This document shows, piece by piece, positions 1 to 64,000 of a DNA stretch of 64,000 nucleotides. The position numbers were made by a program, and so were the translations under genes. The notes beneath the pieces were generated by a model, which saw only the letters and a list, made by a program, of their open reading frames with translations, did no database searches and was not told the DNA's origin. The first letter of the stretch is position 1, and every line of letters starts with the position of its first letter. The DNA lies in the IMG/VR virus record IMGVR_UViG_3300019754_000001, positions 1-64,000 of that record. The stretch is one strand, 5' to 3'. This DNA comes from a virus.

Positions 1-148
1 AAGTTGAAGATTTAAGAAAGTATATACATGGAAACATGTTAATCCCTCGCGCACATATATTGTTTGATTTGATTTGATTTAATACTGCGCGTATACTTTC
101 TATGACAAGGGGGTAAATATAAAAAAAATAATATGGAATACTTATAGC

Positions 149-188
149 ACTTACCCTCAGTAAAGATTGAGCTGGGGGTAAGTTTTTT
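149..188 (+). terminator. Rho-independent terminator
   Basis: Stem ACTTACCCTCAG/CTGGGGGTAAGT followed by a T-tract. Confidence 0.7.
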
Positions 189-194
189 ATCAAC

Positions 195-291
195 GAGGTC
201 TCGCTAACTACTTGAGGAAAAGAGTAGATTAGCCGGGTGTAAAGCTTCTTCATTGAAGTATAAACTTAGGTTCGAGTCCTGAGGAGGCCGC
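195..291 (+). ncRNA. tRNA-like RNA or degenerate tRNA
   Basis: Canonical T-arm CTTAGG-TTCGAGT-CCTGAG (265-283); acceptor-like pairing of 195-202 with 284-291; extended D-like hairpin 203-233; no pairable anticodon stem. Confidence 0.5.
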
Positions 292-294
292 TTA

Positions 295-374
295 GTTTTG
301 CGATGTTTCACAAACATTACTGGTTTGCCAACTACCAGTGTCGAAAGACAAGTCCGAAAGGATATATAAGTTGG
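295..374 (+). ncRNA. Putative pseudoknotted structured RNA
   Basis: Hairpins 303-317 and 319-339; two GAAA-tetraloop hairpins 339-350 and 352-363; loop CCAACT (328-333) complementary to AGTTGG (369-374). Confidence 0.4.
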
Positions 375-406
375 AGGGGTGGGGGGTGTCCCCCAGCCCT
401 TATCCA

Positions 407-478
407 GTCCCCATAGTTCAATGGATAGAACAAAGGTTTCCTAAACCTTAGATTCGAGTTCGAGTCTCGGTGGGGGCA
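407..478 (+). tRNA. tRNA-Arg(CCT)
   Basis: Cloverleaf; acceptor GTCCCCA/TGGGGGC; anticodon arm AAGGT-TTCCTAA-ACCTT; T-loop TTCGAGT. Confidence 0.95.
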
Positions 479-512
479 CAAATTAGATATTAATTAATAA
501 AAGAAAGAAGAG

Positions 513-926
513 ATGAAGATTAGAAAAATTAAACAAGGCAAGGCCTTCTGGGCAATGTTTAAAATAGCTGTTGCTTTACTAACAACAGCCGTAGCCTTCT
601 CGATAAAGGCAGTTGGACAACCAAGTCTCTCACAAGTAACTTCCGAGTATCTTGCTGGAGCTGTCTATATGACATCCTTTCAGGGAGAAATTAAGAAAGG
701 AGAGACTGCGATGGGTAGATTTACCCTCACACAAGGCACATTTAAAGTGTCTTTACTGCTATTTGACGGAGATGAATTAATCTCCAAAGAAGAGCATATA
801 GTAATGAATAATATGAAAGGGTATAAACCTACAAGCTATAACATTACTAACACGGTAACCAGAAAGGCTACTTATTTTATAATTTTAACTTATTTGAAAA
901 ATGAAACAATCAGGAAAACCAATTGA
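513..926 (+). CDS. Hypothetical protein with N-terminal signal peptide or TM segment
   Basis: Basic N-terminus, hydrophobic stretch, beta-rich body. Confidence 0.6.
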   Translation: MKIRKIKQGKAFWAMFKIAVALLTTAVAFSIKAVGQPSLSQVTSEYLAGAVYMTSFQGEIKKGETAMGRFTLTQGTFKVSLLLFDGDELISKEEHIVMNNMKGYKPTSYNITNTVTRKATYFIILTYLKNETIRKTN

Positions 927-1251
927 AAAGTTTATAAATAAAGACATAAAAGTAGGAGATACTGTATATCTAAAAGACGGTTCCGCCCTTACAGATATTA
1001 AAGGCGTTGAACGCTATATAGTCCACGCTTATAAAGATATTACTGGTATTGATTTACCGTTAAAGCAGATACCGGCTGAAGTAATAGAAATAGATCAACA
1101 GTATGCATGTGATGGTTATTCTTGTTATTACCTACAAGATATTAAAATAAAGGTAGGTAAAGGCTTATTCAGGACAGCGAGTAAGTTCGTATTTAAACCT
1201 GAAAAGAAAGTAACCTCTTATGTAATAATTGAATTTATAAATATACCATAA
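901..1251 (+). CDS. Hypothetical phage protein
   Basis: ORF overlapping the previous gene, typical coding-strand purine bias. Confidence 0.7.
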   Translation: MKQSGKPIEKFINKDIKVGDTVYLKDGSALTDIKGVERYIVHAYKDITGIDLPLKQIPAEVIEIDQQYACDGYSCYYLQDIKIKVGKGLFRTASKFVFKPEKKVTSYVIIEFINIP

Positions 1252-1264
1252 ATATATGATATAA

Positions 1265-1338
1265 GCTCCACTAGCTTAATTGGATAGGGCAACAGCCTTC
1301 TAAGCTGTAGGTTAAAGGTTCGAATCCTTTGTGGGGCA
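1265..1338 (+). tRNA. tRNA-Arg(TCT)
   Basis: Acceptor GCTCCAC/GTGGGGC; anticodon arm ACAGC-CTTCTAA-GCTGT; GGTTCGAATCC. Confidence 0.95.
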
Positions 1339-1361
1339 CTTTGCTAATTAAATTAAAAATT

Positions 1362-1586
1362 ATGTTTATAGGAGAAGATGAATACGGAAAGGTATTATGC
1401 TATACCGAAAAGAGACAATACTCTTTTAAACCAAGCACAGAATTATTTACATATTCAAAGTACATTTATCTAAAGTGCTCTTTTAAACAAGCTTTAGAGA
1501 ATAAGGAACTTATTAATAAATTATATCCTTTACTTAGCACATCTTCTTTATGTGCAGGTAAAGTAATAAGAGAAAAAGAAATATAA
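1362..1586 (+). CDS. Hypothetical protein (start moved to ATG 1362 because 1329 overlaps the tRNA)
   Basis: A-rich leader before ATG; coupled to the next ORF. Confidence 0.6.
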   Translation: MFIGEDEYGKVLCYTEKRQYSFKPSTELFTYSKYIYLKCSFKQALENKELINKLYPLLSTSSLCAGKVIREKEI

Positions 1587-1804
1587 TGTTACAATCAGAA
1601 CTAAAACCTGGAGATAATGTTCATTACCAGCCAGAACACTTTGAGGAAAATGAATTTGAGAATGGTATAATAAAAGAGATACCAGAACATACTACAGAAG
1701 CCGTAAAAGTAGTATATAGCTGTGCTGGAGAATGGCATAGGTACGAAGAGTTCACATCGGCATTAACTAACCTTCGAGACCTTAAGAAAGGGTGGAGAAG
1801 TTAA
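1586..1804 (+). CDS. Hypothetical SH3-like small phage protein
   Basis: LKPGDNVHY...NGIIK...VKVVY pattern; TAATG coupling. Confidence 0.65.
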   Translation: MLQSELKPGDNVHYQPEHFEENEFENGIIKEIPEHTTEAVKVVYSCAGEWHRYEEFTSALTNLRDLKKGWRS

Positions 1805-1815
1805 TATGTAAAGAT

Positions 1816-1941
1816 ATGGAACAAGCAAAACAAAGAATAGAAATATCAAATGATATCTTTATAGAAGTGGGAGGTAAGAAAAGATACCTTCATTTTGTAA
1901 TTGATCGATACGGACACACGATGTGTCAGTATTATAAATAA
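1816..1941 (+). CDS. Small hypothetical protein (41 aa, not in ORF track)
   Basis: MEQAKQRIEISND...QYYK* fills the gap before the tRNA. Confidence 0.45.
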   Translation: MEQAKQRIEISNDIFIEVGGKKRYLHFVIDRYGHTMCQYYK

Positions 1942-1947
1942 CAACAA

Positions 1948-2022
1948 GCGCCCCTAGCTCAATTTGGTTAGAGCAAATGACTCATAATCATTAGGTTTCA
2001 GGTTCAAGTCCTGAGGGGCGCA
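1948..2022 (+). tRNA. tRNA-CAT (Ile2 or elongator Met)
   Basis: Acceptor GCGCCCC/GGGGCGC; anticodon arm AATGA-CTCATAA-TCATT; GGTTCAAGTCC. Confidence 0.9.
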
Positions 2023-2027
2023 CATAT

Positions 2028-2100
2028 TGCGAGGAAGTGTAGTTGGTTGCATGACGGGCTCATATCCCGTAGGTAAGAGGTTCGATTCCTCTCCTCGCTA
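2028..2100 (+). tRNA. tRNA-fMet(CAT), initiator type
   Basis: Anticodon stem ACGGG/CCCGT with three consecutive G-C pairs; 1:72 mismatch (T:T). Confidence 0.88.
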
Positions 2101-2145
2101 CAACGCATCAAAAGATGCACATTTATTAACTTAAAATACAAACAG

Positions 2146-2418
2146 ATGGAACCAAGAGAATTAGTAAATTTCGAAAGTAATATAAACAAGCATAGAAGTC
2201 TATTAGGTCTTGTCTTATTTCACCTAGATGAAGTGGGAGTTAAGTTTAAAAACCTAACGGACGCCAAAAAGAAACTAGCCAAAGCTAGTAATCTTATAAA
2301 AGAGGCTGAGAACCTCATAGATGAGTCCTATCTTTATATTTTATTGGTAGATAAATATTCTAACTTTAAAATATCGAAAGAAAATTTAATGGAGGAATTA
2401 AGTAAAATAAAACTATAG
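2146..2418 (+). CDS. Hypothetical protein
   Basis: ORF in tightly packed + operon. Confidence 0.7.
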   Translation: MEPRELVNFESNINKHRSLLGLVLFHLDEVGVKFKNLTDAKKKLAKASNLIKEAENLIDESYLYILLVDKYSNFKISKENLMEELSKIKL

Positions 2419-2814
2419 ATGGAACAAGGAGAAAGTCCCTATAATAGGGTAGCTATAAGAGGCATCAATAGCCTCTTAAAGTTAGACTTCAAGACTGATG
2501 AAGGTGTTTATGTAAAACGTAAATACAACAACCAGTTTTTTCCTATGAAAGAAGTTGAAAAAATAATTCCTGCCTTTCATATTACGAAAGAGAAGGAACG
2601 GAAAAAGGCTGAATGGGTAGAAAGAAATAAACCCAAAACGCCATTTGAAACAGAATTAGAGTTGATGCATAGTAAGATGTATGAGCTTTTAATCTCAGGA
2701 ACTACTAAAGGAGTATATAAACTCCTTAACGAAATAAAAATAAGGCAAAAAGAGCACGCCTGTGAAGAAGCTCTCAATGATTATCTAATAAGTAGAAAAT
2801 GGAAACTGTTTTAG
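2419..2814 (+). CDS. Hypothetical protein
   Basis: Abuts the previous stop codon. Confidence 0.7.
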   Translation: MEQGESPYNRVAIRGINSLLKLDFKTDEGVYVKRKYNNQFFPMKEVEKIIPAFHITKEKERKKAEWVERNKPKTPFETELELMHSKMYELLISGTTKGVYKLLNEIKIRQKEHACEEALNDYLISRKWKLF

Positions 2815-3071
2815 GAGAACCAATTAAAGAAGATACAGTAGCGATATTGTACCTTTGCAAATTCAACAAAACGTTGAATACGATGTCTGTAAAGTATGAA
2901 GCTCAATTTAACAACAGATCCAGTGCGCTACAGTCTTACGCCAACATTCCAAATCCAGAAAGTCAATTGGTTACGGGAAAAACAAGAGAGGAGTTGAAAA
3001 ATAATCTGAAAAGATTACATGACAACATGAAAGACCCAGAGTGGTTAGAAGACCTTAGAGACTGTATATGA
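2799..3071 (+). CDS. Hypothetical protein (start may be the internal ATG at 2883)
   Basis: ORF; ATGA coupling with the next gene. Confidence 0.65.
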   Translation: METVLGEPIKEDTVAILYLCKFNKTLNTMSVKYEAQFNNRSSALQSYANIPNPESQLVTGKTREELKNNLKRLHDNMKDPEWLEDLRDCI

Positions 3072-3349
3072 GAAATAAGAAACTCATAAAAAAGATAATT
3101 AAGGCGGAAGCATTAGCTACCATCTTAGATAAAAATGCTCTTTTAGAGGAGGTAGTAACCAACTTTAAAAAAAGAGGGGAGGCCAATGGTTATAAGATTG
3201 ACTTTGTAACCATAGAAAGAAGAGATGATAAAGTATTTGTTACTTTAGAGTCCAGGAGTTTAATAATGTGTTCAACAATTGAAAATAACATGTTTAAGTA
3301 TCTTAGTGGTGCTGAAAACATATTTAAAAAAGTAATAGGATGGATATAG
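3068..3349 (+). CDS. Hypothetical protein
   Basis: Coupled ORF. Confidence 0.7.
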   Translation: MRNKKLIKKIIKAEALATILDKNALLEEVVTNFKKRGEANGYKIDFVTIERRDDKVFVTLESRSLIMCSTIENNMFKYLSGAENIFKKVIGWI

Positions 3350-3687
3350 AAGAAATCTTAACAAAAGCCTCCAATGGACAACTAATATTGGCTGGGGGAG
3401 GGTATCTTATCTTACTAATATGCTTAGGGCTGTGGTGGATTAAAGATAGCAAAGAAAAACAAGCTAAACGCAAGATTATAGCAATCAAGCGTGAAGCTTA
3501 CGCATATATGCTTAAAGGGTGGACATTGACAAATGCACACTTTTGGGATGCGGCTTGTATAAGCTATAATCCCAAGAGTAGACAAGTAGAAGACGAAACA
3601 GGAGAATTTGTTCACTTTTGGAGCGATGATTACTTTCCTGGAGTTGAATGGGAACTTATAGATGATGGAGGACTGTGTAATGAATAA
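3340..3687 (+). CDS. Membrane-anchored hypothetical protein, paralog of the next gene
   Basis: N-terminal TM; C-terminal EAYxYML.G...TN..F...FW..DY.P.V.WE domain. Confidence 0.7.
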   Translation: MDIEEILTKASNGQLILAGGGYLILLICLGLWWIKDSKEKQAKRKIIAIKREAYAYMLKGWTLTNAHFWDAACISYNPKSRQVEDETGEFVHFWSDDYFPGVEWELIDDGGLCNE

Positions 3688-3871
3688 GAAAGAGGCATAC
3701 GAATATATGTTAGCCGGAGGGTTAATAACAAACATGTATTTTAGTAGAGATGAATTTCTATTCATAAGTCCTGAAAGTGATAGGATAGAGAAGGAGGATG
3801 GTTATCATATGGATAACTTCTGGGACTCGGACTACTTACCAACTGTAAAATGGGAAAAATATGAAGACTAA
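3680..3871 (+). CDS. Hypothetical protein, soluble paralog of the 3340-3687 C-terminal domain
   Basis: MNKKEAYEYMLAGG...FWDSDYLPTVKWE. Confidence 0.7.
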   Translation: MNKKEAYEYMLAGGLITNMYFSRDEFLFISPESDRIEKEDGYHMDNFWDSDYLPTVKWEKYED

Positions 3872-4046
3872 AAGAAAAATGCCAATTGGGGAGCTATTGG
3901 GGAAGATGTTCCTTATAACCTCTGTGATAGTTGAAACTACACTGTTAGGGTTAATTATATATGACTGGGATAAGTATGGGGAGATTGCATTTGTAACCTC
4001 ACTCATAGTTATAGTTATAGACGTAGTGTTATTTAAACAAAAGTAA
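3861..4046 (+). CDS. Small 2-TM membrane protein
   Basis: Two hydrophobic segments. Confidence 0.6.
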   Translation: MKTKRKMPIGELLGKMFLITSVIVETTLLGLIIYDWDKYGEIAFVTSLIVIVIDVVLFKQK

Positions 4047-4051
4047 TAAAC

Positions 4052-4193
4052 AGCCATAGAAGAAGACAGTAATTTTGAAAACTGACTAATCCTCGCGCAA
4101 CATTCAACACCTAAGACACAAGAGAGTGTAGAGGTAAAGAGAATTTCGCCGGAGGATTGAGCAGTGTGTAAAATTTAAGTCTATCTCTATGGC
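4052..4193. repeat. Inverted pair of the dispersed ~50-bp bipartite element (copies A 4052-4100 and B 4142-4193)
   Basis: AGCCATAGAAGAAGAC-N20-AATCCTCGCG and the reverse-complement copy GCCATAGAGATAGAC-N20-AATCCTCCGGCG. Confidence 0.85.
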
Positions 4194-4206
4194 AAATTAA
4201 TACAAG

Positions 4207-4368
4207 ATGCTTGATAGAACAAATCCAACTAATCCAGTCTTCAAGAAAGGAAGATTTAAAGGCAGCAGTGTAAGATATGTATGTGAACAGCATCTTTGGT
4301 ACATAATTAGCATGTTGAATGCTGGGGCTATTCACTTATACGATTTGCCTAAGGGATTTAAATTATAA
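4207..4368 (+). CDS. Small protein (53 aa, not in ORF track) with an F..G..KG..V......Y motif (DUF3820/ExoX C-terminal-like)
   Basis: MLDRTNPTNPVFKKGRFKGSSVRYVCEQHLWYIISML... Confidence 0.55.
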   Translation: MLDRTNPTNPVFKKGRFKGSSVRYVCEQHLWYIISMLNAGAIHLYDLPKGFKL

Positions 4369-4387
4369 ACAATAGAAAAAAGAAAAG

Positions 4388-4582
4388 ATGGAAGCAAAGT
4401 ACAAAATATTAATAATAACAATAGCTATACTAATGGCATTATTTTATGCTATTTTTAGCTTTGTTCTGGGGAGCATTTACTTCTTAGAATGGGGACTAGT
4501 TGCAAGAATTATATACATTGTAATAATGACAGTATTTATTACTATAGTGTGTAAACAATGGGGGGAGCGTTATGAAAAGTAG
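4388..4582 (+). CDS. 2-TM membrane protein (holin-like topology)
   Basis: Two TM helices and a charged C-terminus. Confidence 0.55.
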   Translation: MEAKYKILIITIAILMALFYAIFSFVLGSIYFLEWGLVARIIYIVIMTVFITIVCKQWGERYEK

Positions 4583-4793
4583 TGCTAGAAACCTATTCGA
4601 GTGGCTATGGCCATTCATAGTAATAATTTTCATTATGACATTTGTTAGTTGTGGGGAAGAGGAAACAACCCAACTTGACAGGGTTGAGATTAAAACCGAG
4701 ATAATAATGGAGGAAGCTCTTCATATCGAGAATAAGATAAACAAAATGAAGAGCCAACTAGATTCAATAGACAATTATGTTAAAAAAAATTGA
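4572..4793 (+). CDS. Putative lipoprotein with coiled coil
   Basis: Hydrophobic signal ending in lipobox FVS-C, acidic GEEE after the Cys, heptad-like C-terminus. Confidence 0.6.
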   Translation: MKSSARNLFEWLWPFIVIIFIMTFVSCGEEETTQLDRVEIKTEIIMEEALHIENKINKMKSQLDSIDNYVKKN

Positions 4794-5565
4794 TCCAAAA
4801 AGAAACCTCCTTGTGCAACTTGCAAGAGGGGAAGAAGTATTAATACCTTTAAACAAAAAGAAGGCATTAAAGCATGTCGGAATACTAATGGGATTTATAC
4901 TCCTGTTATTTTCATTTGAAACAACACCAAATGGGAATACATACGTAAGGACTTCTTTTACTGTTGAAAGCGATACAGTAGAAAAAGTAAGATTGGAAGC
5001 TCAAGAGTTATTAAAACTCGGAGCTGATAATTATACGCATGCAGCTGAGCTACTAGTAACTCATAAACATGTGATAGATAGCAACACACATATATTTCCA
5101 AACATGCCTACAGAGGACATCTTTGCAGTTATGTGTGCAATCTTTATGTCCGAAAGTAAGGACAAAAGGTTAAATAAGCCTGGAACCTCAACAGCCTACA
5201 TTAGTGGGTATAACGGTTGGGGAATGAAATGTGGCTCCAATTGGAAAGGAGAAGCTACGTATACTGGATATTGGGAAATTGTCAAAGGAAAAAGAGTCGA
5301 TTTCAAGAAAGGTGAGGGTGGTAGAGCCAACGCGTGGAGAGCTTTCGATTCTTTAGAAGAAGCTATGCTAAGCTGGTTCGATCTTGTATCTAAGAAAAGA
5401 TATGAGACAGCAAGGCAGGCCAAATCAGCTGAAGATTGTGTAGAAGAACTTGTTTCTGCAGGTTACGCAACAAGTCCCCGTACCTCCAAGATGTGGAGGG
5501 ATATAATGCGAAAGTACCCCTTTAGGGAGGTATATTTAGAAACTAATACTAAATCTACGAAATAG
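4777..5565 (+). CDS. GH73 glucosaminidase (FlgJ-like) peptidoglycan hydrolase with TM anchor
   Basis: MSES catalytic Glu, YNGWGMK, RAFDSLEE and GYATSP motifs; hydrophobic segment at aa ~33-47. Confidence 0.85.
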   Translation: MLKKIDPKRNLLVQLARGEEVLIPLNKKKALKHVGILMGFILLLFSFETTPNGNTYVRTSFTVESDTVEKVRLEAQELLKLGADNYTHAAELLVTHKHVIDSNTHIFPNMPTEDIFAVMCAIFMSESKDKRLNKPGTSTAYISGYNGWGMKCGSNWKGEATYTGYWEIVKGKRVDFKKGEGGRANAWRAFDSLEEAMLSWFDLVSKKRYETARQAKSAEDCVEELVSAGYATSPRTSKMWRDIMRKYPFREVYLETNTKSTK

Positions 5566-5566
5566 C

Positions 5567-5734
5567 ATGTTCAAATTTATTGTAAAGTGGATAACAGGCG
5601 ATAAGACCTACACCCACACAATACGCTCAAGTTCGAACAACTTCTCCGAAAGAAGAGGGAAACGAACAAGATGCTCCTATAAAAGGGGAACTCTCGAAGG
5701 TTCTACGCGAACCAAAAGAGGTTAATACGGCATA
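5567..5734 (+). CDS. Small hypothetical protein (55 aa, not in ORF track)
   Basis: MFKFIVKWITGDK...EVNTA* immediately after the previous stop. Confidence 0.5.
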
Positions 5735-5782
5735 GCCCAACCGCCGATAGTGTTGGGCACTTACATCTTAATATATAAAGAG

Positions 5783-6016
5783 ATGGCAAATAGAGAATAT
5801 ACTGAAGCATCGGTATTGAAGGTTCTAAAGAACCATGGAATTATGCCTAAAAATGGCATGTTCGACTTTTCTACACAAATAGTGGAAAAGAAAATAAAAA
5901 CCCCACTTGGCGATAAAATAGTCAAGAAAGAGTTTACACCAAAACAACCAGGAATAAAACTACTCGGCAAGATTAGTTTCTTGGTAAACTATTGTGGATT
6001 TACAGCAAGATGGTAG
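5783..6016 (+). CDS. Hypothetical protein (GIKLLGKISFLVNYCGF motif)
   Basis: ATG 5783 has an A-rich leader. Confidence 0.7.
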   Translation: MANREYTEASVLKVLKNHGIMPKNGMFDFSTQIVEKKIKTPLGDKIVKKEFTPKQPGIKLLGKISFLVNYCGFTARW

Positions 6017-6738
6017 AGGCTGTAAAAACATGCAAGCGGTTAGATGAATCTACGTTTGCATATAATTATTACAAAACAATAGAAGAAAAAGTAGAAGTTT
6101 TTGTAGAGTTATACAAGAAGGCAGTAATGTATTCTTATGACTTCCTAAAAAAGGGAAGAATGACAGATTACCAAATTAGGAGATTTAAGGATGGTGATTG
6201 GAGCTATGTTGAGAAGCATTGCAGAGCACTCAAGGACTATACAGACAAAAAGACCGGAGAAAAGGTTGAAGGTATCTATACAAAGATGCGCTCAATTGAA
6301 AGCTTTAACTTGTTTGTTCCAAAGTTCAAGTTTGACTACACCTCAATAGACACATTAGTAGAATCTTTAGATAGTCTAAGGATTTTAATAATGAATAGAG
6401 AGGTTATAGTTAAAATAAAAGGGCATCCAATGCAAAAGGAAATGTTAGGGTTTCTAACAGAAGAGCCCTGCTTAGACCATACTTTGCTTAACAGCAAGAG
6501 AGCGGATTCTTTCAAGTACTCGGAAGAGTGGCTACCAGAGAATCAGCCTACAGTTGCTTTAAAAGTAAAGGTTAAAGAAGTACCGGTAGAGGAAGAAGAA
6601 GATGTAATAACTTACTTAGGCTCCTCAAGAATACAAAGAGTCGTAGAAGAAGACCTATTCAAGAACACCAACACCTTCGGATTACCTGAGGGAGAGTTAG
6701 CCAAACTGGCTAAAATACTTAAAAGATTTAATAAATAA
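6010..6738 (+). CDS. Hypothetical protein
   Basis: Long ORF coupled to the previous gene. Confidence 0.75.
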   Translation: MVEAVKTCKRLDESTFAYNYYKTIEEKVEVFVELYKKAVMYSYDFLKKGRMTDYQIRRFKDGDWSYVEKHCRALKDYTDKKTGEKVEGIYTKMRSIESFNLFVPKFKFDYTSIDTLVESLDSLRILIMNREVIVKIKGHPMQKEMLGFLTEEPCLDHTLLNSKRADSFKYSEEWLPENQPTVALKVKVKEVPVEEEEDVITYLGSSRIQRVVEEDLFKNTNTFGLPEGELAKLAKILKRFNK

Positions 6739-6742
6739 TAAT

Positions 6743-7315
6743 ATGCTTGTAGAACAATTAATAAAATCAACTTCAGAAATGGAACAATTGAGTATTTTAA
6801 CAGGACACTTAGACTACCTCCAAGGTAAGACAGAAGAGCCTACAATGAAAGGAGAAGGAGTATTTATGAGGGAGCCTGAAAAGGATAAACACCCAGCAGA
6901 AAATAAGCGATACATTACGCAAAGAGATTTTGCAATCAATCGTTTGAACAGCTCAATTGGTAGACGTAAGGTTGCCAATGGTGACTTTTCAGAGTTTGCA
7001 TTATTTGCATTCCCCAGAGTGGTACGTCCAACAATTGTTGGTGGAGAAGCTTTGAATATTAGGAAGACTAATTTTAAAGCACCTTGCATTCGTATTACCT
7101 CAGAGAATGGGTATTACGAGCAAAGCAATCCATTCAATGAAGCTCTTTCAAAGGCTGTTGAGGAAGTTATGGCTAAAGGAGAAATGAAAGTATTAGACTC
7201 TTTTGAGTTTACATACATTGACCCTAAGAATAATGCCTATACGTATTTTTACAACATTGTCGCAGAAGTCGACAAAAAAACTAAGAAATATAACTTAGGA
7301 AAAAAATCCCGATAG
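6743..7315 (+). CDS. Hypothetical protein
   Basis: Long ORF followed by a terminator. Confidence 0.75.
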   Translation: MLVEQLIKSTSEMEQLSILTGHLDYLQGKTEEPTMKGEGVFMREPEKDKHPAENKRYITQRDFAINRLNSSIGRRKVANGDFSEFALFAFPRVVRPTIVGGEALNIRKTNFKAPCIRITSENGYYEQSNPFNEALSKAVEEVMAKGEMKVLDSFEFTYIDPKNNAYTYFYNIVAEVDKKTKKYNLGKKSR

Positions 7316-7325
7316 GGTAGCCAAT

Positions 7326-7403
7326 AGAGGCAATTAGAACATGATAGATAGTATATGCTTTTTAGTATATGCTTTTATTGTATTTTAGTTGCCTCTTTTT
7401 TTT
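7326..7403 (+). terminator. Terminator with a long loop containing a 14-bp tandem repeat
   Basis: AGAGGCAATT/AGTTGCCTCT stem plus T-tract; TAGTATATGCTTTT x2 (7349-7376). Confidence 0.65.
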
Positions 7404-7419
7404 CTTTAAATTACTGATA

Positions 7420-8382
7420 ATGCAGGGATTTAAACCAGTACTAGGCTCCAATGAAGTTGTCGACTTAGATAACTTAGAGTTTCCTATTATAGGGTTATAT
7501 AAGTACGATGGTATTAGGGGAGAGTTCACCAACAAAGAAAGACTATTATCTAGGGAACTTAAACAAATACCTCAAAAAAAGATAAGAGAACATCCAGCAG
7601 TTATCGAGTTACTTAAGTATGCAAAAGAGCGTAATAAGATAATAGATGCTGAATTATATATCCATGGAATTCCTTTCAATGAACATGTAGTGTTTATAAT
7701 GAGTAAGGACATAGATAGAACGTACTCTTTAAAGATAAAAAAGATGTTAAGAGAGAAAAAATTAACAAACCCTTATAACTTTTATATGAGGATTCCAAGT
7801 AATTTTACTATACGAGTGTTTGACATATTTGATAAGGATAAAGAGTATTTAGAAAGATTAACTAGATTAGCAGTAGACCTTGAAGGTAAACATCCACAGA
7901 TACAGGTAGCTAGGAGACGGATTCTATGGAGTCCTCAAGAAGTAAAAGACTTTATGGACTTAGCTATATCGGAAGGGTATGAAGGAATAGTTCTTAGAAC
8001 ACCTAAAGGTAGGTATAAGACTGGGAGGTCAACTCTAAGAGAACAAATATTCTTAAAACTTAAGCCTTATAGAGAGTTTACAGGAACTGTAATTGCAGTT
8101 AATGAGAAGAGAAAGAATATGGGTGAAAGCTTTGAAAGTAATCTTGGATATGCTGTTAAATCAAAGCAAGAAGAGAATATGGTAACTACTGGAATAGCCG
8201 CTACTGTAACTACTGTATATTTAGGTGAAACTTTAAAAGTTACTTTAACAGGAACAGAGGAGAGTAGAAGAGAGATATTTGAAAATAAAGAAAACTACAT
8301 TGGAAAGAGTTTTAAGTATAGCGGAATGTTATATGGAGCAAAATCTTTACCAAGGCACTCTATTTTCATAGAATGGATTTAA
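7420..8382 (+). CDS. ATP-dependent DNA ligase
   Basis: KYDGIR adenylation motif, DAELY, FDI, EGIVLR, LKLK; start moved to ATG 7420. Confidence 0.92.
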   Translation: MQGFKPVLGSNEVVDLDNLEFPIIGLYKYDGIRGEFTNKERLLSRELKQIPQKKIREHPAVIELLKYAKERNKIIDAELYIHGIPFNEHVVFIMSKDIDRTYSLKIKKMLREKKLTNPYNFYMRIPSNFTIRVFDIFDKDKEYLERLTRLAVDLEGKHPQIQVARRRILWSPQEVKDFMDLAISEGYEGIVLRTPKGRYKTGRSTLREQIFLKLKPYREFTGTVIAVNEKRKNMGESFESNLGYAVKSKQEENMVTTGIAATVTTVYLGETLKVTLTGTEESRREIFENKENYIGKSFKYSGMLYGAKSLPRHSIFIEWI

Positions 8383-9002
8383 AACTACTGATAGAAGAAT
8401 CGTATAAAAAGATAAGAGAAGACCCAACCACAATACCTAAATACAATCCGTTTGAATCTCTAAAAGTCCTAGGACAAATGGCAGAAGTTAAACTGGTTAT
8501 AATAGGGCAAGATCCGTATAATAGTGGAGTTACTGAGGGAGGTAGATTTAAAGATTACCATGATGGATTAGCTTTTAGTAGTAAAAATACTATAAAAACT
8601 CCACCCCCCTTACGCATACTGCATGAGTGGTTTAGGCAAGCTGACCATAGTAACAAGTTGCAGGTTGGAGAGGTTCAAAATGATTTAAGGTACTTACTTG
8701 AAAGGAAAGTATTTTTAATGAATGCACTGTGGACAAGTAGCACTAAAAAAGCAGGCTCACATATGTTTCCTGAATATTATTATATAGATGATGTTGTTTT
8801 AAAGTATATAATATCTAAAAACCCAGATTGTAGATTCCTATTATTGGGAGCTAAGGCAGGGCTTCTTAGGTATACACTGAAAGAGTCTAATGTTCAATTC
8901 ATAGAAGATATACATCCATCTGCAGAAAAGTACACAGATAAAGAATATAGAGGAGGATTAAGTGCAATAAGCAAAGGACTTGGTATAAGATTTACTATAT
9001 GA
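8373..9002 (+). CDS. ung: Uracil-DNA glycosylase, family 1
   Basis: GQDPY, GLAFS, LMN and HPS motifs. Confidence 0.9.
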   Translation: MDLKLLIEESYKKIREDPTTIPKYNPFESLKVLGQMAEVKLVIIGQDPYNSGVTEGGRFKDYHDGLAFSSKNTIKTPPPLRILHEWFRQADHSNKLQVGEVQNDLRYLLERKVFLMNALWTSSTKKAGSHMFPEYYYIDDVVLKYIISKNPDCRFLLLGAKAGLLRYTLKESNVQFIEDIHPSAEKYTDKEYRGGLSAISKGLGIRFTI

Positions 9003-9478
9003 CAGAAAGAGATAGAAAAGAGGAAATAGTATACAAGATATTAAAGGAAGAATATCAAAGGAAGTCCTTCAAACTATACTCTGTTCTAATTAATTATCCT
9101 GATGAAGAGGGAAGTATTACAGAGCAGGTAGTAGTAAGAGCAAAGCATGCTGCAGAAGCTGTACGTGCCGCTACAGAGTTTAGACTACCCCCACTATCAT
9201 TAATGAATGAAGATTGGGAATTCCCTTATCAAGAGTATGGAGTTATAGAGGTTAAAAAGTACAAGATGGTATTAGAATATACCGAAGAGGACATAAGTAG
9301 TATTGTAGGAACTGTCTTATCATTACACTACGCAGAACGCTATGTAAATGGTACTAAAATATCAGATACAGGAAATGAGTTAGATGTGATTAAAAAGATA
9401 GAAGCTATGTATAAACTAGAGCTTTCAAAATTAAAACAAAAATATGCCAGACAGGACTCTAAAAGAAAAGCTAAATAG
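8999..9478 (+). CDS. Hypothetical protein
   Basis: ATGA-coupled ORF. Confidence 0.7.
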   Translation: MTERDRKEEIVYKILKEEYQRKSFKLYSVLINYPDEEGSITEQVVVRAKHAAEAVRAATEFRLPPLSLMNEDWEFPYQEYGVIEVKKYKMVLEYTEEDISSIVGTVLSLHYAERYVNGTKISDTGNELDVIKKIEAMYKLELSKLKQKYARQDSKRKAK

Positions 9479-9710
9479 TGTAGTTCCTAGAGATGGGGCA
9501 TGGACACAAAAAGAATACATCGTAGAGATATTAAAAAAGCAGGAAGGCATTTTTGGCTTCTCTGCATTCCATCAAATGTTATGGAAATATACACTAAGAG
9601 TAGCCACAAGTAGGAAACACTGGGCCAGTATGGCAGAAAATATAACAGGAAATGAAGCATACTACGCTAAGGCACTAGAAATTATGATAGATGAATGTAT
9701 TATTAATTGA
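9444..9710 (+). CDS. Hypothetical protein
   Basis: ORF in operon. Confidence 0.65.
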   Translation: MPDRTLKEKLNSVVPRDGAWTQKEYIVEILKKQEGIFGFSAFHQMLWKYTLRVATSRKHWASMAENITGNEAYYAKALEIMIDECIIN

Positions 9711-10377
9711 CGTAGAGACTATTAATCTTTACGATAAGACAGTCTTTGATTTTTCTTATATTATAGCTGATATAGAAACAAAGGAGATTAAAGAAGAGGG
9801 AGCCTACGTTATAACGGAAGGTTTTGAAAAAATAGACGAAGCTTACTATAGCCAAAATAAACAAGACTATCTAGACATGCTTGAGAGTGGAGAGTACAAG
9901 GAGATAAGTATGGTAGAGTTAAGGGTGATGTTCAATATTTTAGTAAAGAGAAAGGATATTAAATTCTTAAGTGCATTTAATCTTAAGTTTGATGTAGCAG
10001 CTCTTGGATATTCATTTGTTAAGTATGCAGAAGCTAATAAAGCTATGGATTATGAAGGCTTATCTAAGTTTATTACAATACTAGACGTTGGAATAGTCGC
10101 TACCCTCGCTGCAAACACAAGTGGGGAATATGTTAAATTCTGCCTAGAAAATAACTTCACAACAGAGAAAGGAAATATTAAAACAACTGCAGAGGTGTTT
10201 TATAGGTATCTTTTAGATGACCCTACGCATATGGAAAAACATATGGGTAAACAAGATTGTATAGAAGAATTTGAAATACTCTCAGAGTGTTATCCGATGT
10301 TATCAGATAGTGATAAAGAAAAAGCAGAAAAACTATCATTTAAAAAAGCAGTATTTTACAGGTTACTTGAAGTATGA
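9691..10377 (+). CDS. DEDD-family 3'-5' exonuclease
   Basis: LIDVET (ExoI), AFNLKFD (ExoII), HMGKQD (ExoIII). Confidence 0.85.
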   Translation: MNVLLIDVETINLYDKTVFDFSYIIADIETKEIKEEGAYVITEGFEKIDEAYYSQNKQDYLDMLESGEYKEISMVELRVMFNILVKRKDIKFLSAFNLKFDVAALGYSFVKYAEANKAMDYEGLSKFITILDVGIVATLAANTSGEYVKFCLENNFTTEKGNIKTTAEVFYRYLLDDPTHMEKHMGKQDCIEEFEILSECYPMLSDSDKEKAEKLSFKKAVFYRLLEV

Positions 10378-12578
10378 CACAAGAAATTCTTGAATTAAAA
10401 TACCTTAACGGTAAAACAAAAGAACAAAAGTTCAAAGATGTAGCTAAAGTGTTACATAAAGATTGGATGGACTTCTCAGAAGAGTCTATATATGATGCCT
10501 TGTATAATAACTTTATAGTTCTAGGAGGTTCAGTATTGGCTAATGTTGATACACCATCCCCCGTATCTTTATCTAACTGCTTTGTAATAAAGCCACCAGA
10601 TGACTCTTACGAAGATATATTAAGAACTAGTGCAGAGTTGGTTCACCTTATGAAACGTAGGGGAGGTGTTGGAGTAGATATAAGTAACATTAGACCTAAA
10701 GGACTTCCAGTAGATAATGCAGCCAAGACAAGTACCGGGATAGTTCCATTTATGGAAAGGTACAGTAACGATACTAAAGAGGTTGCACAAGATGGAAGGA
10801 GGGGAGCTTTAATGCTCACTATTGACATTAGACATCCTGAAGCTGAAGATTTTATTGATGCAAAGACCAATACTAATAAAGTAACTGGTGCTAATATCTC
10901 AATAAAGCTTACTGATGATTTTATGCAAGCTGCTAAAGAAGGTAAATTATTTACACAAACCTTTCCAATAGGCAGTAAGAATCCAATATTAACTAAAGAA
11001 GTTGATGCGGGTGCGCTACTACTTAAAATAGCAAATAATATAACAAAGTTTGCTGAACCTGGTATATTGTTTTGGGATACTGTATTAGATAATCGAATAG
11101 ATAGATATGCAGAAGACCATAATATACCTGAGCTAAAGACTGTAAGTACAAATCCCTGTGGAGAAGTTCCTTTAAGCCCAGATGACAGCTGTAGATTATT
11201 ACATATCAACTACTATAATATAGTTGACCGTGCTTTTAAACCTGATGCTAAGGTTAGCTTCACAACGTTAAATTTAGTAAGTAGAATGGCTGTTCAGATT
11301 GGAAATTCAATCATAGAAGAAGAACAGAAGAAGATAAAACAAATCCTTAAAAAGGTAGAAAAGTCTGGAAAGTCTAGTATTGAGTATAAGCTGTGGAAAA
11401 GGGTTTTAGCCATGAATAATTACAGAAGGCTTGGAATTGGTAGAACAGGAGTTGCAGATATGTTGGCAGCACTAGGACTTCCATATGGCCCCAATCATCA
11501 ACTAAACAAAATTATACTAGAGAGTTATAATGCAATAGAAAAAGAATCAGAAAGACTTGTAGAAGTATTTGGAGCACTAGAAGGAACCAATCGAGTAAAT
11601 ATTGGATTACACACTGTAGCCCCCGTTGGAACTGGTTCAATACTAGCAGAAGTATCTTCAGGAATAGAACCTGTATTTAGACATGAAGTCTTTAGAAGGA
11701 GACGTGCTAATGAAAATGATACTGAAGTAGAAACTGATAGCAATGGTGAAAGGTGGGTAAAGTACCGTGTTGTACACGCACCTTTCCTTAAGTGGGCTAC
11801 AGTTAAGGGCATTGATCTTAATGTTACGCCATTAGATGAGGCTGTTAAACTGTCTCCTTACTGGGGAAGTATGGCAGACCAAGTAGACCCAGAAAACAAG
11901 TTAGAGGTTCAAAAGGCTTTTCAAGTAGCTACAGACCATTCAATAAGCATAACCCACAACTTTAAAGCTGGAACAGAATCTAAAGTAATATATAAAAGCA
12001 TAATAAAGGCTCATTCCTTAAAGCTTAAAGGGTATACTGCATATGTTGATGGTAGTAGAACTAATATACTTTCAGCTACAGATGACAGCAATAGTGGTAG
12101 AGTTACCGAGTCAGCTGAGGTTCACATGCTTAAAGTGAAAGATGAAATCTTTTATGGTATTGTAGGGCTATCCAGCAAAGGTAATCCTGTAGAGATATTT
12201 TTATTTAAGGATAAGAATATAAAAATAAAAGATTTACAGAATGCAAATATCATAAAGGAAGAGAATGTGGAAGGTAATAAATATCACCTCATCTCTGACA
12301 ATATTGATATTATAGACTTAGCTTCTAGGTATAATAGTGATTATCAATCATTGTATACCAAGTTGATTTCTAGAGCCTTGAGGGCAGGTGTAGCAATACC
12401 GAAAATAATGAAAGATTTTGAATCTACGGACACAAAACTAGGTTCATTTAGGAATGCTATATATAACCTACTCTCATATTACACACAACTCAAATGCGCA
12501 AACTGTGGCAGTATTAAAATAGCCTTTCAAGAGGGCTGTTTGATGTGTCAAGATTGCGGTTATTCAAAATGCGGTTAA
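10374..12578 (+). CDS. nrdJ: Adenosylcobalamin-dependent (class II) ribonucleotide reductase
   Basis: SLSNCFV, RGGVG, QDGRRGALM, TNPCGEVPL, APVGT, C-terminal CxxC...CxxCGYSKC; no nrdB in the window. Confidence 0.93.
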   Translation: MTQEILELKYLNGKTKEQKFKDVAKVLHKDWMDFSEESIYDALYNNFIVLGGSVLANVDTPSPVSLSNCFVIKPPDDSYEDILRTSAELVHLMKRRGGVGVDISNIRPKGLPVDNAAKTSTGIVPFMERYSNDTKEVAQDGRRGALMLTIDIRHPEAEDFIDAKTNTNKVTGANISIKLTDDFMQAAKEGKLFTQTFPIGSKNPILTKEVDAGALLLKIANNITKFAEPGILFWDTVLDNRIDRYAEDHNIPELKTVSTNPCGEVPLSPDDSCRLLHINYYNIVDRAFKPDAKVSFTTLNLVSRMAVQIGNSIIEEEQKKIKQILKKVEKSGKSSIEYKLWKRVLAMNNYRRLGIGRTGVADMLAALGLPYGPNHQLNKIILESYNAIEKESERLVEVFGALEGTNRVNIGLHTVAPVGTGSILAEVSSGIEPVFRHEVFRRRRANENDTEVETDSNGERWVKYRVVHAPFLKWATVKGIDLNVTPLDEAVKLSPYWGSMADQVDPENKLEVQKAFQVATDHSISITHNFKAGTESKVIYKSIIKAHSLKLKGYTAYVDGSRTNILSATDDSNSGRVTESAEVHMLKVKDEIFYGIVGLSSKGNPVEIFLFKDKNIKIKDLQNANIIKEENVEGNKYHLISDNIDIIDLASRYNSDYQSLYTKLISRALRAGVAIPKIMKDFESTDTKLGSFRNAIYNLLSYYTQLKCANCGSIKIAFQEGCLMCQDCGYSKCG

Positions 12579-13009
12579 TGGCAAAAGATGTAAACACAGC
12601 AAGAGGTGATATCAGATTAGAATCACCAATGGACATTCTCAGTGGAGAAAGTGATAAAAAAGTAGTAAAGTTAGTATATGAAGAAATAAGACCTAATACT
12701 GTACTATTAAAACCTATACAACTTCTAGAAAGTACTAAATCTAATTTAGTATCTGTAGATTTAGCACCCATTAAAAGTACAAATGAAGAAGTAGTATTTG
12801 AAGTATTAATGGCAGGAGCTTGTACTGATAAATCTTTTGATATTGAACTTAAGAAGGGAGATAGGGTACTAGTAGCTCACGACTACCTACATGGAGTTAA
12901 GCACCACCCAACATCTCTAGTAGTATCTAACGAGAGAAGTAATCTATTTGGATATTTTGCAGTCCCTCTAGCAGGAGTCATAGCAAGAGTTTCATATAGT
13001 AAGTTATAG
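12578..13009 (+). CDS. GroES-like co-chaperonin
   Basis: TVLLKP...EVLMAG...LKKGDRVLV follows the Cpn10 pattern. Confidence 0.6.
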   Translation: MAKDVNTARGDIRLESPMDILSGESDKKVVKLVYEEIRPNTVLLKPIQLLESTKSNLVSVDLAPIKSTNEEVVFEVLMAGACTDKSFDIELKKGDRVLVAHDYLHGVKHHPTSLVVSNERSNLFGYFAVPLAGVIARVSYSKL

Positions 13010-15262
13010 ATGTACTACTACATATCTGATATAGATAATGTAGCCAATGATGCACCAGTAATAAGAGTTGATATTGATTTTGCAATCAATGCTATAAAGC
13101 CTTATAAACTTCTTTATACAGATACAGAGACAGTATCATTAAATTACCACCACCCAAACCCATTAAGGTTATTACAGATTGGTACAGGTAAAGATGTATT
13201 TATATTTTACACTCAAAATATAGTTCTTGGGGAACTTAAAGACATATTAGAAGACCCTAAAGTTATTAAAATAGTAGTAAATAAGTACTTTGAAATTGGA
13301 ATGCTAAAAAGCATAGGTGTTAATTTAAAAGGGTCTTTTGACCTGTCATTAGCATTTGCTTGCTACAGGATGGGTAAAAACTTAAGGACTGTTAGCAGTA
13401 ATGGTCATGATTACTACATATATTCTTTTGCAGGTATGTATAAAGAATTACTTGATATTGATATAGATAAACAAGAGCAATCTTCATTTATACGAGATAA
13501 TCAAGTATATACAAAAGAGCAGATAATATATGCAGCGAGGGATGTAGAAATACAAGACCTTTACGAGACTATTAAAGATAGGTGCATAAAAATAGGAATA
13601 CTTCATCCAGATTTTAATATGTGGATGCCTGTGAGGGAGCAGTTAAAACTTGGGATTCTAAAGTTTGTAAGTTTAGAAATGATAGCTGCTGATGGCTTTG
13701 CTGAGATGGTATATAATGGTATTCGTATGGATGTTGAAGCTTGGATGTTACTTAATAAAAGTAACAAGTTAAGCCTCATCGAGACAGAAAGAGACCTCAA
13801 TATCAAAGTAGCAGAGGCGATGCCTAAAAGATTGGTTAAGATAGAGCCAATACAGGACACAGTCTATACGCAGTATAACTTATTTGGAGAACCTGAAGAA
13901 AAGGAAGGAAAGAAAGTAGACAAACACAGGATAAACTGGAACTCTAGTAAACAGGTAGGCCCCCTAATAAAGGAGATTGTAGGATTTTTACCTAAAAATC
14001 AAAAGGGTGAAGAAACTACATCTGCTAAGGAACTGAAGAAAGTTCTTAATACCCAACCTGATAATGTATTTGTAAAGCTACTGTTAAAACGATCAACTAC
14101 AGCTAAGATGATATCTTCATTTGGTAGGGCTTTTATAGAGAAGTTTATACACCCCACCACTAAAAGAGTACACACTAGAATAAATCAAGTGTTGGAAACT
14201 GGAAGAGTTGCTTGGTTTCAGCCTAATTTAGCTCAAATACCAGGAAAAAAGGAGTATAGAGATTGTTTTATACCGGCAGAAGGATATGATATAGTTGCCT
14301 GCGATTATTCAGCACAGGAAAGTAGGACTATGGCATACCTTGCTAATGATGTAGAGTTTATAGACTTTTTTGCAAATGGGGATGGTGATAGCCACTCAAT
14401 GATTGCTTCAAAAGTAATGTCTTCTAAGTATGGAATAGATATAGTAGTAGGAAAGCATAGATTAAGTATAAATGCTGAACTGAAAACCTTAGAAGAAGTT
14501 ACTAAATTAGGTAAAGAGCTATATCCAAAAGCAGACATAATAAAAAGAGTAGGAAACTCTATAGTGTTTGAAACAAGTAATGAGGATAACTCTAACCCAC
14601 TAAGGCAAGCAGGAAAGATTTTAAACTTCTTTATATCTTTTGGAGGTAGTGCTTATACATTAAGTAGAGAGCAAGCCATTCCTAAAGAGGAGGCTAAAAC
14701 ACTTATTGATGGTTATTGGAATTCTTTTGGTGGTCTTAAAGACTACTTTGATACTGAAAAGAAGTTAGCGTTAAAGAATGGCTATATAATAGCAGAACCT
14801 ATAACAAACACCATTAGGCATCTACCATCATTTAGAGAGTTAAGAATAGTAACAAATAAGCTCAATAAAGAGAAGAAAGCTTTAATTGACATGTATGGAG
14901 TAAATAAAGCAAAACAGATATATTTTAAGCAGTTAAAAGAGCCTGGAAGTGAATTTAAGTTTTATAATTCGCAGATAAGGAAAATTACTGGAGATATAGA
15001 AAGGGTTGCAATGAATACTCGAATACAAACTACAGCATCAAGAATGACAAAATTAGCTTTAATTCTAATAGAAGAAGATAGAATAAAATACAACTTAGAT
15101 ATGAAGCCAATTTTAACTGTTCATGATGAAATACTTTATGAAGTAAGAGAAAGAACAGAATATGAAGAAATAATTCAAAATAGGATGGAGGAAGCTTCTA
15201 TTATATTAATAGGAGTAGCAATTCCGGCCAAACCAGCTAAAGGCAAGATATGGATACATTAA
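13010..15262 (+). CDS. polA: DNA polymerase family A with 3'-5' exonuclease
   Basis: DTET and YAARD exonuclease motifs; TGR...PNLAQIP; motif A DYSAQESR; motif B KILNF; motif C VHDE. Confidence 0.95.
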   Translation: MYYYISDIDNVANDAPVIRVDIDFAINAIKPYKLLYTDTETVSLNYHHPNPLRLLQIGTGKDVFIFYTQNIVLGELKDILEDPKVIKIVVNKYFEIGMLKSIGVNLKGSFDLSLAFACYRMGKNLRTVSSNGHDYYIYSFAGMYKELLDIDIDKQEQSSFIRDNQVYTKEQIIYAARDVEIQDLYETIKDRCIKIGILHPDFNMWMPVREQLKLGILKFVSLEMIAADGFAEMVYNGIRMDVEAWMLLNKSNKLSLIETERDLNIKVAEAMPKRLVKIEPIQDTVYTQYNLFGEPEEKEGKKVDKHRINWNSSKQVGPLIKEIVGFLPKNQKGEETTSAKELKKVLNTQPDNVFVKLLLKRSTTAKMISSFGRAFIEKFIHPTTKRVHTRINQVLETGRVAWFQPNLAQIPGKKEYRDCFIPAEGYDIVACDYSAQESRTMAYLANDVEFIDFFANGDGDSHSMIASKVMSSKYGIDIVVGKHRLSINAELKTLEEVTKLGKELYPKADIIKRVGNSIVFETSNEDNSNPLRQAGKILNFFISFGGSAYTLSREQAIPKEEAKTLIDGYWNSFGGLKDYFDTEKKLALKNGYIIAEPITNTIRHLPSFRELRIVTNKLNKEKKALIDMYGVNKAKQIYFKQLKEPGSEFKFYNSQIRKITGDIERVAMNTRIQTTASRMTKLALILIEEDRIKYNLDMKPILTVHDEILYEVRERTEYEEIIQNRMEEASIILIGVAIPAKPAKGKIWIH

Positions 15263-15852
15263 TATATAGAGCAGGAATAGGAGACCCTGACTTAATAATT
15301 AGAGCAGTCATAGTTGACATGCTAATAAAGGAAAATCTAGCATTTCACGAAATAATGGCATCTAATAAAGAAAGTGCTATAAAAACAGTAGCTAAAAAGC
15401 TTATAGAAGAAAAAGCTCTTATTTATAACAATGAGTACATTCTAAATAGGACGAATAAAAAAATAGTTAATATACTGACAATTTTAGGATATAGTAAAAG
15501 TAACCTGAATATTAGTAATCTAACTGTAAAATTTAACGAGCTGTTTAGAGGGAAAAGAGGTATAAATAAAGAAGGGTTTACATATCAATTGTCAGAGCCT
15601 TCAAAAACTGCACAATCTTTACAAAAGTTTGTAGCAGCTTATCCTCAATACAATGAAGCAATCATACTTCAAGCAGTAAAAGAGTATTTTAACTCTGCAG
15701 AGGTTAGGGATAGATGCTTTTTCTATTCACCAAAAGCAACAGGCTTCATAGAGGGAACAGAAAATAGTGAGTTCTTAAGAGGATTTTGTGAGTCAGTATA
15801 TAAAAGAGAATCATTACAGAATCTAAATGTAATGGAGGATTACTATGAATGA
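15250..15852 (+). CDS. Hypothetical replication-module protein
   Basis: Lies between polA and the helicase, coupled to both. Confidence 0.65.
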   Translation: MDTLIYRAGIGDPDLIIRAVIVDMLIKENLAFHEIMASNKESAIKTVAKKLIEEKALIYNNEYILNRTNKKIVNILTILGYSKSNLNISNLTVKFNELFRGKRGINKEGFTYQLSEPSKTAQSLQKFVAAYPQYNEAIILQAVKEYFNSAEVRDRCFFYSPKATGFIEGTENSEFLRGFCESVYKRESLQNLNVMEDYYE

Positions 15853-16894
15853 TAAATATTCAATAGTTGATCAATTCTATAAGAGTGTACAAGAAGGAAA
15901 AGAAGGACTTAACACTGGAATACCTTTTACAGTCACGGGACTTAATGATGTGGTAGGTGGTATAATGAAAGACAACTATTACCTTATAATGGGAAAGTCT
16001 AAGACTGGAAAAAGTGCTTTCATGTATACAGAGTTCATTTTTAATATAGCACTGTCTATAGTAAGAGGTGAACTTAAAGAGGAGGACTTCATCATTGAGT
16101 TATATACCCTGGAGATTGGAATAGTAAAAGTATTAGCTAAGGCTGCAGGTTGGTATATTTACATGACGAGAGGAAGTGAGATATCAGTTAAAGCTATATT
16201 GGGATATAGAGGACCCGCTGCTTCTGGTGTTTATGCACTAGTTGAAGGAGATGAAGTTAGAAAGTTTTTAAGAACAATAGAAAGGGTTGTAAAAGTACAC
16301 ACCACTTTAAGTCCTGTAAAACTATTTAACTATATAACTCCAAAGCTAAAAGGACTGTCTTTAAAAATAGGAGTAGACAGCGAAGGTTCGGATATTTATA
16401 GATTTAAAAACCCATCTTTAAATTATTTATTACTTGTAGACCATGTTTCACTGGCGGAGGGTGGAAAAAATACTAAAGATACTATAGATACAGTATCAGG
16501 TTTACTTAGGAGGTATAGAAATGCATTTGGCCTCATAACGGCACTTGTTCAACAGATAACACCAACTAAGGGAGCTGACGGAGTTAAATACACTTACGGC
16601 CATGAGGATGCTAGGGATAGTAAAGATACGTTTCAAGACTGTGACATATGCCTCTCAATTGGAAGTCCTTTTCATGATAAGATTAAATCTGTTCAGTACA
16701 AAGGAGGAATATACCAAGTATTACCAACATTAGCTAATGGAAACATAGGTTTAAAAGACACACTACGACTCATATCAGTAGAAAAAGATAGGAATGGGTC
16801 ATCATCAACACTACTATCTTCTAGATTTGCTGGGGCTGTTGGACATTTTATGGACATCCCCCTCCCAGAAGATATTGAATACGAAGTAGAATAA
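15845..16894 (+). CDS. DnaB-like (SF4) replicative helicase
   Basis: Walker A GKSKTGKS, LEIG, Walker B LLVDH, VQQ, KDRNG. Confidence 0.85.
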   Translation: MNDKYSIVDQFYKSVQEGKEGLNTGIPFTVTGLNDVVGGIMKDNYYLIMGKSKTGKSAFMYTEFIFNIALSIVRGELKEEDFIIELYTLEIGIVKVLAKAAGWYIYMTRGSEISVKAILGYRGPAASGVYALVEGDEVRKFLRTIERVVKVHTTLSPVKLFNYITPKLKGLSLKIGVDSEGSDIYRFKNPSLNYLLLVDHVSLAEGGKNTKDTIDTVSGLLRRYRNAFGLITALVQQITPTKGADGVKYTYGHEDARDSKDTFQDCDICLSIGSPFHDKIKSVQYKGGIYQVLPTLANGNIGLKDTLRLISVEKDRNGSSSTLLSSRFAGAVGHFMDIPLPEDIEYEVE

Positions 16895-17602
16895 ATGGCA
16901 AGAATTGCAGTTATTGGTGGAGCATCGGCTTCAGGTAAAAGTACATCTATGTGCCCTTTTAAAGACGAAGAGATGGGAATAGACATAGTAGGGTTAGATC
17001 CCGATAGAACTATGATAATTAGTGCAGTTAAGAATGAACTACCTGTACTTGGATTAACCGAAGGATATAAAAAGAAAAATAGGTTTATTCAAGAAAATAG
17101 GTATAGTGAGATTCTAGCAATTTTGATGCGTATCATAGAGTCTGCTAAAACAGGCCCACTAAAGATACATAATCTGGTTATAGATGATGCACAATTCTTA
17201 ATGGCATTTGACTTCTTTAACAGGAGAGCAGAAACTGGTTATGATAAATACTCAAAAATTGGATATTCTTTTATTGAGTTAATAGCTATCATAGTAGAAA
17301 AGTTACCAGATGAACTTTGTGTATTTATACTAATGCACACTGAGAAGAATGATAAAGGGATAGAAGACGCCCTTAAAACTATTGGAAAGATGTTAGATGA
17401 GAAGTTTACAATTCCAGGATTATTTAATACTGTTTTAATAGCAGAGAAAGAATTCCAGAAAGGTAAAAAGACAATGAAGTATAGCTTCAGAACTCGCCCT
17501 CATTACATCGAAGACATAGCTAAAAGTCCACTTGGGATGTTTAAGTCAGGTAAGATACCTAACGACCTCAACCTAGTTAGAGAAGGACTTTTAAAATTAT
17601 AA
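16895..17602 (+). CDS. AAA/Sak4-like P-loop ATPase
   Basis: GASASGKSTS, LVIDDAQF, KTIGKMLDEK, AKSPLGMF...IPNDL. Confidence 0.85.
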   Translation: MARIAVIGGASASGKSTSMCPFKDEEMGIDIVGLDPDRTMIISAVKNELPVLGLTEGYKKKNRFIQENRYSEILAILMRIIESAKTGPLKIHNLVIDDAQFLMAFDFFNRRAETGYDKYSKIGYSFIELIAIIVEKLPDELCVFILMHTEKNDKGIEDALKTIGKMLDEKFTIPGLFNTVLIAEKEFQKGKKTMKYSFRTRPHYIEDIAKSPLGMFKSGKIPNDLNLVREGLLKL

Positions 17603-17639
17603 TACCACACACAACAAATTTTTATTTATTATTATCATT

Positions 17640-18677
17640 ATGGCTTTAAAATCATTAAGAACGTTCAATTTCGGTAAAACAGAAGAATTAAACTTAGGTA
17701 TCAAAACACGAGTAGGCTCATCTAAAAGTGTTGAAATCCCACAAGTGGACATTGAAGGAAATCCGTTAGTTGGCGTATCTATGCAAGCATTCGAACTCCT
17801 TTCAAAAGGAACATCTTTGTCACATCGATTTGCTTACCATAAAGCATTTAATTCATATGCACAAGTTATTGAAAATGAATTAACAGGAGATTTAGATACA
17901 AATCGCTTACCAGCACCAATGAAAAAAGTAGCTGACTTTGAAACAGCTATTGCATCCTTACCTGAATCAGTAAGAGCTACTGAAAAAGGTGGTAAAATGG
18001 TTGACATAGAGTATGTTAAATTAGACCCAACTACTCAAGAAGTATTAGAAGAAGTTGCTGAGATTAGTGGAACATTCTACAGATTAGTACACAATCAACC
18101 AGTATACAAACAATACTATACTACTGCAGGTATTCCCATCACAGCTGATAAAACAGGAGCTATCGAAGATGAGAATGGTGATTTCTTTAAAAACACACCC
18201 AATAAATATAGCTACATTTGTAATGTTGGTATTGGTATATTCAATGGTGTTGCTATTAATGAGCGAGGTGACGCTATCAGCGGAACTGAAGGAACATACA
18301 TGGCAGTAGGCCCACGTGACCAAGCAGATTTTATGGTAGGTGCTCCAACTCGCAGTGGTGTTAAAGTTGCTGTTAAATCAATCATGAGCTCTGTATTAGG
18401 ACACCCTGTATACGGTGTATTGGAACCCTCTATTGCTGAGACTGGCAATATTCCAAAAGGTAAATTTAAAGTAAATAAAGGCACTGCTATTGGTATCTTT
18501 AATGCAGCAGGTGAGATTGCTCTTAAATTGGACGGTAAAGACGGACGATTAGGTTACAAATTATCTAACTTCATTCCCGTTAAAAAACGTAACAGTGAAG
18601 CTACAGAAGTTGCAAAAGTAGAAGTAGAAAAAGCTATTGAAACTAAAGGTAAAGCTTTAGATGATATGGATTTCTAG
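17640..18677 (+). CDS. Probably abundant hypothetical protein with an acidic-aromatic C-tail (possible SSB or annealing partner)
   Basis: Ends LDDMDF; 8 of 11 Arg codons are CGN; has its own terminator. Confidence 0.55.
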   Translation: MALKSLRTFNFGKTEELNLGIKTRVGSSKSVEIPQVDIEGNPLVGVSMQAFELLSKGTSLSHRFAYHKAFNSYAQVIENELTGDLDTNRLPAPMKKVADFETAIASLPESVRATEKGGKMVDIEYVKLDPTTQEVLEEVAEISGTFYRLVHNQPVYKQYYTTAGIPITADKTGAIEDENGDFFKNTPNKYSYICNVGIGIFNGVAINERGDAISGTEGTYMAVGPRDQADFMVGAPTRSGVKVAVKSIMSSVLGHPVYGVLEPSIAETGNIPKGKFKVNKGTAIGIFNAAGEIALKLDGKDGRLGYKLSNFIPVKKRNSEATEVAKVEVEKAIETKGKALDDMDF

Positions 18678-18710
18678 TAGTAAGTAATTACTAATTTTAA
18701 TTTTACAATT

Positions 18711-18740
18711 ACCCCCATCATTAAGTTGGTGGGGGTTTAT
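18711..18740 (+). terminator. Terminator-like hairpin
   Basis: ACCCCCATCA/TGGTGGGGGT plus a short T-run. Confidence 0.65.
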
Positions 18741-18766
18741 ACAATCACAATGCAAAAATCATTAAT

Positions 18767-19879
18767 ATGTTAAAATTCGAAAATAAGGCTGAAATAGTAA
18801 ATTACATCGGTGGAACTGTAGTTCGAATCGTTGAATTGAATGGAGACCTTTTAATTAATCCGACACTAGAGCAACTCAAAGAAGCATTGCCAGGATTCTC
18901 TGGGGATGATGAAATGGAGTACACATATAAATCCAAACTAGGATTTGGTTTTACTGATTTCATCTCTAATGGTGGAATGAAAATAGTATCAGAAGAAGTT
19001 ACTAAAGGACCGGAGTTTGATGCTTCTACAATGTCTCCTATGGAGGAAGTAGATGAGGCTAAAGTAACATTAGTTGTAGAATTCGAACATTTTGAAGAGT
19101 CTATTGTTAATAATAAAACTGTTAAGAAAGCAGTTAAAATTAGAAAACTAATGTCCTTTAGATTTAAGAATCACGTATCTATTACAAGTAGTGGTGATAA
19201 GAAAGAAGTATATAACAACTTAGGACAAACGTCTTATATAACTGCTGATGGAACACCCTCATCAGAATACTTCAAAAATGAAAATGTATTTGACTTACCA
19301 TTAGGAGGCCAAGGTTTAGGCTTCAAAGAACTTATCGACTTTATATACAGCTATGCTGCACAAGCAACAGGTAAAGTAGATTTAATATCTGCTGGAAGTT
19401 CTTTTGATAAGGACATTAATCCTGAAGATATGTTTGAAGGAGACTTCAGCGCCATTGTTGACAGGTTCAATGTAATACATGAATCATTAACTCAAGGAGA
19501 CCTTAAACTCTACGGAGCTTTAGTTCTACTTACAGCCACAGATAGCAATGGTAGAACCATTCAAACTTATTACGACAAGTTTGAAAGAGGTGTTATCAAT
19601 GACAAAGGAGAGTTAAATACTACAATGCAGTATATTAAAAATAAAGTAAACAAGTCTAGAGTCCCTAAAGCAGGTAAAGTATACTCTCCAGAATCAAAAT
19701 CGATACTGGTAGGAGTTAATGGTAACGTAGCTTTTGGAACACGTGAGGTTAAACCTTCATATATGGATTTTGTTGCAGTAGCTCCTATAACCCATACATC
19801 AACAGGGTTGCCACCAATATCATCAAATGAGTTTAGTGGTATTCCAGATTTACCAGCTAATCAAAATTTTGATTTTTAA
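18767..19879 (+). CDS. Putative single-stranded DNA-binding protein (crAss-type)
   Basis: Position before primase; NPTLEQL motif; low-complexity tail ending DLPANQNFDF. Confidence 0.55.
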   Translation: MLKFENKAEIVNYIGGTVVRIVELNGDLLINPTLEQLKEALPGFSGDDEMEYTYKSKLGFGFTDFISNGGMKIVSEEVTKGPEFDASTMSPMEEVDEAKVTLVVEFEHFEESIVNNKTVKKAVKIRKLMSFRFKNHVSITSSGDKKEVYNNLGQTSYITADGTPSSEYFKNENVFDLPLGGQGLGFKELIDFIYSYAAQATGKVDLISAGSSFDKDINPEDMFEGDFSAIVDRFNVIHESLTQGDLKLYGALVLLTATDSNGRTIQTYYDKFERGVINDKGELNTTMQYIKNKVNKSRVPKAGKVYSPESKSILVGVNGNVAFGTREVKPSYMDFVAVAPITHTSTGLPPISSNEFSGIPDLPANQNFDF

Positions 19880-19885
19880 TGAATT

Positions 19886-19914
19886 AGGGGAGTCTTAGGA
19901 TTCCTCTTTTTTTT
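19886..19914 (+). terminator. Rho-independent terminator
   Basis: AGGGGAGTC/GATTCCTCT plus T-tract. Confidence 0.8.
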
Positions 19915-19916
19915 AA

Positions 19917-20873
19917 ATGGATAGAGATAGTATTTTAAACAACAGTGAGACCTTATTTACTCATCTTTTAGGTTCTTTACCTATAAAGAGGTATATAAAA
20001 AGTCCACTGAGAGATGAGGATACTACGGCATCTTTTACCTTATATTATTATAAAAACACATTATGGTTTAAGGACTGGGGAGGTAAATATGGTAATGTAA
20101 TAGATTACGTAATGTTACTAAATAACCTTTCTTTTAAAGAAGCTGTGGGTTATATAGAATCCCTCCCACCAATGGCCTACATAAAGCCACCCCCAATAAA
20201 AGAATCTGTAACAACAATAGAGTATAAAGAATACTCTACGTTTACAAAAACAGATGCAATGTATTGGACAGCCTTAGGAGTTTCATCTAAGTTACTTAGA
20301 AAAGAGGGAGTAAAATCTGCAATGCTGCTAAGAATAAATGGAATGCCATTTTATGCTGCATCTGCTGGAGACCCTATATATATTTATACAATTACTCATA
20401 AAGGAGAGGAGCGTTGTAAAACATATATACCTAGAGGGCCAAAAGAGATAAAATTTAGAAATAATTTTCCAAATGTGTCAAGGTACGTGCATGGATTAAA
20501 TACACTTGATAAAAAAGCTACTTATGTAATTATAACTAAATCTGTTAAAGATGAGCTTGTTTTGAAAGGTATGGGTTTTAATGCAATATCTACACAAGGA
20601 GAAGATATAAACATACCTGCATACCTTATAAGGTGGCTGAGGGCTAAATATAGTAATTTATTTATCTTATACGATAATGACTTTACTAAGCCAGACCCTT
20701 ATAAATTTTCAAAGAAGCACGCAAGGATACATAATTTAAATGAATTGAGGGTACCTGAAGTAATACAAGCTACAGACATAGCCGAAGTATATTTAAAAGA
20801 TGCTAGATATGCTAAGTACTTCATTGAAATAAACTTGAATAAATATGGAAAACTTAGTAATTGTAAGACTTAA
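19917..20873 (+). CDS. DNA primase (DnaG-like, crAss-type)
   Basis: SPLRDEDTTASF...FKDWG...GNVIDYV N-domain; TOPRIM-like ITKSVKD...LYDND. Confidence 0.85.
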   Translation: MDRDSILNNSETLFTHLLGSLPIKRYIKSPLRDEDTTASFTLYYYKNTLWFKDWGGKYGNVIDYVMLLNNLSFKEAVGYIESLPPMAYIKPPPIKESVTTIEYKEYSTFTKTDAMYWTALGVSSKLLRKEGVKSAMLLRINGMPFYAASAGDPIYIYTITHKGEERCKTYIPRGPKEIKFRNNFPNVSRYVHGLNTLDKKATYVIITKSVKDELVLKGMGFNAISTQGEDINIPAYLIRWLRAKYSNLFILYDNDFTKPDPYKFSKKHARIHNLNELRVPEVIQATDIAEVYLKDARYAKYFIEINLNKYGKLSNCKT

Positions 20874-21219
20874 ATACAGTGGAGGACTTACTGAAGAATG
20901 GGATATTGTTCATAAGCATGAAGATATTGCTTATGAAACAACAAAAATGTTTAAAGGTTATGATTCCTTAGATGGAACTAGAGTAAACCGTAGAATTTAT
21001 AAATCTGAAATAGGAATACCTAAGTTAAAAGTATCGGATTCTGATATAATTAACTTAAAGGAGGGAGAATGGATACGTGTATATGTGGAAAAAGAAGACA
21101 CTAAAAAAGCTTTAAAAGATCTAAAGGAAGTAATAAAGCAGAAGCTTGAAATACTAGGTATTAAAATTGAGGAGTTCTTAGACACTGCAATAGAGCTTAC
21201 AGAATTCTTAGATGCTTAA
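20845..21219 (+). CDS. Hypothetical protein
   Basis: ORF in operon. Confidence 0.7.
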   Translation: MENLVIVRLKYSGGLTEEWDIVHKHEDIAYETTKMFKGYDSLDGTRVNRRIYKSEIGIPKLKVSDSDIINLKEGEWIRVYVEKEDTKKALKDLKEVIKQKLEILGIKIEEFLDTAIELTEFLDA

Positions 21220-21697
21220 TGAGGTATTAAAATATTTATATGCGGCTGCTTTCAGTATACCAAGTTCAGCAGTAGATTTGGCAGAGGTATCTGAAATAAC
21301 ATTTATGTCAAATCTCAAGCTAGACAGTAGGATTAAAATAGTATCAAAAAGAGAATTAATAATTCAAAATAAAACTAAAAAGTATATAAAGGATGGTAAC
21401 GTAATTACTATTATAATCCCAACCGGTACTAGGATTCCAATCATTAAGAAAGTTAAATATCAAAAATTGGATGATTTAACTGATTATGAAAAGAGTCAAC
21501 TACTAGCATTCTTGGGTGGGTTGCAGGTTAATAATAAAGTAATACTGGAAAAGTTAGAGAAAATCATTGTAAACTTCTCTGAGTATAAGATAGACTATAT
21601 AGCTAATAGATTGATAGCTGATGGTAGGAGTGTAAAACAAAGTAAAAAGTATGCTAAGCATTTATATAAGATTAATTCTGACTTTACAGTTTGGTAA
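21212..21697 (+). CDS. Hypothetical protein
   Basis: ORF in operon. Confidence 0.7.
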   Translation: MLNEVLKYLYAAAFSIPSSAVDLAEVSEITFMSNLKLDSRIKIVSKRELIIQNKTKKYIKDGNVITIIIPTGTRIPIIKKVKYQKLDDLTDYEKSQLLAFLGGLQVNNKVILEKLEKIIVNFSEYKIDYIANRLIADGRSVKQSKKYAKHLYKINSDFTVW

Positions 21698-21771
21698 TAA
21701 TTATAATTGGATAGGCTACTAAAATACTAATTTTTTAAAATTATTTTCACTTCACCCCAAATTCAATCAAT

Positions 21772-21881
21772 TTGTAAATAAAGTGTATTTTTAGGACTTT
21801 TCTCGAATTTTAAATAGTTTTTGGTATACTTATATCAATTTTAAAATATCTCTAAAAGTCCAAAATTCACACTTTTTACAA
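21772..21881. repeat. AT-rich imperfect inverted repeat (~110 bp)
   Basis: TGTAAATAAAGTGTATTTTTAGGACTTTT ... AAAAGTCCAAAATTCACACTTTTTACA around a GGTATACTTATATC core. Confidence 0.7.
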
Positions 21882-21914
21882 CACAAAACACATTAAGTAT
21901 TAAAATTAAATTAA

Positions 21915-22187
21915 ATGGGTATATTATTAGGTCTCGATTGGATATCTTTAGTCATTGCAGTATTATTGGTCGCATCACAAGTTTATACACAAGTAAAAGA
22001 ACGTAAAGAAAATAGGAAACTTTACGAAGAGTTAAGTGCTATTTTGCAAGACAGCGAATTATCCCGCACAGAAAAGAGAGATAAAGGAATGAATCTTTGT
22101 AACGAGTATGATACAAAAATGGCTTATGGAGCTTATTGTGTACTTTCTCATGCAGAACTAGAAGAAGCAAAAGAATTAATTGGATAA
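21915..22187 (+). CDS. Membrane-anchored hypothetical protein
   Basis: N-terminal TM helix. Confidence 0.7.
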   Translation: MGILLGLDWISLVIAVLLVASQVYTQVKERKENRKLYEELSAILQDSELSRTEKRDKGMNLCNEYDTKMAYGAYCVLSHAELEEAKELIG

Positions 22188-22220
22188 ACAGTAAATAATA
22201 AATAATAAATAAGTATTAAC

Positions 22221-22847
22221 ATGGGTAAAGAAAAAGAAGCAACATCTTTTAAAATAGCACAAATTAACAAGTTTACATGCGGCAAGATAGGAAAATTCAC
22301 CATTCCAGACTCTGAAGATGTAGGTGCACTTAATAGAGAAATTCACGATGCTTTCCTATCAGAGGAGGGGGATTTTATAGGTGATTTTAAACTAGGGTTG
22401 GCCTATCTTACAAACAATATGGTTGTCTGCTTAACTAATCCTGTAGGTGTTGGAGTTGTGTTAAATAAACAAATAACCAACGAAAAGTTTATAAAAGATT
22501 ATAAAGAAACTAAAGAATTAGAAGACGCTGACATTAAAGGTTATTTTGGATACTCTAATAATGGAGGTCAACTTTTCACATTAGGAAATAGAATATTTGA
22601 TGCTGAGTATATACCAGTAAGAGAAGACTATGATGAAAATGAGTGGTTAACTTTTGAATACATGAGAATTGTTGCTGCATCTAACATGGTTAGAGAAAAA
22701 AGAATAACAGGAGATGAAGCATTAGAGCAAATAACAATAACTTCAGTTATTCCATTTGAGATGAGAGGTAAGGAGGTTATAAAATTCTGGAGTGATGCTA
22801 AAAGAGCAGCCATAAACCTATCAGAGTACTTAAATAAAGATTTTTAA
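22221..22847 (+). CDS. Hypothetical phage protein
   Basis: Long ORF. Confidence 0.75.
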   Translation: MGKEKEATSFKIAQINKFTCGKIGKFTIPDSEDVGALNREIHDAFLSEEGDFIGDFKLGLAYLTNNMVVCLTNPVGVGVVLNKQITNEKFIKDYKETKELEDADIKGYFGYSNNGGQLFTLGNRIFDAEYIPVREDYDENEWLTFEYMRIVAASNMVREKRITGDEALEQITITSVIPFEMRGKEVIKFWSDAKRAAINLSEYLNKDF

Positions 22848-23011
22848 TGGAAAAGTTATTTAAAAGAGTTATGAAGGCTTTAAAAAGCTTTATAGAGAGG
22901 CAAAGAGATATAACTAATAATAAAATTGAAATGCTGGAAGCAGAAATGCCTAAAGACTCTATAGACTTTAAACAGGATATTGAAGAAGATGAGCGCCCAC
23001 ATGAAGTTTAA
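22847..23011 (+). CDS. Small hypothetical protein (54 aa, not in ORF track)
   Basis: TAATG-coupled on both sides. Confidence 0.6.
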   Translation: MEKLFKRVMKALKSFIERQRDITNNKIEMLEAEMPKDSIDFKQDIEEDERPHEV

Positions 23012-23778
23012 TGTATTACAGTAAGAGAGATAAGGCTTTTGATGTTCTAAATGCAATATTAGGATTCCAACAAGTAAAAAATAATGCAGACTACTGCCTT
23101 GTATGGATGAAGCAAATGGTACACAAACCAAATAGAAAGTTTCCAACAACAGTGTGGGCAAAAACTTTAATGAAGAGAGAAGATGTAATGAAGCACTTCA
23201 AAACACCCCTCAAGAATCTAAAGATAGATTCACTTTATATGCTTGATAGTGAATTTTGTACAAAGTGGATAACTACTGAGGGAGAATCTAAGAATTTTAT
23301 TAAAGCTATTATACCCTTCCCAACGTCAGAATTGACTGGGAGGGTATTTAATGTGCAGATAAATCAGTATTCTAATGACATACCTGAATCTGTAAAAGAG
23401 AGGGCATTAATAGAAGGACTAACTAATGAAGATCAAAAACAAATACTCATCGAATATACAAAGAAGAGTAGGGCGCATACTTACTGGGGTTATGGTAATG
23501 AGAAGAAACTTGTACCTCTATTTACTTTAGGTAGTAAAATGAAATACCCAATATATGAGGAGAAAATAATTGTGGAGGGGGAAGCCAATCACACTATACT
23601 AAACTCTATAGGGATAGATACATCAGACTTCCCTTATAGATTAGACTCCAGCATCATGAAATTAGATGCAATAACTAAATATTTTGGTAAAGCAGCCGTA
23701 GAAGAAGACAGTAGATTTGCTCTACGCTCAATCTTCGGCACTAAATGGAAAGATAATGATTATAGGAATAGCAGGTAG
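23011..23778 (+). CDS. Hypothetical protein
   Basis: Long ORF; its 3' end carries repeat copy G. Confidence 0.75.
   Translation: MYYSKRDKAFDVLNAILGFQQVKNNADYCLVWMKQMVHKPNRKFPTTVWAKTLMKREDVMKHFKTPLKNLKIDSLYMLDSEFCTKWITTEGESKNFIKAIIPFPTSELTGRVFNVQINQYSNDIPESVKERALIEGLTNEDQKQILIEYTKKSRAHTYWGYGNEKKLVPLFTLGSKMKYPIYEEKIIVEGEANHTILNSIGIDTSDFPYRLDSSIMKLDAITKYFGKAAVEEDSRFALRSIFGTKWKDNDYRNSR
23694..23740 (+). repeat. Bipartite element copy G (inside CDS)
   Basis: AGCCGTAGAAGAAGACAGTA-N16-AATCTTCGGC; first 20 nt are 19/20 identical to copy A, ungapped. Confidence 0.85.
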
Positions 23779-24412
23779 GACTGGAGTTGGCAAAGACACT
23801 CTAGCTTTAGCAATAAAACAAGTAGGAATTGAAAGCTACGGAATAGAGTGGGAGATTAGAAGGTTCTCGGCAGTTACAAAGAGTATAGTAGCTAGGATGC
23901 TAGGAATATCTGAAGAACTAATGGAGGATAGAGGTATTAAAGAAATGCTATTGGCAGATGCTCTAAGGAAAAATGCCGCCGAGATTAAGCAGGGGAGAGA
24001 ATTACTACTTTCTTCTATGGCTTTGGATAAGGTATTAGAATTAAAGTTTTATAAGTACAATACTGTAAAAGGACTACTTAATGACTTTTATAAACTAATG
24101 GAATCTGAATTTGATCAAAATATATTAATCTTAAACGAATTAATATACTTAAGAGAGAATGAAAATAAGAATATTATATACACAGACATTAGAGACCATC
24201 AAAAGATAGAGTTAATAAAAGATTTAAAAGGGTTGAATATAATGGTAAGTAGAAATAATGTACCAAAGCTTAAAATGGAAAATATGGTAGATTTCTTAGC
24301 TGTTGATATGTATATAGTTGATAAAAAATTAGAAGATTTAGATCTAGTGGCTAGAACAATAAATATAGCGGCCAGTACAACAAATGAATACGATAACAAA
24401 TCAAAAATATAA
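23756..24412 (+). CDS. Deoxynucleoside monophosphate kinase
   Basis: MIIGIAGRTGVGKDT, RRFS, IYTDIR motifs. Confidence 0.8.
   Translation: MIIGIAGRTGVGKDTLALAIKQVGIESYGIEWEIRRFSAVTKSIVARMLGISEELMEDRGIKEMLLADALRKNAAEIKQGRELLLSSMALDKVLELKFYKYNTVKGLLNDFYKLMESEFDQNILILNELIYLRENENKNIIYTDIRDHQKIELIKDLKGLNIMVSRNNVPKLKMENMVDFLAVDMYIVDKKLEDLDLVARTINIAASTTNEYDNKSKI
23972..24022 (-). repeat. Bipartite element copy C (inside dNMP kinase CDS)
   Basis: Reverse complement AGCCATAGAAGAAAGTA...CTGCTTAATCTCGGCGG; ungapped against copy D. Confidence 0.85.
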
Positions 24413-24417
24413 TTAAT

Positions 24418-24873
24418 ATGCTTAAAAGATATAATATAAAAGCTACTTTTAAATTAAGAAACACAACCAAAAGAAGAGCATCCATATTAAGCTACGTATC
24501 TAATGGTATTGAAACAGTAACACACCCCAAAATAGAAACTTTAGGGTATTCAGTAAAGATAGGAATAAACAAAGTATCACTAAGTAGCTTTGCAGAGGCT
24601 AAGAGGTATCCAAATCCAGTAGAACTTGCATCAGGAACATTGATAACTCACGACTCCGTAATAGAGGTTAGGCCCTTTAGAGGATATAAGTTCTTTTGCA
24701 TATACAGAGAGGATGAGACAGCTGAATTTGGATTTGCTGGACAGCTTACATCTAAGAAGCCCCGATTTTCAACTTTTATATCTCTATTTGATTGGGTAAG
24801 AAGTGTATTGCCATTTGAAATGGAAAGAATTTCAAGTGAAGAACTTCTTAAAATGTATCATACGGAACACTAA
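24418..24873 (+). CDS. Hypothetical protein
   Basis: ORF in operon. Confidence 0.7.
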   Translation: MLKRYNIKATFKLRNTTKRRASILSYVSNGIETVTHPKIETLGYSVKIGINKVSLSSFAEAKRYPNPVELASGTLITHDSVIEVRPFRGYKFFCIYREDETAEFGFAGQLTSKKPRFSTFISLFDWVRSVLPFEMERISSEELLKMYHTEH

Positions 24874-25586
24874 TGAACATATATCTAGGATTAGAATACT
24901 CTACAGACTATTCAGTTAAAACACTGTTTGGAAGTATGATATCAGAAACTATTGACATAATAGGAATAGGATTAGCAGTAGATAAAGAAAGTCTTCCCAC
25001 ATACAGTAAGGTCATTGTTAATGAAAAAGAGTATAAAGTTTTAAGTATCTCTAGATTTACAGGTAAAATAGCTCTAGAAGGAGAAAATGGGTGGACAAGT
25101 AGCCATGTTTTAAACAGTATAGAGGAATCTAACTTTCAAATAGTTAAAAGCGTAAAGCCATTAAACTTCAGAAAGGTGTTTAAGGATAATGCAAAAGCGG
25201 TGGATAACATGTATAAATGTTCAATGCCCCCACCCTACAGTTTGAAGCGAAGGCACTTTAAAAGATACTTTAGGAGTGTTGAAGGGTTAAGCTTAGTAAT
25301 TAAAGGACTGGCTTCATACTTAGCAGAACACCATAGTGGTGATAAATTCACATTAGTACTTCCTGTAAATTATACTTTGTCTGGAGAAGTCTATAGAAAG
25401 GTAGACGAACTCGCTAAAATGCTAAAGGAAGCTTTAGTAAATAGAGGTAGAAAAAATGCAAAGGTTGAAGTTGAATACTTTACACCAAAAAGCCCAACAT
25501 GGACGGCTTTTGGAGATTCAATGCTAAACCATAGATTAAAAATAATAAGAGATGAATATCTCATACACAAATCATTAAATAAATAG
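24873..25586 (+). CDS. Hypothetical protein
   Basis: TAATG-coupled ORF. Confidence 0.7.
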   Translation: MNIYLGLEYSTDYSVKTLFGSMISETIDIIGIGLAVDKESLPTYSKVIVNEKEYKVLSISRFTGKIALEGENGWTSSHVLNSIEESNFQIVKSVKPLNFRKVFKDNAKAVDNMYKCSMPPPYSLKRRHFKRYFRSVEGLSLVIKGLASYLAEHHSGDKFTLVLPVNYTLSGEVYRKVDELAKMLKEALVNRGRKNAKVEVEYFTPKSPTWTAFGDSMLNHRLKIIRDEYLIHKSLNK

Positions 25587-25590
25587 TAAC

Positions 25591-25860
25591 ATGAAACAAA
25601 GAAAAACATTATTAGCAGGTGCACGTAACAAAGAAGTAGATATTAACAAAGTATTAAATAGAGATACAACAGCCTTACAATCCATGTACTGGAAAGAAAA
25701 AGGAATAATTGATTCAAAAAAAGAGGAGTTAGAGAGTATGCTTGAAGACCCTAAATACGTTATAGATTCAATCTATTTTACCCTCACAGAAGAGATAAAA
25801 AGAAAAGAAAATAGAATGAAAGAGATTAAAAAGTTAATTGACATAAATGAGAGCAAGTAA
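25591..25860 (+). CDS. Hypothetical coiled-coil protein
   Basis: ORF in operon. Confidence 0.7.
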   Translation: MKQRKTLLAGARNKEVDINKVLNRDTTALQSMYWKEKGIIDSKKEELESMLEDPKYVIDSIYFTLTEEIKRKENRMKEIKKLIDINESK

Positions 25861-27199
25861 AGTTGTGTTTAGTAATCCAGGACTAATATCAGTCCTGGAT
25901 TTAACTACTATGGGAGATAGTAGTAAAAAGAATAATAGCTTTAAAATAGGCAAATTTGATTCAGGACTTAAATATGCACTAGCTATTCTCTATAGAAATA
26001 ATGTAGAAGTTAAAATAGTTTCTGGAGATACTACCTTTACATTAGACTCCGAAGTACTTAAAGATAGTGTTACAGGTAAAGAGAAGGAAGTTCTTGTTAT
26101 AGTAGAATCACCCAAGCCTGAATATGAAATTGGAGAAGGTGCTTTATGTTCTAACTGTAAAGGAACTAATTATGGAGATGCTAGTAATAATTCAATACAC
26201 TACCAATGTGAAGGAGCCTATTGTGACGAAACTTACGAAGAGTATTTAGAATCATTAGAAATAAGACATATTACAGGTTTCTCACCGCAGTTGGGGCACG
26301 ATTGGGAACTATGGATGGCTATTAGAGAACTTTATAGTAATATGAAGGATGAAGGGGGTAGCATGTTCACATGCGATTATTTTGGAATGATTACTGATAA
26401 TACTTATATAGTTATACACATAACAGAAGAAATCAATAAAATACTAGATAACTTCGATGACTATTTTCTACCTAAAAGTGCTATAAAGATAGGCTCTTAT
26501 TCAACATTAAAGGTATTCAAAAATACAGGAAAGTATATAAAGATATACAAGCAAGGTATACTTATATATGAAAATATAGATATAGAATCACTTTATATGT
26601 ATGAGTGGGGGAATGCTGATATTGATGAAAGAAGGATTTTATCTAACTTTCACGAATTTAAGAACATGTATGACTGTGCTTTTAGAGATAGTAGTAATGA
26701 AGAACTTATAGTAGATTTTTTTGTAAACGTAAGAGAACATCATATGGAATCCTCTATGTATATAGGAGAACCTAGAGGTATGCTAGCAGCAATAATAAAT
26801 AAAGCATTAACTCCAACCGTCATTGAAACACTCCCTGAAAATATAAAGGTGTCTTTAAGTAGTGCGGGTGGAATAGATGTAGGAATACGTAGGATAAAAA
26901 CATTTGAACCTGACTATTCATATTCTACAGCAACAGTATCTAAGATGGAAGTAGAACTTACCTTTGAGGAAGAAATACAAAAGAAGTGTAAAACTTTTAA
27001 TATAGGATTTCCGGTAGTTAAATCAACAATATCTGGAAAATTAAAAGTACTGCCTGACATGTATAAGAAAGTAATATATGTAAGTGAAGACTTTACTGAA
27101 GAGGATAGGTGGGAGATAATAAGAGCTTCATTTAGATTACAATTTAATGATAATTTAACAGAAGCTCCATACAAAGAACTTGACAATTTTTATAAATAG
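25847..27199 (+). CDS. GHKL (HATPase_c)-type ATPase, circularly permuted
   Basis: G-boxes NPG...MGDSSK...IGKFDSGLKYA precede the N-box IRELYSNMKDEG. Confidence 0.7.
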   Translation: MRASKVVFSNPGLISVLDLTTMGDSSKKNNSFKIGKFDSGLKYALAILYRNNVEVKIVSGDTTFTLDSEVLKDSVTGKEKEVLVIVESPKPEYEIGEGALCSNCKGTNYGDASNNSIHYQCEGAYCDETYEEYLESLEIRHITGFSPQLGHDWELWMAIRELYSNMKDEGGSMFTCDYFGMITDNTYIVIHITEEINKILDNFDDYFLPKSAIKIGSYSTLKVFKNTGKYIKIYKQGILIYENIDIESLYMYEWGNADIDERRILSNFHEFKNMYDCAFRDSSNEELIVDFFVNVREHHMESSMYIGEPRGMLAAIINKALTPTVIETLPENIKVSLSSAGGIDVGIRRIKTFEPDYSYSTATVSKMEVELTFEEEIQKKCKTFNIGFPVVKSTISGKLKVLPDMYKKVIYVSEDFTEEDRWEIIRASFRLQFNDNLTEAPYKELDNFYK

Positions 27200-27204
27200 C
27201 TAAA

Positions 27205-27471
27205 ATGGAAAAAGAAGTTTTTGATTTATACCAAGAGAAACTAAAAAGAAAAGAGAGATTAGAAGCACAGATAAAGAACTTGCATAGAAAGACAGGTAAT
27301 GGAGACAAAAAGGTATCAGAGGTTGGATGGTTGCAACTCAATTATGGGAATGGGTCTAGTGCAGAAATAATATTAGACAATAAAAAAGATTTGATAAGAG
27401 TATCTAATTTAATAAGTTCAATGCTTAATGAAGAGCTTGAGAATGTAATTAATGAGATGGAAGAATTATGA
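27205..27471 (+). CDS. Hypothetical protein
   Basis: ORF in operon. Confidence 0.7.
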   Translation: MEKEVFDLYQEKLKRKERLEAQIKNLHRKTGNGDKKVSEVGWLQLNYGNGSSAEIILDNKKDLIRVSNLISSMLNEELENVINEMEEL

Positions 27472-27665
27472 TAGAAATAGTTAAAATAATATGGCATAAA
27501 TACGATTGGGAAGATATTGAATCAAGACCTCCCCAACCTGGAACCTACCTAATCTATAGAAAAGGATGTGATAAGATGCACAAAGAGAAGTGGAATGGGA
27601 ATGGGTGGGCATCCTCTAATGGGGATTGTACACATTGGACAGAAATACCTAAACCAACAATATAA
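27468..27665 (+). CDS. DUF551-like protein
   Basis: W....RPP..G.YL...W...THW..IP.P pattern. Confidence 0.7.
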   Translation: MIEIVKIIWHKYDWEDIESRPPQPGTYLIYRKGCDKMHKEKWNGNGWASSNGDCTHWTEIPKPTI

Positions 27666-27668
27666 AAC

Positions 27669-28388
27669 ATGAAAAGATTATTTAAATACTTACAGGATAA
27701 ACGGAATAGGTTTCTAGCAAGAAAGGATTTAATGAAATCCCTTATAAGAAATGTATCATTATTGGAAGAAGAGAATGAAAAATTTAAGAATATAATTAAA
27801 GATTATGAACGTAAATGGAGCGATTCTTATAACACTTGCTATGTTCCAATAGACAACTTTATGAGGGGCAGGAGTGCAAACTTTAGCCTTAGGTATGCTA
27901 ATTACATTAATAATGTAGAAAAGCTTACAGAACCTGGAAGAAAAGTAGGAAATACTACTAGGTTAATAGATTTTTCAATACAGTGGTTATTTAAAGTAGG
28001 AAATATACCACTTAAAGCAATCCCTTCATATGACGGTCTAGATAAAAAGATTTTATTAGATAATATTGATAGGAGATTGAACATGGAGCATGGGAAATCA
28101 CTAAAGTTATTAAATGGTGAACTGTCTACGACTAAAGTAAATAATAAAACAAATAAAATTGGAACAGTAGAAGACAAACATTTAAATAAATGGATATTTA
28201 TAGCATGTTTAGACGATAAAAAAGACGAAGGATTTCCTTTTTTCAAGAGAGAGATAATAAAAGCAAATGATAAAGATGAAGCCTACGATGTGGGAGAATC
28301 TACATTATTAGATACATGGCTAAAAGAGGGTAATTACAGTGTTATTAATTTTTTAGTTATACCAGTAGAAGAAATTATAAACTCCTAA
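27669..28388 (+). CDS. Hypothetical protein
   Basis: Long ORF. Confidence 0.7.
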   Translation: MKRLFKYLQDKRNRFLARKDLMKSLIRNVSLLEEENEKFKNIIKDYERKWSDSYNTCYVPIDNFMRGRSANFSLRYANYINNVEKLTEPGRKVGNTTRLIDFSIQWLFKVGNIPLKAIPSYDGLDKKILLDNIDRRLNMEHGKSLKLLNGELSTTKVNNKTNKIGTVEDKHLNKWIFIACLDDKKDEGFPFFKREIIKANDKDEAYDVGESTLLDTWLKEGNYSVINFLVIPVEEIINS

Positions 28389-28401
28389 CAAGATATAAAA
28401 G

Positions 28402-28713
28402 ATGGAACAGAAAAATAAAGGATTTAGAGTGCATGCAGGATATAAAGAAGCAATAAAAAAATTAAAAATAGAAACCACAGAAAAAGGAGTAGTAGAAGCA
28501 GTAAAGTGGTTTGATGGTAACATTGTTAATCTTATAGCAATAGACAATGTTAAAGATGCTTTTCTTGTATCTTATTCCTGTTTATTCGGCAAGGTAATAA
28601 AAGTATTTAAAAATGAAGGAAAGCTTGAAGAGTTTAGAAGTACATTTGAACAGATACTTTTTAAAGAAGCTTGTAAATATAAAGAGAAATGGCAACAGAA
28701 AAACAAAAACTAG
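28402..28713 (+). CDS. Hypothetical protein
   Basis: ORF in operon. Confidence 0.65.
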   Translation: MEQKNKGFRVHAGYKEAIKKLKIETTEKGVVEAVKWFDGNIVNLIAIDNVKDAFLVSYSCLFGKVIKVFKNEGKLEEFRSTFEQILFKEACKYKEKWQQKNKN

Positions 28714-28979
28714 CAAAAGCGCGTAATTATTTTAAGTATGTAATTGCAGGTTTATATAAATCAGTGCAACTTGATAAACTTACACCCAAAGAAGTAGAAT
28801 TGTGGGATAAGATATGTAGAGCTAGAGAGGAATTATTAGATATGTTTGATGAGGAATCTAGAGCTAAAGGATTAAATGTGCCTGAACATAAGTGCTTTTG
28901 TGGAAGAAAAGCTAAGATACAAAAGATGTACTACGGCAAGCTTATGTGGGTATGTCCTATACACCTAATGGAAAAGTAA
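28689..28979 (+). CDS. Hypothetical protein with a C-terminal CxC...CxxH zinc finger
   Basis: KCFCGR...VCPIH. Confidence 0.65.
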   Translation: MATEKQKLAKARNYFKYVIAGLYKSVQLDKLTPKEVELWDKICRAREELLDMFDEESRAKGLNVPEHKCFCGRKAKIQKMYYGKLMWVCPIHLMEK

Positions 28980-28989
28980 AATAAAAAGA

Positions 28990-29880
28990 ATGCTAGAAGT
29001 AAAAAATAAGATTGAATTTGAAGGTAACTGTTGGGTTGGGGAAGTAGATGCTTCCCTCTTCAACAGTTCAGAAGAGTGTAGAATTAAGGCTGTAACGGAT
29101 ATAGCAAGTATAACTAAAGGTAGATTGGGTATGTATATAGGCAAGTATGATGAAACTTCATATTGTAGTATAACTCAAGAAAAGCAAGGCTTTAAAGCTG
29201 AAGAAAAAATATATTCACCTGTAAGGCAGCGACTGTATGATAGACTGTTAGTTGAAAGTGCAGGTAAACCTAGCACTCCCTTTGAATTTGTACCTATTAT
29301 AGAAGAAACTATATTTACACCTTGTGAAAAGGAATTAAACCAGCTATATAAACACGGAGTAAGTGATCCGAGTAATGATAGATTATTTACCAATATGAGA
29401 AATATACTCTGCTCTGGTGAATTCTTATACGACCAAGAAGAAAGTACTGAGGATTTTAAAGTAATAGTAGGTAGAGTTCCAATGAAAGTAGTATCGCATT
29501 TAAGAACGCATAGAGCATTTAGTTGGCTTGTGGAGAGTAGTAGAAATAAAAGATACTTGAAAGAAGTAGAGTTTTGGTATCCTAGTTGGTGGAATAAGGT
29601 AGGAAAGAATACATTAGAACGTCCCTATGTAGAGTACATGAAAGATTTAGATATGGATATTGTAGATACATTAAAAGAAGATGTAGAAGAAGGATTGCTG
29701 AAACCAGAAGAAGCTACTATGGAATTATCTGATAGAAGATTAGTAACTTTTGCTATGTGTGCCTGGAAACAAAATACTGATGCTTGGGATAATTTATTTG
29801 CAGTGAGGGGAGATAAGACAGGAACTATGAGTATTACAGGAGAAACAGTTAAACATATTAAAACATTAATAAATGAGTAG
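28990..29880 (+). CDS. thyX: Flavin-dependent thymidylate synthase (divergent)
   Basis: STPFEF, TNMR, HLRTHRAFSWLVESSR signature, KPEEA, WDNLFAVR. Confidence 0.8.
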   Translation: MLEVKNKIEFEGNCWVGEVDASLFNSSEECRIKAVTDIASITKGRLGMYIGKYDETSYCSITQEKQGFKAEEKIYSPVRQRLYDRLLVESAGKPSTPFEFVPIIEETIFTPCEKELNQLYKHGVSDPSNDRLFTNMRNILCSGEFLYDQEESTEDFKVIVGRVPMKVVSHLRTHRAFSWLVESSRNKRYLKEVEFWYPSWWNKVGKNTLERPYVEYMKDLDMDIVDTLKEDVEEGLLKPEEATMELSDRRLVTFAMCAWKQNTDAWDNLFAVRGDKTGTMSITGETVKHIKTLINE

Positions 29881-30127
29881 TCAAATAGTAATATTTCATC
29901 CAGCCGTCGAAGTAGTATCAGATTCAGGTATGGTAATAGATTATGTAAATCCTCCAGAACTGAATTTAGAATACCCTTATATAACAATAGGGAGTAGTCA
30001 TTCTATTAGACCTGTAATGGAACCTTTAGTAATGCGATTAAAAAAGAATACTCCAATATACTGCATGGATAATAATACAAGTATAAAGACAGTTGGAGAA
30101 TACATTAAAAGCATAAACGAATATTAA
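29873..30127 (+). CDS. Hypothetical protein
   Basis: ORF in operon. Confidence 0.6.
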   Translation: MSSQIVIFHPAVEVVSDSGMVIDYVNPPELNLEYPYITIGSSHSIRPVMEPLVMRLKKNTPIYCMDNNTSIKTVGEYIKSINEY

Positions 30128-30134
30128 ATAAAAC

Positions 30135-30329
30135 ATGGCAAAGAAAGTAACAACAATAGAAGAAGTATATTCAGACATACTGGATAATAATATCCGAACT
30201 AACTTAGTAGACAGCCCAATATGGAAAAATTGTTTACATAAAGATGATATGGGGGCTAAAGATAAGAAATACAAATACCGTATCAAATTTGAAGGTACCT
30301 TACCAATACAACTTTTAAATATAAAGTAA
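30135..30329 (+). CDS. Hypothetical protein
   Basis: ORF in operon. Confidence 0.6.
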   Translation: MAKKVTTIEEVYSDILDNNIRTNLVDSPIWKNCLHKDDMGAKDKKYKYRIKFEGTLPIQLLNIK

Positions 30330-30586
30330 TGGATTTAAAAGATAAGATAGCAGTATTTAAAGGAGAGTTAGCAGACCTTGAATGGAAACAGGACAGATGG
30401 GGTAACTTTAAAAAGAAAGTTATTCGGAATGGAAAGGAAGTAGAATGCAGAGTTAAGTTTAAAAGTACGTCCGTACGAGTAGAGCAGAAAACCAGTAATG
30501 GAGATTGGGCTAACTTGTCAAGAGTCGCTCTCTACATATCTAAACAGTCTAGCATGGAAGGAATGCTAAAAAACTTTAATTTGTAA
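30329..30586 (+). CDS. Hypothetical protein
   Basis: TAATG-coupled ORF. Confidence 0.65.
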   Translation: MDLKDKIAVFKGELADLEWKQDRWGNFKKKVIRNGKEVECRVKFKSTSVRVEQKTSNGDWANLSRVALYISKQSSMEGMLKNFNL

Positions 30587-31479
30587 TGAAATACTTTATA
30601 GATACAGAGTTCCACGAATACGGTAAACAACCTAAAGTATTAGGGTTAAAAGTAGGTAAACCTATTGATACTATAGATTTAATTAGTATTGGTATAGTTA
30701 GTGAGGAAATAGGAGAACCTCTAGCCTCCATGACTGACGAAAGAAGAAATAATTTAATTAAATCTGGAAAAGGGATTAAACATCAAAATAGTAGAGAATA
30801 CTATGCTATATGTAAAGAGTTTGATTTAAAAGCTGCTTGGGATAATGAGTGGTTGAAGGAGAATGTATTGAAGTCTATACATGAGGAACTTGTAAATATG
30901 AATATACAAGATGCTAAGAGAGCTACAAGATTTATGGTTGGAGGTGTACTTCTATCAGAACAGTTTACATACAGGAAGTTTAAAAGACTTATAAACAAAT
31001 ATGGTAAAACTAAAAAGCAGATAGCTGAGGAGGTTAAGAAGTTCGTTTTACTAAAAGAAATTGGAGAGGATGGAAGATGTAAATGCACTTGTGCAGATAC
31101 ATGTCTAAACGGCAAAGCTGGCTCTGCTGATAGATGTACTACGCAAGAATTACATAAATATCTACCTGAGTTTTATGCCTACTATGCAGATTATGATTGG
31201 GTAGTATTCTGTTGGCTATTTGGAAGAATGATTGATTTGCCTAAGGGTTTTCCTATGTACTGTAACGATTTAAAGCAGGACTTGGATGCTTATGTGAATG
31301 ACAAATGGCTTCCTGGCAGTATATCTTATATGAAAGGTGTGAATGATAATGTAACTTTTGATTTAGCTTTAGAGAAATTAAAAGGATTGCCTGAATACCC
31401 TAAACAAGAGAATGAACATAATGCTCTAGCTGATGCTAAGTGGAATAAGGAATTGTACAGTTTTATAAATTCATTATAA
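30586..31479 (+). CDS. 3'-5' exoribonuclease, Rv2179c/DUF5051-like (DEDD)
   Basis: YFIDTEF, LISIGIV, YYADYDWV...LFG.M..LP.GFP.YC.DLKQ, HNALADA. Confidence 0.88.
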   Translation: MKYFIDTEFHEYGKQPKVLGLKVGKPIDTIDLISIGIVSEEIGEPLASMTDERRNNLIKSGKGIKHQNSREYYAICKEFDLKAAWDNEWLKENVLKSIHEELVNMNIQDAKRATRFMVGGVLLSEQFTYRKFKRLINKYGKTKKQIAEEVKKFVLLKEIGEDGRCKCTCADTCLNGKAGSADRCTTQELHKYLPEFYAYYADYDWVVFCWLFGRMIDLPKGFPMYCNDLKQDLDAYVNDKWLPGSISYMKGVNDNVTFDLALEKLKGLPEYPKQENEHNALADAKWNKELYSFINSL

Positions 31480-31691
31480 TGAATAGAAGACAGAAAAATA
31501 AGCAACGTAAAAAGTCTATATTAATTTATGATATGGCAGCTGCTCCTGTAAATGCATCTCTAGAAGATATATCACTACTATATAGTAAATTTGGATTAGT
31601 AGTATACGATAGCTTTAGAGGTAATAAGCCTGAAATAGTTCCTAGAAGAAATACAAATCTATTTAAATTTAAAGATAAAGACAAAATATGA
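31479..31691 (+). CDS. Hypothetical protein
   Basis: Coupled ORF. Confidence 0.6.
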   Translation: MNRRQKNKQRKKSILIYDMAAAPVNASLEDISLLYSKFGLVVYDSFRGNKPEIVPRRNTNLFKFKDKDKI

Positions 31692-32623
31692 AAATAATAT
31701 GTATATATCACTCTCGAGATCTGGATGGGTGGATGAGTGCTGCAATAGTTAAACATTGGTTTGAAGAAACTGTTAATAGAAAAGGTGAAGAAGATATTCC
31801 TGTAGATAGTTTAGATTTTATAGGTTACGACTATGGTCAACCTATTCCTGATTTAAATGAATACGATAAAGTAATAATGTGTGATGTTAGTTTTCCACCA
31901 GATAAAATGGAAGAAGTATATGATTCAAGTGAATTCATATGGATAGACCACCATAAATCAGCTATAGAAGCCAGTAAATGGATTAATAATACTGTAGACG
32001 GATTAAGAGATACTAATTATGCAGCCTGTGAATTAACATGGAAATATTTCTTTCCTGATGAAGAGATACCTGAAATAGTTAGACTACTTGGTAGATATGA
32101 TTGCTTTGGACATAAAGGTACGGACGAAGAACAGAAAGTATTAGAGTTTCAATATGGTGCAAGACACTATATGAATAATTATAATGATTGTTATACCTGG
32201 CTTACGGGAAATGGTACTGAAGAATCTTTGGTGAATGCTATATTGGATTATGGCATTCCTATTTATCAATACCTTTGTACAGAAGCTAAACAGATTTATA
32301 GCAAAGCTTTTGAGATTTTATTAGTAGAAAACAAAGAAGATGTTACTGTAGGAGAACAAGTGAAAAAGTTCCTTTGTGTAAACCAAGAAAGATTTAATCC
32401 TATAAACTTTGGTATAGATTACCATAAAGAAGGATATGATGGATTTGCTTGTTTCTGGTTAAAAGATGGAAAGTGGATGTGGTCATTATATAATGACAAT
32501 GGGCAAGTAGACTGTTCACTAATAGCTAAACAGTATGGAGGCGGCGGTCATAAAGGAGCTGCTGGTTTTGTATGTGACCGCAATACAATGTTAAATATAA
32601 TTAAACGAATAAGTAAAATATAA
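31688..32623 (+). CDS. DHH/DHHA1 family phosphoesterase
   Basis: YHSRDLDG, MCD, WIDHH, GGGGHKGAAGF. Confidence 0.92.
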   Translation: MKIICIYHSRDLDGWMSAAIVKHWFEETVNRKGEEDIPVDSLDFIGYDYGQPIPDLNEYDKVIMCDVSFPPDKMEEVYDSSEFIWIDHHKSAIEASKWINNTVDGLRDTNYAACELTWKYFFPDEEIPEIVRLLGRYDCFGHKGTDEEQKVLEFQYGARHYMNNYNDCYTWLTGNGTEESLVNAILDYGIPIYQYLCTEAKQIYSKAFEILLVENKEDVTVGEQVKKFLCVNQERFNPINFGIDYHKEGYDGFACFWLKDGKWMWSLYNDNGQVDCSLIAKQYGGGGHKGAAGFVCDRNTMLNIIKRISKI

Positions 32624-32629
32624 GAATTA

Positions 32630-32812
32630 ATGGAAGACAAAGAATATAATTATAGATTAATATTTATAGATGGACATAGATTTGATACAAAAAGCAATAA
32701 AAGTTTAAAAGAATTTACAGAATATTTATTAGAGCTTAAAATAATATTTACTAATGATGCCTCTTTCATGGTAGCTCATCTAGTAGTAATACAAGACATT
32801 ACAAATAAATAA
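32630..32812 (+). CDS. Hypothetical protein
   Basis: ORF in operon. Confidence 0.6.
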   Translation: MEDKEYNYRLIFIDGHRFDTKSNKSLKEFTEYLLELKIIFTNDASFMVAHLVVIQDITNK

Positions 32813-32828
32813 TTAAATATTATAGGAA

Positions 32829-33629
32829 ATGAATAAAAGTTTCACAGTTTTAGGAAACGCACATCTAATAAAGCAGTTCTTAGAAGATATAAGAATAAAA
32901 GGATATGAATTTAAAGGAAATGAATTTATATTACAAATATTCTTAAAGTACTTTGAAGTAGCAGCAGAGGCAGATAAATCACACTATGACCTAGATACTC
33001 AATATAAGGATGCTTTAGACCATTACAAACAATTAGAATTAGATGATATAGCTGATAAGGGAGCAAATAGTGTACTAAATGACCTTATGTATAAAGCCTT
33101 CACACATACTTACCAGTACGAAAAGCAGCAAGAAGAGAAAGAGAAAGTAGAAAGAGCGTATAGGGAAAAAGTAGAAAGGATGGCAGAAGGATTTTGGGAA
33201 AAGGGTGGCATACGCATAATTCATATAAACCGTGTGGATTACCTCCAACCTCCCCCCGGATTTAAGTTAAGTAGTTCAGATGTAATAGGTGTAATAGACC
33301 ATAATAGAAAAGAATCTGCAAAAGAGTATGGATTTAAATTAACAAATCCAAATACAGAAGAAATGCTAGAAAAATTAGCAAGTTTTTATACACCCAAAGA
33401 AGATAGTTTAAATATGGGCTTTCTTACCTACGTTACAAACGATAAAGAAAAAATACATAGTATAGACACTGAAGTATTTGCAGTAAGAGGTACAGGTATT
33501 CAGAAGATGACTTTACTTGAAGCTCTCCAAATGCAAGATGTTATTATTTTTGCTAGAGAAGAGAACGCTAACAAGTGTGCATACGATAGGCACGTTGAAA
33601 GATTAAAGAAAGTATATAAACAGAAATAG
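32829..33629 (+). CDS. Hypothetical protein
   Basis: Long ORF. Confidence 0.7.
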   Translation: MNKSFTVLGNAHLIKQFLEDIRIKGYEFKGNEFILQIFLKYFEVAAEADKSHYDLDTQYKDALDHYKQLELDDIADKGANSVLNDLMYKAFTHTYQYEKQQEEKEKVERAYREKVERMAEGFWEKGGIRIIHINRVDYLQPPPGFKLSSSDVIGVIDHNRKESAKEYGFKLTNPNTEEMLEKLASFYTPKEDSLNMGFLTYVTNDKEKIHSIDTEVFAVRGTGIQKMTLLEALQMQDVIIFAREENANKCAYDRHVERLKKVYKQK

Positions 33630-33630
33630 T

Positions 33631-33936
33631 ATGAAAGATAAATTAAAATTTAAATTAGATTCAGAAGAACTTCGCAATATAGTATATGAAAATTACTGCA
33701 TAGATACTAACGGAAATGAATGGGAATTTGAAACTATAGAGAATATTCATGAGGGAGAAGGAAGACATGAAACATTCTGGAGTAGGGTAGTTAAAAGAAA
33801 TGACGGGATTTTCTTTAAGATTAAGTGGGCTAGCTCTATAAAAGATAATATGGATTGGGAAGTATGTAACCCCCTAAAAGAGTACACTGTTGAAGAGGTA
33901 ATTGCAACAGATGTAACAATTACAAAGTATTTATAA
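33631..33936 (+). CDS. Hypothetical phage protein
   Basis: ORF in operon. Confidence 0.7.
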   Translation: MKDKLKFKLDSEELRNIVYENYCIDTNGNEWEFETIENIHEGEGRHETFWSRVVKRNDGIFFKIKWASSIKDNMDWEVCNPLKEYTVEEVIATDVTITKYL

Positions 33937-33996
33937 CTATAATTATATTCAATAGATAGCATAGACAAATTAAATTCTTACTTAAATAATATTAAT

Positions 33997-34299
33997 ATGA
34001 GAGAATTTAAAACAAGCCCATATGGAGATATAGTAGATTTAGATGATAAAGAAACATTTAAGCACTTACCAAATACCATTAAATCACTGGGAAAGCTAAT
34101 GCTTAGTGAAATAGGATATGCTATTTGCTATATGGATTATTGGCATAAAGATGTATTTAAAATAGATGACCCACAGAGAAAAAGAGTAAACAAGCTAATT
34201 AAAGACTTCACAGAGAACGAAATAAATAACTATAAGAACGTTAAGTGGTATAGAGAGCAGGTATTCTTATTTCAGGATGAGATAGAAAATATGTGTTAA
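33997..34299 (+). CDS. Hypothetical protein
   Basis: Last + strand ORF before the terminator. Confidence 0.7.
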   Translation: MREFKTSPYGDIVDLDDKETFKHLPNTIKSLGKLMLSEIGYAICYMDYWHKDVFKIDDPQRKRVNKLIKDFTENEINNYKNVKWYREQVFLFQDEIENMC

Positions 34300-34313
34300 A
34301 GATTAGCACAAAC

Positions 34314-34361
34314 AAAAAAAGGGGAACCCTACCATTACGGTAGAGTTCCCCTATTTTTTTT
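34314..34361. terminator. Bidirectional terminator at the convergence of the early and late modules
   Basis: A7-GGGGAAC(C)CTACC-loop-GGTAG(A)GTTCCCC-T-tract. Confidence 0.9.
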
Positions 34362-37300
34362 ACAACCACCTCTGGAACATAGCCAATCCAGGGATTGCTC
34401 TAAAAGTTCCTTTAATGAGGTAAGTTTCATCATGTCTAGCATCATCGCTAGTTGCGTATTTAGTAACCACGCTAGGAATATTGACTACATTGTCAATTGT
34501 TCTTAGAAGTGGGGATGGATTCTTAAACATATCCATAAGAGCTTTAGGGTTCATATAGAGTGATACATCATCTTGCAACCTAGATACTGTCTTATATGCT
34601 AATCTGTAACCTTCAGCCTTCTCATCTTCATCATCAAATGCTAAATTAGCTATCAACATAGCAGCACTCATCATAAGAAACCATTGAATCTCCTTCAAGT
34701 TTCTTCTCATGTTGTCTAAATCTGTTTGCATCTCTTTATTATCTGCATTAAACTCTTCTCCAACTGCTAAGTTCTTTAATAGTATTGATTTCATTATCTT
34801 AACACTATTGGCAAAGCCTAAGTCTTTATAGGTTCTATATCTACCCTTCACAGGGTCTCCCATCTGGTCATCTTCTTTATAAGTTTCTATTCTAGTTGCA
34901 ATACCCTCAGCTATCCAAGATTTAAGAGCTAATGTAGCCCTCCCTATTAAATACTTCTTAGCTTGCATAGGGGAGGAGGGGTCATAGTTACCATGAACCC
35001 TCTTAATTAGCTGTATTAGATTGTTTCTCTTCTTTGTAAAGCTATTTGACTTAGTAGCATCATACATAGTATCCCATTGCTCACTGTCTAAAACTTCTTC
35101 TGACATGTTAGCGTGGTTATCATAAGACTCCCACAAGCTAACTTCTGTGCCGTCTACAGTTTGAACTTTAGTGTGCATTAGATTAGCAACCAACACAGCA
35201 GCTTGATTTAAATATTCAGCCCTTTTAGTAAGTTCCATTGGGGCAGCCAAGCCAAGTTTCTTATTATGCTCTTTAATCTTAGAACTCCCAGAGGCATCCT
35301 CCAACAAGTCAAACATAATACCATATTTTGCCATAAGACTTCTAACTTTAGTAGAAACATCATCAACACGTCCTGTAGCAGATCTCTTCATTGAGTGCTT
35401 TAATACACCCATAGCTCTATTAAGTTCCTGCTTAGTGAAATACCTACCAGAAGCAGCTTCTACACTATTTGATATATACCCATATAAAGTATTTGTAAGT
35501 GCTGAGGAAGCATTCCAACCCAAAGATGTAAAAAAAGTTAACTTTAAAGCTTTATCGAATGCCTTGACGGGTGATACAAATCCAGTATCTTGTACCGCAT
35601 CTTTCCTTGCCTGTATACTTAATTTTCTTTCTTCATAATCTTCTTTTTCTACTCTGCCGTGCATCATATCTAGCTCTAATTCATTCTTTTCTTTTTTTAA
35701 TGCTTTTAATGTTTTTCTTGCCTCTTTTGTTAATCCTACCTTGGTTGATAAAATTCCACCCTTATTATGGCCTTTATTGTATAATATATTATCTATTTCA
35801 TACTCTAACTGCCTAACAACATTAAGTTTTTCTCCCTTACCTATCTTATTTCTTATAATGCTATTGGATTTTGATTTTTCTATTTCTATTGATTTTTCTA
35901 CCATCTCCTTTCCTATTGTTAATATATCTTCTACTGCTGATTTTCTTTTATAGTTAATTGCTGAAAAGGAAAACATTTTAAATGCTTTTATAACATCAGA
36001 AGACTTGCTATTAAATTCTCTATCGTAGTCACTTTTTATACTATCTCTAGTTCCTTTAACTACATCTAAAATATCTTTTTGTATTTTTATTGATGCTTCC
36101 GTAGCCCCTTTACTAGTAATGTGGCCATTAAATACAGACTCTTGTCTTATATAGTCTTTTTCAGCCTTACTTAATGCAACTCTTAATTTTCCTACAGTAT
36201 CCTTAGTAAACTTAATAGGAACTGATTTTATAGGCTTACCGTTACTATCTCTCAACTGAGAATCTAAATCATCCTGCTCCTCTGAAAGGCCCCCATAGAC
36301 TCTATCTAATAGAGACTTTCCTGTAATTACACCTGCTATACCCTCATCTCTAACTTTTTCAAGTATGTCTTTATTTACCTGAGGTAAGTGATTATGTTGT
36401 AAAGCGTATGCAACGTGGGGTGGAAAGTAATCCTTAAGGTTGTTAATATTCTCTGTTATAAAATTATAAAGCTTTCCGTATGTTTCTGGATTGTTTTGTA
36501 TAAATTCATAATCTTTATCATACCATTCACTCTTTTGTCCATTTACCTCACTTTTTGGTGCATAGGATAGAAATCTTGTAACACTGGTAAAGTTAGTAGT
36601 TTCTACATTATTACTAGTTAACTCTTCATATAACTGCATTGGGTTATTATAAGATTCCCACTCAGCTATCTTACCCTTGTATTCTGCTATTGTTTTAAAT
36701 CCTACCCTCCCCGCATCGTGGTATCTCTGAAAGGTTTCAACAACTGCCACTTTAGATTTATTATAAGATGTAATCTTCTTTTCCATAGATGATACCAATC
36801 TCTCTCCTACAACTTCACCTAATAGGTCTTTTATCTTAGCAATCTCTTCATTTCTAGCGTCCTCATTATCATTACCAAAAAGGATATTATAGTTAGGTAA
36901 ATAAATATTATCCATAAAGTCTTGATAAGCTTTCTTTTTTTGATTCTTCTTTCTAGCATCCTTAACCCTATTAAGTTGACCTAACTCTACTCTTTGTTTA
37001 GATTTCCAATCATAGTAGCTTTGTGAAAAAACATCTACAAGATTTTTAGTTATATTACCATCAGCATCTTTCTGTAACACCCTCTCGTTAAAATCTTTTC
37101 CATTCTTATCGAATCCAGTCTCCTCTAATATCTTAGTCAATTGAATACCAATAGTTTCCTCAAATTCAGCCATAATGTTTCTATTAGTGTCTTTAAGGAC
37201 TCCTGATAGATAAGATACTAATTTATTATCTACCCTAGAACTATCCATTACAGCAGACCAAAGTAGCCCTACATCTTTAATTTCTGTTAAATCTTTTAAT

Positions 37301-38961
37301 GGTATGGGGTCTCCATTCTTATCTTTAGCCAAGTCACTTATAACAGTTCTAGTTAAATTGAGAAGTGTATTATCTAATTCATTTAGCTTAGCTTCAATTC
37401 GTTCCGCTTCGTCAGTTCGGGGAGAATCTTCAAGCCTATAAATAGGTTTACCTGAAGACTTGTTAATACCCTTGACTTCTAAAACTTGACTGACCATGGA
37501 GCGGAGGGCAGATATCTCCTCACTAGCTTGTTTAACATCTGTTACAGTTACTCTTTTGTTACTCGTTAATACACCCTCTATATTAGATATACTTTTTTCT
37601 GCAATATCTATTACATTTTTAACTAAGGCGCTCTTTTTTAATTTCTCTATATTTTCTTTTATCTCTTCTATTCTAACCATTACGGATTCCTTAGTCTCCG
37701 GATTCTTACTTATTGAATTATAAAGACTGTTCTTTCTAACTTTTAATTCATTTATAGCTTTAGTTAGAATGGCATCAGAAATCGGGTCTATATTACCATC
37801 AGTGTCTTCTCCCCCAAAGTAGCTTGACTCAAATACATCAGTAGATACATGGTCGTCAAAGAACATTATATCATCATCTATTAATTCTTCATTCTCTATT
37901 AAAGACCCTTCATAGTCTTCAACTGTATCAAAGGCCGCATTAACATTATCATTAAGACCATTAAAAAAGTCATCGTCATCAATATCGTCTTGAGACCTAT
38001 TATTAGTCTGTCTATATCTAGCCTCCCCTTCCAATATCTTTCTAAGCCTTGCATTGTTGTTTTCTAGCTTATTTGTGTATAAGTAATCACTAGTTGTATT
38101 TAATATTGCATGCAGTGCTGACCCTTTATTTACACTGATATTTAACAGTCCACTAATATAGTCTAATATACCTTCCCACACTGACTTCTTAGAGTTGAAT
38201 TTAATACCATTTAAAAAATCTCTAAATACACCTTCAGTTAAGGCATAAGATAAAAACTCATCAACACTTTCAATTACTACTGTATCAAGTCCATAACTTT
38301 CCATTAAGTTCCGGTCTTCCAGTAGTCCTTTTACATGTTCGTATACCTCATCTATTCTTTCTTTAAATATCTGCTCTTCCTCAGTTTTAGGGTTTAGTAA
38401 TGCCGCCACTGTAATAACATGTAGCATCTCATGAGTGGCTGTTAATCTAAACTCTTCCTTACTCACTGTCTTATCTAAAAATAATCTTATCTTGTCGTTT
38501 TCTATCACTTCTATAAAACCTGCTGTGCCTTCAGCTCTATCTTCATCTGTGAGTAAAGTAGTATCGTTTGTGTATTCTAAAACTGTTCCAGATTCTTCGA
38601 CTTTAGATACTAGCTTATCGAAGAGGGGGTAGTTTGGGTCTTCTGAATCTACTTCTCCATAGTCTTCAGTTAGGTTACTTAAGGTGAGGGGCTCTTTACC
38701 AATTATTTCGTTTACTATTCTATCGACACCTGCTATTGATTCTATTAGTATTTCTTTATCTAGTGGTATATCCACTCCATCAAACGTATCCCAAACCTTA
38801 TAAGCCATATCCATAGCTACCTTATCATTACCTTCTCTTAGGGCTCTTTCTCCCTCATTTCTAAATTCACTATTAGTTAGCGGTTTACCATCAAATAGTG
38901 TTACAATTTCGTTGAACTCAAAGCGAGCTTCACCGTCATTTATATTTGGACATTTTGCCAT
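34360..38961 (-). CDS. Giant virion cargo protein with zincin metallopeptidase domain
   Basis: 1533 aa; THEMLH...VDEFLSYAL; HGNYD C-terminal region; adjacent to vRNAP. Confidence 0.85.
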   Translation of the reverse strand: MAKCPNINDGEARFEFNEIVTLFDGKPLTNSEFRNEGERALREGNDKVAMDMAYKVWDTFDGVDIPLDKEILIESIAGVDRIVNEIIGKEPLTLSNLTEDYGEVDSEDPNYPLFDKLVSKVEESGTVLEYTNDTTLLTDEDRAEGTAGFIEVIENDKIRLFLDKTVSKEEFRLTATHEMLHVITVAALLNPKTEEEQIFKERIDEVYEHVKGLLEDRNLMESYGLDTVVIESVDEFLSYALTEGVFRDFLNGIKFNSKKSVWEGILDYISGLLNISVNKGSALHAILNTTSDYLYTNKLENNNARLRKILEGEARYRQTNNRSQDDIDDDDFFNGLNDNVNAAFDTVEDYEGSLIENEELIDDDIMFFDDHVSTDVFESSYFGGEDTDGNIDPISDAILTKAINELKVRKNSLYNSISKNPETKESVMVRIEEIKENIEKLKKSALVKNVIDIAEKSISNIEGVLTSNKRVTVTDVKQASEEISALRSMVSQVLEVKGINKSSGKPIYRLEDSPRTDEAERIEAKLNELDNTLLNLTRTVISDLAKDKNGDPIPLKDLTEIKDVGLLWSAVMDSSRVDNKLVSYLSGVLKDTNRNIMAEFEETIGIQLTKILEETGFDKNGKDFNERVLQKDADGNITKNLVDVFSQSYYDWKSKQRVELGQLNRVKDARKKNQKKKAYQDFMDNIYLPNYNILFGNDNEDARNEEIAKIKDLLGEVVGERLVSSMEKKITSYNKSKVAVVETFQRYHDAGRVGFKTIAEYKGKIAEWESYNNPMQLYEELTSNNVETTNFTSVTRFLSYAPKSEVNGQKSEWYDKDYEFIQNNPETYGKLYNFITENINNLKDYFPPHVAYALQHNHLPQVNKDILEKVRDEGIAGVITGKSLLDRVYGGLSEEQDDLDSQLRDSNGKPIKSVPIKFTKDTVGKLRVALSKAEKDYIRQESVFNGHITSKGATEASIKIQKDILDVVKGTRDSIKSDYDREFNSKSSDVIKAFKMFSFSAINYKRKSAVEDILTIGKEMVEKSIEIEKSKSNSIIRNKIGKGEKLNVVRQLEYEIDNILYNKGHNKGGILSTKVGLTKEARKTLKALKKEKNELELDMMHGRVEKEDYEERKLSIQARKDAVQDTGFVSPVKAFDKALKLTFFTSLGWNASSALTNTLYGYISNSVEAASGRYFTKQELNRAMGVLKHSMKRSATGRVDDVSTKVRSLMAKYGIMFDLLEDASGSSKIKEHNKKLGLAAPMELTKRAEYLNQAAVLVANLMHTKVQTVDGTEVSLWESYDNHANMSEEVLDSEQWDTMYDATKSNSFTKKRNNLIQLIKRVHGNYDPSSPMQAKKYLIGRATLALKSWIAEGIATRIETYKEDDQMGDPVKGRYRTYKDLGFANSVKIMKSILLKNLAVGEEFNADNKEMQTDLDNMRRNLKEIQWFLMMSAAMLIANLAFDDEDEKAEGYRLAYKTVSRLQDDVSLYMNPKALMDMFKNPSPLLRTIDNVVNIPSVVTKYATSDDARHDETYLIKGTFRAIPGLAMFQRWL

Positions 38962-38991
38962 TTGTATATAGTATTAAAATATTTTATTATT

Positions 38992-39042
38992 AGCCATAGA
39001 AGAAGACAATATTTCTACTATTGTAGTAATCCCGGCGGAATT
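38992..39042 (+). repeat. Bipartite element copy D (intergenic)
   Basis: AGCCATAGAAGAAGACA (17/17 with copy A)-N18-TAATCCCGGCGGAA. Confidence 0.88.
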
Positions 39043-39096
39043 AGTGTTGTACAGGCTACCAACCCATAGGAAAGGCAACCTGTACACTTAACTAAT
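39041..39096 (-). other. Minus-strand RNA hairpin right after the vRNAP stop
   Basis: GTACAGGTTGCC/GGTAGCCTGTAC pairs with G-U only on the - strand; no U-tract. Confidence 0.6.
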
Positions 39097-42000
39097 CTAG
39101 CATTTCTTATGCTCGTCCCTTATGACATCTCTAACTTGTACTAAGCTAGGATTGACATTTGAGGTCATTGAACTTGTATTAACTCTAGGCTTATACTCAC
39201 TAACTTTCCCATTAGCAAATGGAAACTCCTTATAACCTTTACTTAATACCCACCTAATTAAATGCTCCTCGCTAAACTGACCATTAACATATTTATTAGA
39301 GTAGGCTTGTACACTACTATCTAATAGAATAGAAGCTCCAGCCTCAACAGCTACACTTAACATCTCTACAGTTCTTTTAAACTTAGCTTCAGATCTACCG
39401 TGTGCCCCAACACCACCAGATATACTTGCAAAGACCTTATCATCTTTAGTATATGTTTCTGAATTTACAGGTATATTATTATTACGTGCATCAAAGGCAT
39501 AAGTAAGAGTACTAGAACTTTTAGGATTATAAGCCCTACTGTTAAAGTCTTTACCAAAGTTAGCAAATACATAAGCTGTAGCTCTAGCCGCTTTATATTG
39601 ATCTTTTCCAGTCTTATCCATCGATAGTATGAACTTAGTTGTTCCATTCTCCTTTTCACTATCAATACCATTATTGATTAAATAACTTAAAACAGTAGCA
39701 TGAGATGGCTGTCCTAACTCTTTCCAGTATAGCAACTTCTTACCTTTAAGCTTTCCAGAGTTAATTAGATCAACTATCCATTCCTTTCTAGCCATTAGTT
39801 GTGGATATTCTTTATCAAACTTATCAGTAGTTAACCAATCATGGTAGTTTTGAACAGACTCTGCTATAGTTCCTGCAGGTATAATAGCACTAGTAGAGCT
39901 CATGTGAGAAGAAGGGTTACCGAAGTGCTTCTCTCCACCCTTTCTTAGGGTATAAACCATACCATTCTCTTTAGCATATTTTTCCATTCCTTGATAATCT
40001 AAACCCTTATCTGTCATGAAAGAAGGTATACCATTCATACCCCTAATTACAACAGTTTCATTAGCAGTAGTCTTACCCATCTTACTAATAGCATGTAATT
40101 TTTCATGCTTTGGAGGACTATCAAATAGTGTTTGTTGTACAGCAAGTTTTTCTTCTAAACCTCTTATCTTTTCTGCAACTTCCATATACTCTCCCATTAT
40201 AATGTTTCTTGATTGTTTATCTATCATTGTGTTGGAAGCAAATACATACTCATTAGTAGTCAAGTCAAAAATGCTATCTGTAGGCATTACTGCAAATTCC
40301 TTTCCAAGCGTAGTTACTTTTCTGTGTGGTTCTTTATTAAGTAATACCTCTACAGCTACTCGCTTAGTTATTGCAGGGTTTGTTATTCTTCTCAAATCAT
40401 TACCTGGCCTTATTTCATATACTGAGTTATTGTAGCCAGTTCCATATGTTTTTCCATTTATAGTCACAGTATCATATACTACATTCTTTGTTTGTTTATC
40501 TTTTTCTATTTCATTAAAACCTGAAGTAGCTATAAAGAAGTTACCAAAAGCTTCATATAATGCAGTACCTTTTTTAAGTTTAGCTCCTATCATGTTCTCA
40601 AACAGGTTAGTCATATACTTAAGTATTCTCTCCCCAAAGGTTGATTCTTTATATGGAGTCTCTTTATGGAAATTTATAAACTCTCTATTTGTTAAAGCTA
40701 CCATAAATTCATTAAGGTTGGTTAGTGGCTCATACCTTCCAACATCTTTTAAATCAGACTCCTTCTTTTCCTTTATATTTGCTTTTATCTTATTAATTTC
40801 TCTTTTGTGGATATCAGCTAAGTGCGCTCTGACAGCTTCAATATTACCCATTGCAATCCTTATATCTCTAAATTCGTCACCCTTAAGCTGTCCGGATATA
40901 TATCTATCTACAAGTTGAGATGTTTGAGTGTGAGCTATTTCATGAAGTAATACCTCTTCCAGTTCTGCTTTGAATATATTAGGTGCTAGATTTCTAGACC
41001 CCATCTTATTAACATTGAGGCTTATTGAACCTCCAACTTGCTGACCCCTATGCTGAAGGGTTGGATCTTTTACATATTTAATACCGTTAGGCATTAACCA
41101 TTTAAGGTCTTTTAAAATCCTTGCTGCAGGTATTAGATGTGGTGTAGTTATATTATCCAATGCACTCATAAAAGAACTTACGCCCTCCGTGCCATTAGAA
41201 AAGTAGCCAGTTACAGGGTCTCCTTGAAGTGCTACTGTTTTATCAGCTCTGTAGTTTGCAACCTTCTCTTTTACATTTGGGTTATTGTAATCAAATACAG
41301 ACTTGCCCTCATACTCTTCACCTAGATTTTCTGACATCTTCTTATGACCTTTTGTATTCATTTCTAGATATATAAAACCGTCCTCCATTGGAACTCTCTC
41401 ATATAAACTATCTTTATTCTTTCCTCTGACATGTGCATATAGGGGAGGATTTGAGTTCTTAGAGCTAAACACTACTTTATCTGTATATAAAACTTTATTA
41501 GTATCAGGGTCATAGTTATTTTTATTTTCTATTCCATCAATCTTATTAAGCTCTGGAGTACTCTTTGGATAATGTTCTACATACTCTTTAAATACTTCCA
41601 CGGGGTTTATATTATTAAGTAGTGTAGAATTTAATCCAAGGCCATGACCTGATTCAATTAATATCTTTAAAGGTCTAATCATCTTAATGGAGCGTGGGCT
41701 AAACTTAGCACCCTCCATTAAACTGTACCTGACTAAATCAAGAGCTAAAGAACGTTGCTCAGCATTACCTCTATAGAGTTCCATCCAGGATGCTATCAGC
41801 ATTGTCTGTGCGTTCTGAGTTAATGCAAAGGTATTTATCTCTACGAAGGAGGGGGCATCCAGTGTCTTTCCTTGTGAAGGGATTAAGTTACTTATGAACA
41901 AAGAACCTATTGGATTATTAGTTCTTTTGTATCTATTAATCCTATTAGCTAATGAGTTACTTCCATACAACATATCAACCATCAACTGTTTCTTATCTAT

Positions 42001-45000
42001 CTCTTCACCATTATCCTTAAACAAACTACTTTCATCTGTTTTCTTAAGCAATAGGTGTGAGAGCATTGATTCATGAAGTTGTTTTGATATAAATGGAATA
42101 TCTGAATAAGATAGGGAGCTGTTATTATCTAGTACCATATCAAGAAGTGTATTGAACTTGGGGGTAGCACCAACACTCATAGGAAAACCTCCTATATTAG
42201 TACCCCATATAGCACGAGCCGTGTTAAGAGAATTATATACTCCATAGCCAACTTCAGTAAGTTCACCATCACCATTTAATACTAGATTATCAAGACCTAC
42301 TATATCAGACTTGCCATTTATAACTTCAGAGTATATTTTAACTTTTTGAACTATACTGCTGATATCTTTACCAACACCCTTAGTTTCAATTTTAAGTACA
42401 CTATTTGCTATCCCTATTGTTTTTGCAGGATTATACAGTGCTGCAAAAATAGAAGCTACTTTATACTGAGCTGAATTACTTTGACTCTTTAGTTCTTCTG
42501 TTGTTAGCGGACCCTCCACCCTATTCTCTTCATAGGATTTTAATACAGACTGTATAATAGCCATATCTTCACTACTATTTCTTTTGCCAAGTTTATTACT
42601 TGTTGTTTTTAACTCTTCTGTTATTTCCTGTATTGCAGGCTGTGTCATTATTAAGGCTACTGTTTCAGCTGAGAGTGCTTTATTCTTACTTTGAGTTTCT
42701 CCTTTATCTACCATTTGTATTAATAAATTATACACACCGGAATTTACAGCATCATAACCAAGATACGCTAAGTTTCCATTATTAGCATTATCAACAGCTT
42801 CTGATAGCAACATCATTAAGGAGTCAGCATTGCTCCTTACTCCACCACCACTAGTTCCTAAATCTATATCAGATAAAGTAAGTACTTCACCTTCTGATTC
42901 CACCTCTAAGAAAAGTTTACTACCATCCTTATCAATAGGATACAATCCCTTATTCTCGGCCATTGCTAAAAACACTAGAGCATTAGCTTCAATAGCTACA
43001 CCTATTTTACCAGCCTGAGCATTATTGTATTCTTTTTCTGAGTATTCAATACCCAAAGGGACGAATCGCTTAGTACCATCTCTGTACTGTTCTTCTTCCT
43101 TAGCTTTAGCAACCTTAGCAAAGTTTTGAAAGTCTGGTAAATCTAAAGTAGTTAACATCTTTTTAGTAATATCCGGATGACTTAAAACTGCCTCATGTAA
43201 TCTTATATACTGATTTTGTAATAACTTACTCTCTTCCTTAGCTGTTACATTTTCTTCAGATATTATCTTTAGTGTTTTATTGCCGTCAGCATCTTCTACA
43301 TTTTTATAGTTATACATATAAGTATAAAGGTGGTCTACGTCAAAGTCAGACCCCATCTGTGCAGTAATCTCATCAGGCAGTATTATGAGAGACTTCATTT
43401 GGGGAGGTAAAAATCCAACTATCTCTATGTTAGACATGGAACTAAATCCCTGATTAGGAATACGCGCTCCTATTAACGATAACAACTCTTTATCTATTTT
43501 AGACATATCAAGCTTTCCGCCACTGCCTATAAAATTGTTAATGTCTTCATTAAACATCCAAGGGAGTATTACTTGCATCTTTTGAATACCTATAACCTTA
43601 CCTTTCTTGTTTAATATAATATCTCCAGCCTTTAGCTCTGTATCAAACTCACTGGTAAATATAACATTATTTTCATTATCACTCAACTTTGATACATTCA
43701 TCTTACCCTTAATCCCAAAAGCAGCTCCTTGTACAAAAGACCTTCCTCTAAGTTCAGGTCTTAGTATTTTTTTACTAATTGCTGAATTGATTTTTTGAAC
43801 TATCTTATTACGTGATGCTGACATATCTAAAGGCCAGGCGAATGCTCCATGCTTAAACTTTAAAGATTGTAGTTCATTATCACTTATACCCTCATTGACA
43901 AGTATCTCTTTGAAAGCATCTCTAAACTTAGCTTGGTTAGTTACAACTCCATTCTTTATTCCAAAGGAGTGCTCTAACTTACCAAGCCCTTCCTCCATCA
44001 TTCTTACTTTAATCTTATCTCTCATCTCTCTTATACCCTTACCATCTTTAATAACGTGGTCATCTATAAATAAATCAAAACCTGCCATTTCTGAAATACC
44101 CATAGTAATAAGTTGATTCATCTGAGACACTGAGATTGTCTTATAATCCTCATGGTTTCCTTCTTCTTGTTGAGTTTTCAATCCCTCTCTCTTAACTATA
44201 GTAGGCTCCATCAAATCTATCTTATCTTTATTTAAACCAATTGCTCTAGAATTCCCCTCATGGTCATTTTCATAATTAAACACATCCCACTTATCTCTAG
44301 AACCTGCCTTAACTGCCGATTCAAAAGCTAAATGTACAGTGGTTAAATTACCAGTTTTCTCTTCATTGTTATCATCTATTAGATACTTTCTTTCCTCTCG
44401 TTCCATCTTTTCTCTAATCATATCTATTTCTAGGTCTTTTGTATATTGGGGTATTAATGGAAAGAATGAAGACTTTACAATCATCGTATCATTTGAAGAA
44501 GTCTCCTTATTGAAGTTGTTTGAGGTATACAAAGGCTTTTGTGGAATTATGTCCATCTGTGTCAGTCTAGCTATTTCTGCATCCTCTCCAGAGTTTAATA
44601 GTAATGGCTTGTTAGTTTTATAGCTTTCCATTATCTTCTTGTTAATACTGTCATACACTTCTTCTTTAATCTTACCCCTCTGGGCCATAAATACTATATA
44701 GCTTTTAAGAGTTACTAACTCTTGTGCATCTGTACTATTAACATTCTTATACCCCTTAGCTATTTCAGGGCTTAGGGATTTTTTATACTTATTATACATT
44801 CTAGAAGTATACTTATCATTAAGAACAAAATAAGCTATGTTTTCATAGTTATTAATTATTCTTTTACCGTTAACCATCTCAGCAACTTCTGTTGATGGGT
44901 CCATTCCAGTACCTATTAAAGAACCTAACCTCTTAAGGTAAGTAGTCCATGTACCAAACTCATCACGTTTAAAATACTGTGCTGGGTCAGATAACAGCTG

Positions 45001-47844
45001 TACAACCTCACCTGTTCCTATCATATTATTTATAACATAATCAGCAGCTATTGCAGTTAAAGCATAGGCATCTGGATTAGTTATATTTCTTTTTTCTAGA
45101 GTTTCAGTATCCAAACCCATTCTTTTTAAGTACTCTTTATTTAATGTCTTTGTTATTGGATATGATTTAAAATTTTCATTCAATATATCAAACACATGCT
45201 TAACTTCTTGCTGTATATCCTTATGTACCTCATCTAGCATAAGTTTTACAGTATCGTTATTAAATATTATACCATTAGAACTTAGTATTGAAGTAGCTGG
45301 GTCTGTACTATCTAAAAGTTTATTAAGTGAAGGAAATAAATAAAACCTGTCACCACCCTTAAGAAGTGCTATATCCATTCCTTTTCTACTGTCTTCTTTT
45401 CGTTTATTTATAACTCTAGTAATTCGTTTAGCTTCTCCTCTTATAAGATCTTCAAGAGCATTGTTTACTTCTATTCTTGTTATAGTATCACCTATAAGAC
45501 CCTCCTCATACTTATATTTAATATCTTTTCCATTGGCATCTTTTAACTTAGTATTATTATCCTTGTCTGCAAATATACCTCTAGGGCCAGTTATTCCATC
45601 AGTTTTACCTACCCCTGTTATATTGATACGTGGCCACTTAAATATTATATTTCTACTCTTATCTGAAAACGTTAACGGCATTAGGTGCATGAATTTATCA
45701 TTACCGTTATTGGCCATTAAAGATAATCTCATAACGAGTTTCTCTAGTGGGGATGCTTCTTTTCTTGTTATGTTAACATTATTAGAAGTAGATATTGCAT
45801 CTAAAACCCCCATAACAATATCCCCCTCTTTTAAAGCACCTCTCTTTAATAGTTTAACAACTCTAGAAGTTGAAGTAAAGTCTCCATCTTCCATATCTTT
45901 CATAAATTTACTATCTTTAGTTGTTAACTTCTTTACTAACTGTGTGGCAAAACTAGGTAATCCGTATTTAGCTACTTGGTTATCTGAAGAGTTTAGAAAG
46001 GTCTGGTCTACGTGTTCTGCAGATTCTTCATAAAGTGTCTTTAATACTATTTTTACCATCCTATCCTCTAAAGGGTTAGAGTTGTTACCAACAAATGAAG
46101 AGGTTGTGTCAATATCTGTTATGTTTGATAGTGATGTTATAAAGTTAAACCCTCCCTCATTATCTGTAGATATAAATGTTATGGGATTCATACCTGACTT
46201 TAAGAATTTAGCAGCCTTATCACTTCCATTTTGTATATACTTTTGTGGGTTTCTAATAAGGTCTTCATATTGAGAGGAGGTAAGCTTAATACCGTATTGA
46301 TCTAATATATCCATAATCTCAACAGCGTTATCAAGCATATGCTGTACACCAGCATTCCTATCAGCTTTACTAAAATCAATACCAAACTTCCTTAAAGCCT
46401 CAACAGCTAAAACACCAACTCTATTAGATAGCTCAATCATCTTACTTTCATCTAGAACAAAGTTGTTATTTGATATCTTTAATATCCCAGCCTTGCCTTC
46501 AGACTCTTCATGCTTTTCTATTTGATGCTCTCTAGCTAGGTTTAAGGAACTTCGGGTGGCGGAAGTGGAATCAGTATTTATAATCCTATACTGTCGTTCT
46601 ACTGTATTTGGAGTTTCAAAATCTCCATCATTTAGTTCTCTAGAGTATTCTTTAACTGTAACCATGTTATGATTTTGTAGATTAGTAGCTACATAGAATA
46701 AGTTTCTAAACCTATTATACTCTGGTGTAGTTGGGTCTTTTAGCTTTGCAGCTATAGACATTAAGACTGGGTCTTGTGTCTTCTCTAACATTTCAACCCT
46801 CTGACTTATCGTACCGTATGAATCAGCTAGGGCATTAGTTATTTTACTAAATACTACCTTGTGGCTATAAGTATCAATGAACCCTAAAATGTTTGCTTTG
46901 AGTTGGGGAGTGTATTTCTTACCATCTTGAACATAAGTTACTTTAGGTATATTCATAAGATAGGTTTTAAATACAAACCCTACAGTATCTGATACTGGGA
47001 TAGCCATTTTCTTAGCATCATCCCAAACAGCACCAAAGACCTCTTCACCAAACATATCTGAATCATCTTGTGTTTCAGCATTCTCTGTTACAGTCTCAGT
47101 TGTTAGTTTAGTATCATCTTCTAAGTTATTATCTTTAGTAGTTTCGTCCTTATCTTTATTTATCTTTTCTTCCTTATACCCTTCAGATATTAATCTACCT
47201 TTAAGTAGCTTTTGAAAAGACTTAAAAGCATCAGGCTCAAGTAGCTTATTAACGGAGGATAGAAAAAGCTCTCCCTTGGTGCGTTGTTCTTTTGTTATTG
47301 TTTTATTTGCCAGTCCTTCTTTATATTCTTGTTGTGCTGTCCTTAACATTTTTTCCATTTCAACAGCAAGTGATTTAGTACTAATAGCATCATTAAATAA
47401 GCTCTTTAGTACAATACTTTCTCCCCACCCCAAGATAGATTCTACTTCTAAAGTATTAAATCCTTCTATTAGCGTATCAGGGTCTTCTATATATTCATCA
47501 GCTTCTAATCCATAACCTTCTACTCTTTTAATGACTTCCTCATATACAGGCTCTCCATTTTCATCTACTCTTCCGTTATAGTTTTCAGGATTAAATTCCC
47601 AATCTCCATAGGTATCTTTATACTTATCTGTTCTTACAGCTATTGATACTTCTACAGCTCTTTTTATATTTTTTGTTTTATCTAGAACAGTCTTAAATAA
47701 ATAAGATGCTTCACCATTAGATGCTTTTTCAAATGGAATCTCATCTTCTTTTAAGTTATACTTCTTAAAAAGACTTAAAGCAGTATCCGAAGATACTACT
47801 TTAGTCAATGAGTTAAATACTTTTGTTCCTTTAGGACACTTCAT
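39097..47844 (-). CDS. Virion-packaged single-subunit two-barrel RNA polymerase (crAss/phi14:2 gp66-like) with C-terminal accessory domains
   Basis: 2915 aa; RIPNQGFSSM and GSDFDVD catalytic loop (~43333-43347); LLHEIAH zincin; DUF4326-like FGNP...YHDWL...LKGKKL...HATVL. Confidence 0.92.
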   Translation of the reverse strand: MKCPKGTKVFNSLTKVVSSDTALSLFKKYNLKEDEIPFEKASNGEASYLFKTVLDKTKNIKRAVEVSIAVRTDKYKDTYGDWEFNPENYNGRVDENGEPVYEEVIKRVEGYGLEADEYIEDPDTLIEGFNTLEVESILGWGESIVLKSLFNDAISTKSLAVEMEKMLRTAQQEYKEGLANKTITKEQRTKGELFLSSVNKLLEPDAFKSFQKLLKGRLISEGYKEEKINKDKDETTKDNNLEDDTKLTTETVTENAETQDDSDMFGEEVFGAVWDDAKKMAIPVSDTVGFVFKTYLMNIPKVTYVQDGKKYTPQLKANILGFIDTYSHKVVFSKITNALADSYGTISQRVEMLEKTQDPVLMSIAAKLKDPTTPEYNRFRNLFYVATNLQNHNMVTVKEYSRELNDGDFETPNTVERQYRIINTDSTSATRSSLNLAREHQIEKHEESEGKAGILKISNNNFVLDESKMIELSNRVGVLAVEALRKFGIDFSKADRNAGVQHMLDNAVEIMDILDQYGIKLTSSQYEDLIRNPQKYIQNGSDKAAKFLKSGMNPITFISTDNEGGFNFITSLSNITDIDTTSSFVGNNSNPLEDRMVKIVLKTLYEESAEHVDQTFLNSSDNQVAKYGLPSFATQLVKKLTTKDSKFMKDMEDGDFTSTSRVVKLLKRGALKEGDIVMGVLDAISTSNNVNITRKEASPLEKLVMRLSLMANNGNDKFMHLMPLTFSDKSRNIIFKWPRINITGVGKTDGITGPRGIFADKDNNTKLKDANGKDIKYKYEEGLIGDTITRIEVNNALEDLIRGEAKRITRVINKRKEDSRKGMDIALLKGGDRFYLFPSLNKLLDSTDPATSILSSNGIIFNNDTVKLMLDEVHKDIQQEVKHVFDILNENFKSYPITKTLNKEYLKRMGLDTETLEKRNITNPDAYALTAIAADYVINNMIGTGEVVQLLSDPAQYFKRDEFGTWTTYLKRLGSLIGTGMDPSTEVAEMVNGKRIINNYENIAYFVLNDKYTSRMYNKYKKSLSPEIAKGYKNVNSTDAQELVTLKSYIVFMAQRGKIKEEVYDSINKKIMESYKTNKPLLLNSGEDAEIARLTQMDIIPQKPLYTSNNFNKETSSNDTMIVKSSFFPLIPQYTKDLEIDMIREKMEREERKYLIDDNNEEKTGNLTTVHLAFESAVKAGSRDKWDVFNYENDHEGNSRAIGLNKDKIDLMEPTIVKREGLKTQQEEGNHEDYKTISVSQMNQLITMGISEMAGFDLFIDDHVIKDGKGIREMRDKIKVRMMEEGLGKLEHSFGIKNGVVTNQAKFRDAFKEILVNEGISDNELQSLKFKHGAFAWPLDMSASRNKIVQKINSAISKKILRPELRGRSFVQGAAFGIKGKMNVSKLSDNENNVIFTSEFDTELKAGDIILNKKGKVIGIQKMQVILPWMFNEDINNFIGSGGKLDMSKIDKELLSLIGARIPNQGFSSMSNIEIVGFLPPQMKSLIILPDEITAQMGSDFDVDHLYTYMYNYKNVEDADGNKTLKIISEENVTAKEESKLLQNQYIRLHEAVLSHPDITKKMLTTLDLPDFQNFAKVAKAKEEEQYRDGTKRFVPLGIEYSEKEYNNAQAGKIGVAIEANALVFLAMAENKGLYPIDKDGSKLFLEVESEGEVLTLSDIDLGTSGGGVRSNADSLMMLLSEAVDNANNGNLAYLGYDAVNSGVYNLLIQMVDKGETQSKNKALSAETVALIMTQPAIQEITEELKTTSNKLGKRNSSEDMAIIQSVLKSYEENRVEGPLTTEELKSQSNSAQYKVASIFAALYNPAKTIGIANSVLKIETKGVGKDISSIVQKVKIYSEVINGKSDIVGLDNLVLNGDGELTEVGYGVYNSLNTARAIWGTNIGGFPMSVGATPKFNTLLDMVLDNNSSLSYSDIPFISKQLHESMLSHLLLKKTDESSLFKDNGEEIDKKQLMVDMLYGSNSLANRINRYKRTNNPIGSLFISNLIPSQGKTLDAPSFVEINTFALTQNAQTMLIASWMELYRGNAEQRSLALDLVRYSLMEGAKFSPRSIKMIRPLKILIESGHGLGLNSTLLNNINPVEVFKEYVEHYPKSTPELNKIDGIENKNNYDPDTNKVLYTDKVVFSSKNSNPPLYAHVRGKNKDSLYERVPMEDGFIYLEMNTKGHKKMSENLGEEYEGKSVFDYNNPNVKEKVANYRADKTVALQGDPVTGYFSNGTEGVSSFMSALDNITTPHLIPAARILKDLKWLMPNGIKYVKDPTLQHRGQQVGGSISLNVNKMGSRNLAPNIFKAELEEVLLHEIAHTQTSQLVDRYISGQLKGDEFRDIRIAMGNIEAVRAHLADIHKREINKIKANIKEKKESDLKDVGRYEPLTNLNEFMVALTNREFINFHKETPYKESTFGERILKYMTNLFENMIGAKLKKGTALYEAFGNFFIATSGFNEIEKDKQTKNVVYDTVTINGKTYGTGYNNSVYEIRPGNDLRRITNPAITKRVAVEVLLNKEPHRKVTTLGKEFAVMPTDSIFDLTTNEYVFASNTMIDKQSRNIIMGEYMEVAEKIRGLEEKLAVQQTLFDSPPKHEKLHAISKMGKTTANETVVIRGMNGIPSFMTDKGLDYQGMEKYAKENGMVYTLRKGGEKHFGNPSSHMSSTSAIIPAGTIAESVQNYHDWLTTDKFDKEYPQLMARKEWIVDLINSGKLKGKKLLYWKELGQPSHATVLSYLINNGIDSEKENGTTKFILSMDKTGKDQYKAARATAYVFANFGKDFNSRAYNPKSSSTLTYAFDARNNNIPVNSETYTKDDKVFASISGGVGAHGRSEAKFKRTVEMLSVAVEAGASILLDSSVQAYSNKYVNGQFSEEHLIRWVLSKGYKEFPFANGKVSEYKPRVNTSSMTSNVNPSLVQVRDVIRDEHKKC

Positions 47845-47847
47845 ATG

Positions 47848-50800
47848 TTAACATTCTGTTTTATTCTTATTTGGTGTGTTATTGAATCCCTTAACATCTA
47901 TAACAGTAGTTGCAGAAGAAAAGGATAAATTAAAAGCATTTGGAACAGTAGTACTCTTAGGAGTGTTATCTATATTAACCAACTCAAAAGATGTAACAGA
48001 GTTGTTAAAGTAAGATACTTCTACATGTCCACCAGCTCCATCAGAGTGTACATCCTCTGGAAGATTATCATTATCAAATTCTTTATCTGTTTTGTACATC
48101 TTTGACTTTATTGTCTTGCTTTCTAAATCTGTTTTTATATTCTTAAATAAAAAGTCTTTATAAGTTCCTGAAGCATATTGATACCTTATTCCAGAAGCAG
48201 TAGTAGTATGCCCTGTGGGTATCCTACTTTCTCCTCTCTTAGTCCCTAGTTTATTTAAACCTAGTAACTTATCACTAGTGTTTATAGGAACTTTTCCAAG
48301 AGCTTCTTTGAATGCTTGTTTTTCTTCTTCTGTTGAATCTTCAGTGAGACTCATACCAGTACCTACTTTAGCCTGATTAAACAAGTGAATACCAGTAACA
48401 TTTCCGTCACCATCCTTATCCATGTATACTATTGAGGGTCTTCCTGATATATTGTCTGCAGCTATAATAGCATCTGATTTCTTTTTCTTATCTACAACTA
48501 TTAAATTAGATATAGTGTTTATGTGATTTTTAGCATTATTACCTTTTAAAATCTCATCCATTCCAGCCATTACTGCATCTAATGCTTTACCATCATTTAC
48601 TTCAGCTATACTATTTTTAATTATGAACCTTCTAACCTTCTCCCCATTTGGAGCTTTTAAGACTATGGCAGTCCTTCCCTTGAAGTCACTAAGGAATTGT
48701 GAGTCATCTCCAGTCTCATGTATCTCTCCATTTGAACCCATAATGCCTTTATCTGTGACTAAGGCTATGTCGAAAAACTTTGGTGTGGATTGTTCGTCTT
48801 TGAATACATCACTTAGTGGTTTCATTTCACCACTTTGACTAGTATTTAAATGGCCTGTACCTTTATCAACTACTTCTAACATTTTATTGATATATGTTCC
48901 ATCCTCTTCTGTTTCAGTATTAGCTAGTATTGTTCTTAGCTCTCTAACTCTCCCTTGCTGTTCTGCTAAATTATTCTCTTTATTGTCACCAACTGTTAAA
49001 TAATTAACTGCATCCAGTGTGGGTACATATCCAATGAGTTCTCTAACTTTCACTCCGTCAACATAGACTACCTTATATATAGCTATTGGCATATTATTAG
49101 ATATCCAAGCTTCTCCCTCCGTTCCTTTCTCTTTAGCTTTTTTCCTTGAGTAATTCTCCCAAGAGTCCTCTATAGTTTTTCTTTGCAACTCTCCCTCTTT
49201 ATTGCTCCAATCAAATAGTTTTCCTTTATATCCTACATCAGCAACAATCTCTAAAGTTTCTCCAACTTTTATTAAATGTTTACTTTCAGTTGGAACACCA
49301 TCCTTGCTGACGTCTATTAATGTAAGGTTATTAACATCCCAAACATGACTAGCTCTAGCGATTGCCATACCATCCATTCTTAAAACTGCTGGTTTACTTA
49401 ATTCACTTTTCTTTGGAGTAGTTACTTGATTAGCTAATTCTAAACTATCTCCTTCAAGTACTTCAGTATCCACATTAACTACTTCTAGCTCGTTACCTTT
49501 AGGCCTCAATTCATTTGCAGAAAAATCAACATCTGCTTTATTAGCTTCTGCTAAAGCATTAAAATAACTATTAACATGCTTAATTAGTCTATTTAGAGTT
49601 TCTAATTGGTTATCTTCGCTTTGTATTAAGCTATTAAATCCGGAAGCCTTTTCATATAATTCAACTATCTTATCAATAGCGTCTTTATGCCCCCTAACTA
49701 AATCTGATGAAGTAAATCCATTATCTTTTATAAATTTACCAATGCTATTAAACATATCTACTGAATCTAATATGTTAGAAGACTCTACAGTAGAAGACGA
49801 GTAAAGCTTTCCTCCATCAATATCTTTTAGAGTGGTTGATATACTATTATTAGTATCTGTCCTATTATCTATAAAATCAGTATAGGACATAGCATTAACA
49901 CCATATTTGCCAAGCTTCTCTTTTAAAAGGGTAGTAATCATATTGAACGGTACATCATTACCAGCTTTAGAGTCTGATAAAGCTTTAACTAAAGTCATTT
50001 GATCCATTACTGAGAGTATGTCAGCTAGTATGCCCTTTTGATCTTCAACTGGCATGCCATCCTTAAAGTCTAGTTGCTCTGAATCCTTTATAGAACTAGC
50101 TAAGTGCACAAAGTACTTAAATAGGTCTGAGTTTCTATCAATAGAATTAGGTATTATTTTACCATCCTTAAACTCACTTATCCACAGTAGTAAGTTACCA
50201 ACAGCTCCTTTAACCTGAACACTATTTCCATCAGCATCCTTTATAGTAGCTGTAAAGACACTCCCTCGAGTATCCATAGGATTAGCTCTAAATAAGTGTG
50301 TTATTATCTTATGTCTATTATTGTCTCCAGTAAGTTCTTGCAGTGCATCATCGTCAGATAAGTAAGTAGAACCGTCCCCATCATCTTGAAATCCATACAA
50401 CTGTATTATATCATCCAATGCCATTACAAACTTATCGTTTTCAATTACTCCATCTTTTTCTAATTTAGTCTTTATATCAACATCAGTAAGACCTACTTCA
50501 AATATCTTTGAAATACTTGTCTGTGATGCGTCCTTGCTTGCTATAAACTTTTCTAACCTAAGCTTATTAAATGACTCAGTGCCTTTATGTTTACCATCCT
50601 TATTTAAGTCTAAAGGCTTTGGGGGTGTAGGGATAACCTTTTTATCAATATTATCTTTCTTTTCTATTACTTTCTTCTTATTCTTAGCATCCTTTTCCTC
50701 ATTAGCTTTCTTTTGCTTTTCTACCTTACGTTTCTTTAAGTTAGCTAAATTCGTAAGTTCTGCTAATTGAGACCTAGCCATTTTTAATTTAGCATCTTTA

Positions 50801-53800
50801 AACTCTTTTCTCTCTAGTTCTGCCCTTTTCTTTAGAGATGCTTTTAGGGTTGAGGAGCCTTGATTAGAGGTAAAATACGCATACTGATTAAATGCATAAT
50901 CTTCAGCTACTTGTAATTGCTTTTGATATATTTTATCAGATGCTTTTTGTATTACATTATTTTTACCATTACTTATATTTCTTAAACTTCTTATATTTTC
51001 TTTTAACTCTCTTAATATCTCTGGTGGAAATTTATTATCAAACTCTATCTTATCAACATCATCTTCAATTTCATCAATTAAAGACTGTTCTATATCAAGT
51101 CTCTTTCGTTTTAAAACTTCCTCCAAGTACTCTATTGATTTCTCTGTACCTACCTTTTCTAACTTACTATGTTCTTTTTTCTCATATCCTGCCAATACCT
51201 TCTTTTGGTTGTCTAACTCTTTCTTAACATTGTCAATTGTAGTGTGTACATTTTTCTCACGTTGGCTTCCAAACCATATTGCTTTATTTATCTTTTCTTT
51301 TAAGTTACTTGGTATCTTTTTATTACTCTCTCTATTGTTTTTAAGACTGCTGTGAAAACTCAAGAGTTTATCATCAATCACTTGATTATACTCTCTATTA
51401 ACATCAACACCGTCAACTATCTTAGGTTCTTTCTTTTGTTTATATAACTCATCTATGTATTGTTGTTGAGTTTCTTCCGAAGCACTTAACAAAGTTTTTA
51501 AAGACTCAATAGCGTTATACATAACCCCCTTACTTTCTTTGGGTCTATTTTCCTTAGCCGCTTTATTAGAAAATTCAGAATCCATTCCTTCCAGCCCCTC
51601 TTTATATACTTCATCATATAATACTGAAGTAACATAATCGGTGGCTTCTTTAGTTAGGGGGTCACTATTAGTATCGTCATTCTCTATTTGCTTTTGCATC
51701 TTTTTATTTAGCTTGGCAAATCTTTTATTGTTTATCCATATATCAAGTATCTTCTCAGGATATTGGTATACTTCATCACTTGAACTATCAAATTTACTCT
51801 TTAATACTTCATACTGTTCTCTTGTAGCCTTAAGTTCACTTATAAACTCGTTATTGACTTCTTTAAAATCATCAAGATTTCCATCCGAATCCTTAGCTTG
51901 AGCATATCCTGCAGCCATTGCACTACTCTTCCCAGAATACTTAACAATGTTATCCTCTATTATTTTAGCTTGTTCCTCCATAGAGATAAGCATTTCACTT
52001 TGCTTCTCGCTCAATCCTCCGGCGGCTTCACCCTCCCCCTTTAACTTGTCAATGCTTTTAAGCACCTCATCAAGATCTTTTTTGTATTCTTCTCCAAGGT
52101 CGTTAGTGTTACTCATCTGATTAGCCTCCCCCAGTGTTTGCTCTATATTCTCACTAAAGCCTTGAGTGACGCTATTAAACTTTGTCATATCAAACAAGTC
52201 TTGTTTAACCTCATCTAAAGACCTACCATCTTTAGTCATTCCACCATTCTGAGCAGCTTCTGCCATGTCCTGGTAGCTTTTCTTTACAAAGTCTATATCT
52301 TTTATTATAGTGTTTCTATATTTTTCATAGTCTTCTTCAGCTTTTGTTCTAAGTCCCTTAGCTGTTCCAAATTTCCATTCCTTGACAGGCTTCTTTGTTA
52401 CAGTGCCATCTGCATTTTTAACTTCTTGATATATTATCCCATTCTCATCATACTTGTTTGTTCTATTTGGAGTTCCTCTCTCCCTCCCGGCCTTAAGAGC
52501 ACCTCCCATAAAGGCTCCCCAGAAGGCAGCTTCTAATCCTTCTTTAGAAGTAGAACCTTTAAACCAGGCGTCTAAGTATGTTAGGTTATCAATATCTGGA
52601 GAGTTACCTGTGAGTTTATTTACTTCCTTATCTACTTGTGCACTTCCAACCTCTGCAGCTCCCTCCAACATAGCTTCCTCAAAAGCTTCTGATAGCATTT
52701 CTTTAGGGTAGCTTCTAATACCTACCTCTTTATTTACTGCTTTCTTTAATTCTTTTCTTATTACATCATCAGATACTCCTGAAGCTTTTAACCTTTTAAC
52801 ATACTGCTCTGTTGTCTCTGTTGCTCCTTTAATTCCTTTATTCTTAAGCTTAAGTAGATTCTTTTGCTTTTTTAGTATGGATGAAGTTGTCATCCTTGTA
52901 GCAGTTAAAGGAACTAGGTTTGTAACCATTCCGAGGGCAGTTCCTAACATTACAGATGTATGGGCAGCCTGTGTAGCTATTTCTAATTTATCCTCCTCTG
53001 ATATACCTTCAACACCTGCCATCTTCTCAATAGCTGCATCATATACTTGAGCCCCTGTTCTACCAGCCTCTGCAGAACTTAAAACTGCTGCATTGGCTAC
53101 TTCTGATAACTTAGGTACAAACTTTATTGCATTATATCCTTTTATTGTTTTGCTTGATAATAGTGCGGCCTTATTAGCCATTTTAACTGATAGCTCTAGT
53201 CCTTTAGAAGTTCCAGCAGCTACCTTAGCAGCCCTGGATAGAGCCTTACCTGTAACAGATGCACCTCTAGCCATAGCACCTCCAACGCCTCCAGTAACAG
53301 CTTCAACAGCCATAAAAGCACCAACAGATGCTACTCCATCTGATATGTTATTAACCCAATAAGCATAGTCAGAAAAGTCAGACGTTCCAGGACTTTGTTG
53401 ATATACATCTCTTTTAAGACCGTTAATCATCTCTCCAAAAGCAGTTATATCATTAGTGTAAGGATTATCCACAGTATATCCAAATATACCTTCCTTTACT
53501 ATAGCTCCTAGTGTTCCAACATCTGTAACTATCTCTCCTACAAATCCAGGTAATGTATTAGTAATACCTCTCCATGTTTGCTCTGTCCAGTGCTGTTCTT
53601 GGGCTCTAAGACTGCCTAAATTATCTAAATCAGTATTCTTTACTAGGTCTAAATCTACATAGCTTTTAAACTCTTCTAAATTAACCTTTTCAGGGTCTAT
53701 ACTATTTATACTTATTCCACTAGAGGGTCTTAATTTAATTGTATCTTGTAGCTCTTCTATCTCAATCTCTCTAGCTGTTTTATTGTTTGGATTGCTTTTA

Positions 53801-53868
53801 GGTGCTTTCCTTATTCCTACTTTCTTATCAAATAGTGAATTAGTTTGTACTTTATCGTCTTCTTCCAT
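47848..53868 (-). CDS. Giant virion cargo/ejection protein
   Basis: 2006 aa; Gly/Ala-rich hydrophobic N-terminal region, long coiled coils; gene order typical of crAss-like phages. Confidence 0.8.
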   Translation of the reverse strand: MEEDDKVQTNSLFDKKVGIRKAPKSNPNNKTAREIEIEELQDTIKLRPSSGISINSIDPEKVNLEEFKSYVDLDLVKNTDLDNLGSLRAQEQHWTEQTWRGITNTLPGFVGEIVTDVGTLGAIVKEGIFGYTVDNPYTNDITAFGEMINGLKRDVYQQSPGTSDFSDYAYWVNNISDGVASVGAFMAVEAVTGGVGGAMARGASVTGKALSRAAKVAAGTSKGLELSVKMANKAALLSSKTIKGYNAIKFVPKLSEVANAAVLSSAEAGRTGAQVYDAAIEKMAGVEGISEEDKLEIATQAAHTSVMLGTALGMVTNLVPLTATRMTTSSILKKQKNLLKLKNKGIKGATETTEQYVKRLKASGVSDDVIRKELKKAVNKEVGIRSYPKEMLSEAFEEAMLEGAAEVGSAQVDKEVNKLTGNSPDIDNLTYLDAWFKGSTSKEGLEAAFWGAFMGGALKAGRERGTPNRTNKYDENGIIYQEVKNADGTVTKKPVKEWKFGTAKGLRTKAEEDYEKYRNTIIKDIDFVKKSYQDMAEAAQNGGMTKDGRSLDEVKQDLFDMTKFNSVTQGFSENIEQTLGEANQMSNTNDLGEEYKKDLDEVLKSIDKLKGEGEAAGGLSEKQSEMLISMEEQAKIIEDNIVKYSGKSSAMAAGYAQAKDSDGNLDDFKEVNNEFISELKATREQYEVLKSKFDSSSDEVYQYPEKILDIWINNKRFAKLNKKMQKQIENDDTNSDPLTKEATDYVTSVLYDEVYKEGLEGMDSEFSNKAAKENRPKESKGVMYNAIESLKTLLSASEETQQQYIDELYKQKKEPKIVDGVDVNREYNQVIDDKLLSFHSSLKNNRESNKKIPSNLKEKINKAIWFGSQREKNVHTTIDNVKKELDNQKKVLAGYEKKEHSKLEKVGTEKSIEYLEEVLKRKRLDIEQSLIDEIEDDVDKIEFDNKFPPEILRELKENIRSLRNISNGKNNVIQKASDKIYQKQLQVAEDYAFNQYAYFTSNQGSSTLKASLKKRAELERKEFKDAKLKMARSQLAELTNLANLKKRKVEKQKKANEEKDAKNKKKVIEKKDNIDKKVIPTPPKPLDLNKDGKHKGTESFNKLRLEKFIASKDASQTSISKIFEVGLTDVDIKTKLEKDGVIENDKFVMALDDIIQLYGFQDDGDGSTYLSDDDALQELTGDNNRHKIITHLFRANPMDTRGSVFTATIKDADGNSVQVKGAVGNLLLWISEFKDGKIIPNSIDRNSDLFKYFVHLASSIKDSEQLDFKDGMPVEDQKGILADILSVMDQMTLVKALSDSKAGNDVPFNMITTLLKEKLGKYGVNAMSYTDFIDNRTDTNNSISTTLKDIDGGKLYSSSTVESSNILDSVDMFNSIGKFIKDNGFTSSDLVRGHKDAIDKIVELYEKASGFNSLIQSEDNQLETLNRLIKHVNSYFNALAEANKADVDFSANELRPKGNELEVVNVDTEVLEGDSLELANQVTTPKKSELSKPAVLRMDGMAIARASHVWDVNNLTLIDVSKDGVPTESKHLIKVGETLEIVADVGYKGKLFDWSNKEGELQRKTIEDSWENYSRKKAKEKGTEGEAWISNNMPIAIYKVVYVDGVKVRELIGYVPTLDAVNYLTVGDNKENNLAEQQGRVRELRTILANTETEEDGTYINKMLEVVDKGTGHLNTSQSGEMKPLSDVFKDEQSTPKFFDIALVTDKGIMGSNGEIHETGDDSQFLSDFKGRTAIVLKAPNGEKVRRFIIKNSIAEVNDGKALDAVMAGMDEILKGNNAKNHINTISNLIVVDKKKKSDAIIAADNISGRPSIVYMDKDGDGNVTGIHLFNQAKVGTGMSLTEDSTEEEKQAFKEALGKVPINTSDKLLGLNKLGTKRGESRIPTGHTTTASGIRYQYASGTYKDFLFKNIKTDLESKTIKSKMYKTDKEFDNDNLPEDVHSDGAGGHVEVSYFNNSVTSFELVNIDNTPKSTTVPNAFNLSFSSATTVIDVKGFNNTPNKNKTEC
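51978..52025 (+). repeat. Bipartite element copy E (inside CDS)
   Basis: CCATAGAGATA-N20-GCTCAATCCTCCGGCG; both boxes (11 and 16 nt) identical to copy B. Confidence 0.88.
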
Positions 53869-56048
53869 TACTTTTTCAAGATATCAGCATACGAGTATAA
53901 AGCTACTGCAGCCATCATTTCAGTATCGTCTGTAAAAGATTTCTCTTGCCCATTCTCATCAAAGAATAAAGCTCTAATATCATTAGATTCTGGAGAATCA
54001 TCTGTTGGGTATTCTATATCAGCTACATACTTTCTACTATAGCTACCTGGTAGTTTTCTAAATGTCATACTAGCTTGTCCGGCTGGAACTTCTATTACAT
54101 CATTATCTTTACTAAAGTCACTTAAGAATGAATTAAGTTTAGTTGCATCAGTATCATATCCTGCATACGTTAGGGCTGCATTTGATCTTGTATTCATAGC
54201 CTTATCTTGGTCTGAACCTGACGTAAAAGATGTTTGATATTGACTTTTAGCTAATTGCTTACCTGAAGCTTTTGAATTATTAGTAGGTTTTTCTGTTATA
54301 ATTACTCCTTCTTTAGTTGTATGTCTTAAATAACTTTTACCATATTGAAACTCTGTACTTGTTGATTCTATTGGGTCTTCTTTTGTATTATGAATATTTC
54401 CATTAATGTCTGTTACACTACCTGAGTTATTCTTGGATTCAATAACTGCATCTTCAGTGTTCTTATAGATAGCACTTCCAGAAGCATTCCCTATAATACT
54501 TCCAGGTACTGAAGCCATAACTTCATCTGTAAAGTATTTAGTTTTAACATCACTCCAGTCAAATAAACCTCGAGCTAGATGTTCATATTTATCCGCAGTT
54601 CCAGTAGTGACTACTTGAGTTACTTCCTTTGTAAGGGGGTCTACTTTACTATCGCTTCTTTTCTTTGTTTGTCCTGCAGCATCCCTTGCAAAGTCTGGGT
54701 CAGTTAAAATGTTATACTCTATTTGATCAACACTCAAGTCAGAATTAGTTGCATTCTTATAATCATTAGCCATATCTGAACTGCTTACTTTTAATGTTTC
54801 TTGAAACTTATTTCTAAGTAGTTTTGTTACTTTACCCATCTCAAGTTCTGTAGCTAATGCATTATTTTGAGCATCCAACTTTTCTTCATCTGTTGCATCT
54901 GCTTTATTAGTTATAGCTATTGAAGCATCCCTCCTAGCAGTCAAGTCTTTAAAGTGTGTTTTAAATTCATCTGCTGTCTTTGGTGTTACTTTACCATTTG
55001 AGAAGGCTGCCATACCTTTAGGATTGGTACCTCCACCACCACCACCGTAGTTTGGATTAGCTTTCATTGTCCTATCTCTCTCTGTCATTCTAGTTTTAAA
55101 TGTAGAAGTTGCACCTGCCAGCATAGTACCAACTCTAGTATCCATCATACCAGCTAAATCTTTTTCACTGTTGATATTGAAAAATGCTTCTTGTTCTCTA
55201 TTCCATATAGCATCAACTCTAGCTTCTGCTTCTTCTTTTGTTATTTGGCCACTCTTTACGTAGGGTGTTAATTGCGTTATAGCGTCTCCCCTTATTTCAT
55301 TCTCCAGGGAAGCCATACTTTCAGGGTCTGCTATGAAGCTCTTCTTAACCCCATCTATTATCCTATCTCCTGTTCTTTGAACTACACCATTAGTATCGTG
55401 GTATACCCATTCACCTGTTGCAGGGTCTACATAAGATCTACCGACTTTTGAACCATCCTTTTCAACCATTCCAGCATATTTCATCATCCTCTCTTGTGGA
55501 TTTACATAGGTACCTACAGTACTTGCATTGTAAGGGTTATATCTATCTCCATTTTTAAATGAACCTTTACCTTCATACTCTCTATCAAAACCATGTAATA
55601 CGGCTGTAGCTGCATTCTTAGAATATCCCTTGGCGTCTAATGCTTTTATTACATTCTCTCTTTCAGCTTTGTTTTCACTAGTTTGTTTAAAGTCTCCACT
55701 CTTAAGTCTATCAACTCCAGTCTTTAATGCCATTATTTCTCTACTAACTGCTGATAGGTCTGTTTTCCAATCCTCTTTGTCTAGAGAAGCTAATTTAGTA
55801 GCTGTTTCAGATACTTTTTTATTTATAGCTTCTGTTTGACTTTTTACGTATTGGGCGTCTAGTGTATCAGAGCCGAATGTGCCCTCCTGTATGTACTCCC
55901 CTTGAAGGTCTGTAAGAGCTCCTAAAGACTGCTCTTGAGTTTTTAACTTATTGCCAGCGTCTGTGAGCTGTTTTTGCATGAACTCTAGTGGTAGAGGCAC
56001 ATACATTGAAGGAACCTTTGTGTCCCTACGTTGGTAATATCTTGCCAT
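53868..56048 (-). CDS. Virion cargo protein (726 aa)
   Basis: Position between the cargo-1-like gene and the giant proteins; no Cys seen. Confidence 0.7.
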   Translation of the reverse strand: MARYYQRRDTKVPSMYVPLPLEFMQKQLTDAGNKLKTQEQSLGALTDLQGEYIQEGTFGSDTLDAQYVKSQTEAINKKVSETATKLASLDKEDWKTDLSAVSREIMALKTGVDRLKSGDFKQTSENKAERENVIKALDAKGYSKNAATAVLHGFDREYEGKGSFKNGDRYNPYNASTVGTYVNPQERMMKYAGMVEKDGSKVGRSYVDPATGEWVYHDTNGVVQRTGDRIIDGVKKSFIADPESMASLENEIRGDAITQLTPYVKSGQITKEEAEARVDAIWNREQEAFFNINSEKDLAGMMDTRVGTMLAGATSTFKTRMTERDRTMKANPNYGGGGGGTNPKGMAAFSNGKVTPKTADEFKTHFKDLTARRDASIAITNKADATDEEKLDAQNNALATELEMGKVTKLLRNKFQETLKVSSSDMANDYKNATNSDLSVDQIEYNILTDPDFARDAAGQTKKRSDSKVDPLTKEVTQVVTTGTADKYEHLARGLFDWSDVKTKYFTDEVMASVPGSIIGNASGSAIYKNTEDAVIESKNNSGSVTDINGNIHNTKEDPIESTSTEFQYGKSYLRHTTKEGVIITEKPTNNSKASGKQLAKSQYQTSFTSGSDQDKAMNTRSNAALTYAGYDTDATKLNSFLSDFSKDNDVIEVPAGQASMTFRKLPGSYSRKYVADIEYPTDDSPESNDIRALFFDENGQEKSFTDDTEMMAAVALYSYADILKK

Positions 56049-56085
56049 TTTTAATGTATTTATAAAGTGTTATTGTGTGTTTACT

Positions 56086-56117
56086 CAAAGGTACGAATAA
56101 AAAATGAAAAATCCAAA
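56086..56117 (-). promoter_or_regulatory. Bacteroidota sigma-A-type promoter
   Basis: - strand TTTG-N20-TACCTTTG matches the TTTG/TAnnTTTG consensus, ~38 bp upstream of ATG 56048. Confidence 0.75.
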
Positions 56118-56205
56118 TATCTAAAACTTACAAAAAGTGTGAAAAATGGACTTTTTAGAAGCCCTGACGAATTTAAAATCAAAATAGGAGTATTCATATG
56201 AGAAC

Positions 56206-56250
56206 AAAAAAATGGGTTAAAAGTTGCATAAACAAACTTCTAACCCATCC
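56206..56250 (-). terminator. Rho-independent terminator after the 619-aa gene
   Basis: - strand ATGGGTTAGAAGTT/AACTTTTAACCCAT plus T-tract. Confidence 0.75.
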
Positions 56251-56278
56251 ATTATTAAATATTATTAAATACTATATG

Positions 56279-58138
56279 TTAACCTACTCTAATCACCTTT
56301 CCATTCTCATCAAACTTAAAACCATACTCTTCCATTTGTCGTGCTATATTAGCATCCCTCTCGGTGTATTGTTTATCTCTATTTAGGCTCATTAAATTTT
56401 CAGCCCTATTGCTTAATCCACCTTGAATCATGTTAGCAGCAACGTCTCTTTCCTTTTGATTAATATCTTCTTGATATCGCTGTTGATCTAAATTAGTCAT
56501 CATTGCTTTCTCTCTTTGACCTGCGTTAAACATACTAAACTGATTACCTATTTGTGCATTCTGTGTTGCGTATCTATTTTCAACTCCCGATATAGATTTA
56601 GCTCTTGAGCTTGCTAATCCTAATCTATTTGCTATATAGTTACCTATACCACTAGACTGCCCAGCAACTGCTCTTTCAGCAGATGAATATCCCATGTTTA
56701 CATCTTGTATTTCTCTTGTTGGGTCTAGATAAGAGGGGCTAGCTTGCATAGCATCTGCCCTATCGAATTCTTTTTCATCTTTAGTCAGTCCATGAATACC
56801 CCTAGCAATATCAAAATAATTACCCATGTTGGCCTGCCTCTTTAGCTTATTCCAAGGGTCGTTAAACTCTGTATACTGTTTTGAGTTTTTAACTCTATCT
56901 ACAAGTCCATCAGTAGAACTTCTATCTCCAGGGTCTCCTACATTACTGTTATATTCTTTAGAAACACCATCTTCGACTACACTCCGCCAATCCGTTTCTG
57001 TTCCATTAACCTTTGTATTATTTGTAGGAAGTCTAAGAACACCTCTTGAAGTCTCCTCTGGAGTTATTACATTTTGATAGGGTGCATTATATCCAAAAGG
57101 CATTTGAGTTGCTATATCTCCTGAGCCTGTTCCAGCTCCCCACCCTGGATTAGTAACATCTCCACTTATAGATTGACTAGTTGGGTTAGCAGTATTAGAC
57201 ACTAAACTATCATAATAGTCATAATATCCTTCATCGTTAGCTACTTTATTGTGACTCTTACCCCAATTGTCTCTACCATTAACCATCTTAGTTATCTTAG
57301 CGTCGTCATATCCTTTGCTAGATAGATAAGCATAGAAATCTTCATAAGAGGTTCCTTCCGGTAAACCTCCCCCATCTCTCATTTTTCTCTTTTCTTTGTT
57401 GAATTTCTGTTTAGTCTCTTTATTAATTGTTTCAACTTTACCATTTATTCTCTTTACTTCTTGACCAAGCTTTAAATATTCCATTAACTTGTCTTTAAGT
57501 TTTGAATCGTAGGGGTCTTTACTCCTTAGTCCATATTCTTTTTCTATCTTCTTTGTTGCAGCTGCTATAGTCATACCTTTATAAGGAATTAAAGACTTAT
57601 CCATGGATACTATCTCATCATCTACTAGGGTTGTATCACTATATACATATCTGTCTTTCATTGTTTCTCCACCCTCTACTTCAGCTACGCCTATATCAAT
57701 ACCTCCATTTTCATGACTAGCGCCTTCAAAAGAAGTTAACTCACCACCATCCCTAAAAGTAGGTTTAGTCATTTGAGCTCCTGCTACATTATTCATAGTT
57801 CTTGTATATGCTTCTTGCTTCTTGGCATTAAGCTCATCTTCTTTAGCTTTCTTCTCAGCGGCTATTCTGTCCTCATTAGACATTATTAGGGAGGCAGCTA
57901 AACCACCAACTACAGGAAAAGCACTAATAGCACTAACTCCTAATTTCATTCCAGTATCCATATTTTTATTTGCCATAATACTAGGTACCATACCAAAGCT
58001 TAAACCACCCATGGCACCCCCAGCCATTCCAGGGAGGGAACCTGCACCCCCACCTGCATTTTGGGGAGTGCCTGCGAACTGTTGCATGCTTTGTATATGT
58101 GTAGGGTCTAGGGCTGGCTTAGTTTCAAAAGGTCCCAT
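56279..58138 (-). CDS. Internal/cargo virion protein (crAss cargo-1-like)
   Basis: GASHENGGI...EVEGGET...YVYSD motif; two RDGG motifs; N-terminal hydrophobic Gly-rich segment. Confidence 0.75.
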   Translation of the reverse strand: MGPFETKPALDPTHIQSMQQFAGTPQNAGGGAGSLPGMAGGAMGGLSFGMVPSIMANKNMDTGMKLGVSAISAFPVVGGLAASLIMSNEDRIAAEKKAKEDELNAKKQEAYTRTMNNVAGAQMTKPTFRDGGELTSFEGASHENGGIDIGVAEVEGGETMKDRYVYSDTTLVDDEIVSMDKSLIPYKGMTIAAATKKIEKEYGLRSKDPYDSKLKDKLMEYLKLGQEVKRINGKVETINKETKQKFNKEKRKMRDGGGLPEGTSYEDFYAYLSSKGYDDAKITKMVNGRDNWGKSHNKVANDEGYYDYYDSLVSNTANPTSQSISGDVTNPGWGAGTGSGDIATQMPFGYNAPYQNVITPEETSRGVLRLPTNNTKVNGTETDWRSVVEDGVSKEYNSNVGDPGDRSSTDGLVDRVKNSKQYTEFNDPWNKLKRQANMGNYFDIARGIHGLTKDEKEFDRADAMQASPSYLDPTREIQDVNMGYSSAERAVAGQSSGIGNYIANRLGLASSRAKSISGVENRYATQNAQIGNQFSMFNAGQREKAMMTNLDQQRYQEDINQKERDVAANMIQGGLSNRAENLMSLNRDKQYTERDANIARQMEEYGFKFDENGKVIRVG

Positions 58139-58222
58139 ATTATTTCTTTTTAATTAATTTACGTGTTGTTGATTTAGGTTTACTAACTCCTTTCATTTTT
58201 CCCTTACTCTTACATTTTTTTT

Positions 58223-61200
58223 TCATAATTCTGTTGAAGTTGAATAGAATGTTCTAGTGTTGTATATTCTAATTTCATCTACTGCTATAGAGTTATCATA
58301 TATAAGTTTAACTACTAATTGCTTTCCTCTTATTCTTTCGGTAACTAATCTACCACCCTCGTCCAGCTGTCCTGTTTTTAATCTAGGCATTGCGAGATTA
58401 AAGCTATTAAGTGAATTTCTAGTATTAAATAAGTAATCTTTATATGGAAGTATTTTTACTCCTTCTGCCTCATATATAGTTCTATTTGATTCTGTAAATA
58501 CTACATCATCTATATCATCTGTATATACCTTAACTGTATCAATTGTTGTATATTCAGTAGGAACTTCAGCATTCTTTACATATATAGGAATATGTTCTGT
58601 TCTAGCCCTATCGCCATAGCTTGTTATCTCACTTATTGTTTTATTACTGATGTTACTAGCTTCAAGGTATGAAAATTTATTGAAAGTATCAATACCGTAT
58701 CTATATATTTTATTGTGTATTGACAGTGCGTCAAGTTGCTTATTTATAGGTAATTCATTTCCTACTTCATAGGACACTACAAATGGATAAACTACTCCAA
58801 AAAATTCCCCTTTGTTAGTATTAACTTTATCATATTCATAAAGTGACCTAGAATCACCACTAAGTACAAACTGCTTAAACCTTTTTATATAAATACTTGG
58901 GATAAAAGACATATAAGAAATTACAGCATTTATAGGCTCATTTATCTTAAGAGTATAAGAGTCTGGCTCTTCTATGTATTTAGACATGTTAATAGAGTCT
59001 CCACTTCCAAATGTATAACCACTTACATAAGTAAATGCTACACCACCTTCAAAAATTTCATAAAGTAGATATTCTCCACTTTGTCCCTCACCACTTAAAG
59101 TATATATATTACCAATATTCATTAACAGCTTTGAAGAATCTCCATAAATATAGGTATACCCTATAATACTACCAACATCAAAATATATATCATCATATAA
59201 ATAACCATTTGCTTCATTTCTTATAGTAAGAAGCATGTTAGAAGTTATAGAGTCATACCCTCCTATTAATGTAGTATTTAGATCTATTGTTTTTTTAGCA
59301 TGACTTGCTATTCCCATCAGGTCTGATATAGGCTCTAGACTACTACTATATCTATATATCTTTTTTTTATTTATATCCATAAAGTATATATAAGAATTAC
59401 TTGTAAGAGCTTCATTTAATTTTTGAATCCCTACATTATCACTTATATAAGTAAAGCCATCGAGCACTGTACTTATTCCCATAAGAGCTGTAGTACCATC
59501 ATCCTGCGGTATTTGTGTCCTAGTGTTTATTCTTGCTAGTGACATACCACTATCTTGAAAAACATACACATTCCCATTCTTCTCTATCATATGATTTACA
59601 GGGCCTAGCCTATTTTCAGCTGAGTTGAAGTTATTTACCCTAAAGCTTAAAAATGAATCTAATGTTTCGCCATTAACTTTAGTATCGCTGTATGCTACTT
59701 TAGTTGGAAATTTTTCTAGTTGGTTATTACTATAATCTTTTTCAACAGCATAGGAGCCAGTGTCTGTTTGACTATAAACACTATTATATTTATACAAAGG
59801 TGGATAATCTACTTCAGTACCATCATCTTTAAGATAGTTACCCTCCTCTCTAAACTCTCCAGGTATTGTGTTTAGTGTTGACTCCGTAGGGTTTTTACCT
59901 ACAAAAAGATTAGTATTTACAGTACTTGCTACAGGGAAAGCTATCAATTCAGCATACTTTGCATTACTGGTTAGTGCTGAGTAGGGATTAATTACCCTTT
60001 GTAGTTCAAATAGATTTGGAAATACATCTCCAGTATAACCTGTTTCAGCTATGTAATTTAATTCAGGTATGTATATTTTTGCAGGTTTCCTTGGAGTACC
60101 TTGAAGTACGTATATAGAAGATAATCTACTTTGGTAACTTCCTCCCCCATAAGGATAAACATCTCTTTTTATTGCAAAGTATCCCAAGTGTGTTGAATCA
60201 AGTAACGCCATTGCATTGGTAAGTGAATCACACTTTATCCCTATTGCTGTAGCACCATCTCCTTGTACAGTAAACCCAGAGCTACTATCACTACTAGTCC
60301 ATACAAAATCATGCACCTTATTTAAAAATAAGTCCCCATCTATAGATACTTGATTTCCAGGCTCTATTGTTTCACTATCTATTATATCCTTAATATTATC
60401 TGAATCATATTCTATAGGCTCAAAATGTGGATACTTTGCATAGGCTCCAAAAGAGGATGGATAGCTTAGGGCTAGTGCATTGAAAAAGTCTCCAGTTGGA
60501 TTGAAGTATTCATTGGCCCCAATATTGGAAAGTTTTCCTATTAACTCTATTTTCAGTCCTGTAACTTTACTGTTCTTAAATACTGAAATCTCTGGACTGT
60601 AGAAGTATAGCCTGGTATCTATCTTATCACTTCCACTTAGGCCCTCCCCATTATATATAGTACCTCCAGCCGTAGGGTTTGATGGTACTTTTGTTGTTGT
60701 TGTTGACGTTAGATATGAATTGCCTGCATTTACTTGGTCATAAGTAGCAGCCCCGACAGCAACACCCTCATATAGTATTCTCCTATCTGTAAAATCTCTT
60801 TTAACTACTGCTAAACTAAAATAAGAATCATATAGTTCAGGGTAATCAGTTACATTTATATCAACTGCTAAAATAAGACCAAATGCTTTTATTTCATCTG
60901 TATCATTAGAAGCTGACATTTCATCATGTCGTGGTGTCCTAATATCACCAATCCACTTAGCAGAACTTCTCCTAAGATATTTATCATGCACAACTACAGC
61001 TACTCTATATATCTCATCAAATTGGCAGAATTGTGTAAGGAGGGTAGAATCTGTTCCATTAAGAAGTGATTCTGTATCTCCAACTGTTATACTTCTTAAA
61101 AGGAAAGAATAACTAACATTCTTACCTTCCCCTCCCAAAACTCCTGCTTGATTAAATTTATAACCACTGGCATAGTTTGTATTGAAAGGATTAACTAAAT

Positions 61201-62407
61201 CATCTGTTAAATCAAAATCTATATTATCTTTCCAATTAACATCTGTACTATCTATATAAACATTCCCATCAGAATTAGTCAATACTGCTTGGCCACTACT
61301 ATTAAATCTATAAGCTCTTGCATCAAAATCAATATCAAAATAATCTTCTTCAAGATTAGCTAAAAATAAAGTATTATCTTTAATAGCGTGTGTCTTTGGA
61401 CTTATAAATGGTTTTAATAGATTCAACTCTCCTATATCTACGGTTGATAAGATACTATCATATTTAACATCCTGTAGTAGTGAAGTTCCACTCCCTTCAT
61501 AAATTATACTAGCCTCCCCTGTACCATTTAATTCTGAAAACCAAACACGTAGTACTTGGCAATTTGTTGCCATTTTAGCTGAAGGTATAGATAATCCAAC
61601 AGTAGTATTAATGTAACCAGTATCATTAGTACTATATTCTCCAAATACTTTATTTGTTGTTGAGTTATTGATAGTTGAACTAATAGGTGTTAGCCCTGTT
61701 AGTTGAACCCATTCAGTATAACCACCATTCTCATATCCTCTTATGTAGTAAATGTAAACACCTACCCTTAAATTACCACCTATATAAGATGCTGTTCTGA
61801 ATGGTATATAGGTTTGAGAAGGCATTATATCTAAATCTTCTGAAGTTAAAGAATTTATCCTTGTGTAAGACCCTTGAAGTAGGGGGTCTTCACTAACCTC
61901 ATTAGTAAAATCAGGAGCTATATTCAGATGCTTAAGTTTAGTATTACCCCCCTCACCTTTTGAGTAAAAGTAAAGTTTTACTAAGTCATCCTTCTCTCTA
62001 TTAACAAATGCATCTACTATGCCGTTACTTAAAATGCCAGCATATTTATCATCAATTAATACTATTCTAGTGTAACTAATATCTCCATACTTCAATAAAT
62101 CTATTTTAATGTTTCCGGTATTATTAGTATCTTTATAAATTAAAATTATATCATCTTTATCGTTTATCCCTTTACTTATAACCCAATTATTGTTGTAAGG
62201 GCTTGAAGCATCAGCAGTTGAAGTTACATCAGTAGGCCATACTACTGACATTAATGTATTACCATTTGAATTAACTGCTACTCCTTTACTGTTATTCTCA
62301 TCTTTATAAATATCTCCATTTAACATATACCTGTACTTACCTTGTTGTAAGTGTAGGGATGGAGAATCTTTATCTATTCCGCTTGTAAATATATTAAACT
62401 GTTCCAT
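58223..62407 (-). CDS. Tail muzzle/stabilization protein (P22 gp10-like)
   Basis: F.SG.DKD N-terminus, KDNTLFLAN, DEIYR...KWIGDIRTP, GDVF, RIRG C-terminus; ATG start 62407 preferred over TTG 62431. Confidence 0.8.
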   Translation of the reverse strand: MEQFNIFTSGIDKDSPSLHLQQGKYRYMLNGDIYKDENNSKGVAVNSNGNTLMSVVWPTDVTSTADASSPYNNNWVISKGINDKDDIILIYKDTNNTGNIKIDLLKYGDISYTRIVLIDDKYAGILSNGIVDAFVNREKDDLVKLYFYSKGEGGNTKLKHLNIAPDFTNEVSEDPLLQGSYTRINSLTSEDLDIMPSQTYIPFRTASYIGGNLRVGVYIYYIRGYENGGYTEWVQLTGLTPISSTINNSTTNKVFGEYSTNDTGYINTTVGLSIPSAKMATNCQVLRVWFSELNGTGEASIIYEGSGTSLLQDVKYDSILSTVDIGELNLLKPFISPKTHAIKDNTLFLANLEEDYFDIDFDARAYRFNSSGQAVLTNSDGNVYIDSTDVNWKDNIDFDLTDDLVNPFNTNYASGYKFNQAGVLGGEGKNVSYSFLLRSITVGDTESLLNGTDSTLLTQFCQFDEIYRVAVVVHDKYLRRSSAKWIGDIRTPRHDEMSASNDTDEIKAFGLILAVDINVTDYPELYDSYFSLAVVKRDFTDRRILYEGVAVGAATYDQVNAGNSYLTSTTTTKVPSNPTAGGTIYNGEGLSGSDKIDTRLYFYSPEISVFKNSKVTGLKIELIGKLSNIGANEYFNPTGDFFNALALSYPSSFGAYAKYPHFEPIEYDSDNIKDIIDSETIEPGNQVSIDGDLFLNKVHDFVWTSSDSSSGFTVQGDGATAIGIKCDSLTNAMALLDSTHLGYFAIKRDVYPYGGGSYQSRLSSIYVLQGTPRKPAKIYIPELNYIAETGYTGDVFPNLFELQRVINPYSALTSNAKYAELIAFPVASTVNTNLFVGKNPTESTLNTIPGEFREEGNYLKDDGTEVDYPPLYKYNSVYSQTDTGSYAVEKDYSNNQLEKFPTKVAYSDTKVNGETLDSFLSFRVNNFNSAENRLGPVNHMIEKNGNVYVFQDSGMSLARINTRTQIPQDDGTTALMGISTVLDGFTYISDNVGIQKLNEALTSNSYIYFMDINKKKIYRYSSSLEPISDLMGIASHAKKTIDLNTTLIGGYDSITSNMLLTIRNEANGYLYDDIYFDVGSIIGYTYIYGDSSKLLMNIGNIYTLSGEGQSGEYLLYEIFEGGVAFTYVSGYTFGSGDSINMSKYIEEPDSYTLKINEPINAVISYMSFIPSIYIKRFKQFVLSGDSRSLYEYDKVNTNKGEFFGVVYPFVVSYEVGNELPINKQLDALSIHNKIYRYGIDTFNKFSYLEASNISNKTISEITSYGDRARTEHIPIYVKNAEVPTEYTTIDTVKVYTDDIDDVVFTESNRTIYEAEGVKILPYKDYLFNTRNSLNSFNLAMPRLKTGQLDEGGRLVTERIRGKQLVVKLIYDNSIAVDEIRIYNTRTFYSTSTEL

Positions 62408-62442
62408 AGAGGAAAGTATGTCGCGCGACAACTGCTTAATCT
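62404..62442 (+). repeat. Bipartite element copy F (overlaps the muzzle start codon)
   Basis: CCATAGAGGAAAGTA-N13-CTGCTTAATCT, ungapped against copy C; lacks the terminal GGCG. Confidence 0.7.
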
Positions 62443-63104
62443 ACAACTCTAACTGCTCCAGAGTTGCTATAAAGCGGCTGCAACCTAGATAATGGCATTA
62501 TTGAACTAAGTCCAAACCACTCATTCATGGCATCAAAGTCTGGCATCAGTGTAGCTGTAGTAGCCGTATTAACATAATATAACCAATCTCTTTCAAACTC
62601 CCTATAAACTCTCTCATCCACCTTATTATTAATCCAAAGCTTTTTTGATATGTTATACATAACAAAGGAATAAAGAGCTTGTATTACCTCCTCACTATTT
62701 AAAATTAGAGGGTTTCCCATTTCATCTCTAGGGAATTCTATAACTTCAACATCGAGAGTCCCCTCCTCAAAGTTGGTATGTATGTTCATGCCGTTAATCA
62801 TGTAGGCTGGTGTATTTAAATACCGAACATCCATAAATGATTCTACTTTAGACATTGGAAGTCCGTTATATGTTATACTTCTTAAAAAATTAACGCTTTC
62901 AGGAAATGTTCCCATCTTACCTTCTACTTTAACTTCTATGATTCTTTTAACATTAAATCTAGGACTACCTATTTTTCTTAAGGCTCTATATACATATTGT
63001 TTTACTTTAGGAACTTGTGCCTCCCTAGTGAAAGTACTGTTAGGCATATCTGAGTGCAATCTACTCATGAACTTTTCAAAACTAATAAAATTTACGCTAC
63101 TCAT
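62436..63104 (-). CDS. Tail ring (tubular) protein
   Basis: ALRKIG, IHTNFEEG, P.DE.G.PLI...AL..F, W..YV motifs; position upstream of the muzzle gene. Confidence 0.75.
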   Translation of the reverse strand: MSSVNFISFEKFMSRLHSDMPNSTFTREAQVPKVKQYVYRALRKIGSPRFNVKRIIEVKVEGKMGTFPESVNFLRSITYNGLPMSKVESFMDVRYLNTPAYMINGMNIHTNFEEGTLDVEVIEFPRDEMGNPLILNSEEVIQALYSFVMYNISKKLWINNKVDERVYREFERDWLYYVNTATTATLMPDFDAMNEWFGLSSIMPLSRLQPLYSNSGAVRVVD

Positions 63105-63558
63105 GTAATTTGTGTATTAACTTATAATGGTGTGGGTATATGTATAAACTATACAGTCTGTTATTCTTAAACCTCCCTTTAAAAAATCTTATTGCATATA
63201 AGTTAAATAATAGGAAATTATAACTACCACTAGTCTTGTCATATTTTTTTATACTCTTATCTTCTTTTTTTGGATAAGTTGTCCTAAATACCTTACCCCT
63301 ATTGTCAAGTACAACACTAGGACTTCTTTCTATTATCCTCAGTATCCCTAAGTTACTTGGCAACTTTGCTATGTAGAATTCTGTTGCTACTTTATTAAAG
63401 ACCTCCTCATAAAAATCATTAACTACCTCAGTGAAGACTTCTTTAGAGATATTGGAAAGTTTTCCTTTATTCCTAGCTGCTTCATATATATCTGAGGTAG
63501 TTACTGTTTTTGCCTTTGTTATTTTATTTCTAAGGCTATTTATTCTCCCTTCCGTCAT
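63097..63558 (-). CDS. IHF/HU-like basic protein of the crAss tail module
   Basis: FTEVVNDFYEEV...LPSNLGILRI; location among the ring genes. Confidence 0.6.
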   Translation of the reverse strand: MTEGRINSLRNKITKAKTVTTSDIYEAARNKGKLSNISKEVFTEVVNDFYEEVFNKVATEFYIAKLPSNLGILRIIERSPSVVLDNRGKVFRTTYPKKEDKSIKKYDKTSGSYNFLLFNLYAIRFFKGRFKNNRLYSLYIYPHHYKLIHKLHE

Positions 63559-64000
63559 TTTCTAATGTAGGTCTAATACTCATCGGAACATTTAGTTTTT
63601 TAACTACTTCACCTAAAATGTATTCCCACAGTGCATAGTTAATTGGATAATCATCCCTCTCAACATCATAATAACTCTTACCGTTTATATCTTTGTAGTA
63701 AGATACTAGTATTGGATTCTCACATATTAAATCTACTCTTATGTGAGTAAAGAGGGATGCTTTAAAGTTTGCTTCTGGAACTTTTATATAAATATATCCA
63801 TTATCATAATAGGCATATATATCATTTTCTGTATAGTCTTCAAAATTAACCCATTCTGCAGAAGCCTTATCTACCACAGTAACGCTATACCCCCCAAACT
63901 CTTCTATACTGATTTTCTCTAGTGCTAATCTTTCTTTGAAGTTTATTGGTTTTGGTATCTTTACTTTAGTCTTTAGTAGCTTTATTTTTCTATTACTTAA
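63536..64000 (-). CDS. Tail ring/structural protein, 5'-truncated by the window edge
   Basis: Frame stays open to position 64000; YYDNGYIY...ENP...DYPI motif. Confidence 0.7.
   Translation of the reverse strand, partial: LSNRKIKLLKTKVKIPKPINFKERLALEKISIEEFGGYSVTVVDKASAEWVNFEDYTENDIYAYYDNGYIYIKVPEANFKASLFTHIRVDLICENPILVSYYKDINGKSYYDVERDDYPINYALWEYILGEVVKKLNVPMSIRPTLENDGRENK

What the first reader, a model, noticed from the sequence alone, without database searches (positions are those of the whole stretch)
4052..62442. Dispersed ~50-bp bipartite DNA element: 7 copies at 5 loci, retained even inside genes
Seen in sequence: consensus (A)GCCRTAGA-RRWAG/AAG...(GCTY)AATC-YYC-GGCG with essentially fixed spacing and a variable middle. 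Copies: A 4052-4100(+), B 4142-4193(-), G 23694-23740(+), C 23972-24022(-), D 38992-39042(+), E 51978-52025(+), F 62404-62442(+). A/D share 17/17 nt plus TAATCC at identical offset, A/G share 19/20, and B/E share 11+16 nt. G, C and E lie within unrelated CDSs, so selection acts on the nucleic acid. The loci are ~20, 15, 13 and 10 kb apart. Every locus has a copy whose CGCCG-to-TCTATGG direction follows local transcription. Inference: a protein-binding site with two boxes about three helical turns apart. Candidates are phage-RNAP promoter or antitermination sites, strong gyrase-type sites, or signals pacing genome entry, packaging or replication.
Basis: partly seen in the sequence, partly recalled or inferred. 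Interest (0 to 1): 0.85.

Follow-up and report, generated by a model that had tools for sequence, protein, structure and literature searches.

The report
Dispersed bipartite signal, orphan crAss-like phage
An uncultured crAss-like phage with no close relatives carries ten near-identical copies of a 50-base two-box DNA signal, evenly spaced around its genome and kept even inside genes; it is most likely a phage-specific promoter, but this is unproven.

Summary
The window is the first 64 kb of a 93.9-kb circular crAss-like phage genome. All seven reported copies are real. Three more lie beyond the window, and a decayed eleventh sits at window 6-53. Ten copies score 33-43 bits on a two-box matrix; the next best site scores 16, within the shuffle range. 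The signal has a box 1, a 20-nt weakly conserved spacer of fixed length, a box 2 and often a GC clamp.

It acts at the DNA level. There is no Rfam match, folding is no better than shuffles, and in-gene copies are never reproduced by synonymous-codon shuffling.

Eight of eleven copies point with local transcription. Three loci are back-to-back pairs, one in the divergent region between the two gene arms. Three copies end 0-33 nt before a start codon. The seven loci are unusually evenly spaced (P about 6e-4).

Best reading (0.45): a phage-private promoter class, not the host-type promoter known from phi14:2. Rivals are replication, nicking or genome-entry sites, regulator roadblock sites, an RNA element, or a selfish repeat.

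No relative carries the motif, so conservation could not be tested. The scan has noted other, sequence-unrelated dispersed signals in other crAss-like phages.

The parts
6..53 (+). Copy K, decayed. Box 1 keeps 11 of 15 positions and has lost CC and AG. Box 2 (TTAATCC) and the GC tail are intact and nearly identical to the tail of copy A. It is intergenic and would point leftward, antisense.
   Evidence: sequence; it fails the box-1 threshold in the PWM scan
4052..4100 (+). Copy A (class 1: AGCCATAGAAGAAGAC...TAATCC plus GC tail). It is the left half of a back-to-back pair that fills a 160-bp intergenic gap. The inferred direction is leftward, antisense to the early genes.
   Evidence: 41.3 bits
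4142..4194 (-). Copy B (class 3). It is the right half of the pair and points rightward. Box 1 ends 15 nt before the ATG at 4207.
   Evidence: 34.4 bits
23694..23742 (+). Copy G (box 1 of class 1, box 2 of class 2). It lies in the last 85 nt of a 255-aa ORF, just before the dNMP-kinase start at 23756. The inferred direction is leftward, antisense. It carries ACG in place of ATG.
   Evidence: (43.0 bits)
23972..24022 (-). Copy C (class 2), inside the dNMP-kinase-like gene. It points rightward with the genes, and its ATG is in frame.
   Evidence: (40.1 bits)
38992..39042 (+). Copy D (class 1), in the 135-bp gap between the virion RNA polymerase gene and the 1533-aa gene. It points leftward with the genes. 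Box 1 ends 32 nt before the ATG at 38961.
   Evidence: 36.3 bits
51976..52026 (+). Copy E (class 3), inside the 2006-aa cargo gene at codons ~615-630. It points leftward with the gene. Its ATG is in frame (Met630).
   Evidence: (33.4 bits)
62402..62442 (+). Copy F (class 2, no GC tail), at the ring-protein/muzzle gene junction. It points leftward. Its ATG (62407-62405) is the conserved M-E start of the muzzle protein.
   Evidence: gene call of 1394 aa; 33.1 bits
39097..47844 (-). The 2915-aa gp66-type virion RNA polymerase gene. It is the only polymerase found in the genome and is a candidate reader of the signal. This link is inferred, not shown.
   Evidence: DFDVD at 1500; GSDFDVD aligns with the catalytic GSDFDID of phi14:2 gp66

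Best explanation
The element is a double-stranded-DNA recognition signal private to this phage. It is most likely a class of phage-specific promoters. In this reading, transcription runs from the GC clamp and box 2 (GATTRAGC on the transcribed-sense strand) towards box 1 (YCTTCTTCTATGGCT) and starts in or just after box 1. Single copies (D, E, F, H) and copy I re-start transcription every 10-14 kb along the long leftward arm, which holds the packaging, head, tail and cargo genes. Copies B, C and J do the same on the rightward arm, which holds the early and replication genes. On the rightward arm and at the arm boundary, each rightward copy is paired back-to-back with a leftward class-1 copy, which makes divergent promoters. 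The leftward partners A and G would produce antisense RNA over earlier genes, or they could prime leftward DNA synthesis. The protein that reads the signal is unknown. It could be the injected gp66-type polymerase, or host polymerase redirected by a phage factor. What is shown: the copies, their geometry, their orientation, and that they act at the DNA level. What is inferred: promoter function, the start point and the reader protein.
For: (1) The class is discrete and high in information. Ten sites score 33-43 bits, far above the roughly 14 bits needed to pick 10 sites in 2 x 94 kb, and there are no intermediate sites. Promoters of phage-encoded polymerases show this pattern. (2) Orientation: all five copies on the leftward arm or at its head (D, E, F, H, I) and three on or heading the rightward arm (B, C, J) point with the genes. 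All five intact class-2/3 copies do so. (3) The pair I/J lies back-to-back in the 1-kb divergent gap between the arms, with the box-1 ends 153 bp apart. The A/B pair exactly fills a 160-bp gap, and D fills a 135-bp gap in an otherwise tightly packed genome. This geometry excludes terminators reading in that direction, and it excludes RNA elements that need an upstream promoter. (4) Box 1 ends 15 nt (B), 32 nt (D) and 0 nt (F) before start codons. (5) The signal acts as DNA, not RNA or protein: no Rfam hit at E<=10, fold z-scores averaging about -0.5, and in-gene copies never matched in 200 synonymous-codon shuffles each. (6) Host-type promoters are not obviously used. Sigma-70-type matches equal the shuffle count, and the Bacteroidota TAnnTTTG word shows no strand bias. 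The phage does encode a gp66-type polymerase. Related two-barrel phage polymerases are known to use conserved private motifs (PMC10770324).
Against: There is no transcript data. Three of eleven copies (A, G, K) point against the genes. Copy E lies 4.1 kb upstream of the next gene start, in the middle of a 2006-aa gene, although gene boundaries were available nearby. No T7-like polymerase or sigma factor was found in the ORFs scanned. In phi14:2 the gp66 polymerase transcribes only early genes and has no detectable motif. Gene direction, GC skew and probable replication direction coincide in this genome, so orientation cannot separate transcription from replication. The even spacing of the loci is not something promoters need. 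No relatives exist in which to test conservation.
Confidence: 0.45

Rival explanations
1. The element is a DNA-transaction site that has nothing to do with starting transcription. It could be a replication priming or origin signal, a site-specific nick, or a mark read during packaging or genome entry, and it is placed at regular intervals along the chromosome.
For: The seven loci are far more evenly spaced than random points (gaps 10.4-19.7 kb, CV 0.23, P=6e-4). Every locus has a copy on the + strand, whichever way the genes run: eight same-sense copies around the circle. Copy E sits near the midpoint of the D-F interval rather than at a gene boundary. The I/J pair lies at the minimum of cumulative GC skew. 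The sense sequence lies on the presumed lagging-strand template in 8 of 11 copies.
Against: Four of seven loci sit exactly at gene boundaries, and three copies end 0-33 nt before a start codon. A spacing device does not need this. GC skew here is confounded with gene direction. No nick, origin or packaging data exist. The three minus-strand copies are unexplained by a one-directional process.
Confidence: 0.22
2. The element is an operator or roadblock array. A phage regulator binds the oriented sites across the genome and gates elongating polymerase, as stoperators do in Cluster A mycobacteriophages (recalled from memory, not checked here).
For: The sites are dispersed, asymmetric and mostly co-oriented with transcription. 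They occur both in short gaps and inside genes. The two boxes lie on one face of the helix, which suits a dimer or a two-domain protein.
Against: Known stoperators are short (13 bp) and numerous (more than 20 copies). This element is about 50 bp, with about 40 bits of information and only ten copies. No repressor or integrase was found, and the phage looks strictly lytic. Back-to-back pairs in a divergent gap are not what roadblocks need.
Confidence: 0.1
3. The element works as RNA within the mRNAs, as a processing site or a translation-start element. The conserved AUG of box 1 would serve as a start codon.
For: The ATG or ACG of box 1 is in frame with the host gene in all four sense coding copies (C, E, F, H). 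In F it is the true start of the muzzle protein. Most copies can be drawn as an imperfect hairpin with a GCC/GGC closing stem.
Against: Folding energies do not differ from dinucleotide shuffles (z from -2.3 to +1.1). No Rfam family matches. The ATG opens only 2-7-codon ORFs in B, D, I and J and is ACG in G and H. The pairs I/J and A/B leave only 41-60 bp for a promoter upstream of each copy. Three copies would be antisense. The shared frame can also be explained by Ser-Ser-Met being easier for a protein to tolerate than Leu-Leu-Leu-Trp or Phe-Phe-Tyr-Gly.
Confidence: 0.08
4. The element is a selfish miniature inverted-repeat or REP-like element that has spread within the genome, including in-frame insertions into genes.
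For: Three loci are inverted pairs with box 1 outward, like terminal inverted repeats. Some copies share flanks beyond the boxes, which implies descent by duplication or conversion: the A and K tails, the B and E tails, and A and G over about 30 nt.
Against: The dNMP-kinase gene aligns through copy C with a homologue without a matching insertion. The G/C pair encloses the conserved P-loop start of that gene. There are no consistent target-site duplications (by eye). The spacer has diverged while the boxes and spacer length are held, which indicates selection on the boxes. The element is absent from every other genome searched. No transposase was found.
Confidence: 0.05

Closest known systems
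Middle/late promoters of crAss-like phage phi14:2 and 'candidate genus VI' phages (Drobysheva et al., bioRxiv 10.1101/2020.03.07.982082)
   Same: Both are extended multi-box motifs repeated in a crAss-like genome. Both occur at the head of the leftward arm and inside the cargo/muzzle block, are mostly in the sense direction, and have some copies in coding sequence.
   Different: The phi14:2 motif is a host-type promoter: A-tract, TTG, about 19 nt, then TAnnTTTG. I read it upstream of g070, g075, g108 and g110. The present element has neither box, has a different spacing, and its sequence is unrelated. It also has antisense partners and even spacing.
Promoters of phage-encoded polymerases: the T7 group (23 bp; from memory) and the private motifs of the two-barrel polymerases of Thermus phage P23-45 (PMC10770324)
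   Same: They are discrete, information-rich, phage-private signals in many copies. They follow transcription and can lie inside upstream genes. The polymerase family of P23-45 and phi14:2 is the one encoded here.
   Different: This element is twice as long and bipartite, with a 20-nt weakly conserved spacer. No T7-like polymerase gene was found. Nothing links the element to the 2915-aa enzyme. No start sites have been mapped.
Early hairpin promoters P1-P3 of coliphage N4, read by the injected virion polymerase (from memory; review PMC4496689, cited in scan notes and not read here)
   Same: Both phages inject a giant polymerase. Both signals have conserved flanks around a short inverted repeat (AGCAGT...ACTGCT in several copies here).
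   Different: N4 has three copies at one genome end, and the small hairpin is essential. Here the copies are genome-wide, and hairpin stability is not above shuffles. Separate G-run boxes in the early region are better candidates for early promoters.
Transcript-primed origins: T7 primary origin and T4 oriF/oriG (from memory)
   Same: In those systems, promoters placed next to easily melted DNA serve as origins. Back-to-back pairs here could prime both leading strands. The I/J pair sits at the GC-skew minimum.
   Different: This is purely an analogy. No replication data exist, and the skew is confounded with gene direction.

Membership tests
Host sigma-A/sigma-70-type promoter (including the Bacteroidota -33 TTTG / -7 TAnnTTTG type used by phi14:2 middle genes) | Conserved -35/-10 or -33/-7 hexamers at 16-21 nt spacing upstream of the start | tested here: not met
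   The conserved boxes match neither consensus. The position where a -35 would fall is the variable spacer. Only A and G hold a TAnnTTTG word in the spacer, on the opposite strand, and these two copies are related by descent.
Phage-polymerase promoter (T7-like or two-barrel type) | A polymerase gene in the genome | tested here: met
   The 2915-aa ORF aligns with phi14:2 gp66 across the catalytic DFDxD region. No T7-like polymerase was found in the scans.
Phage-polymerase promoter (T7-like or two-barrel type) | Primary transcript 5' ends at a fixed position of the motif, and dependence on the phage enzyme | not testable with these tools
There is no cultured host.
N4-type hairpin promoter | A small stable hairpin kept by compensating changes | tested here: not met
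   Spacer and whole-element folds are no better than shuffles in most copies.
Known structured RNA or ribozyme (Rfam) | A covariance-model match | tested here: not met
   No hit at any copy, even at E<=10. Only four tRNAs reach the gathering score.
Intrinsic terminator | A GC-rich hairpin plus U-run at the end of a transcription unit | tested here: not met
   The terminator scan does not call any copy. The back-to-back pairs leave no room for a transcript to terminate.
MITE / REP-like mobile repeat | Insertion relative to homologues, target-site duplication, and presence in other genomes | tested here: not met
   There is no insertion at C relative to a homologue (a distant homologue, so weak evidence). 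There are no consistent duplications. Only chance singletons occur elsewhere.
Site-specific recombination (inversion) sites | Identical crossover cores in partner sites, and a recombinase gene | tested here: not met
   The spacers differ between the partners of each pair. No recombinase turned up in the scans. Inversion of G/C would destroy the kinase gene.

The most novel reading that the evidence does not exclude
The element is the recognition signal of the crAss-type (gp66-like) injected RNA polymerase, or of a factor that works with it. It would be used genome-wide and not only for early genes. The regularly spaced, same-sense class-1 copies and the back-to-back pairs would couple transcription to a chromosome-scale process, such as drawing the genome into the cell or priming bidirectional replication. 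This would be the first defined DNA signal for that polymerase family in Crassvirales.
Probability: 0.15. Interest if true: 0.8.

Novelty: new variant of a known kind. Interest (0 to 1): 0.5.

Why it matters
crAss-like phages are among the most abundant viruses known, yet how they organise transcription is largely open. The injected polymerase of phi14:2 has no known promoter. This orphan genome offers an unusually clean signal: ten discrete copies with a defined architecture, two sub-classes and a strict geometry. The signal could be synthesised and tested directly with the recombinant polymerase or with host enzyme. The even spacing and the heterotypic back-to-back pairs suggest that one signal may serve both gene expression and a chromosome-wide process. 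If it turns out to be only a private promoter, it is an ordinary kind of feature with a new sequence.

Tried and rejected
The Rfam search at gathering score and at E<=10 found nothing at the copies. RNA folding of all ten copies and of the spacers alone was not better than shuffles.

The host-type promoter reading was rejected after reading the phi14:2 promoters from the record and counting TAnnTTTG and sigma-70-type matches.

The search for relatives found nothing useful:
- The capsid protein finds no close kin in IMG/VR.
- The muzzle protein's best hit in 5.8 billion proteins is 33% identical over a quarter of its length.
- The stretch of the 2006-aa protein around E finds only itself.
- Eighty distant crAss-like loci (1.2 Mb) hold no copy of the motif and no comparable private repeat.
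- Pattern scans of IMG/VR, JGI metagenomes and GTDB genomes gave only single chance matches.

I also considered and dropped sigma-54 spacing, the IHF consensus, a lambda-type boxA/nut reading, a split Shine-Dalgarno, translational bypass and invertible segments. Each failed by inspection of the sequence.


Full report
**What the DNA is.** The window is bases 1-64000 of a single 93,904-bp contig whose ends overlap by 77 bp, so it was assembled as a circle. It is a crAss-like phage.
- The major head protein, portal and large terminase match crAss families.
- The muzzle protein, cargo protein 1 and ring protein 1 match Pfam crAss families.
- The capsid is at most 29% identical to cr108_1, IAS virus and phi14:2.
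- The 2915-aa ORF aligns with the phi14:2 gp66 virion RNA polymerase. GSDFDVD lies opposite the catalytic GSDFDID.

Genes run rightward from about 88.1 kb through the origin of numbering to 34.3 kb. This arm holds a gene-poor early region, four tRNAs, ligase, RNR, DNA polymerase, dNMP kinase and ThyX. Genes run leftward from 87.1 kb to 34.4 kb. That arm holds terminase, portal, head, tail, muzzle and cargo genes. GC and AT skew follow gene direction exactly and switch at 34.3 and 87-88 kb. The genome is tightly packed. Outside the early region, only about a dozen gaps exceed 50 bp.

**The observation.**
- Across the whole genome, CC[AG]TAGA[AG][AG][AT]A occurs ten times. Every occurrence has AATC 37-41 nt after the CC. 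The spacing is 38 nt in seven copies and 37, 39 and 41 nt in one each.
- The new copies are H (73747, +), I (87455, +) and J (87608, -).
- An eleventh copy, K (window 6-53), keeps box 2 and a GC tail almost identical to A's, but it has lost the CC and AG of box 1.
- The two-box pattern occurs 9 times, against 0.047 expected in 300 dinucleotide shuffles.
- In a PWM scan the ten copies score 33-43 bits. The next site scores 16 bits, and the shuffled-genome maxima are 8.6-20.7. The class is therefore discrete.
- Column statistics give box 1 as agCCATAGAaGAAg.Ca.ta and box 2 as GcTtAATCc. A CGGCG-like GC clamp follows box 2 in six or seven copies, and the roughly 20-nt middle carries little information.

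**Sub-classes and geometry.**
- Class 1 (AGCCRTAGAAGAAGAC ... TAATCC) comprises A, D, I and H. G has a class-1 box 1 and a class-2 box 2. All five lie on the + strand.
- Classes 2 and 3 (box 1 ending GAAAGYA or GAGATAR, box 2 GCTYAATCY) comprise C, J and F, and B and E.

I call the direction from GC clamp and GATTRAGC towards CTTCTTCTATGGCT the sense direction. All five class-2/3 copies then point with the local genes, as do D, H and I. A, G and K point against them.

Three loci are back-to-back pairs with box 1 outward: A/B, G/C and I/J. Each pair joins a leftward class-1 copy to a rightward class-2/3 copy. I/J lies in the 1-kb divergent gap between the arms. A/B fills a 160-bp gap, and D fills a 135-bp gap. 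Box 1 ends 15 nt before the ATG at 4207 (B) and 32 nt before the ATG at 38961 (D). In F, box 1 contains the ATG that starts the muzzle protein. That start matches the gene call on record (1394 aa) and the ATGGAA start of distant homologues.

**DNA, not RNA or protein.**
- No Rfam family matches any copy, even at E<=10.
- Folded as RNA in the sense direction, the ten copies have z-scores from -2.3 to +1.1 against dinucleotide shuffles, with a mean of about -0.5. The spacers alone are no better. My first impression of a covarying central hairpin therefore did not hold. What recurs is a degenerate inverted word (AGCAGT ... ACTGCT) that belongs to the two boxes.
- For the in-gene copies C, G, H and E, a leave-one-out PWM gives 22-40 bits. 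Two hundred synonymous-codon shuffles of each gene have medians of 4-11 bits and never reach the observed score. Codon choice is therefore tuned to the motif.
- At box 2 the reading frame differs between E and C/H, so no shared peptide is being conserved.
- The dNMP-kinase-like protein aligns through copy C with a distant homologue without a matching insertion.

**Spacing.** The seven loci are 19.7, 15.2, 13.0, 10.4, 11.3, 13.8 and 10.4 kb apart around the circle. Random points give so low a coefficient of variation (0.23) in 0.06% of trials, and so large a minimum gap in 0.01%. With K included, P is 0.009. Scan notes on other crAss-like genomes prompted me to test this.

**Interpretation.** Terminators in the sense direction are excluded, and so are RNA elements that need an upstream promoter. 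The reason is that the paired copies are separated by only 41-60 bp (A/B, I/J) and point away from each other. Divergent promoters fit that geometry.

The promoter reading also fits four other features: the high information content, the orientation rule, the placement in the few gaps, and the copies lying just upstream of start codons. By my estimate, three of eight sense copies within 33 nt of a start has a probability of about 0.003 for random sites.

The element is not the promoter known from phi14:2. That promoter, read from the record upstream of g070, g075, g108 and g110, is an A-tract, TTG and TAnnTTTG of the host type. Here sigma-70-type matches equal the shuffle count, and TAnnTTTG shows no strand bias.

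The early region has its own candidate signals. These are runs of 5-9 G followed by TATAAT-like words at 87.80, 87.84, 87.97 and 88.99 kb and at window 109. The dispersed element is therefore more likely a middle or late class.

**Weaknesses of the promoter reading.**
- There are no transcript data.
- Three copies are antisense.
- E sits in the middle of a giant gene, 4.1 kb from the next start.
- No reader protein has been identified.
- The gp66 enzyme of phi14:2 transcribes early genes only.

Because gene direction and probable replication direction coincide, the orientation rule fits a lagging-strand priming signal equally well. The even spacing and the + strand copy at every locus favour a chromosome-scale process. 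One reading combines the two. As promoters, the back-to-back pairs could also prime bidirectional replication. In that case the leftward partners in the rightward arm would have a purpose. This is inference only.

**Relatives.** The phage is an orphan.
- The muzzle protein's best hit among 5.8 billion proteins is 33% identical over a quarter of its length.
- The region of the 2006-aa protein around E finds only itself.
- Eighty distant crAss-like loci (1.2 Mb) contain no copy of the motif and no comparable private long repeat.
- Scans of IMG/VR, JGI metagenome contigs and GTDB genomes gave only single chance matches.

**Verdict.** It is a real, selected, DNA-level signal with a striking architecture. 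It is most likely a phage-private promoter class (0.45). A non-transcriptional DNA-transaction site is the main rival (0.22). I file it as a new variant of a known kind, with interest 0.5.

Noticed in passing
genome 87798-87990, 88994 and 89192 (L002:9798-9990, 10994, 11192); window 109-125: Runs of 5-9 G are followed directly by TATAAT-, TATAAA- or TTATTATA-like words. All are on the + strand and are concentrated at the head of the gene-poor early region. They are candidate early promoters and are distinct from the dispersed element. Two CCCCCAC words lie between copies I and J.
   Followed up: partly
window 47755-47770, 61086-61101, 62872-62887: The 16-mer TTTTAAGAAGTATAAC (gene-sense strand) occurs three times inside unrelated genes (vRNAP, muzzle, ring protein) with no extended similarity around it. 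The first copy directly follows a 12-pair hairpin at 47776-47803, about 40 nt into the polymerase gene.
   Followed up: partly
genome 87203-87270 (L002:9203-9270): An 18-bp perfect inverted repeat (CTTTAATTTGTAACTTTG ... CAAAGTTACAAATTAAAG) lies in the leader of the first leftward gene. It contains a TAACTTTG word on both strands. An AAGAATAAGAATAAAG-type tandem repeat sits next to it at about 87320-87390.
   Followed up: no
window 34320-34352: A strong 15-pair hairpin with T-runs lies at the convergent junction of the two gene arms. It is a likely bidirectional terminator and the only convincing intrinsic terminator seen.
   Followed up: no
window 22221-22847: The 208-aa ORF matches Pfam Tad6 (type I Thoeris inhibitor) at E=4.7e-6, just at the curated cut-off. 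It is a possible anti-defence gene.
   Followed up: no
window 62407 vs 62431: The muzzle gene most likely starts at the ATG at 62407 (M-E-Q, as in homologues), not at the first in-frame TTG at 62431.
   Followed up: yes
window 34360-38961: The 1533-aa protein downstream of the polymerase also holds a DxDxD word (DIDDD at 326). About 0.3 such words are expected by chance, so this is weak on its own.
   Followed up: no
window 60-106: To the right of copy K, on the + strand, lies a possible remnant of a rightward partner copy (GATTTAAT ... CTTTCTATGAC), about 9 nt too short. If real, K would once have been a fourth back-to-back pair.
   Followed up: no

Follow-up and report, generated by a model that had tools for sequence, protein, structure and literature searches.

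Matched terminal cysteines at the breaks between giant cargo proteins of crAss-like phages suggest a tether between the pieces

Introduction

Among human gut phages, crassviruses are the most abundant. How ~0.7 MDa of protein, with the polymerase that initiates infection among it, passes through their narrow tail is addressed by Bayfield et al. (2023) with no more than a hypothetical model. A stretch of 64,000 nucleotides from a crAss-like phage genome, referred to here as the window, raises the question in a specific form: three consecutive genes encode giant proteins whose few cysteines all lie at the ends that face one another. Do these cysteines join the three proteins, and if so, by which bond and to what end? 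Matched terminal cysteines in split cargo genes make the question of cargo delivery concretely testable.

Results

The genes concerned belong to a block on the minus strand, to which all coordinates given here refer. The block starts with a muzzle protein of 1,402 amino acids (aa) (58223..62431; Pfam crAss_MUZ, E=2.9e-93), followed by the 619-aa cargo protein 1 (56279..58138; Pfam crAss_CARG1, E=1.6e-08) and by a 726-aa protein (53868..56048) that occupies the position of cargo protein 2, as does gp46 in crAss001, and lies outside the putative cysteine-linked chain. Next come the three giants: segment A (47848..53868; 2,006 aa, 222.7 kDa), segment B (39097..47844; 2,915 aa, 327.8 kDa), and segment C (34360..38961; 1,533 aa, 174.1 kDa), the first, second, and last members of the putative chain. 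B and C are separated by a 135-nt spacer (38962..39096) with three stops and a strong hairpin (minimum free energy, -36.7 kcal/mol; z=-3.85), and the block ends directly past the C gene with a terminator-like hairpin, a 15-bp stem and a T run (34320..34352). Pfam also places a ring protein family near the block (CrAss_Ring_1, E=6.1e-20), so that muzzle, cargo 1, and ring families adjoin on one strand as in the tail/cargo block of Crassvirales. The order of muzzle, cargo 1, 726-aa protein, A, B, and C matches crAss001 gp44-gp47 plus gp50 and gp49. Neither the 726-aa protein nor any of A, B, and C could be assigned to a Pfam or PHROG family.

Cargo-block proteins have been found in crAss001 virions by mass spectrometry (PMC10172136), and the GenBank record notes place those of phi14:2 in virions as well. 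Packaging and ejection are known for these two phages only. From the gene context, A, B, and C are probably packed into the virion and injected by the present phage too.

B is a virion-type RNA polymerase. As a single sequence it had no match in the PDB, but a profile of B and eight homologues matches the phi14:2 RNA polymerase (6VR4, chain 6vr4_A) at E=1.3e-118 over profile positions 236-2141. The catalytic DFDxD motif is present as DFDVD at residues 1500-1504, and G1498, S1499, D1500, F1501, D1502, and D1504 are invariant in the B-family alignment. Two-barrel homology and catalytic motif together place B in the 6VR4 family (phi14:2 gp66). In the phage collection, megablast with B found nothing, and identity to any record was at most 23%, over a third of B.

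Together, A, B, and C contain 4 cysteines in 6,454 residues, all at the four inner termini and none internal. The only cysteine of A is its last residue, Cys2006 (codon TGT, 47851..47853; tail ...TEC). B has cysteine only at residue 3 (TGT, 47836..47838; head MKCP) and at its last residue, Cys2915 (TGC, 39100..39102; tail ...HKKC). C has only Cys4 (TGT, 38950..38952; head MAKCPN), which opens a conserved N-terminal head module, and its C terminus is without cysteine. With the other 50 open reading frames (ORFs) of the window as background (103 cysteines in 11,900 aa, or 0.87%), ~56 cysteines are expected in the trio; the probability of finding 4 or fewer is 2e-19, and a placement of four cysteines with one in each of the four inner 4-residue windows has a probability of 3.5e-12. 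The ORFs and cysteine positions are exactly as the initial annotation had given them, and it was equally right that the 726-aa and 619-aa proteins have no cysteine and that the muzzle protein has ordinary internal ones (three, at 291, 469, and 734). The DUF4326-like domain that it had placed in the polymerase was not recovered, with no match in B (E up to 10) or in the 93.9-kb genome (E up to 1).

N-terminal cysteine calls hinge on the start codon, and the starts used were the first ATG past the in-frame stop. The N-terminal peptides are conserved: Cys3 of B is an invariant column of the B-family alignment, across 9 homologues, and Cys4 of C is one of only 6 invariant columns across 32 homologues of the 1,533-aa protein. 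Conservation of heads and tails extends beyond the cysteine itself. Cysteine suppression holds family-wide, with internal cysteine at 0.018% over 414,972 aa. The terminal cysteines lie 0-3 residues from the end of the upstream piece and at position 3-6 of the downstream piece. The C-terminal cysteines have lysine-rich flanks, which would favour a reactive thiolate.

A search for related loci with the single B protein returned none, and word-indexed searches found 2 relatives for C and 0 for A. The B-family alignment as query did yield loci, and 80 related IMG/VR viral loci found in this way form our census set; homologues of A in it are weak, in L005, L002, and four more loci. Database homologues of B (19, at 25-36% identity) almost always have just 1-2 cysteines, one near the start (position 3-5) and one in the last or next-to-last position. 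The 80 loci show four architectures, with all three segments separate (A|B|C), with A and B fused (AB|C), with B and C fused (A|BC), or as one ORF (ABC). The B-bearing ORF ends in a C-terminal cysteine in 42 of 42 cases with a separate C versus 0 of 25 with a fused C (Fisher 6e-19), and every separate C (42/42) has an N-terminal cysteine. At the other junction, the N-terminal cysteine of B and the C-terminal cysteine of the upstream ORF are both present in 33 cases and both missing in 38, with 1 mismatch. The outer C terminus of the chain never has one (0/59). Complete single-ORF forms, of up to 6,546 aa, contain no cysteine, apart from one internal residue in L004. Three loci are exceptions: in L016, B has its N-terminal cysteine and the upstream A has no terminal one; in L064, B lacks the C-terminal cysteine and no C was found within the locus; and in L028, the A and B ORFs overlap and there is no cysteine.

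This co-variation strongly supports the view that a C-terminal cysteine and the N-terminal cysteine of the next protein work together as a pair, and answers the check that the initial annotation had proposed, namely, whether the two co-occur, split and fused variants included. That annotation had also proposed a bond from each C-terminal cysteine to an N-terminal KCP in the next protein; the pairing has the support of the co-variation and of a precedent in phage A4 described below, but the motif is not strictly KCP, as proline directly follows the N-terminal cysteine in just 21 of 72 cases. Both junction heads in the window do read KCP, which raises the question of how a tether would avoid mis-pairing.

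Split and fused states have changed repeatedly. An IQ-TREE tree built on the polymerase core requires at least 10 changes of state at B|C and at least 13 at A|B; supported branches give 6 (B|C) and 7 (A|B) independent contrasts, with the cysteines never going in the opposite direction, and a FastTree tree gives the same picture. The break points are non-homologous and differ by hundreds of residues between loci. In the window itself, the B|C break falls ~350 residues earlier than in most relatives, so that C carries ~350 N-terminal residues that are assigned to B elsewhere. Where a copy of the head module is internal, in L070 and L071, it has no cysteine. Pairwise MAFFT alignment with fused relatives, at only 20-28% identity, put the split junctions in variable linkers, often facing gaps; in the one usable case, L060, the conserved tail motif runs on without the cysteine.

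In crAss001 and DAC17, the partner genes are on opposite strands; in L034, L046, L059, and L072, 0.5-2.3 kb separates them, and all three frames are represented among the spacers. These arrangements place the terminal-cysteine signal at the protein level. Stop-codon read-through at the junctions was rejected from the spacers in all frames, the three stops between B and C, and the lack of a suppressor tRNA in the window.

A second, independent set of 149 cluster representatives with the C domain gave a consistent result. None has a C-terminal cysteine (0/149), whereas N-terminal cysteines are present in 52 of 62 C-sized and 23 of 29 BC-sized proteins, and 35 of 45 giants have no cysteine at all. 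The ten C-sized database proteins without any cysteine (10/62) may be parts of giants that are fused or recoded.

The rule also held in crAss001, phi14:2, FpV4, DAC17, a Carjivirus, cr6_1, cr118_1, and cr50_1. In crAss001 (gp47-gp50-gp49) and phi14:2 (GenBank gp078-gp077-gp076), the three segments and the terminal-cysteine pattern are as in the window, and the middle protein of phi14:2 is the RNA polymerase of PDB 6VR4. We found no paper that states this rule for Crassvirales, and neither the crAss001 nor the phi14:2 paper mentions cysteines at these termini. A few other virion-block proteins outside the trio are also cysteine-tipped, namely, FpV4 gp30 (single Cys5) and a 479-aa protein of L017 (only cysteine, the last residue). 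These proteins, and the small ORFs between chain genes, have no Pfam family.

The precedent comes from A4 (Anabaena phage A-4L), a cyanopodophage of another family (Saffermanviridae) with a 42-kb genome. Its gp27 and gp26 are consecutive genes for large internal ejection proteins, as in the window; we checked the sequences and found the only cysteine of gp27 (1,717 aa) at 1715, third from the end, and the only one of gp26 (1,114 aa) at 5. A disulfide between Cys1715 and Cys5 was seen by cryo-EM in the packed pre-ejectosome (PDB 9K3A; PNAS 2025, PMC12002296), within a folded pentameric ring in which the C-terminal helix of gp27 enters a cleft of gp26. The same layout, with the upstream cysteine near the end and the downstream one near the start, is found at the facing ends of A, B, and C. 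A4, however, has one link and no RNA polymerase, whereas the window has two facing junctions with an RNA polymerase in the middle, and the publication describes the A4 link as a detail of the structure and draws no rule from it.

We detected no homology between the two systems. A4 gp25-gp29 gave no phmmer hit to the five window proteins (E up to 10) or to all locus ORFs (E up to 0.01), and a C-family profile search did not match 9K3A. An AlphaFold2 model of C residues 340-1533 (pLDDT, 84.3; pTM, 0.85) is a compact all-alpha fold; searched whole with Foldseek and VIA-align, this long model returned generic helical matches, with 9K3A absent among the matches listed. Profile search, Foldseek, and VIA-align thereby yielded no relationship of C to A4 gp26 among the matches listed.

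Schitoviridae provide a second comparison. Like the window, they have a giant virion RNA polymerase with companions in which cysteine is nearly absent (N4 gp50, gp51, and gp52; DEV gp71-gp73): N4 gp50 has 0 cysteines in 3,500 aa, and gp51 and gp52 also have none. The suppression has been published and ascribed to passage through the periplasm (PMC11445570). Their polymerase, from a family unrelated to that of the window, is a single chain and accordingly has no junctions and no terminal cysteine pairs; these ejection proteins behave like the fully fused crAss forms.

Discussion

We think it fairly probable that A, B, and C are a split polyprotein whose pieces are joined by the facing cysteine pairs, most likely as an interchain disulfide. 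The segments would be pieces of a cysteine-free polyprotein that is a single ORF of 4,700 to more than 6,500 residues in many relatives. Wherever the gene is split, the cysteine at the upstream end would pair with that at the downstream head and restore covalent continuity, as A-S-S-B-S-S-C of ~725 kDa. With the remaining sequence kept cysteine-free, as in other ejected phage proteins, the terminal thiols would be the sole ones available, and the short overhangs would keep the joints nearly as thin as a linear chain. In crAss-like virions, the disulfide would form after the termini dock, the tether would help the pieces to be packaged together and to leave by the tail in order, N to C, and host reductants would undo it in the cytoplasm. 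The support for this reading comes from comparison between relatives and from the analogy to A4. A preprint on phi14:2 proposed that the fused polyproteins undergo cleavage; our data suggest the reverse, namely, that pieces are joined.

The cytoplasm in which phages assemble is reducing, and the anoxic gut is home to many crAss-like phages, so that a disulfide would have to arise later, once packaging or lysis has taken place. Disulfides do occur in crAss001 virions, in the tail and in gp57 (PMC10172136), and these were observed in particles purified aerobically. Bayfield et al. carried out mass spectrometry under reduced and non-reduced conditions and reported nothing on the termini considered here, although trypsin would leave only very short peptides from these ends.

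Alternatively, the tether may be real but serve assembly, with the cysteine pairs stapling a folded core inside the capsid for 1:1:1 co-packaging and stability, and the proteins leaving separately once the core disassembles. The A4 disulfide lies inside a folded ring, predictions give the crAss001 cargo proteins a folded, helical structure (PMC10172136), the core of window C models as compact and all-alpha, and conservation of heads and tails beyond the cysteine fits a docking interface. Against this, the cysteines lie 0-3 and 2-5 residues from the termini in almost all lineages, which a thin joint needs and a staple, free to sit anywhere in an interface, does not, and from the fully fused forms it is clear that function tolerates, and perhaps favours, a chain without breaks. 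We therefore regard a purely assembly-related role as rather unlikely, albeit the strongest competitor to a delivery tether.

The two cysteines could instead meet through a metal ion, in a thiolate-metal-thiolate clasp possibly shared between copies; the initial annotation had allowed for a metal bridge as well. Such a clasp could be made while the virion assembles in a reducing cytoplasm, which would solve both the pre-lysis and the anoxic-habitat problems, and the co-variation data are indifferent to bond chemistry. However, there is one cysteine per side with no conserved histidine or second cysteine nearby, a usual zinc site needs more than two ligands, and the single solved example of this geometry, in A4, is a disulfide. 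We consider a metal bridge improbable and a disulfide the most likely bond in crAss-like virions.

That the terminal cysteines act singly, through a third virion component, as homodimers, or as a processing signal, with their facing layout incidental, has very little to recommend it. The cysteine-tipped proteins outside the trio would suit such a role, but both sides of a junction are gained and lost jointly and vanish on fusion, and the outer ends are always cysteine-free in both sets. A cysteine-based cleavage site is excluded because fused forms lack the cysteines. Finally, chance or common ancestry, in which a cysteine-poor family keeps terminal cysteines by accident, has in its favour that ejected proteins such as N4 gp50-gp52 are known for a general suppression of cysteine (PMC11445570), but is refuted by the improbability of the window pattern, the locus census, the 149-protein set, and the repeated independent state changes with matching cysteines at non-homologous break points.

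A more ambitious extension of the disulfide tether, of which we are more doubtful than confident, is that covalent continuity of the cargo is required: the cargo would leave the capsid as a single N-to-C thread of ~725 kDa and up to 6,500 residues, either one polypeptide or pieces stitched by terminal disulfides, and these disulfides would then be cut by the host cytoplasm. If this is true, gene fission would be tolerated only where a cysteine-tipped tail and a cysteine-tipped head module evolve at the break, and the joints would be a redox-gated release switch and a design principle that applies to ejected phage proteins in general, reached convergently with podophage A4. Through the comparison, crassviruses are connected with a cyanophage that offers the one solved case of such a bond. 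For annotators, the terminal cysteines make the members of the chain and their order recognizable even where the genes are scattered or on opposite strands.

Gene block and cysteine content of the window

The window comes from a divergent crAss-like phage whose complete genome measures 93.9 kb and carries terminal repeats. On its minus strand are encoded, in sequence, a ring-1 protein, the muzzle protein (crAss_MUZ in Pfam, 2.9e-93), the 619-aa cargo protein 1 (crAss_CARG1), a 726-aa protein, and three giants: A (2006 aa, 47848..53868), B (2915 aa, 39097..47844), and C (1533 aa, 34360..38961). A strong, terminator-like hairpin directly follows C.

B, the virion-type RNA polymerase, carries DFDVD at residues 1500-1504, and a profile built from B and eight homologues hit PDB 6VR4, the virion RNA polymerase of phi14:2, with E=1.3e-118. 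No record in the phage collection was closer to B than ~23% identity over a third of its length. With E=2.2e-07, the B-homologue profile also matched a "putative deoxyribonuclease", PDB 9KWF chain B; the match spans profile positions 2546-2884, which correspond to B residues about 2546-2884 (window about 39190-40210, minus strand). Helicase Pfam domains are present in some B homologues and were not seen in the window's B; the DUF4326-like domain that the initial annotation placed in the polymerase was not reproduced.

The same annotation held that the giants have Cys only at facing termini, and this was borne out. The single Cys of A is its last residue, B carries two (Cys3 and the C-terminal residue), and C has Cys4 alone. 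At the mean Cys content of the window's 50 other ORFs, 0.87%, the trio should contain about 56, versus the four found at exactly those positions. The probability of four or fewer is 2e-19, and that of four Cys falling one each in the four inner 4-residue windows is 3.5e-12. The 726-aa and 619-aa proteins have no Cys, and the muzzle protein has three, all internal.

Terminal cysteines follow gene splits and fusions

Of nineteen database homologues of B (2,500-4,900 aa, 25-36% identity), nearly all contain only one or two Cys, which lie at position 3-5 from the start and at the final residue or the one before it. Longer forms lack the N-terminal Cys. For a wider comparison, 80 related IMG/VR loci were taken with 10-kb flanks, ORFs were called, and segments were assigned by phmmer and jackhmmer. 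Four architectures were found: A, B, and C all separate; AB fused and C separate; A separate and BC fused; and a single ABC ORF.

Across these split and fused variants, terminal Cys occurred in pairs at splits and were absent at fusions, as the pairing first proposed from the window had it. A Cys was present in the last 25 residues of the B-bearing ORF in 42/42 cases with a separate C and in 0/25 with C fused (Fisher 6e-19), and all 42 separate C proteins had one in their first 12 residues. At the chain's outer C-terminus there was none (0/59). The N-terminal Cys of B and the C-terminal Cys of the upstream ORF were both present in 33 cases and both missing in 38, with 1 mismatch. Complete single-ORF forms (4,730-5,920 aa) were free of Cys, except for one internal Cys in locus L004, as were three longer ORFs (6,425 to 6,546 aa) that run off the locus end. 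Altogether, 150 chain proteins from 78 non-identical loci contained 224 Cys in 414,972 residues, 148 of them terminal, giving an internal frequency of 0.018%.

Exceptions to the pairing rule were few (L016, L064, and L028). In L028, the reading frames of A (3817-9858) and BC (9821-18442) share 38 nt, and both proteins are Cys-free; a frameshift, either programmed or due to misassembly, could have divided what functions as a fused giant. A further family consists of ORFs of 400-525 aa that are inserted between chain genes or follow them (L016 6318-7538; L034 15983-17176; L064 16902-18479); its members resemble one another at the N-terminus, have two closely spaced Cys (CxxC to Cx5C), and match no Pfam family. 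The L016 member coincides with the one rule-breaking junction.

With the window's C core as query, a full HMMER scan across 1.84 billion cluster representatives returned 1,088 relatives. Among the best 149, which were scored, none had a C-terminal Cys, 52/62 C-sized and 23/29 BC-sized proteins had an N-terminal Cys, and 35/45 giants had no Cys at all. The ten C-sized proteins without an N-terminal Cys had none anywhere; they may represent pieces of larger proteins, either fused or recoded giants.

The signal in named phages and at the protein level

In crAss001 (host Bacteroides intestinalis), the only Cys of gp47 is at 2339 of 2341, gp50 has Cys5, 1334, and 2404 of 2412, and gp49 has Cys5 only. 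The three proteins have masses of 262.5 (gp47), 276.9 (gp50), and 154.5 kDa (gp49), and a linked trio would weigh close to 694 kDa; trypsin would leave their terminal peptides at just 3-7 residues. The rule is followed by the Cellulophaga baltica phage phi14:2 (only Cys the last residue; Cys3 and the penultimate residue; Cys3) and is also kept in FpV4, cr6_1, cr118_1, cr50_1, and a Carjivirus close to p-crAssphage. The signal lies at the protein level. Both crAss001 and DAC17 have A on the strand opposite B and C, and the Cys pattern is unchanged; in four loci chain partners are 0.5-2.3 kb apart.

In the window, A and B are in the same frame, with TAA and one codon (CAT) preceding the ATG of B (47845-47850, minus strand), and B and C are likewise in frame, 135 nt apart, with three stops in the spacer. 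The shared frame looks incidental, because spacers of related loci fall in all frames. The B-C spacer (38962-39096, minus strand, 135 nt) contains a strong hairpin with a 13-bp main stem (MFE -36.7 kcal/mol, z=-3.85), a candidate attenuator, processing site, or internal terminator of the cargo operon.

The cr6_1 locus (L087 10956-28846) has 57 in-frame stops in AB and 29 in C under code 11, owing to a recoded stop codon, and its terminal Cys pattern holds despite the recoding. In protein databases, recoded lineages of this kind will show up as fragments that lack Cys. Two Cys-tipped proteins outside the trio were also seen: FpV4 gp30 (L083 8975-10771; 598 aa), in the cargo-1 position with a single Cys at residue 5, and a 479-aa protein (L017 129-1568) whose only Cys is its last residue.

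Repeated state changes and shifting break points

On an IQ-TREE phylogeny of the polymerase core, the B/C state (split or fused) changes at least 10 times and the A/B state at least 13, with 6 and 7 independent contrasts, respectively, on supported branches. Cys goes the same way in 6/6 B/C contrasts and never the opposite way in the A/B contrasts (sign tests, p about 0.03 each), and FastTree gave the same picture.

The break points are not homologous between lineages. The window's C starts about 350 residues earlier than the usual C; in L003, the stretch that aligns with its residues 142-419 belongs to the C-terminal part of B. Mapped onto the window's C, the N-termini of separate C proteins are scattered across some 670 residues, and several lineages have splits inside A at other places. 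An AF2 model of C 340-1533 was all-alpha (pLDDT 84.3, pTM 0.85), with its first 51 residues disordered; this is the stretch of the break in most relatives. A conserved head module that starts at the Cys, often as CPN, was found in 50 copies at N-termini, and its one clear internal copy (L070/L071) is without Cys.

The N-terminal ~350 residues of the window's C, a region that is the C-terminal part of B in most relatives, contain an HExxH motif (HEMLH, residues 177-181; window 38419-38433, minus strand). The motif may mark the zincin-like protease domain that has been noted in orthologues of phi14:2 gp65. Two more HExxH motifs occur in B, at 2301 and 2580.

A probable covalent joint between cargo proteins

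For Schitoviridae, suppression of Cys in ejected proteins has been described and ascribed to their route through the periplasm (PMC11445570), and we confirmed that N4 gp50, gp51, and gp52 have no Cys. The crAss001 atlas reports disulfides in the tail and gp57, assigns gp47, gp49, and gp50 to the cargo zone of the capsid, and suggests that gp45 partly unfolds and exits N-to-C; it does not mention the termini of gp47, gp49, and gp50 (PMC10172136). The phi14:2 preprint notes fused polyproteins and guesses at cleavage, with no mention of cysteine. The closest precedent for the window's terminal pairs is in cyanopodophage A4, where cryo-EM shows a disulfide from gp27 Cys1715 to gp26 Cys5 (PMC12002296; PDB 9K3A); the genome record shows these to be the sole Cys of gp27 (1717 aa) and of gp26 (1114 aa). 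Searches by phmmer and by profile did not link the A4 pair to the window's proteins in sequence, and 9K3A was not among the Foldseek and VIA-align matches listed for the model of C 340-1533, which were generic helical ones; the likeness may be convergent.

Co-variation with gene split and fusion strongly supports pairing of each C-terminal Cys with the N-terminal Cys of the next protein, and says that the pair would stand in for a peptide bond at each break in the polyprotein. The N-terminal Cys occupies position 3 (40 cases), 4 (21), 5 (8), 6 (2), or 8 (1), and the C-terminal Cys, flanked by Lys, is followed by 0 (22), 1 (26), 2 (14), or 3 (6) residues, rarely more. With such short overhangs, the joint would be barely thicker than the polypeptide.

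In the mechanism first proposed, the linked chain would thread in order through the tail and then be released by reduction. The A4 structure points to another possible role, in which the link aids co-packaging and stabilizes a folded core, but the extreme terminal placement of the Cys favors threading. Overall, the mechanism is plausible and testable. The chemistry is most likely a disulfide, because there is one thiol per side, A4 provides an example, and crAss virions can hold disulfides. A weak point of the disulfide reading is that assembly takes place in the reducing cytoplasm and gut habitats are anoxic. The pairing would also require the tail of A to discriminate between the heads of B and C. 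A metal clasp joining the facing Cys is a minor rival.

Neighboring genes

Convergent plus-strand genes lie beside the block (31688-32623 and 30586-31479); among these neighbors are a DHH/DHHA1 phosphoesterase-like protein, which has 10 Cys, and a gene weakly matching an Rv2179c-like exoribonuclease. A scan of ten neighbors of the window's block turned up no thioredoxin-like gene, unlike the Carjivirus record, in which two thioredoxins are annotated beside that phage's own block. The window has no suppressor tRNA; its four tRNA genes (407-2101, plus strand) are Arg-CCT, Arg-TCT, and two Met-CAT.
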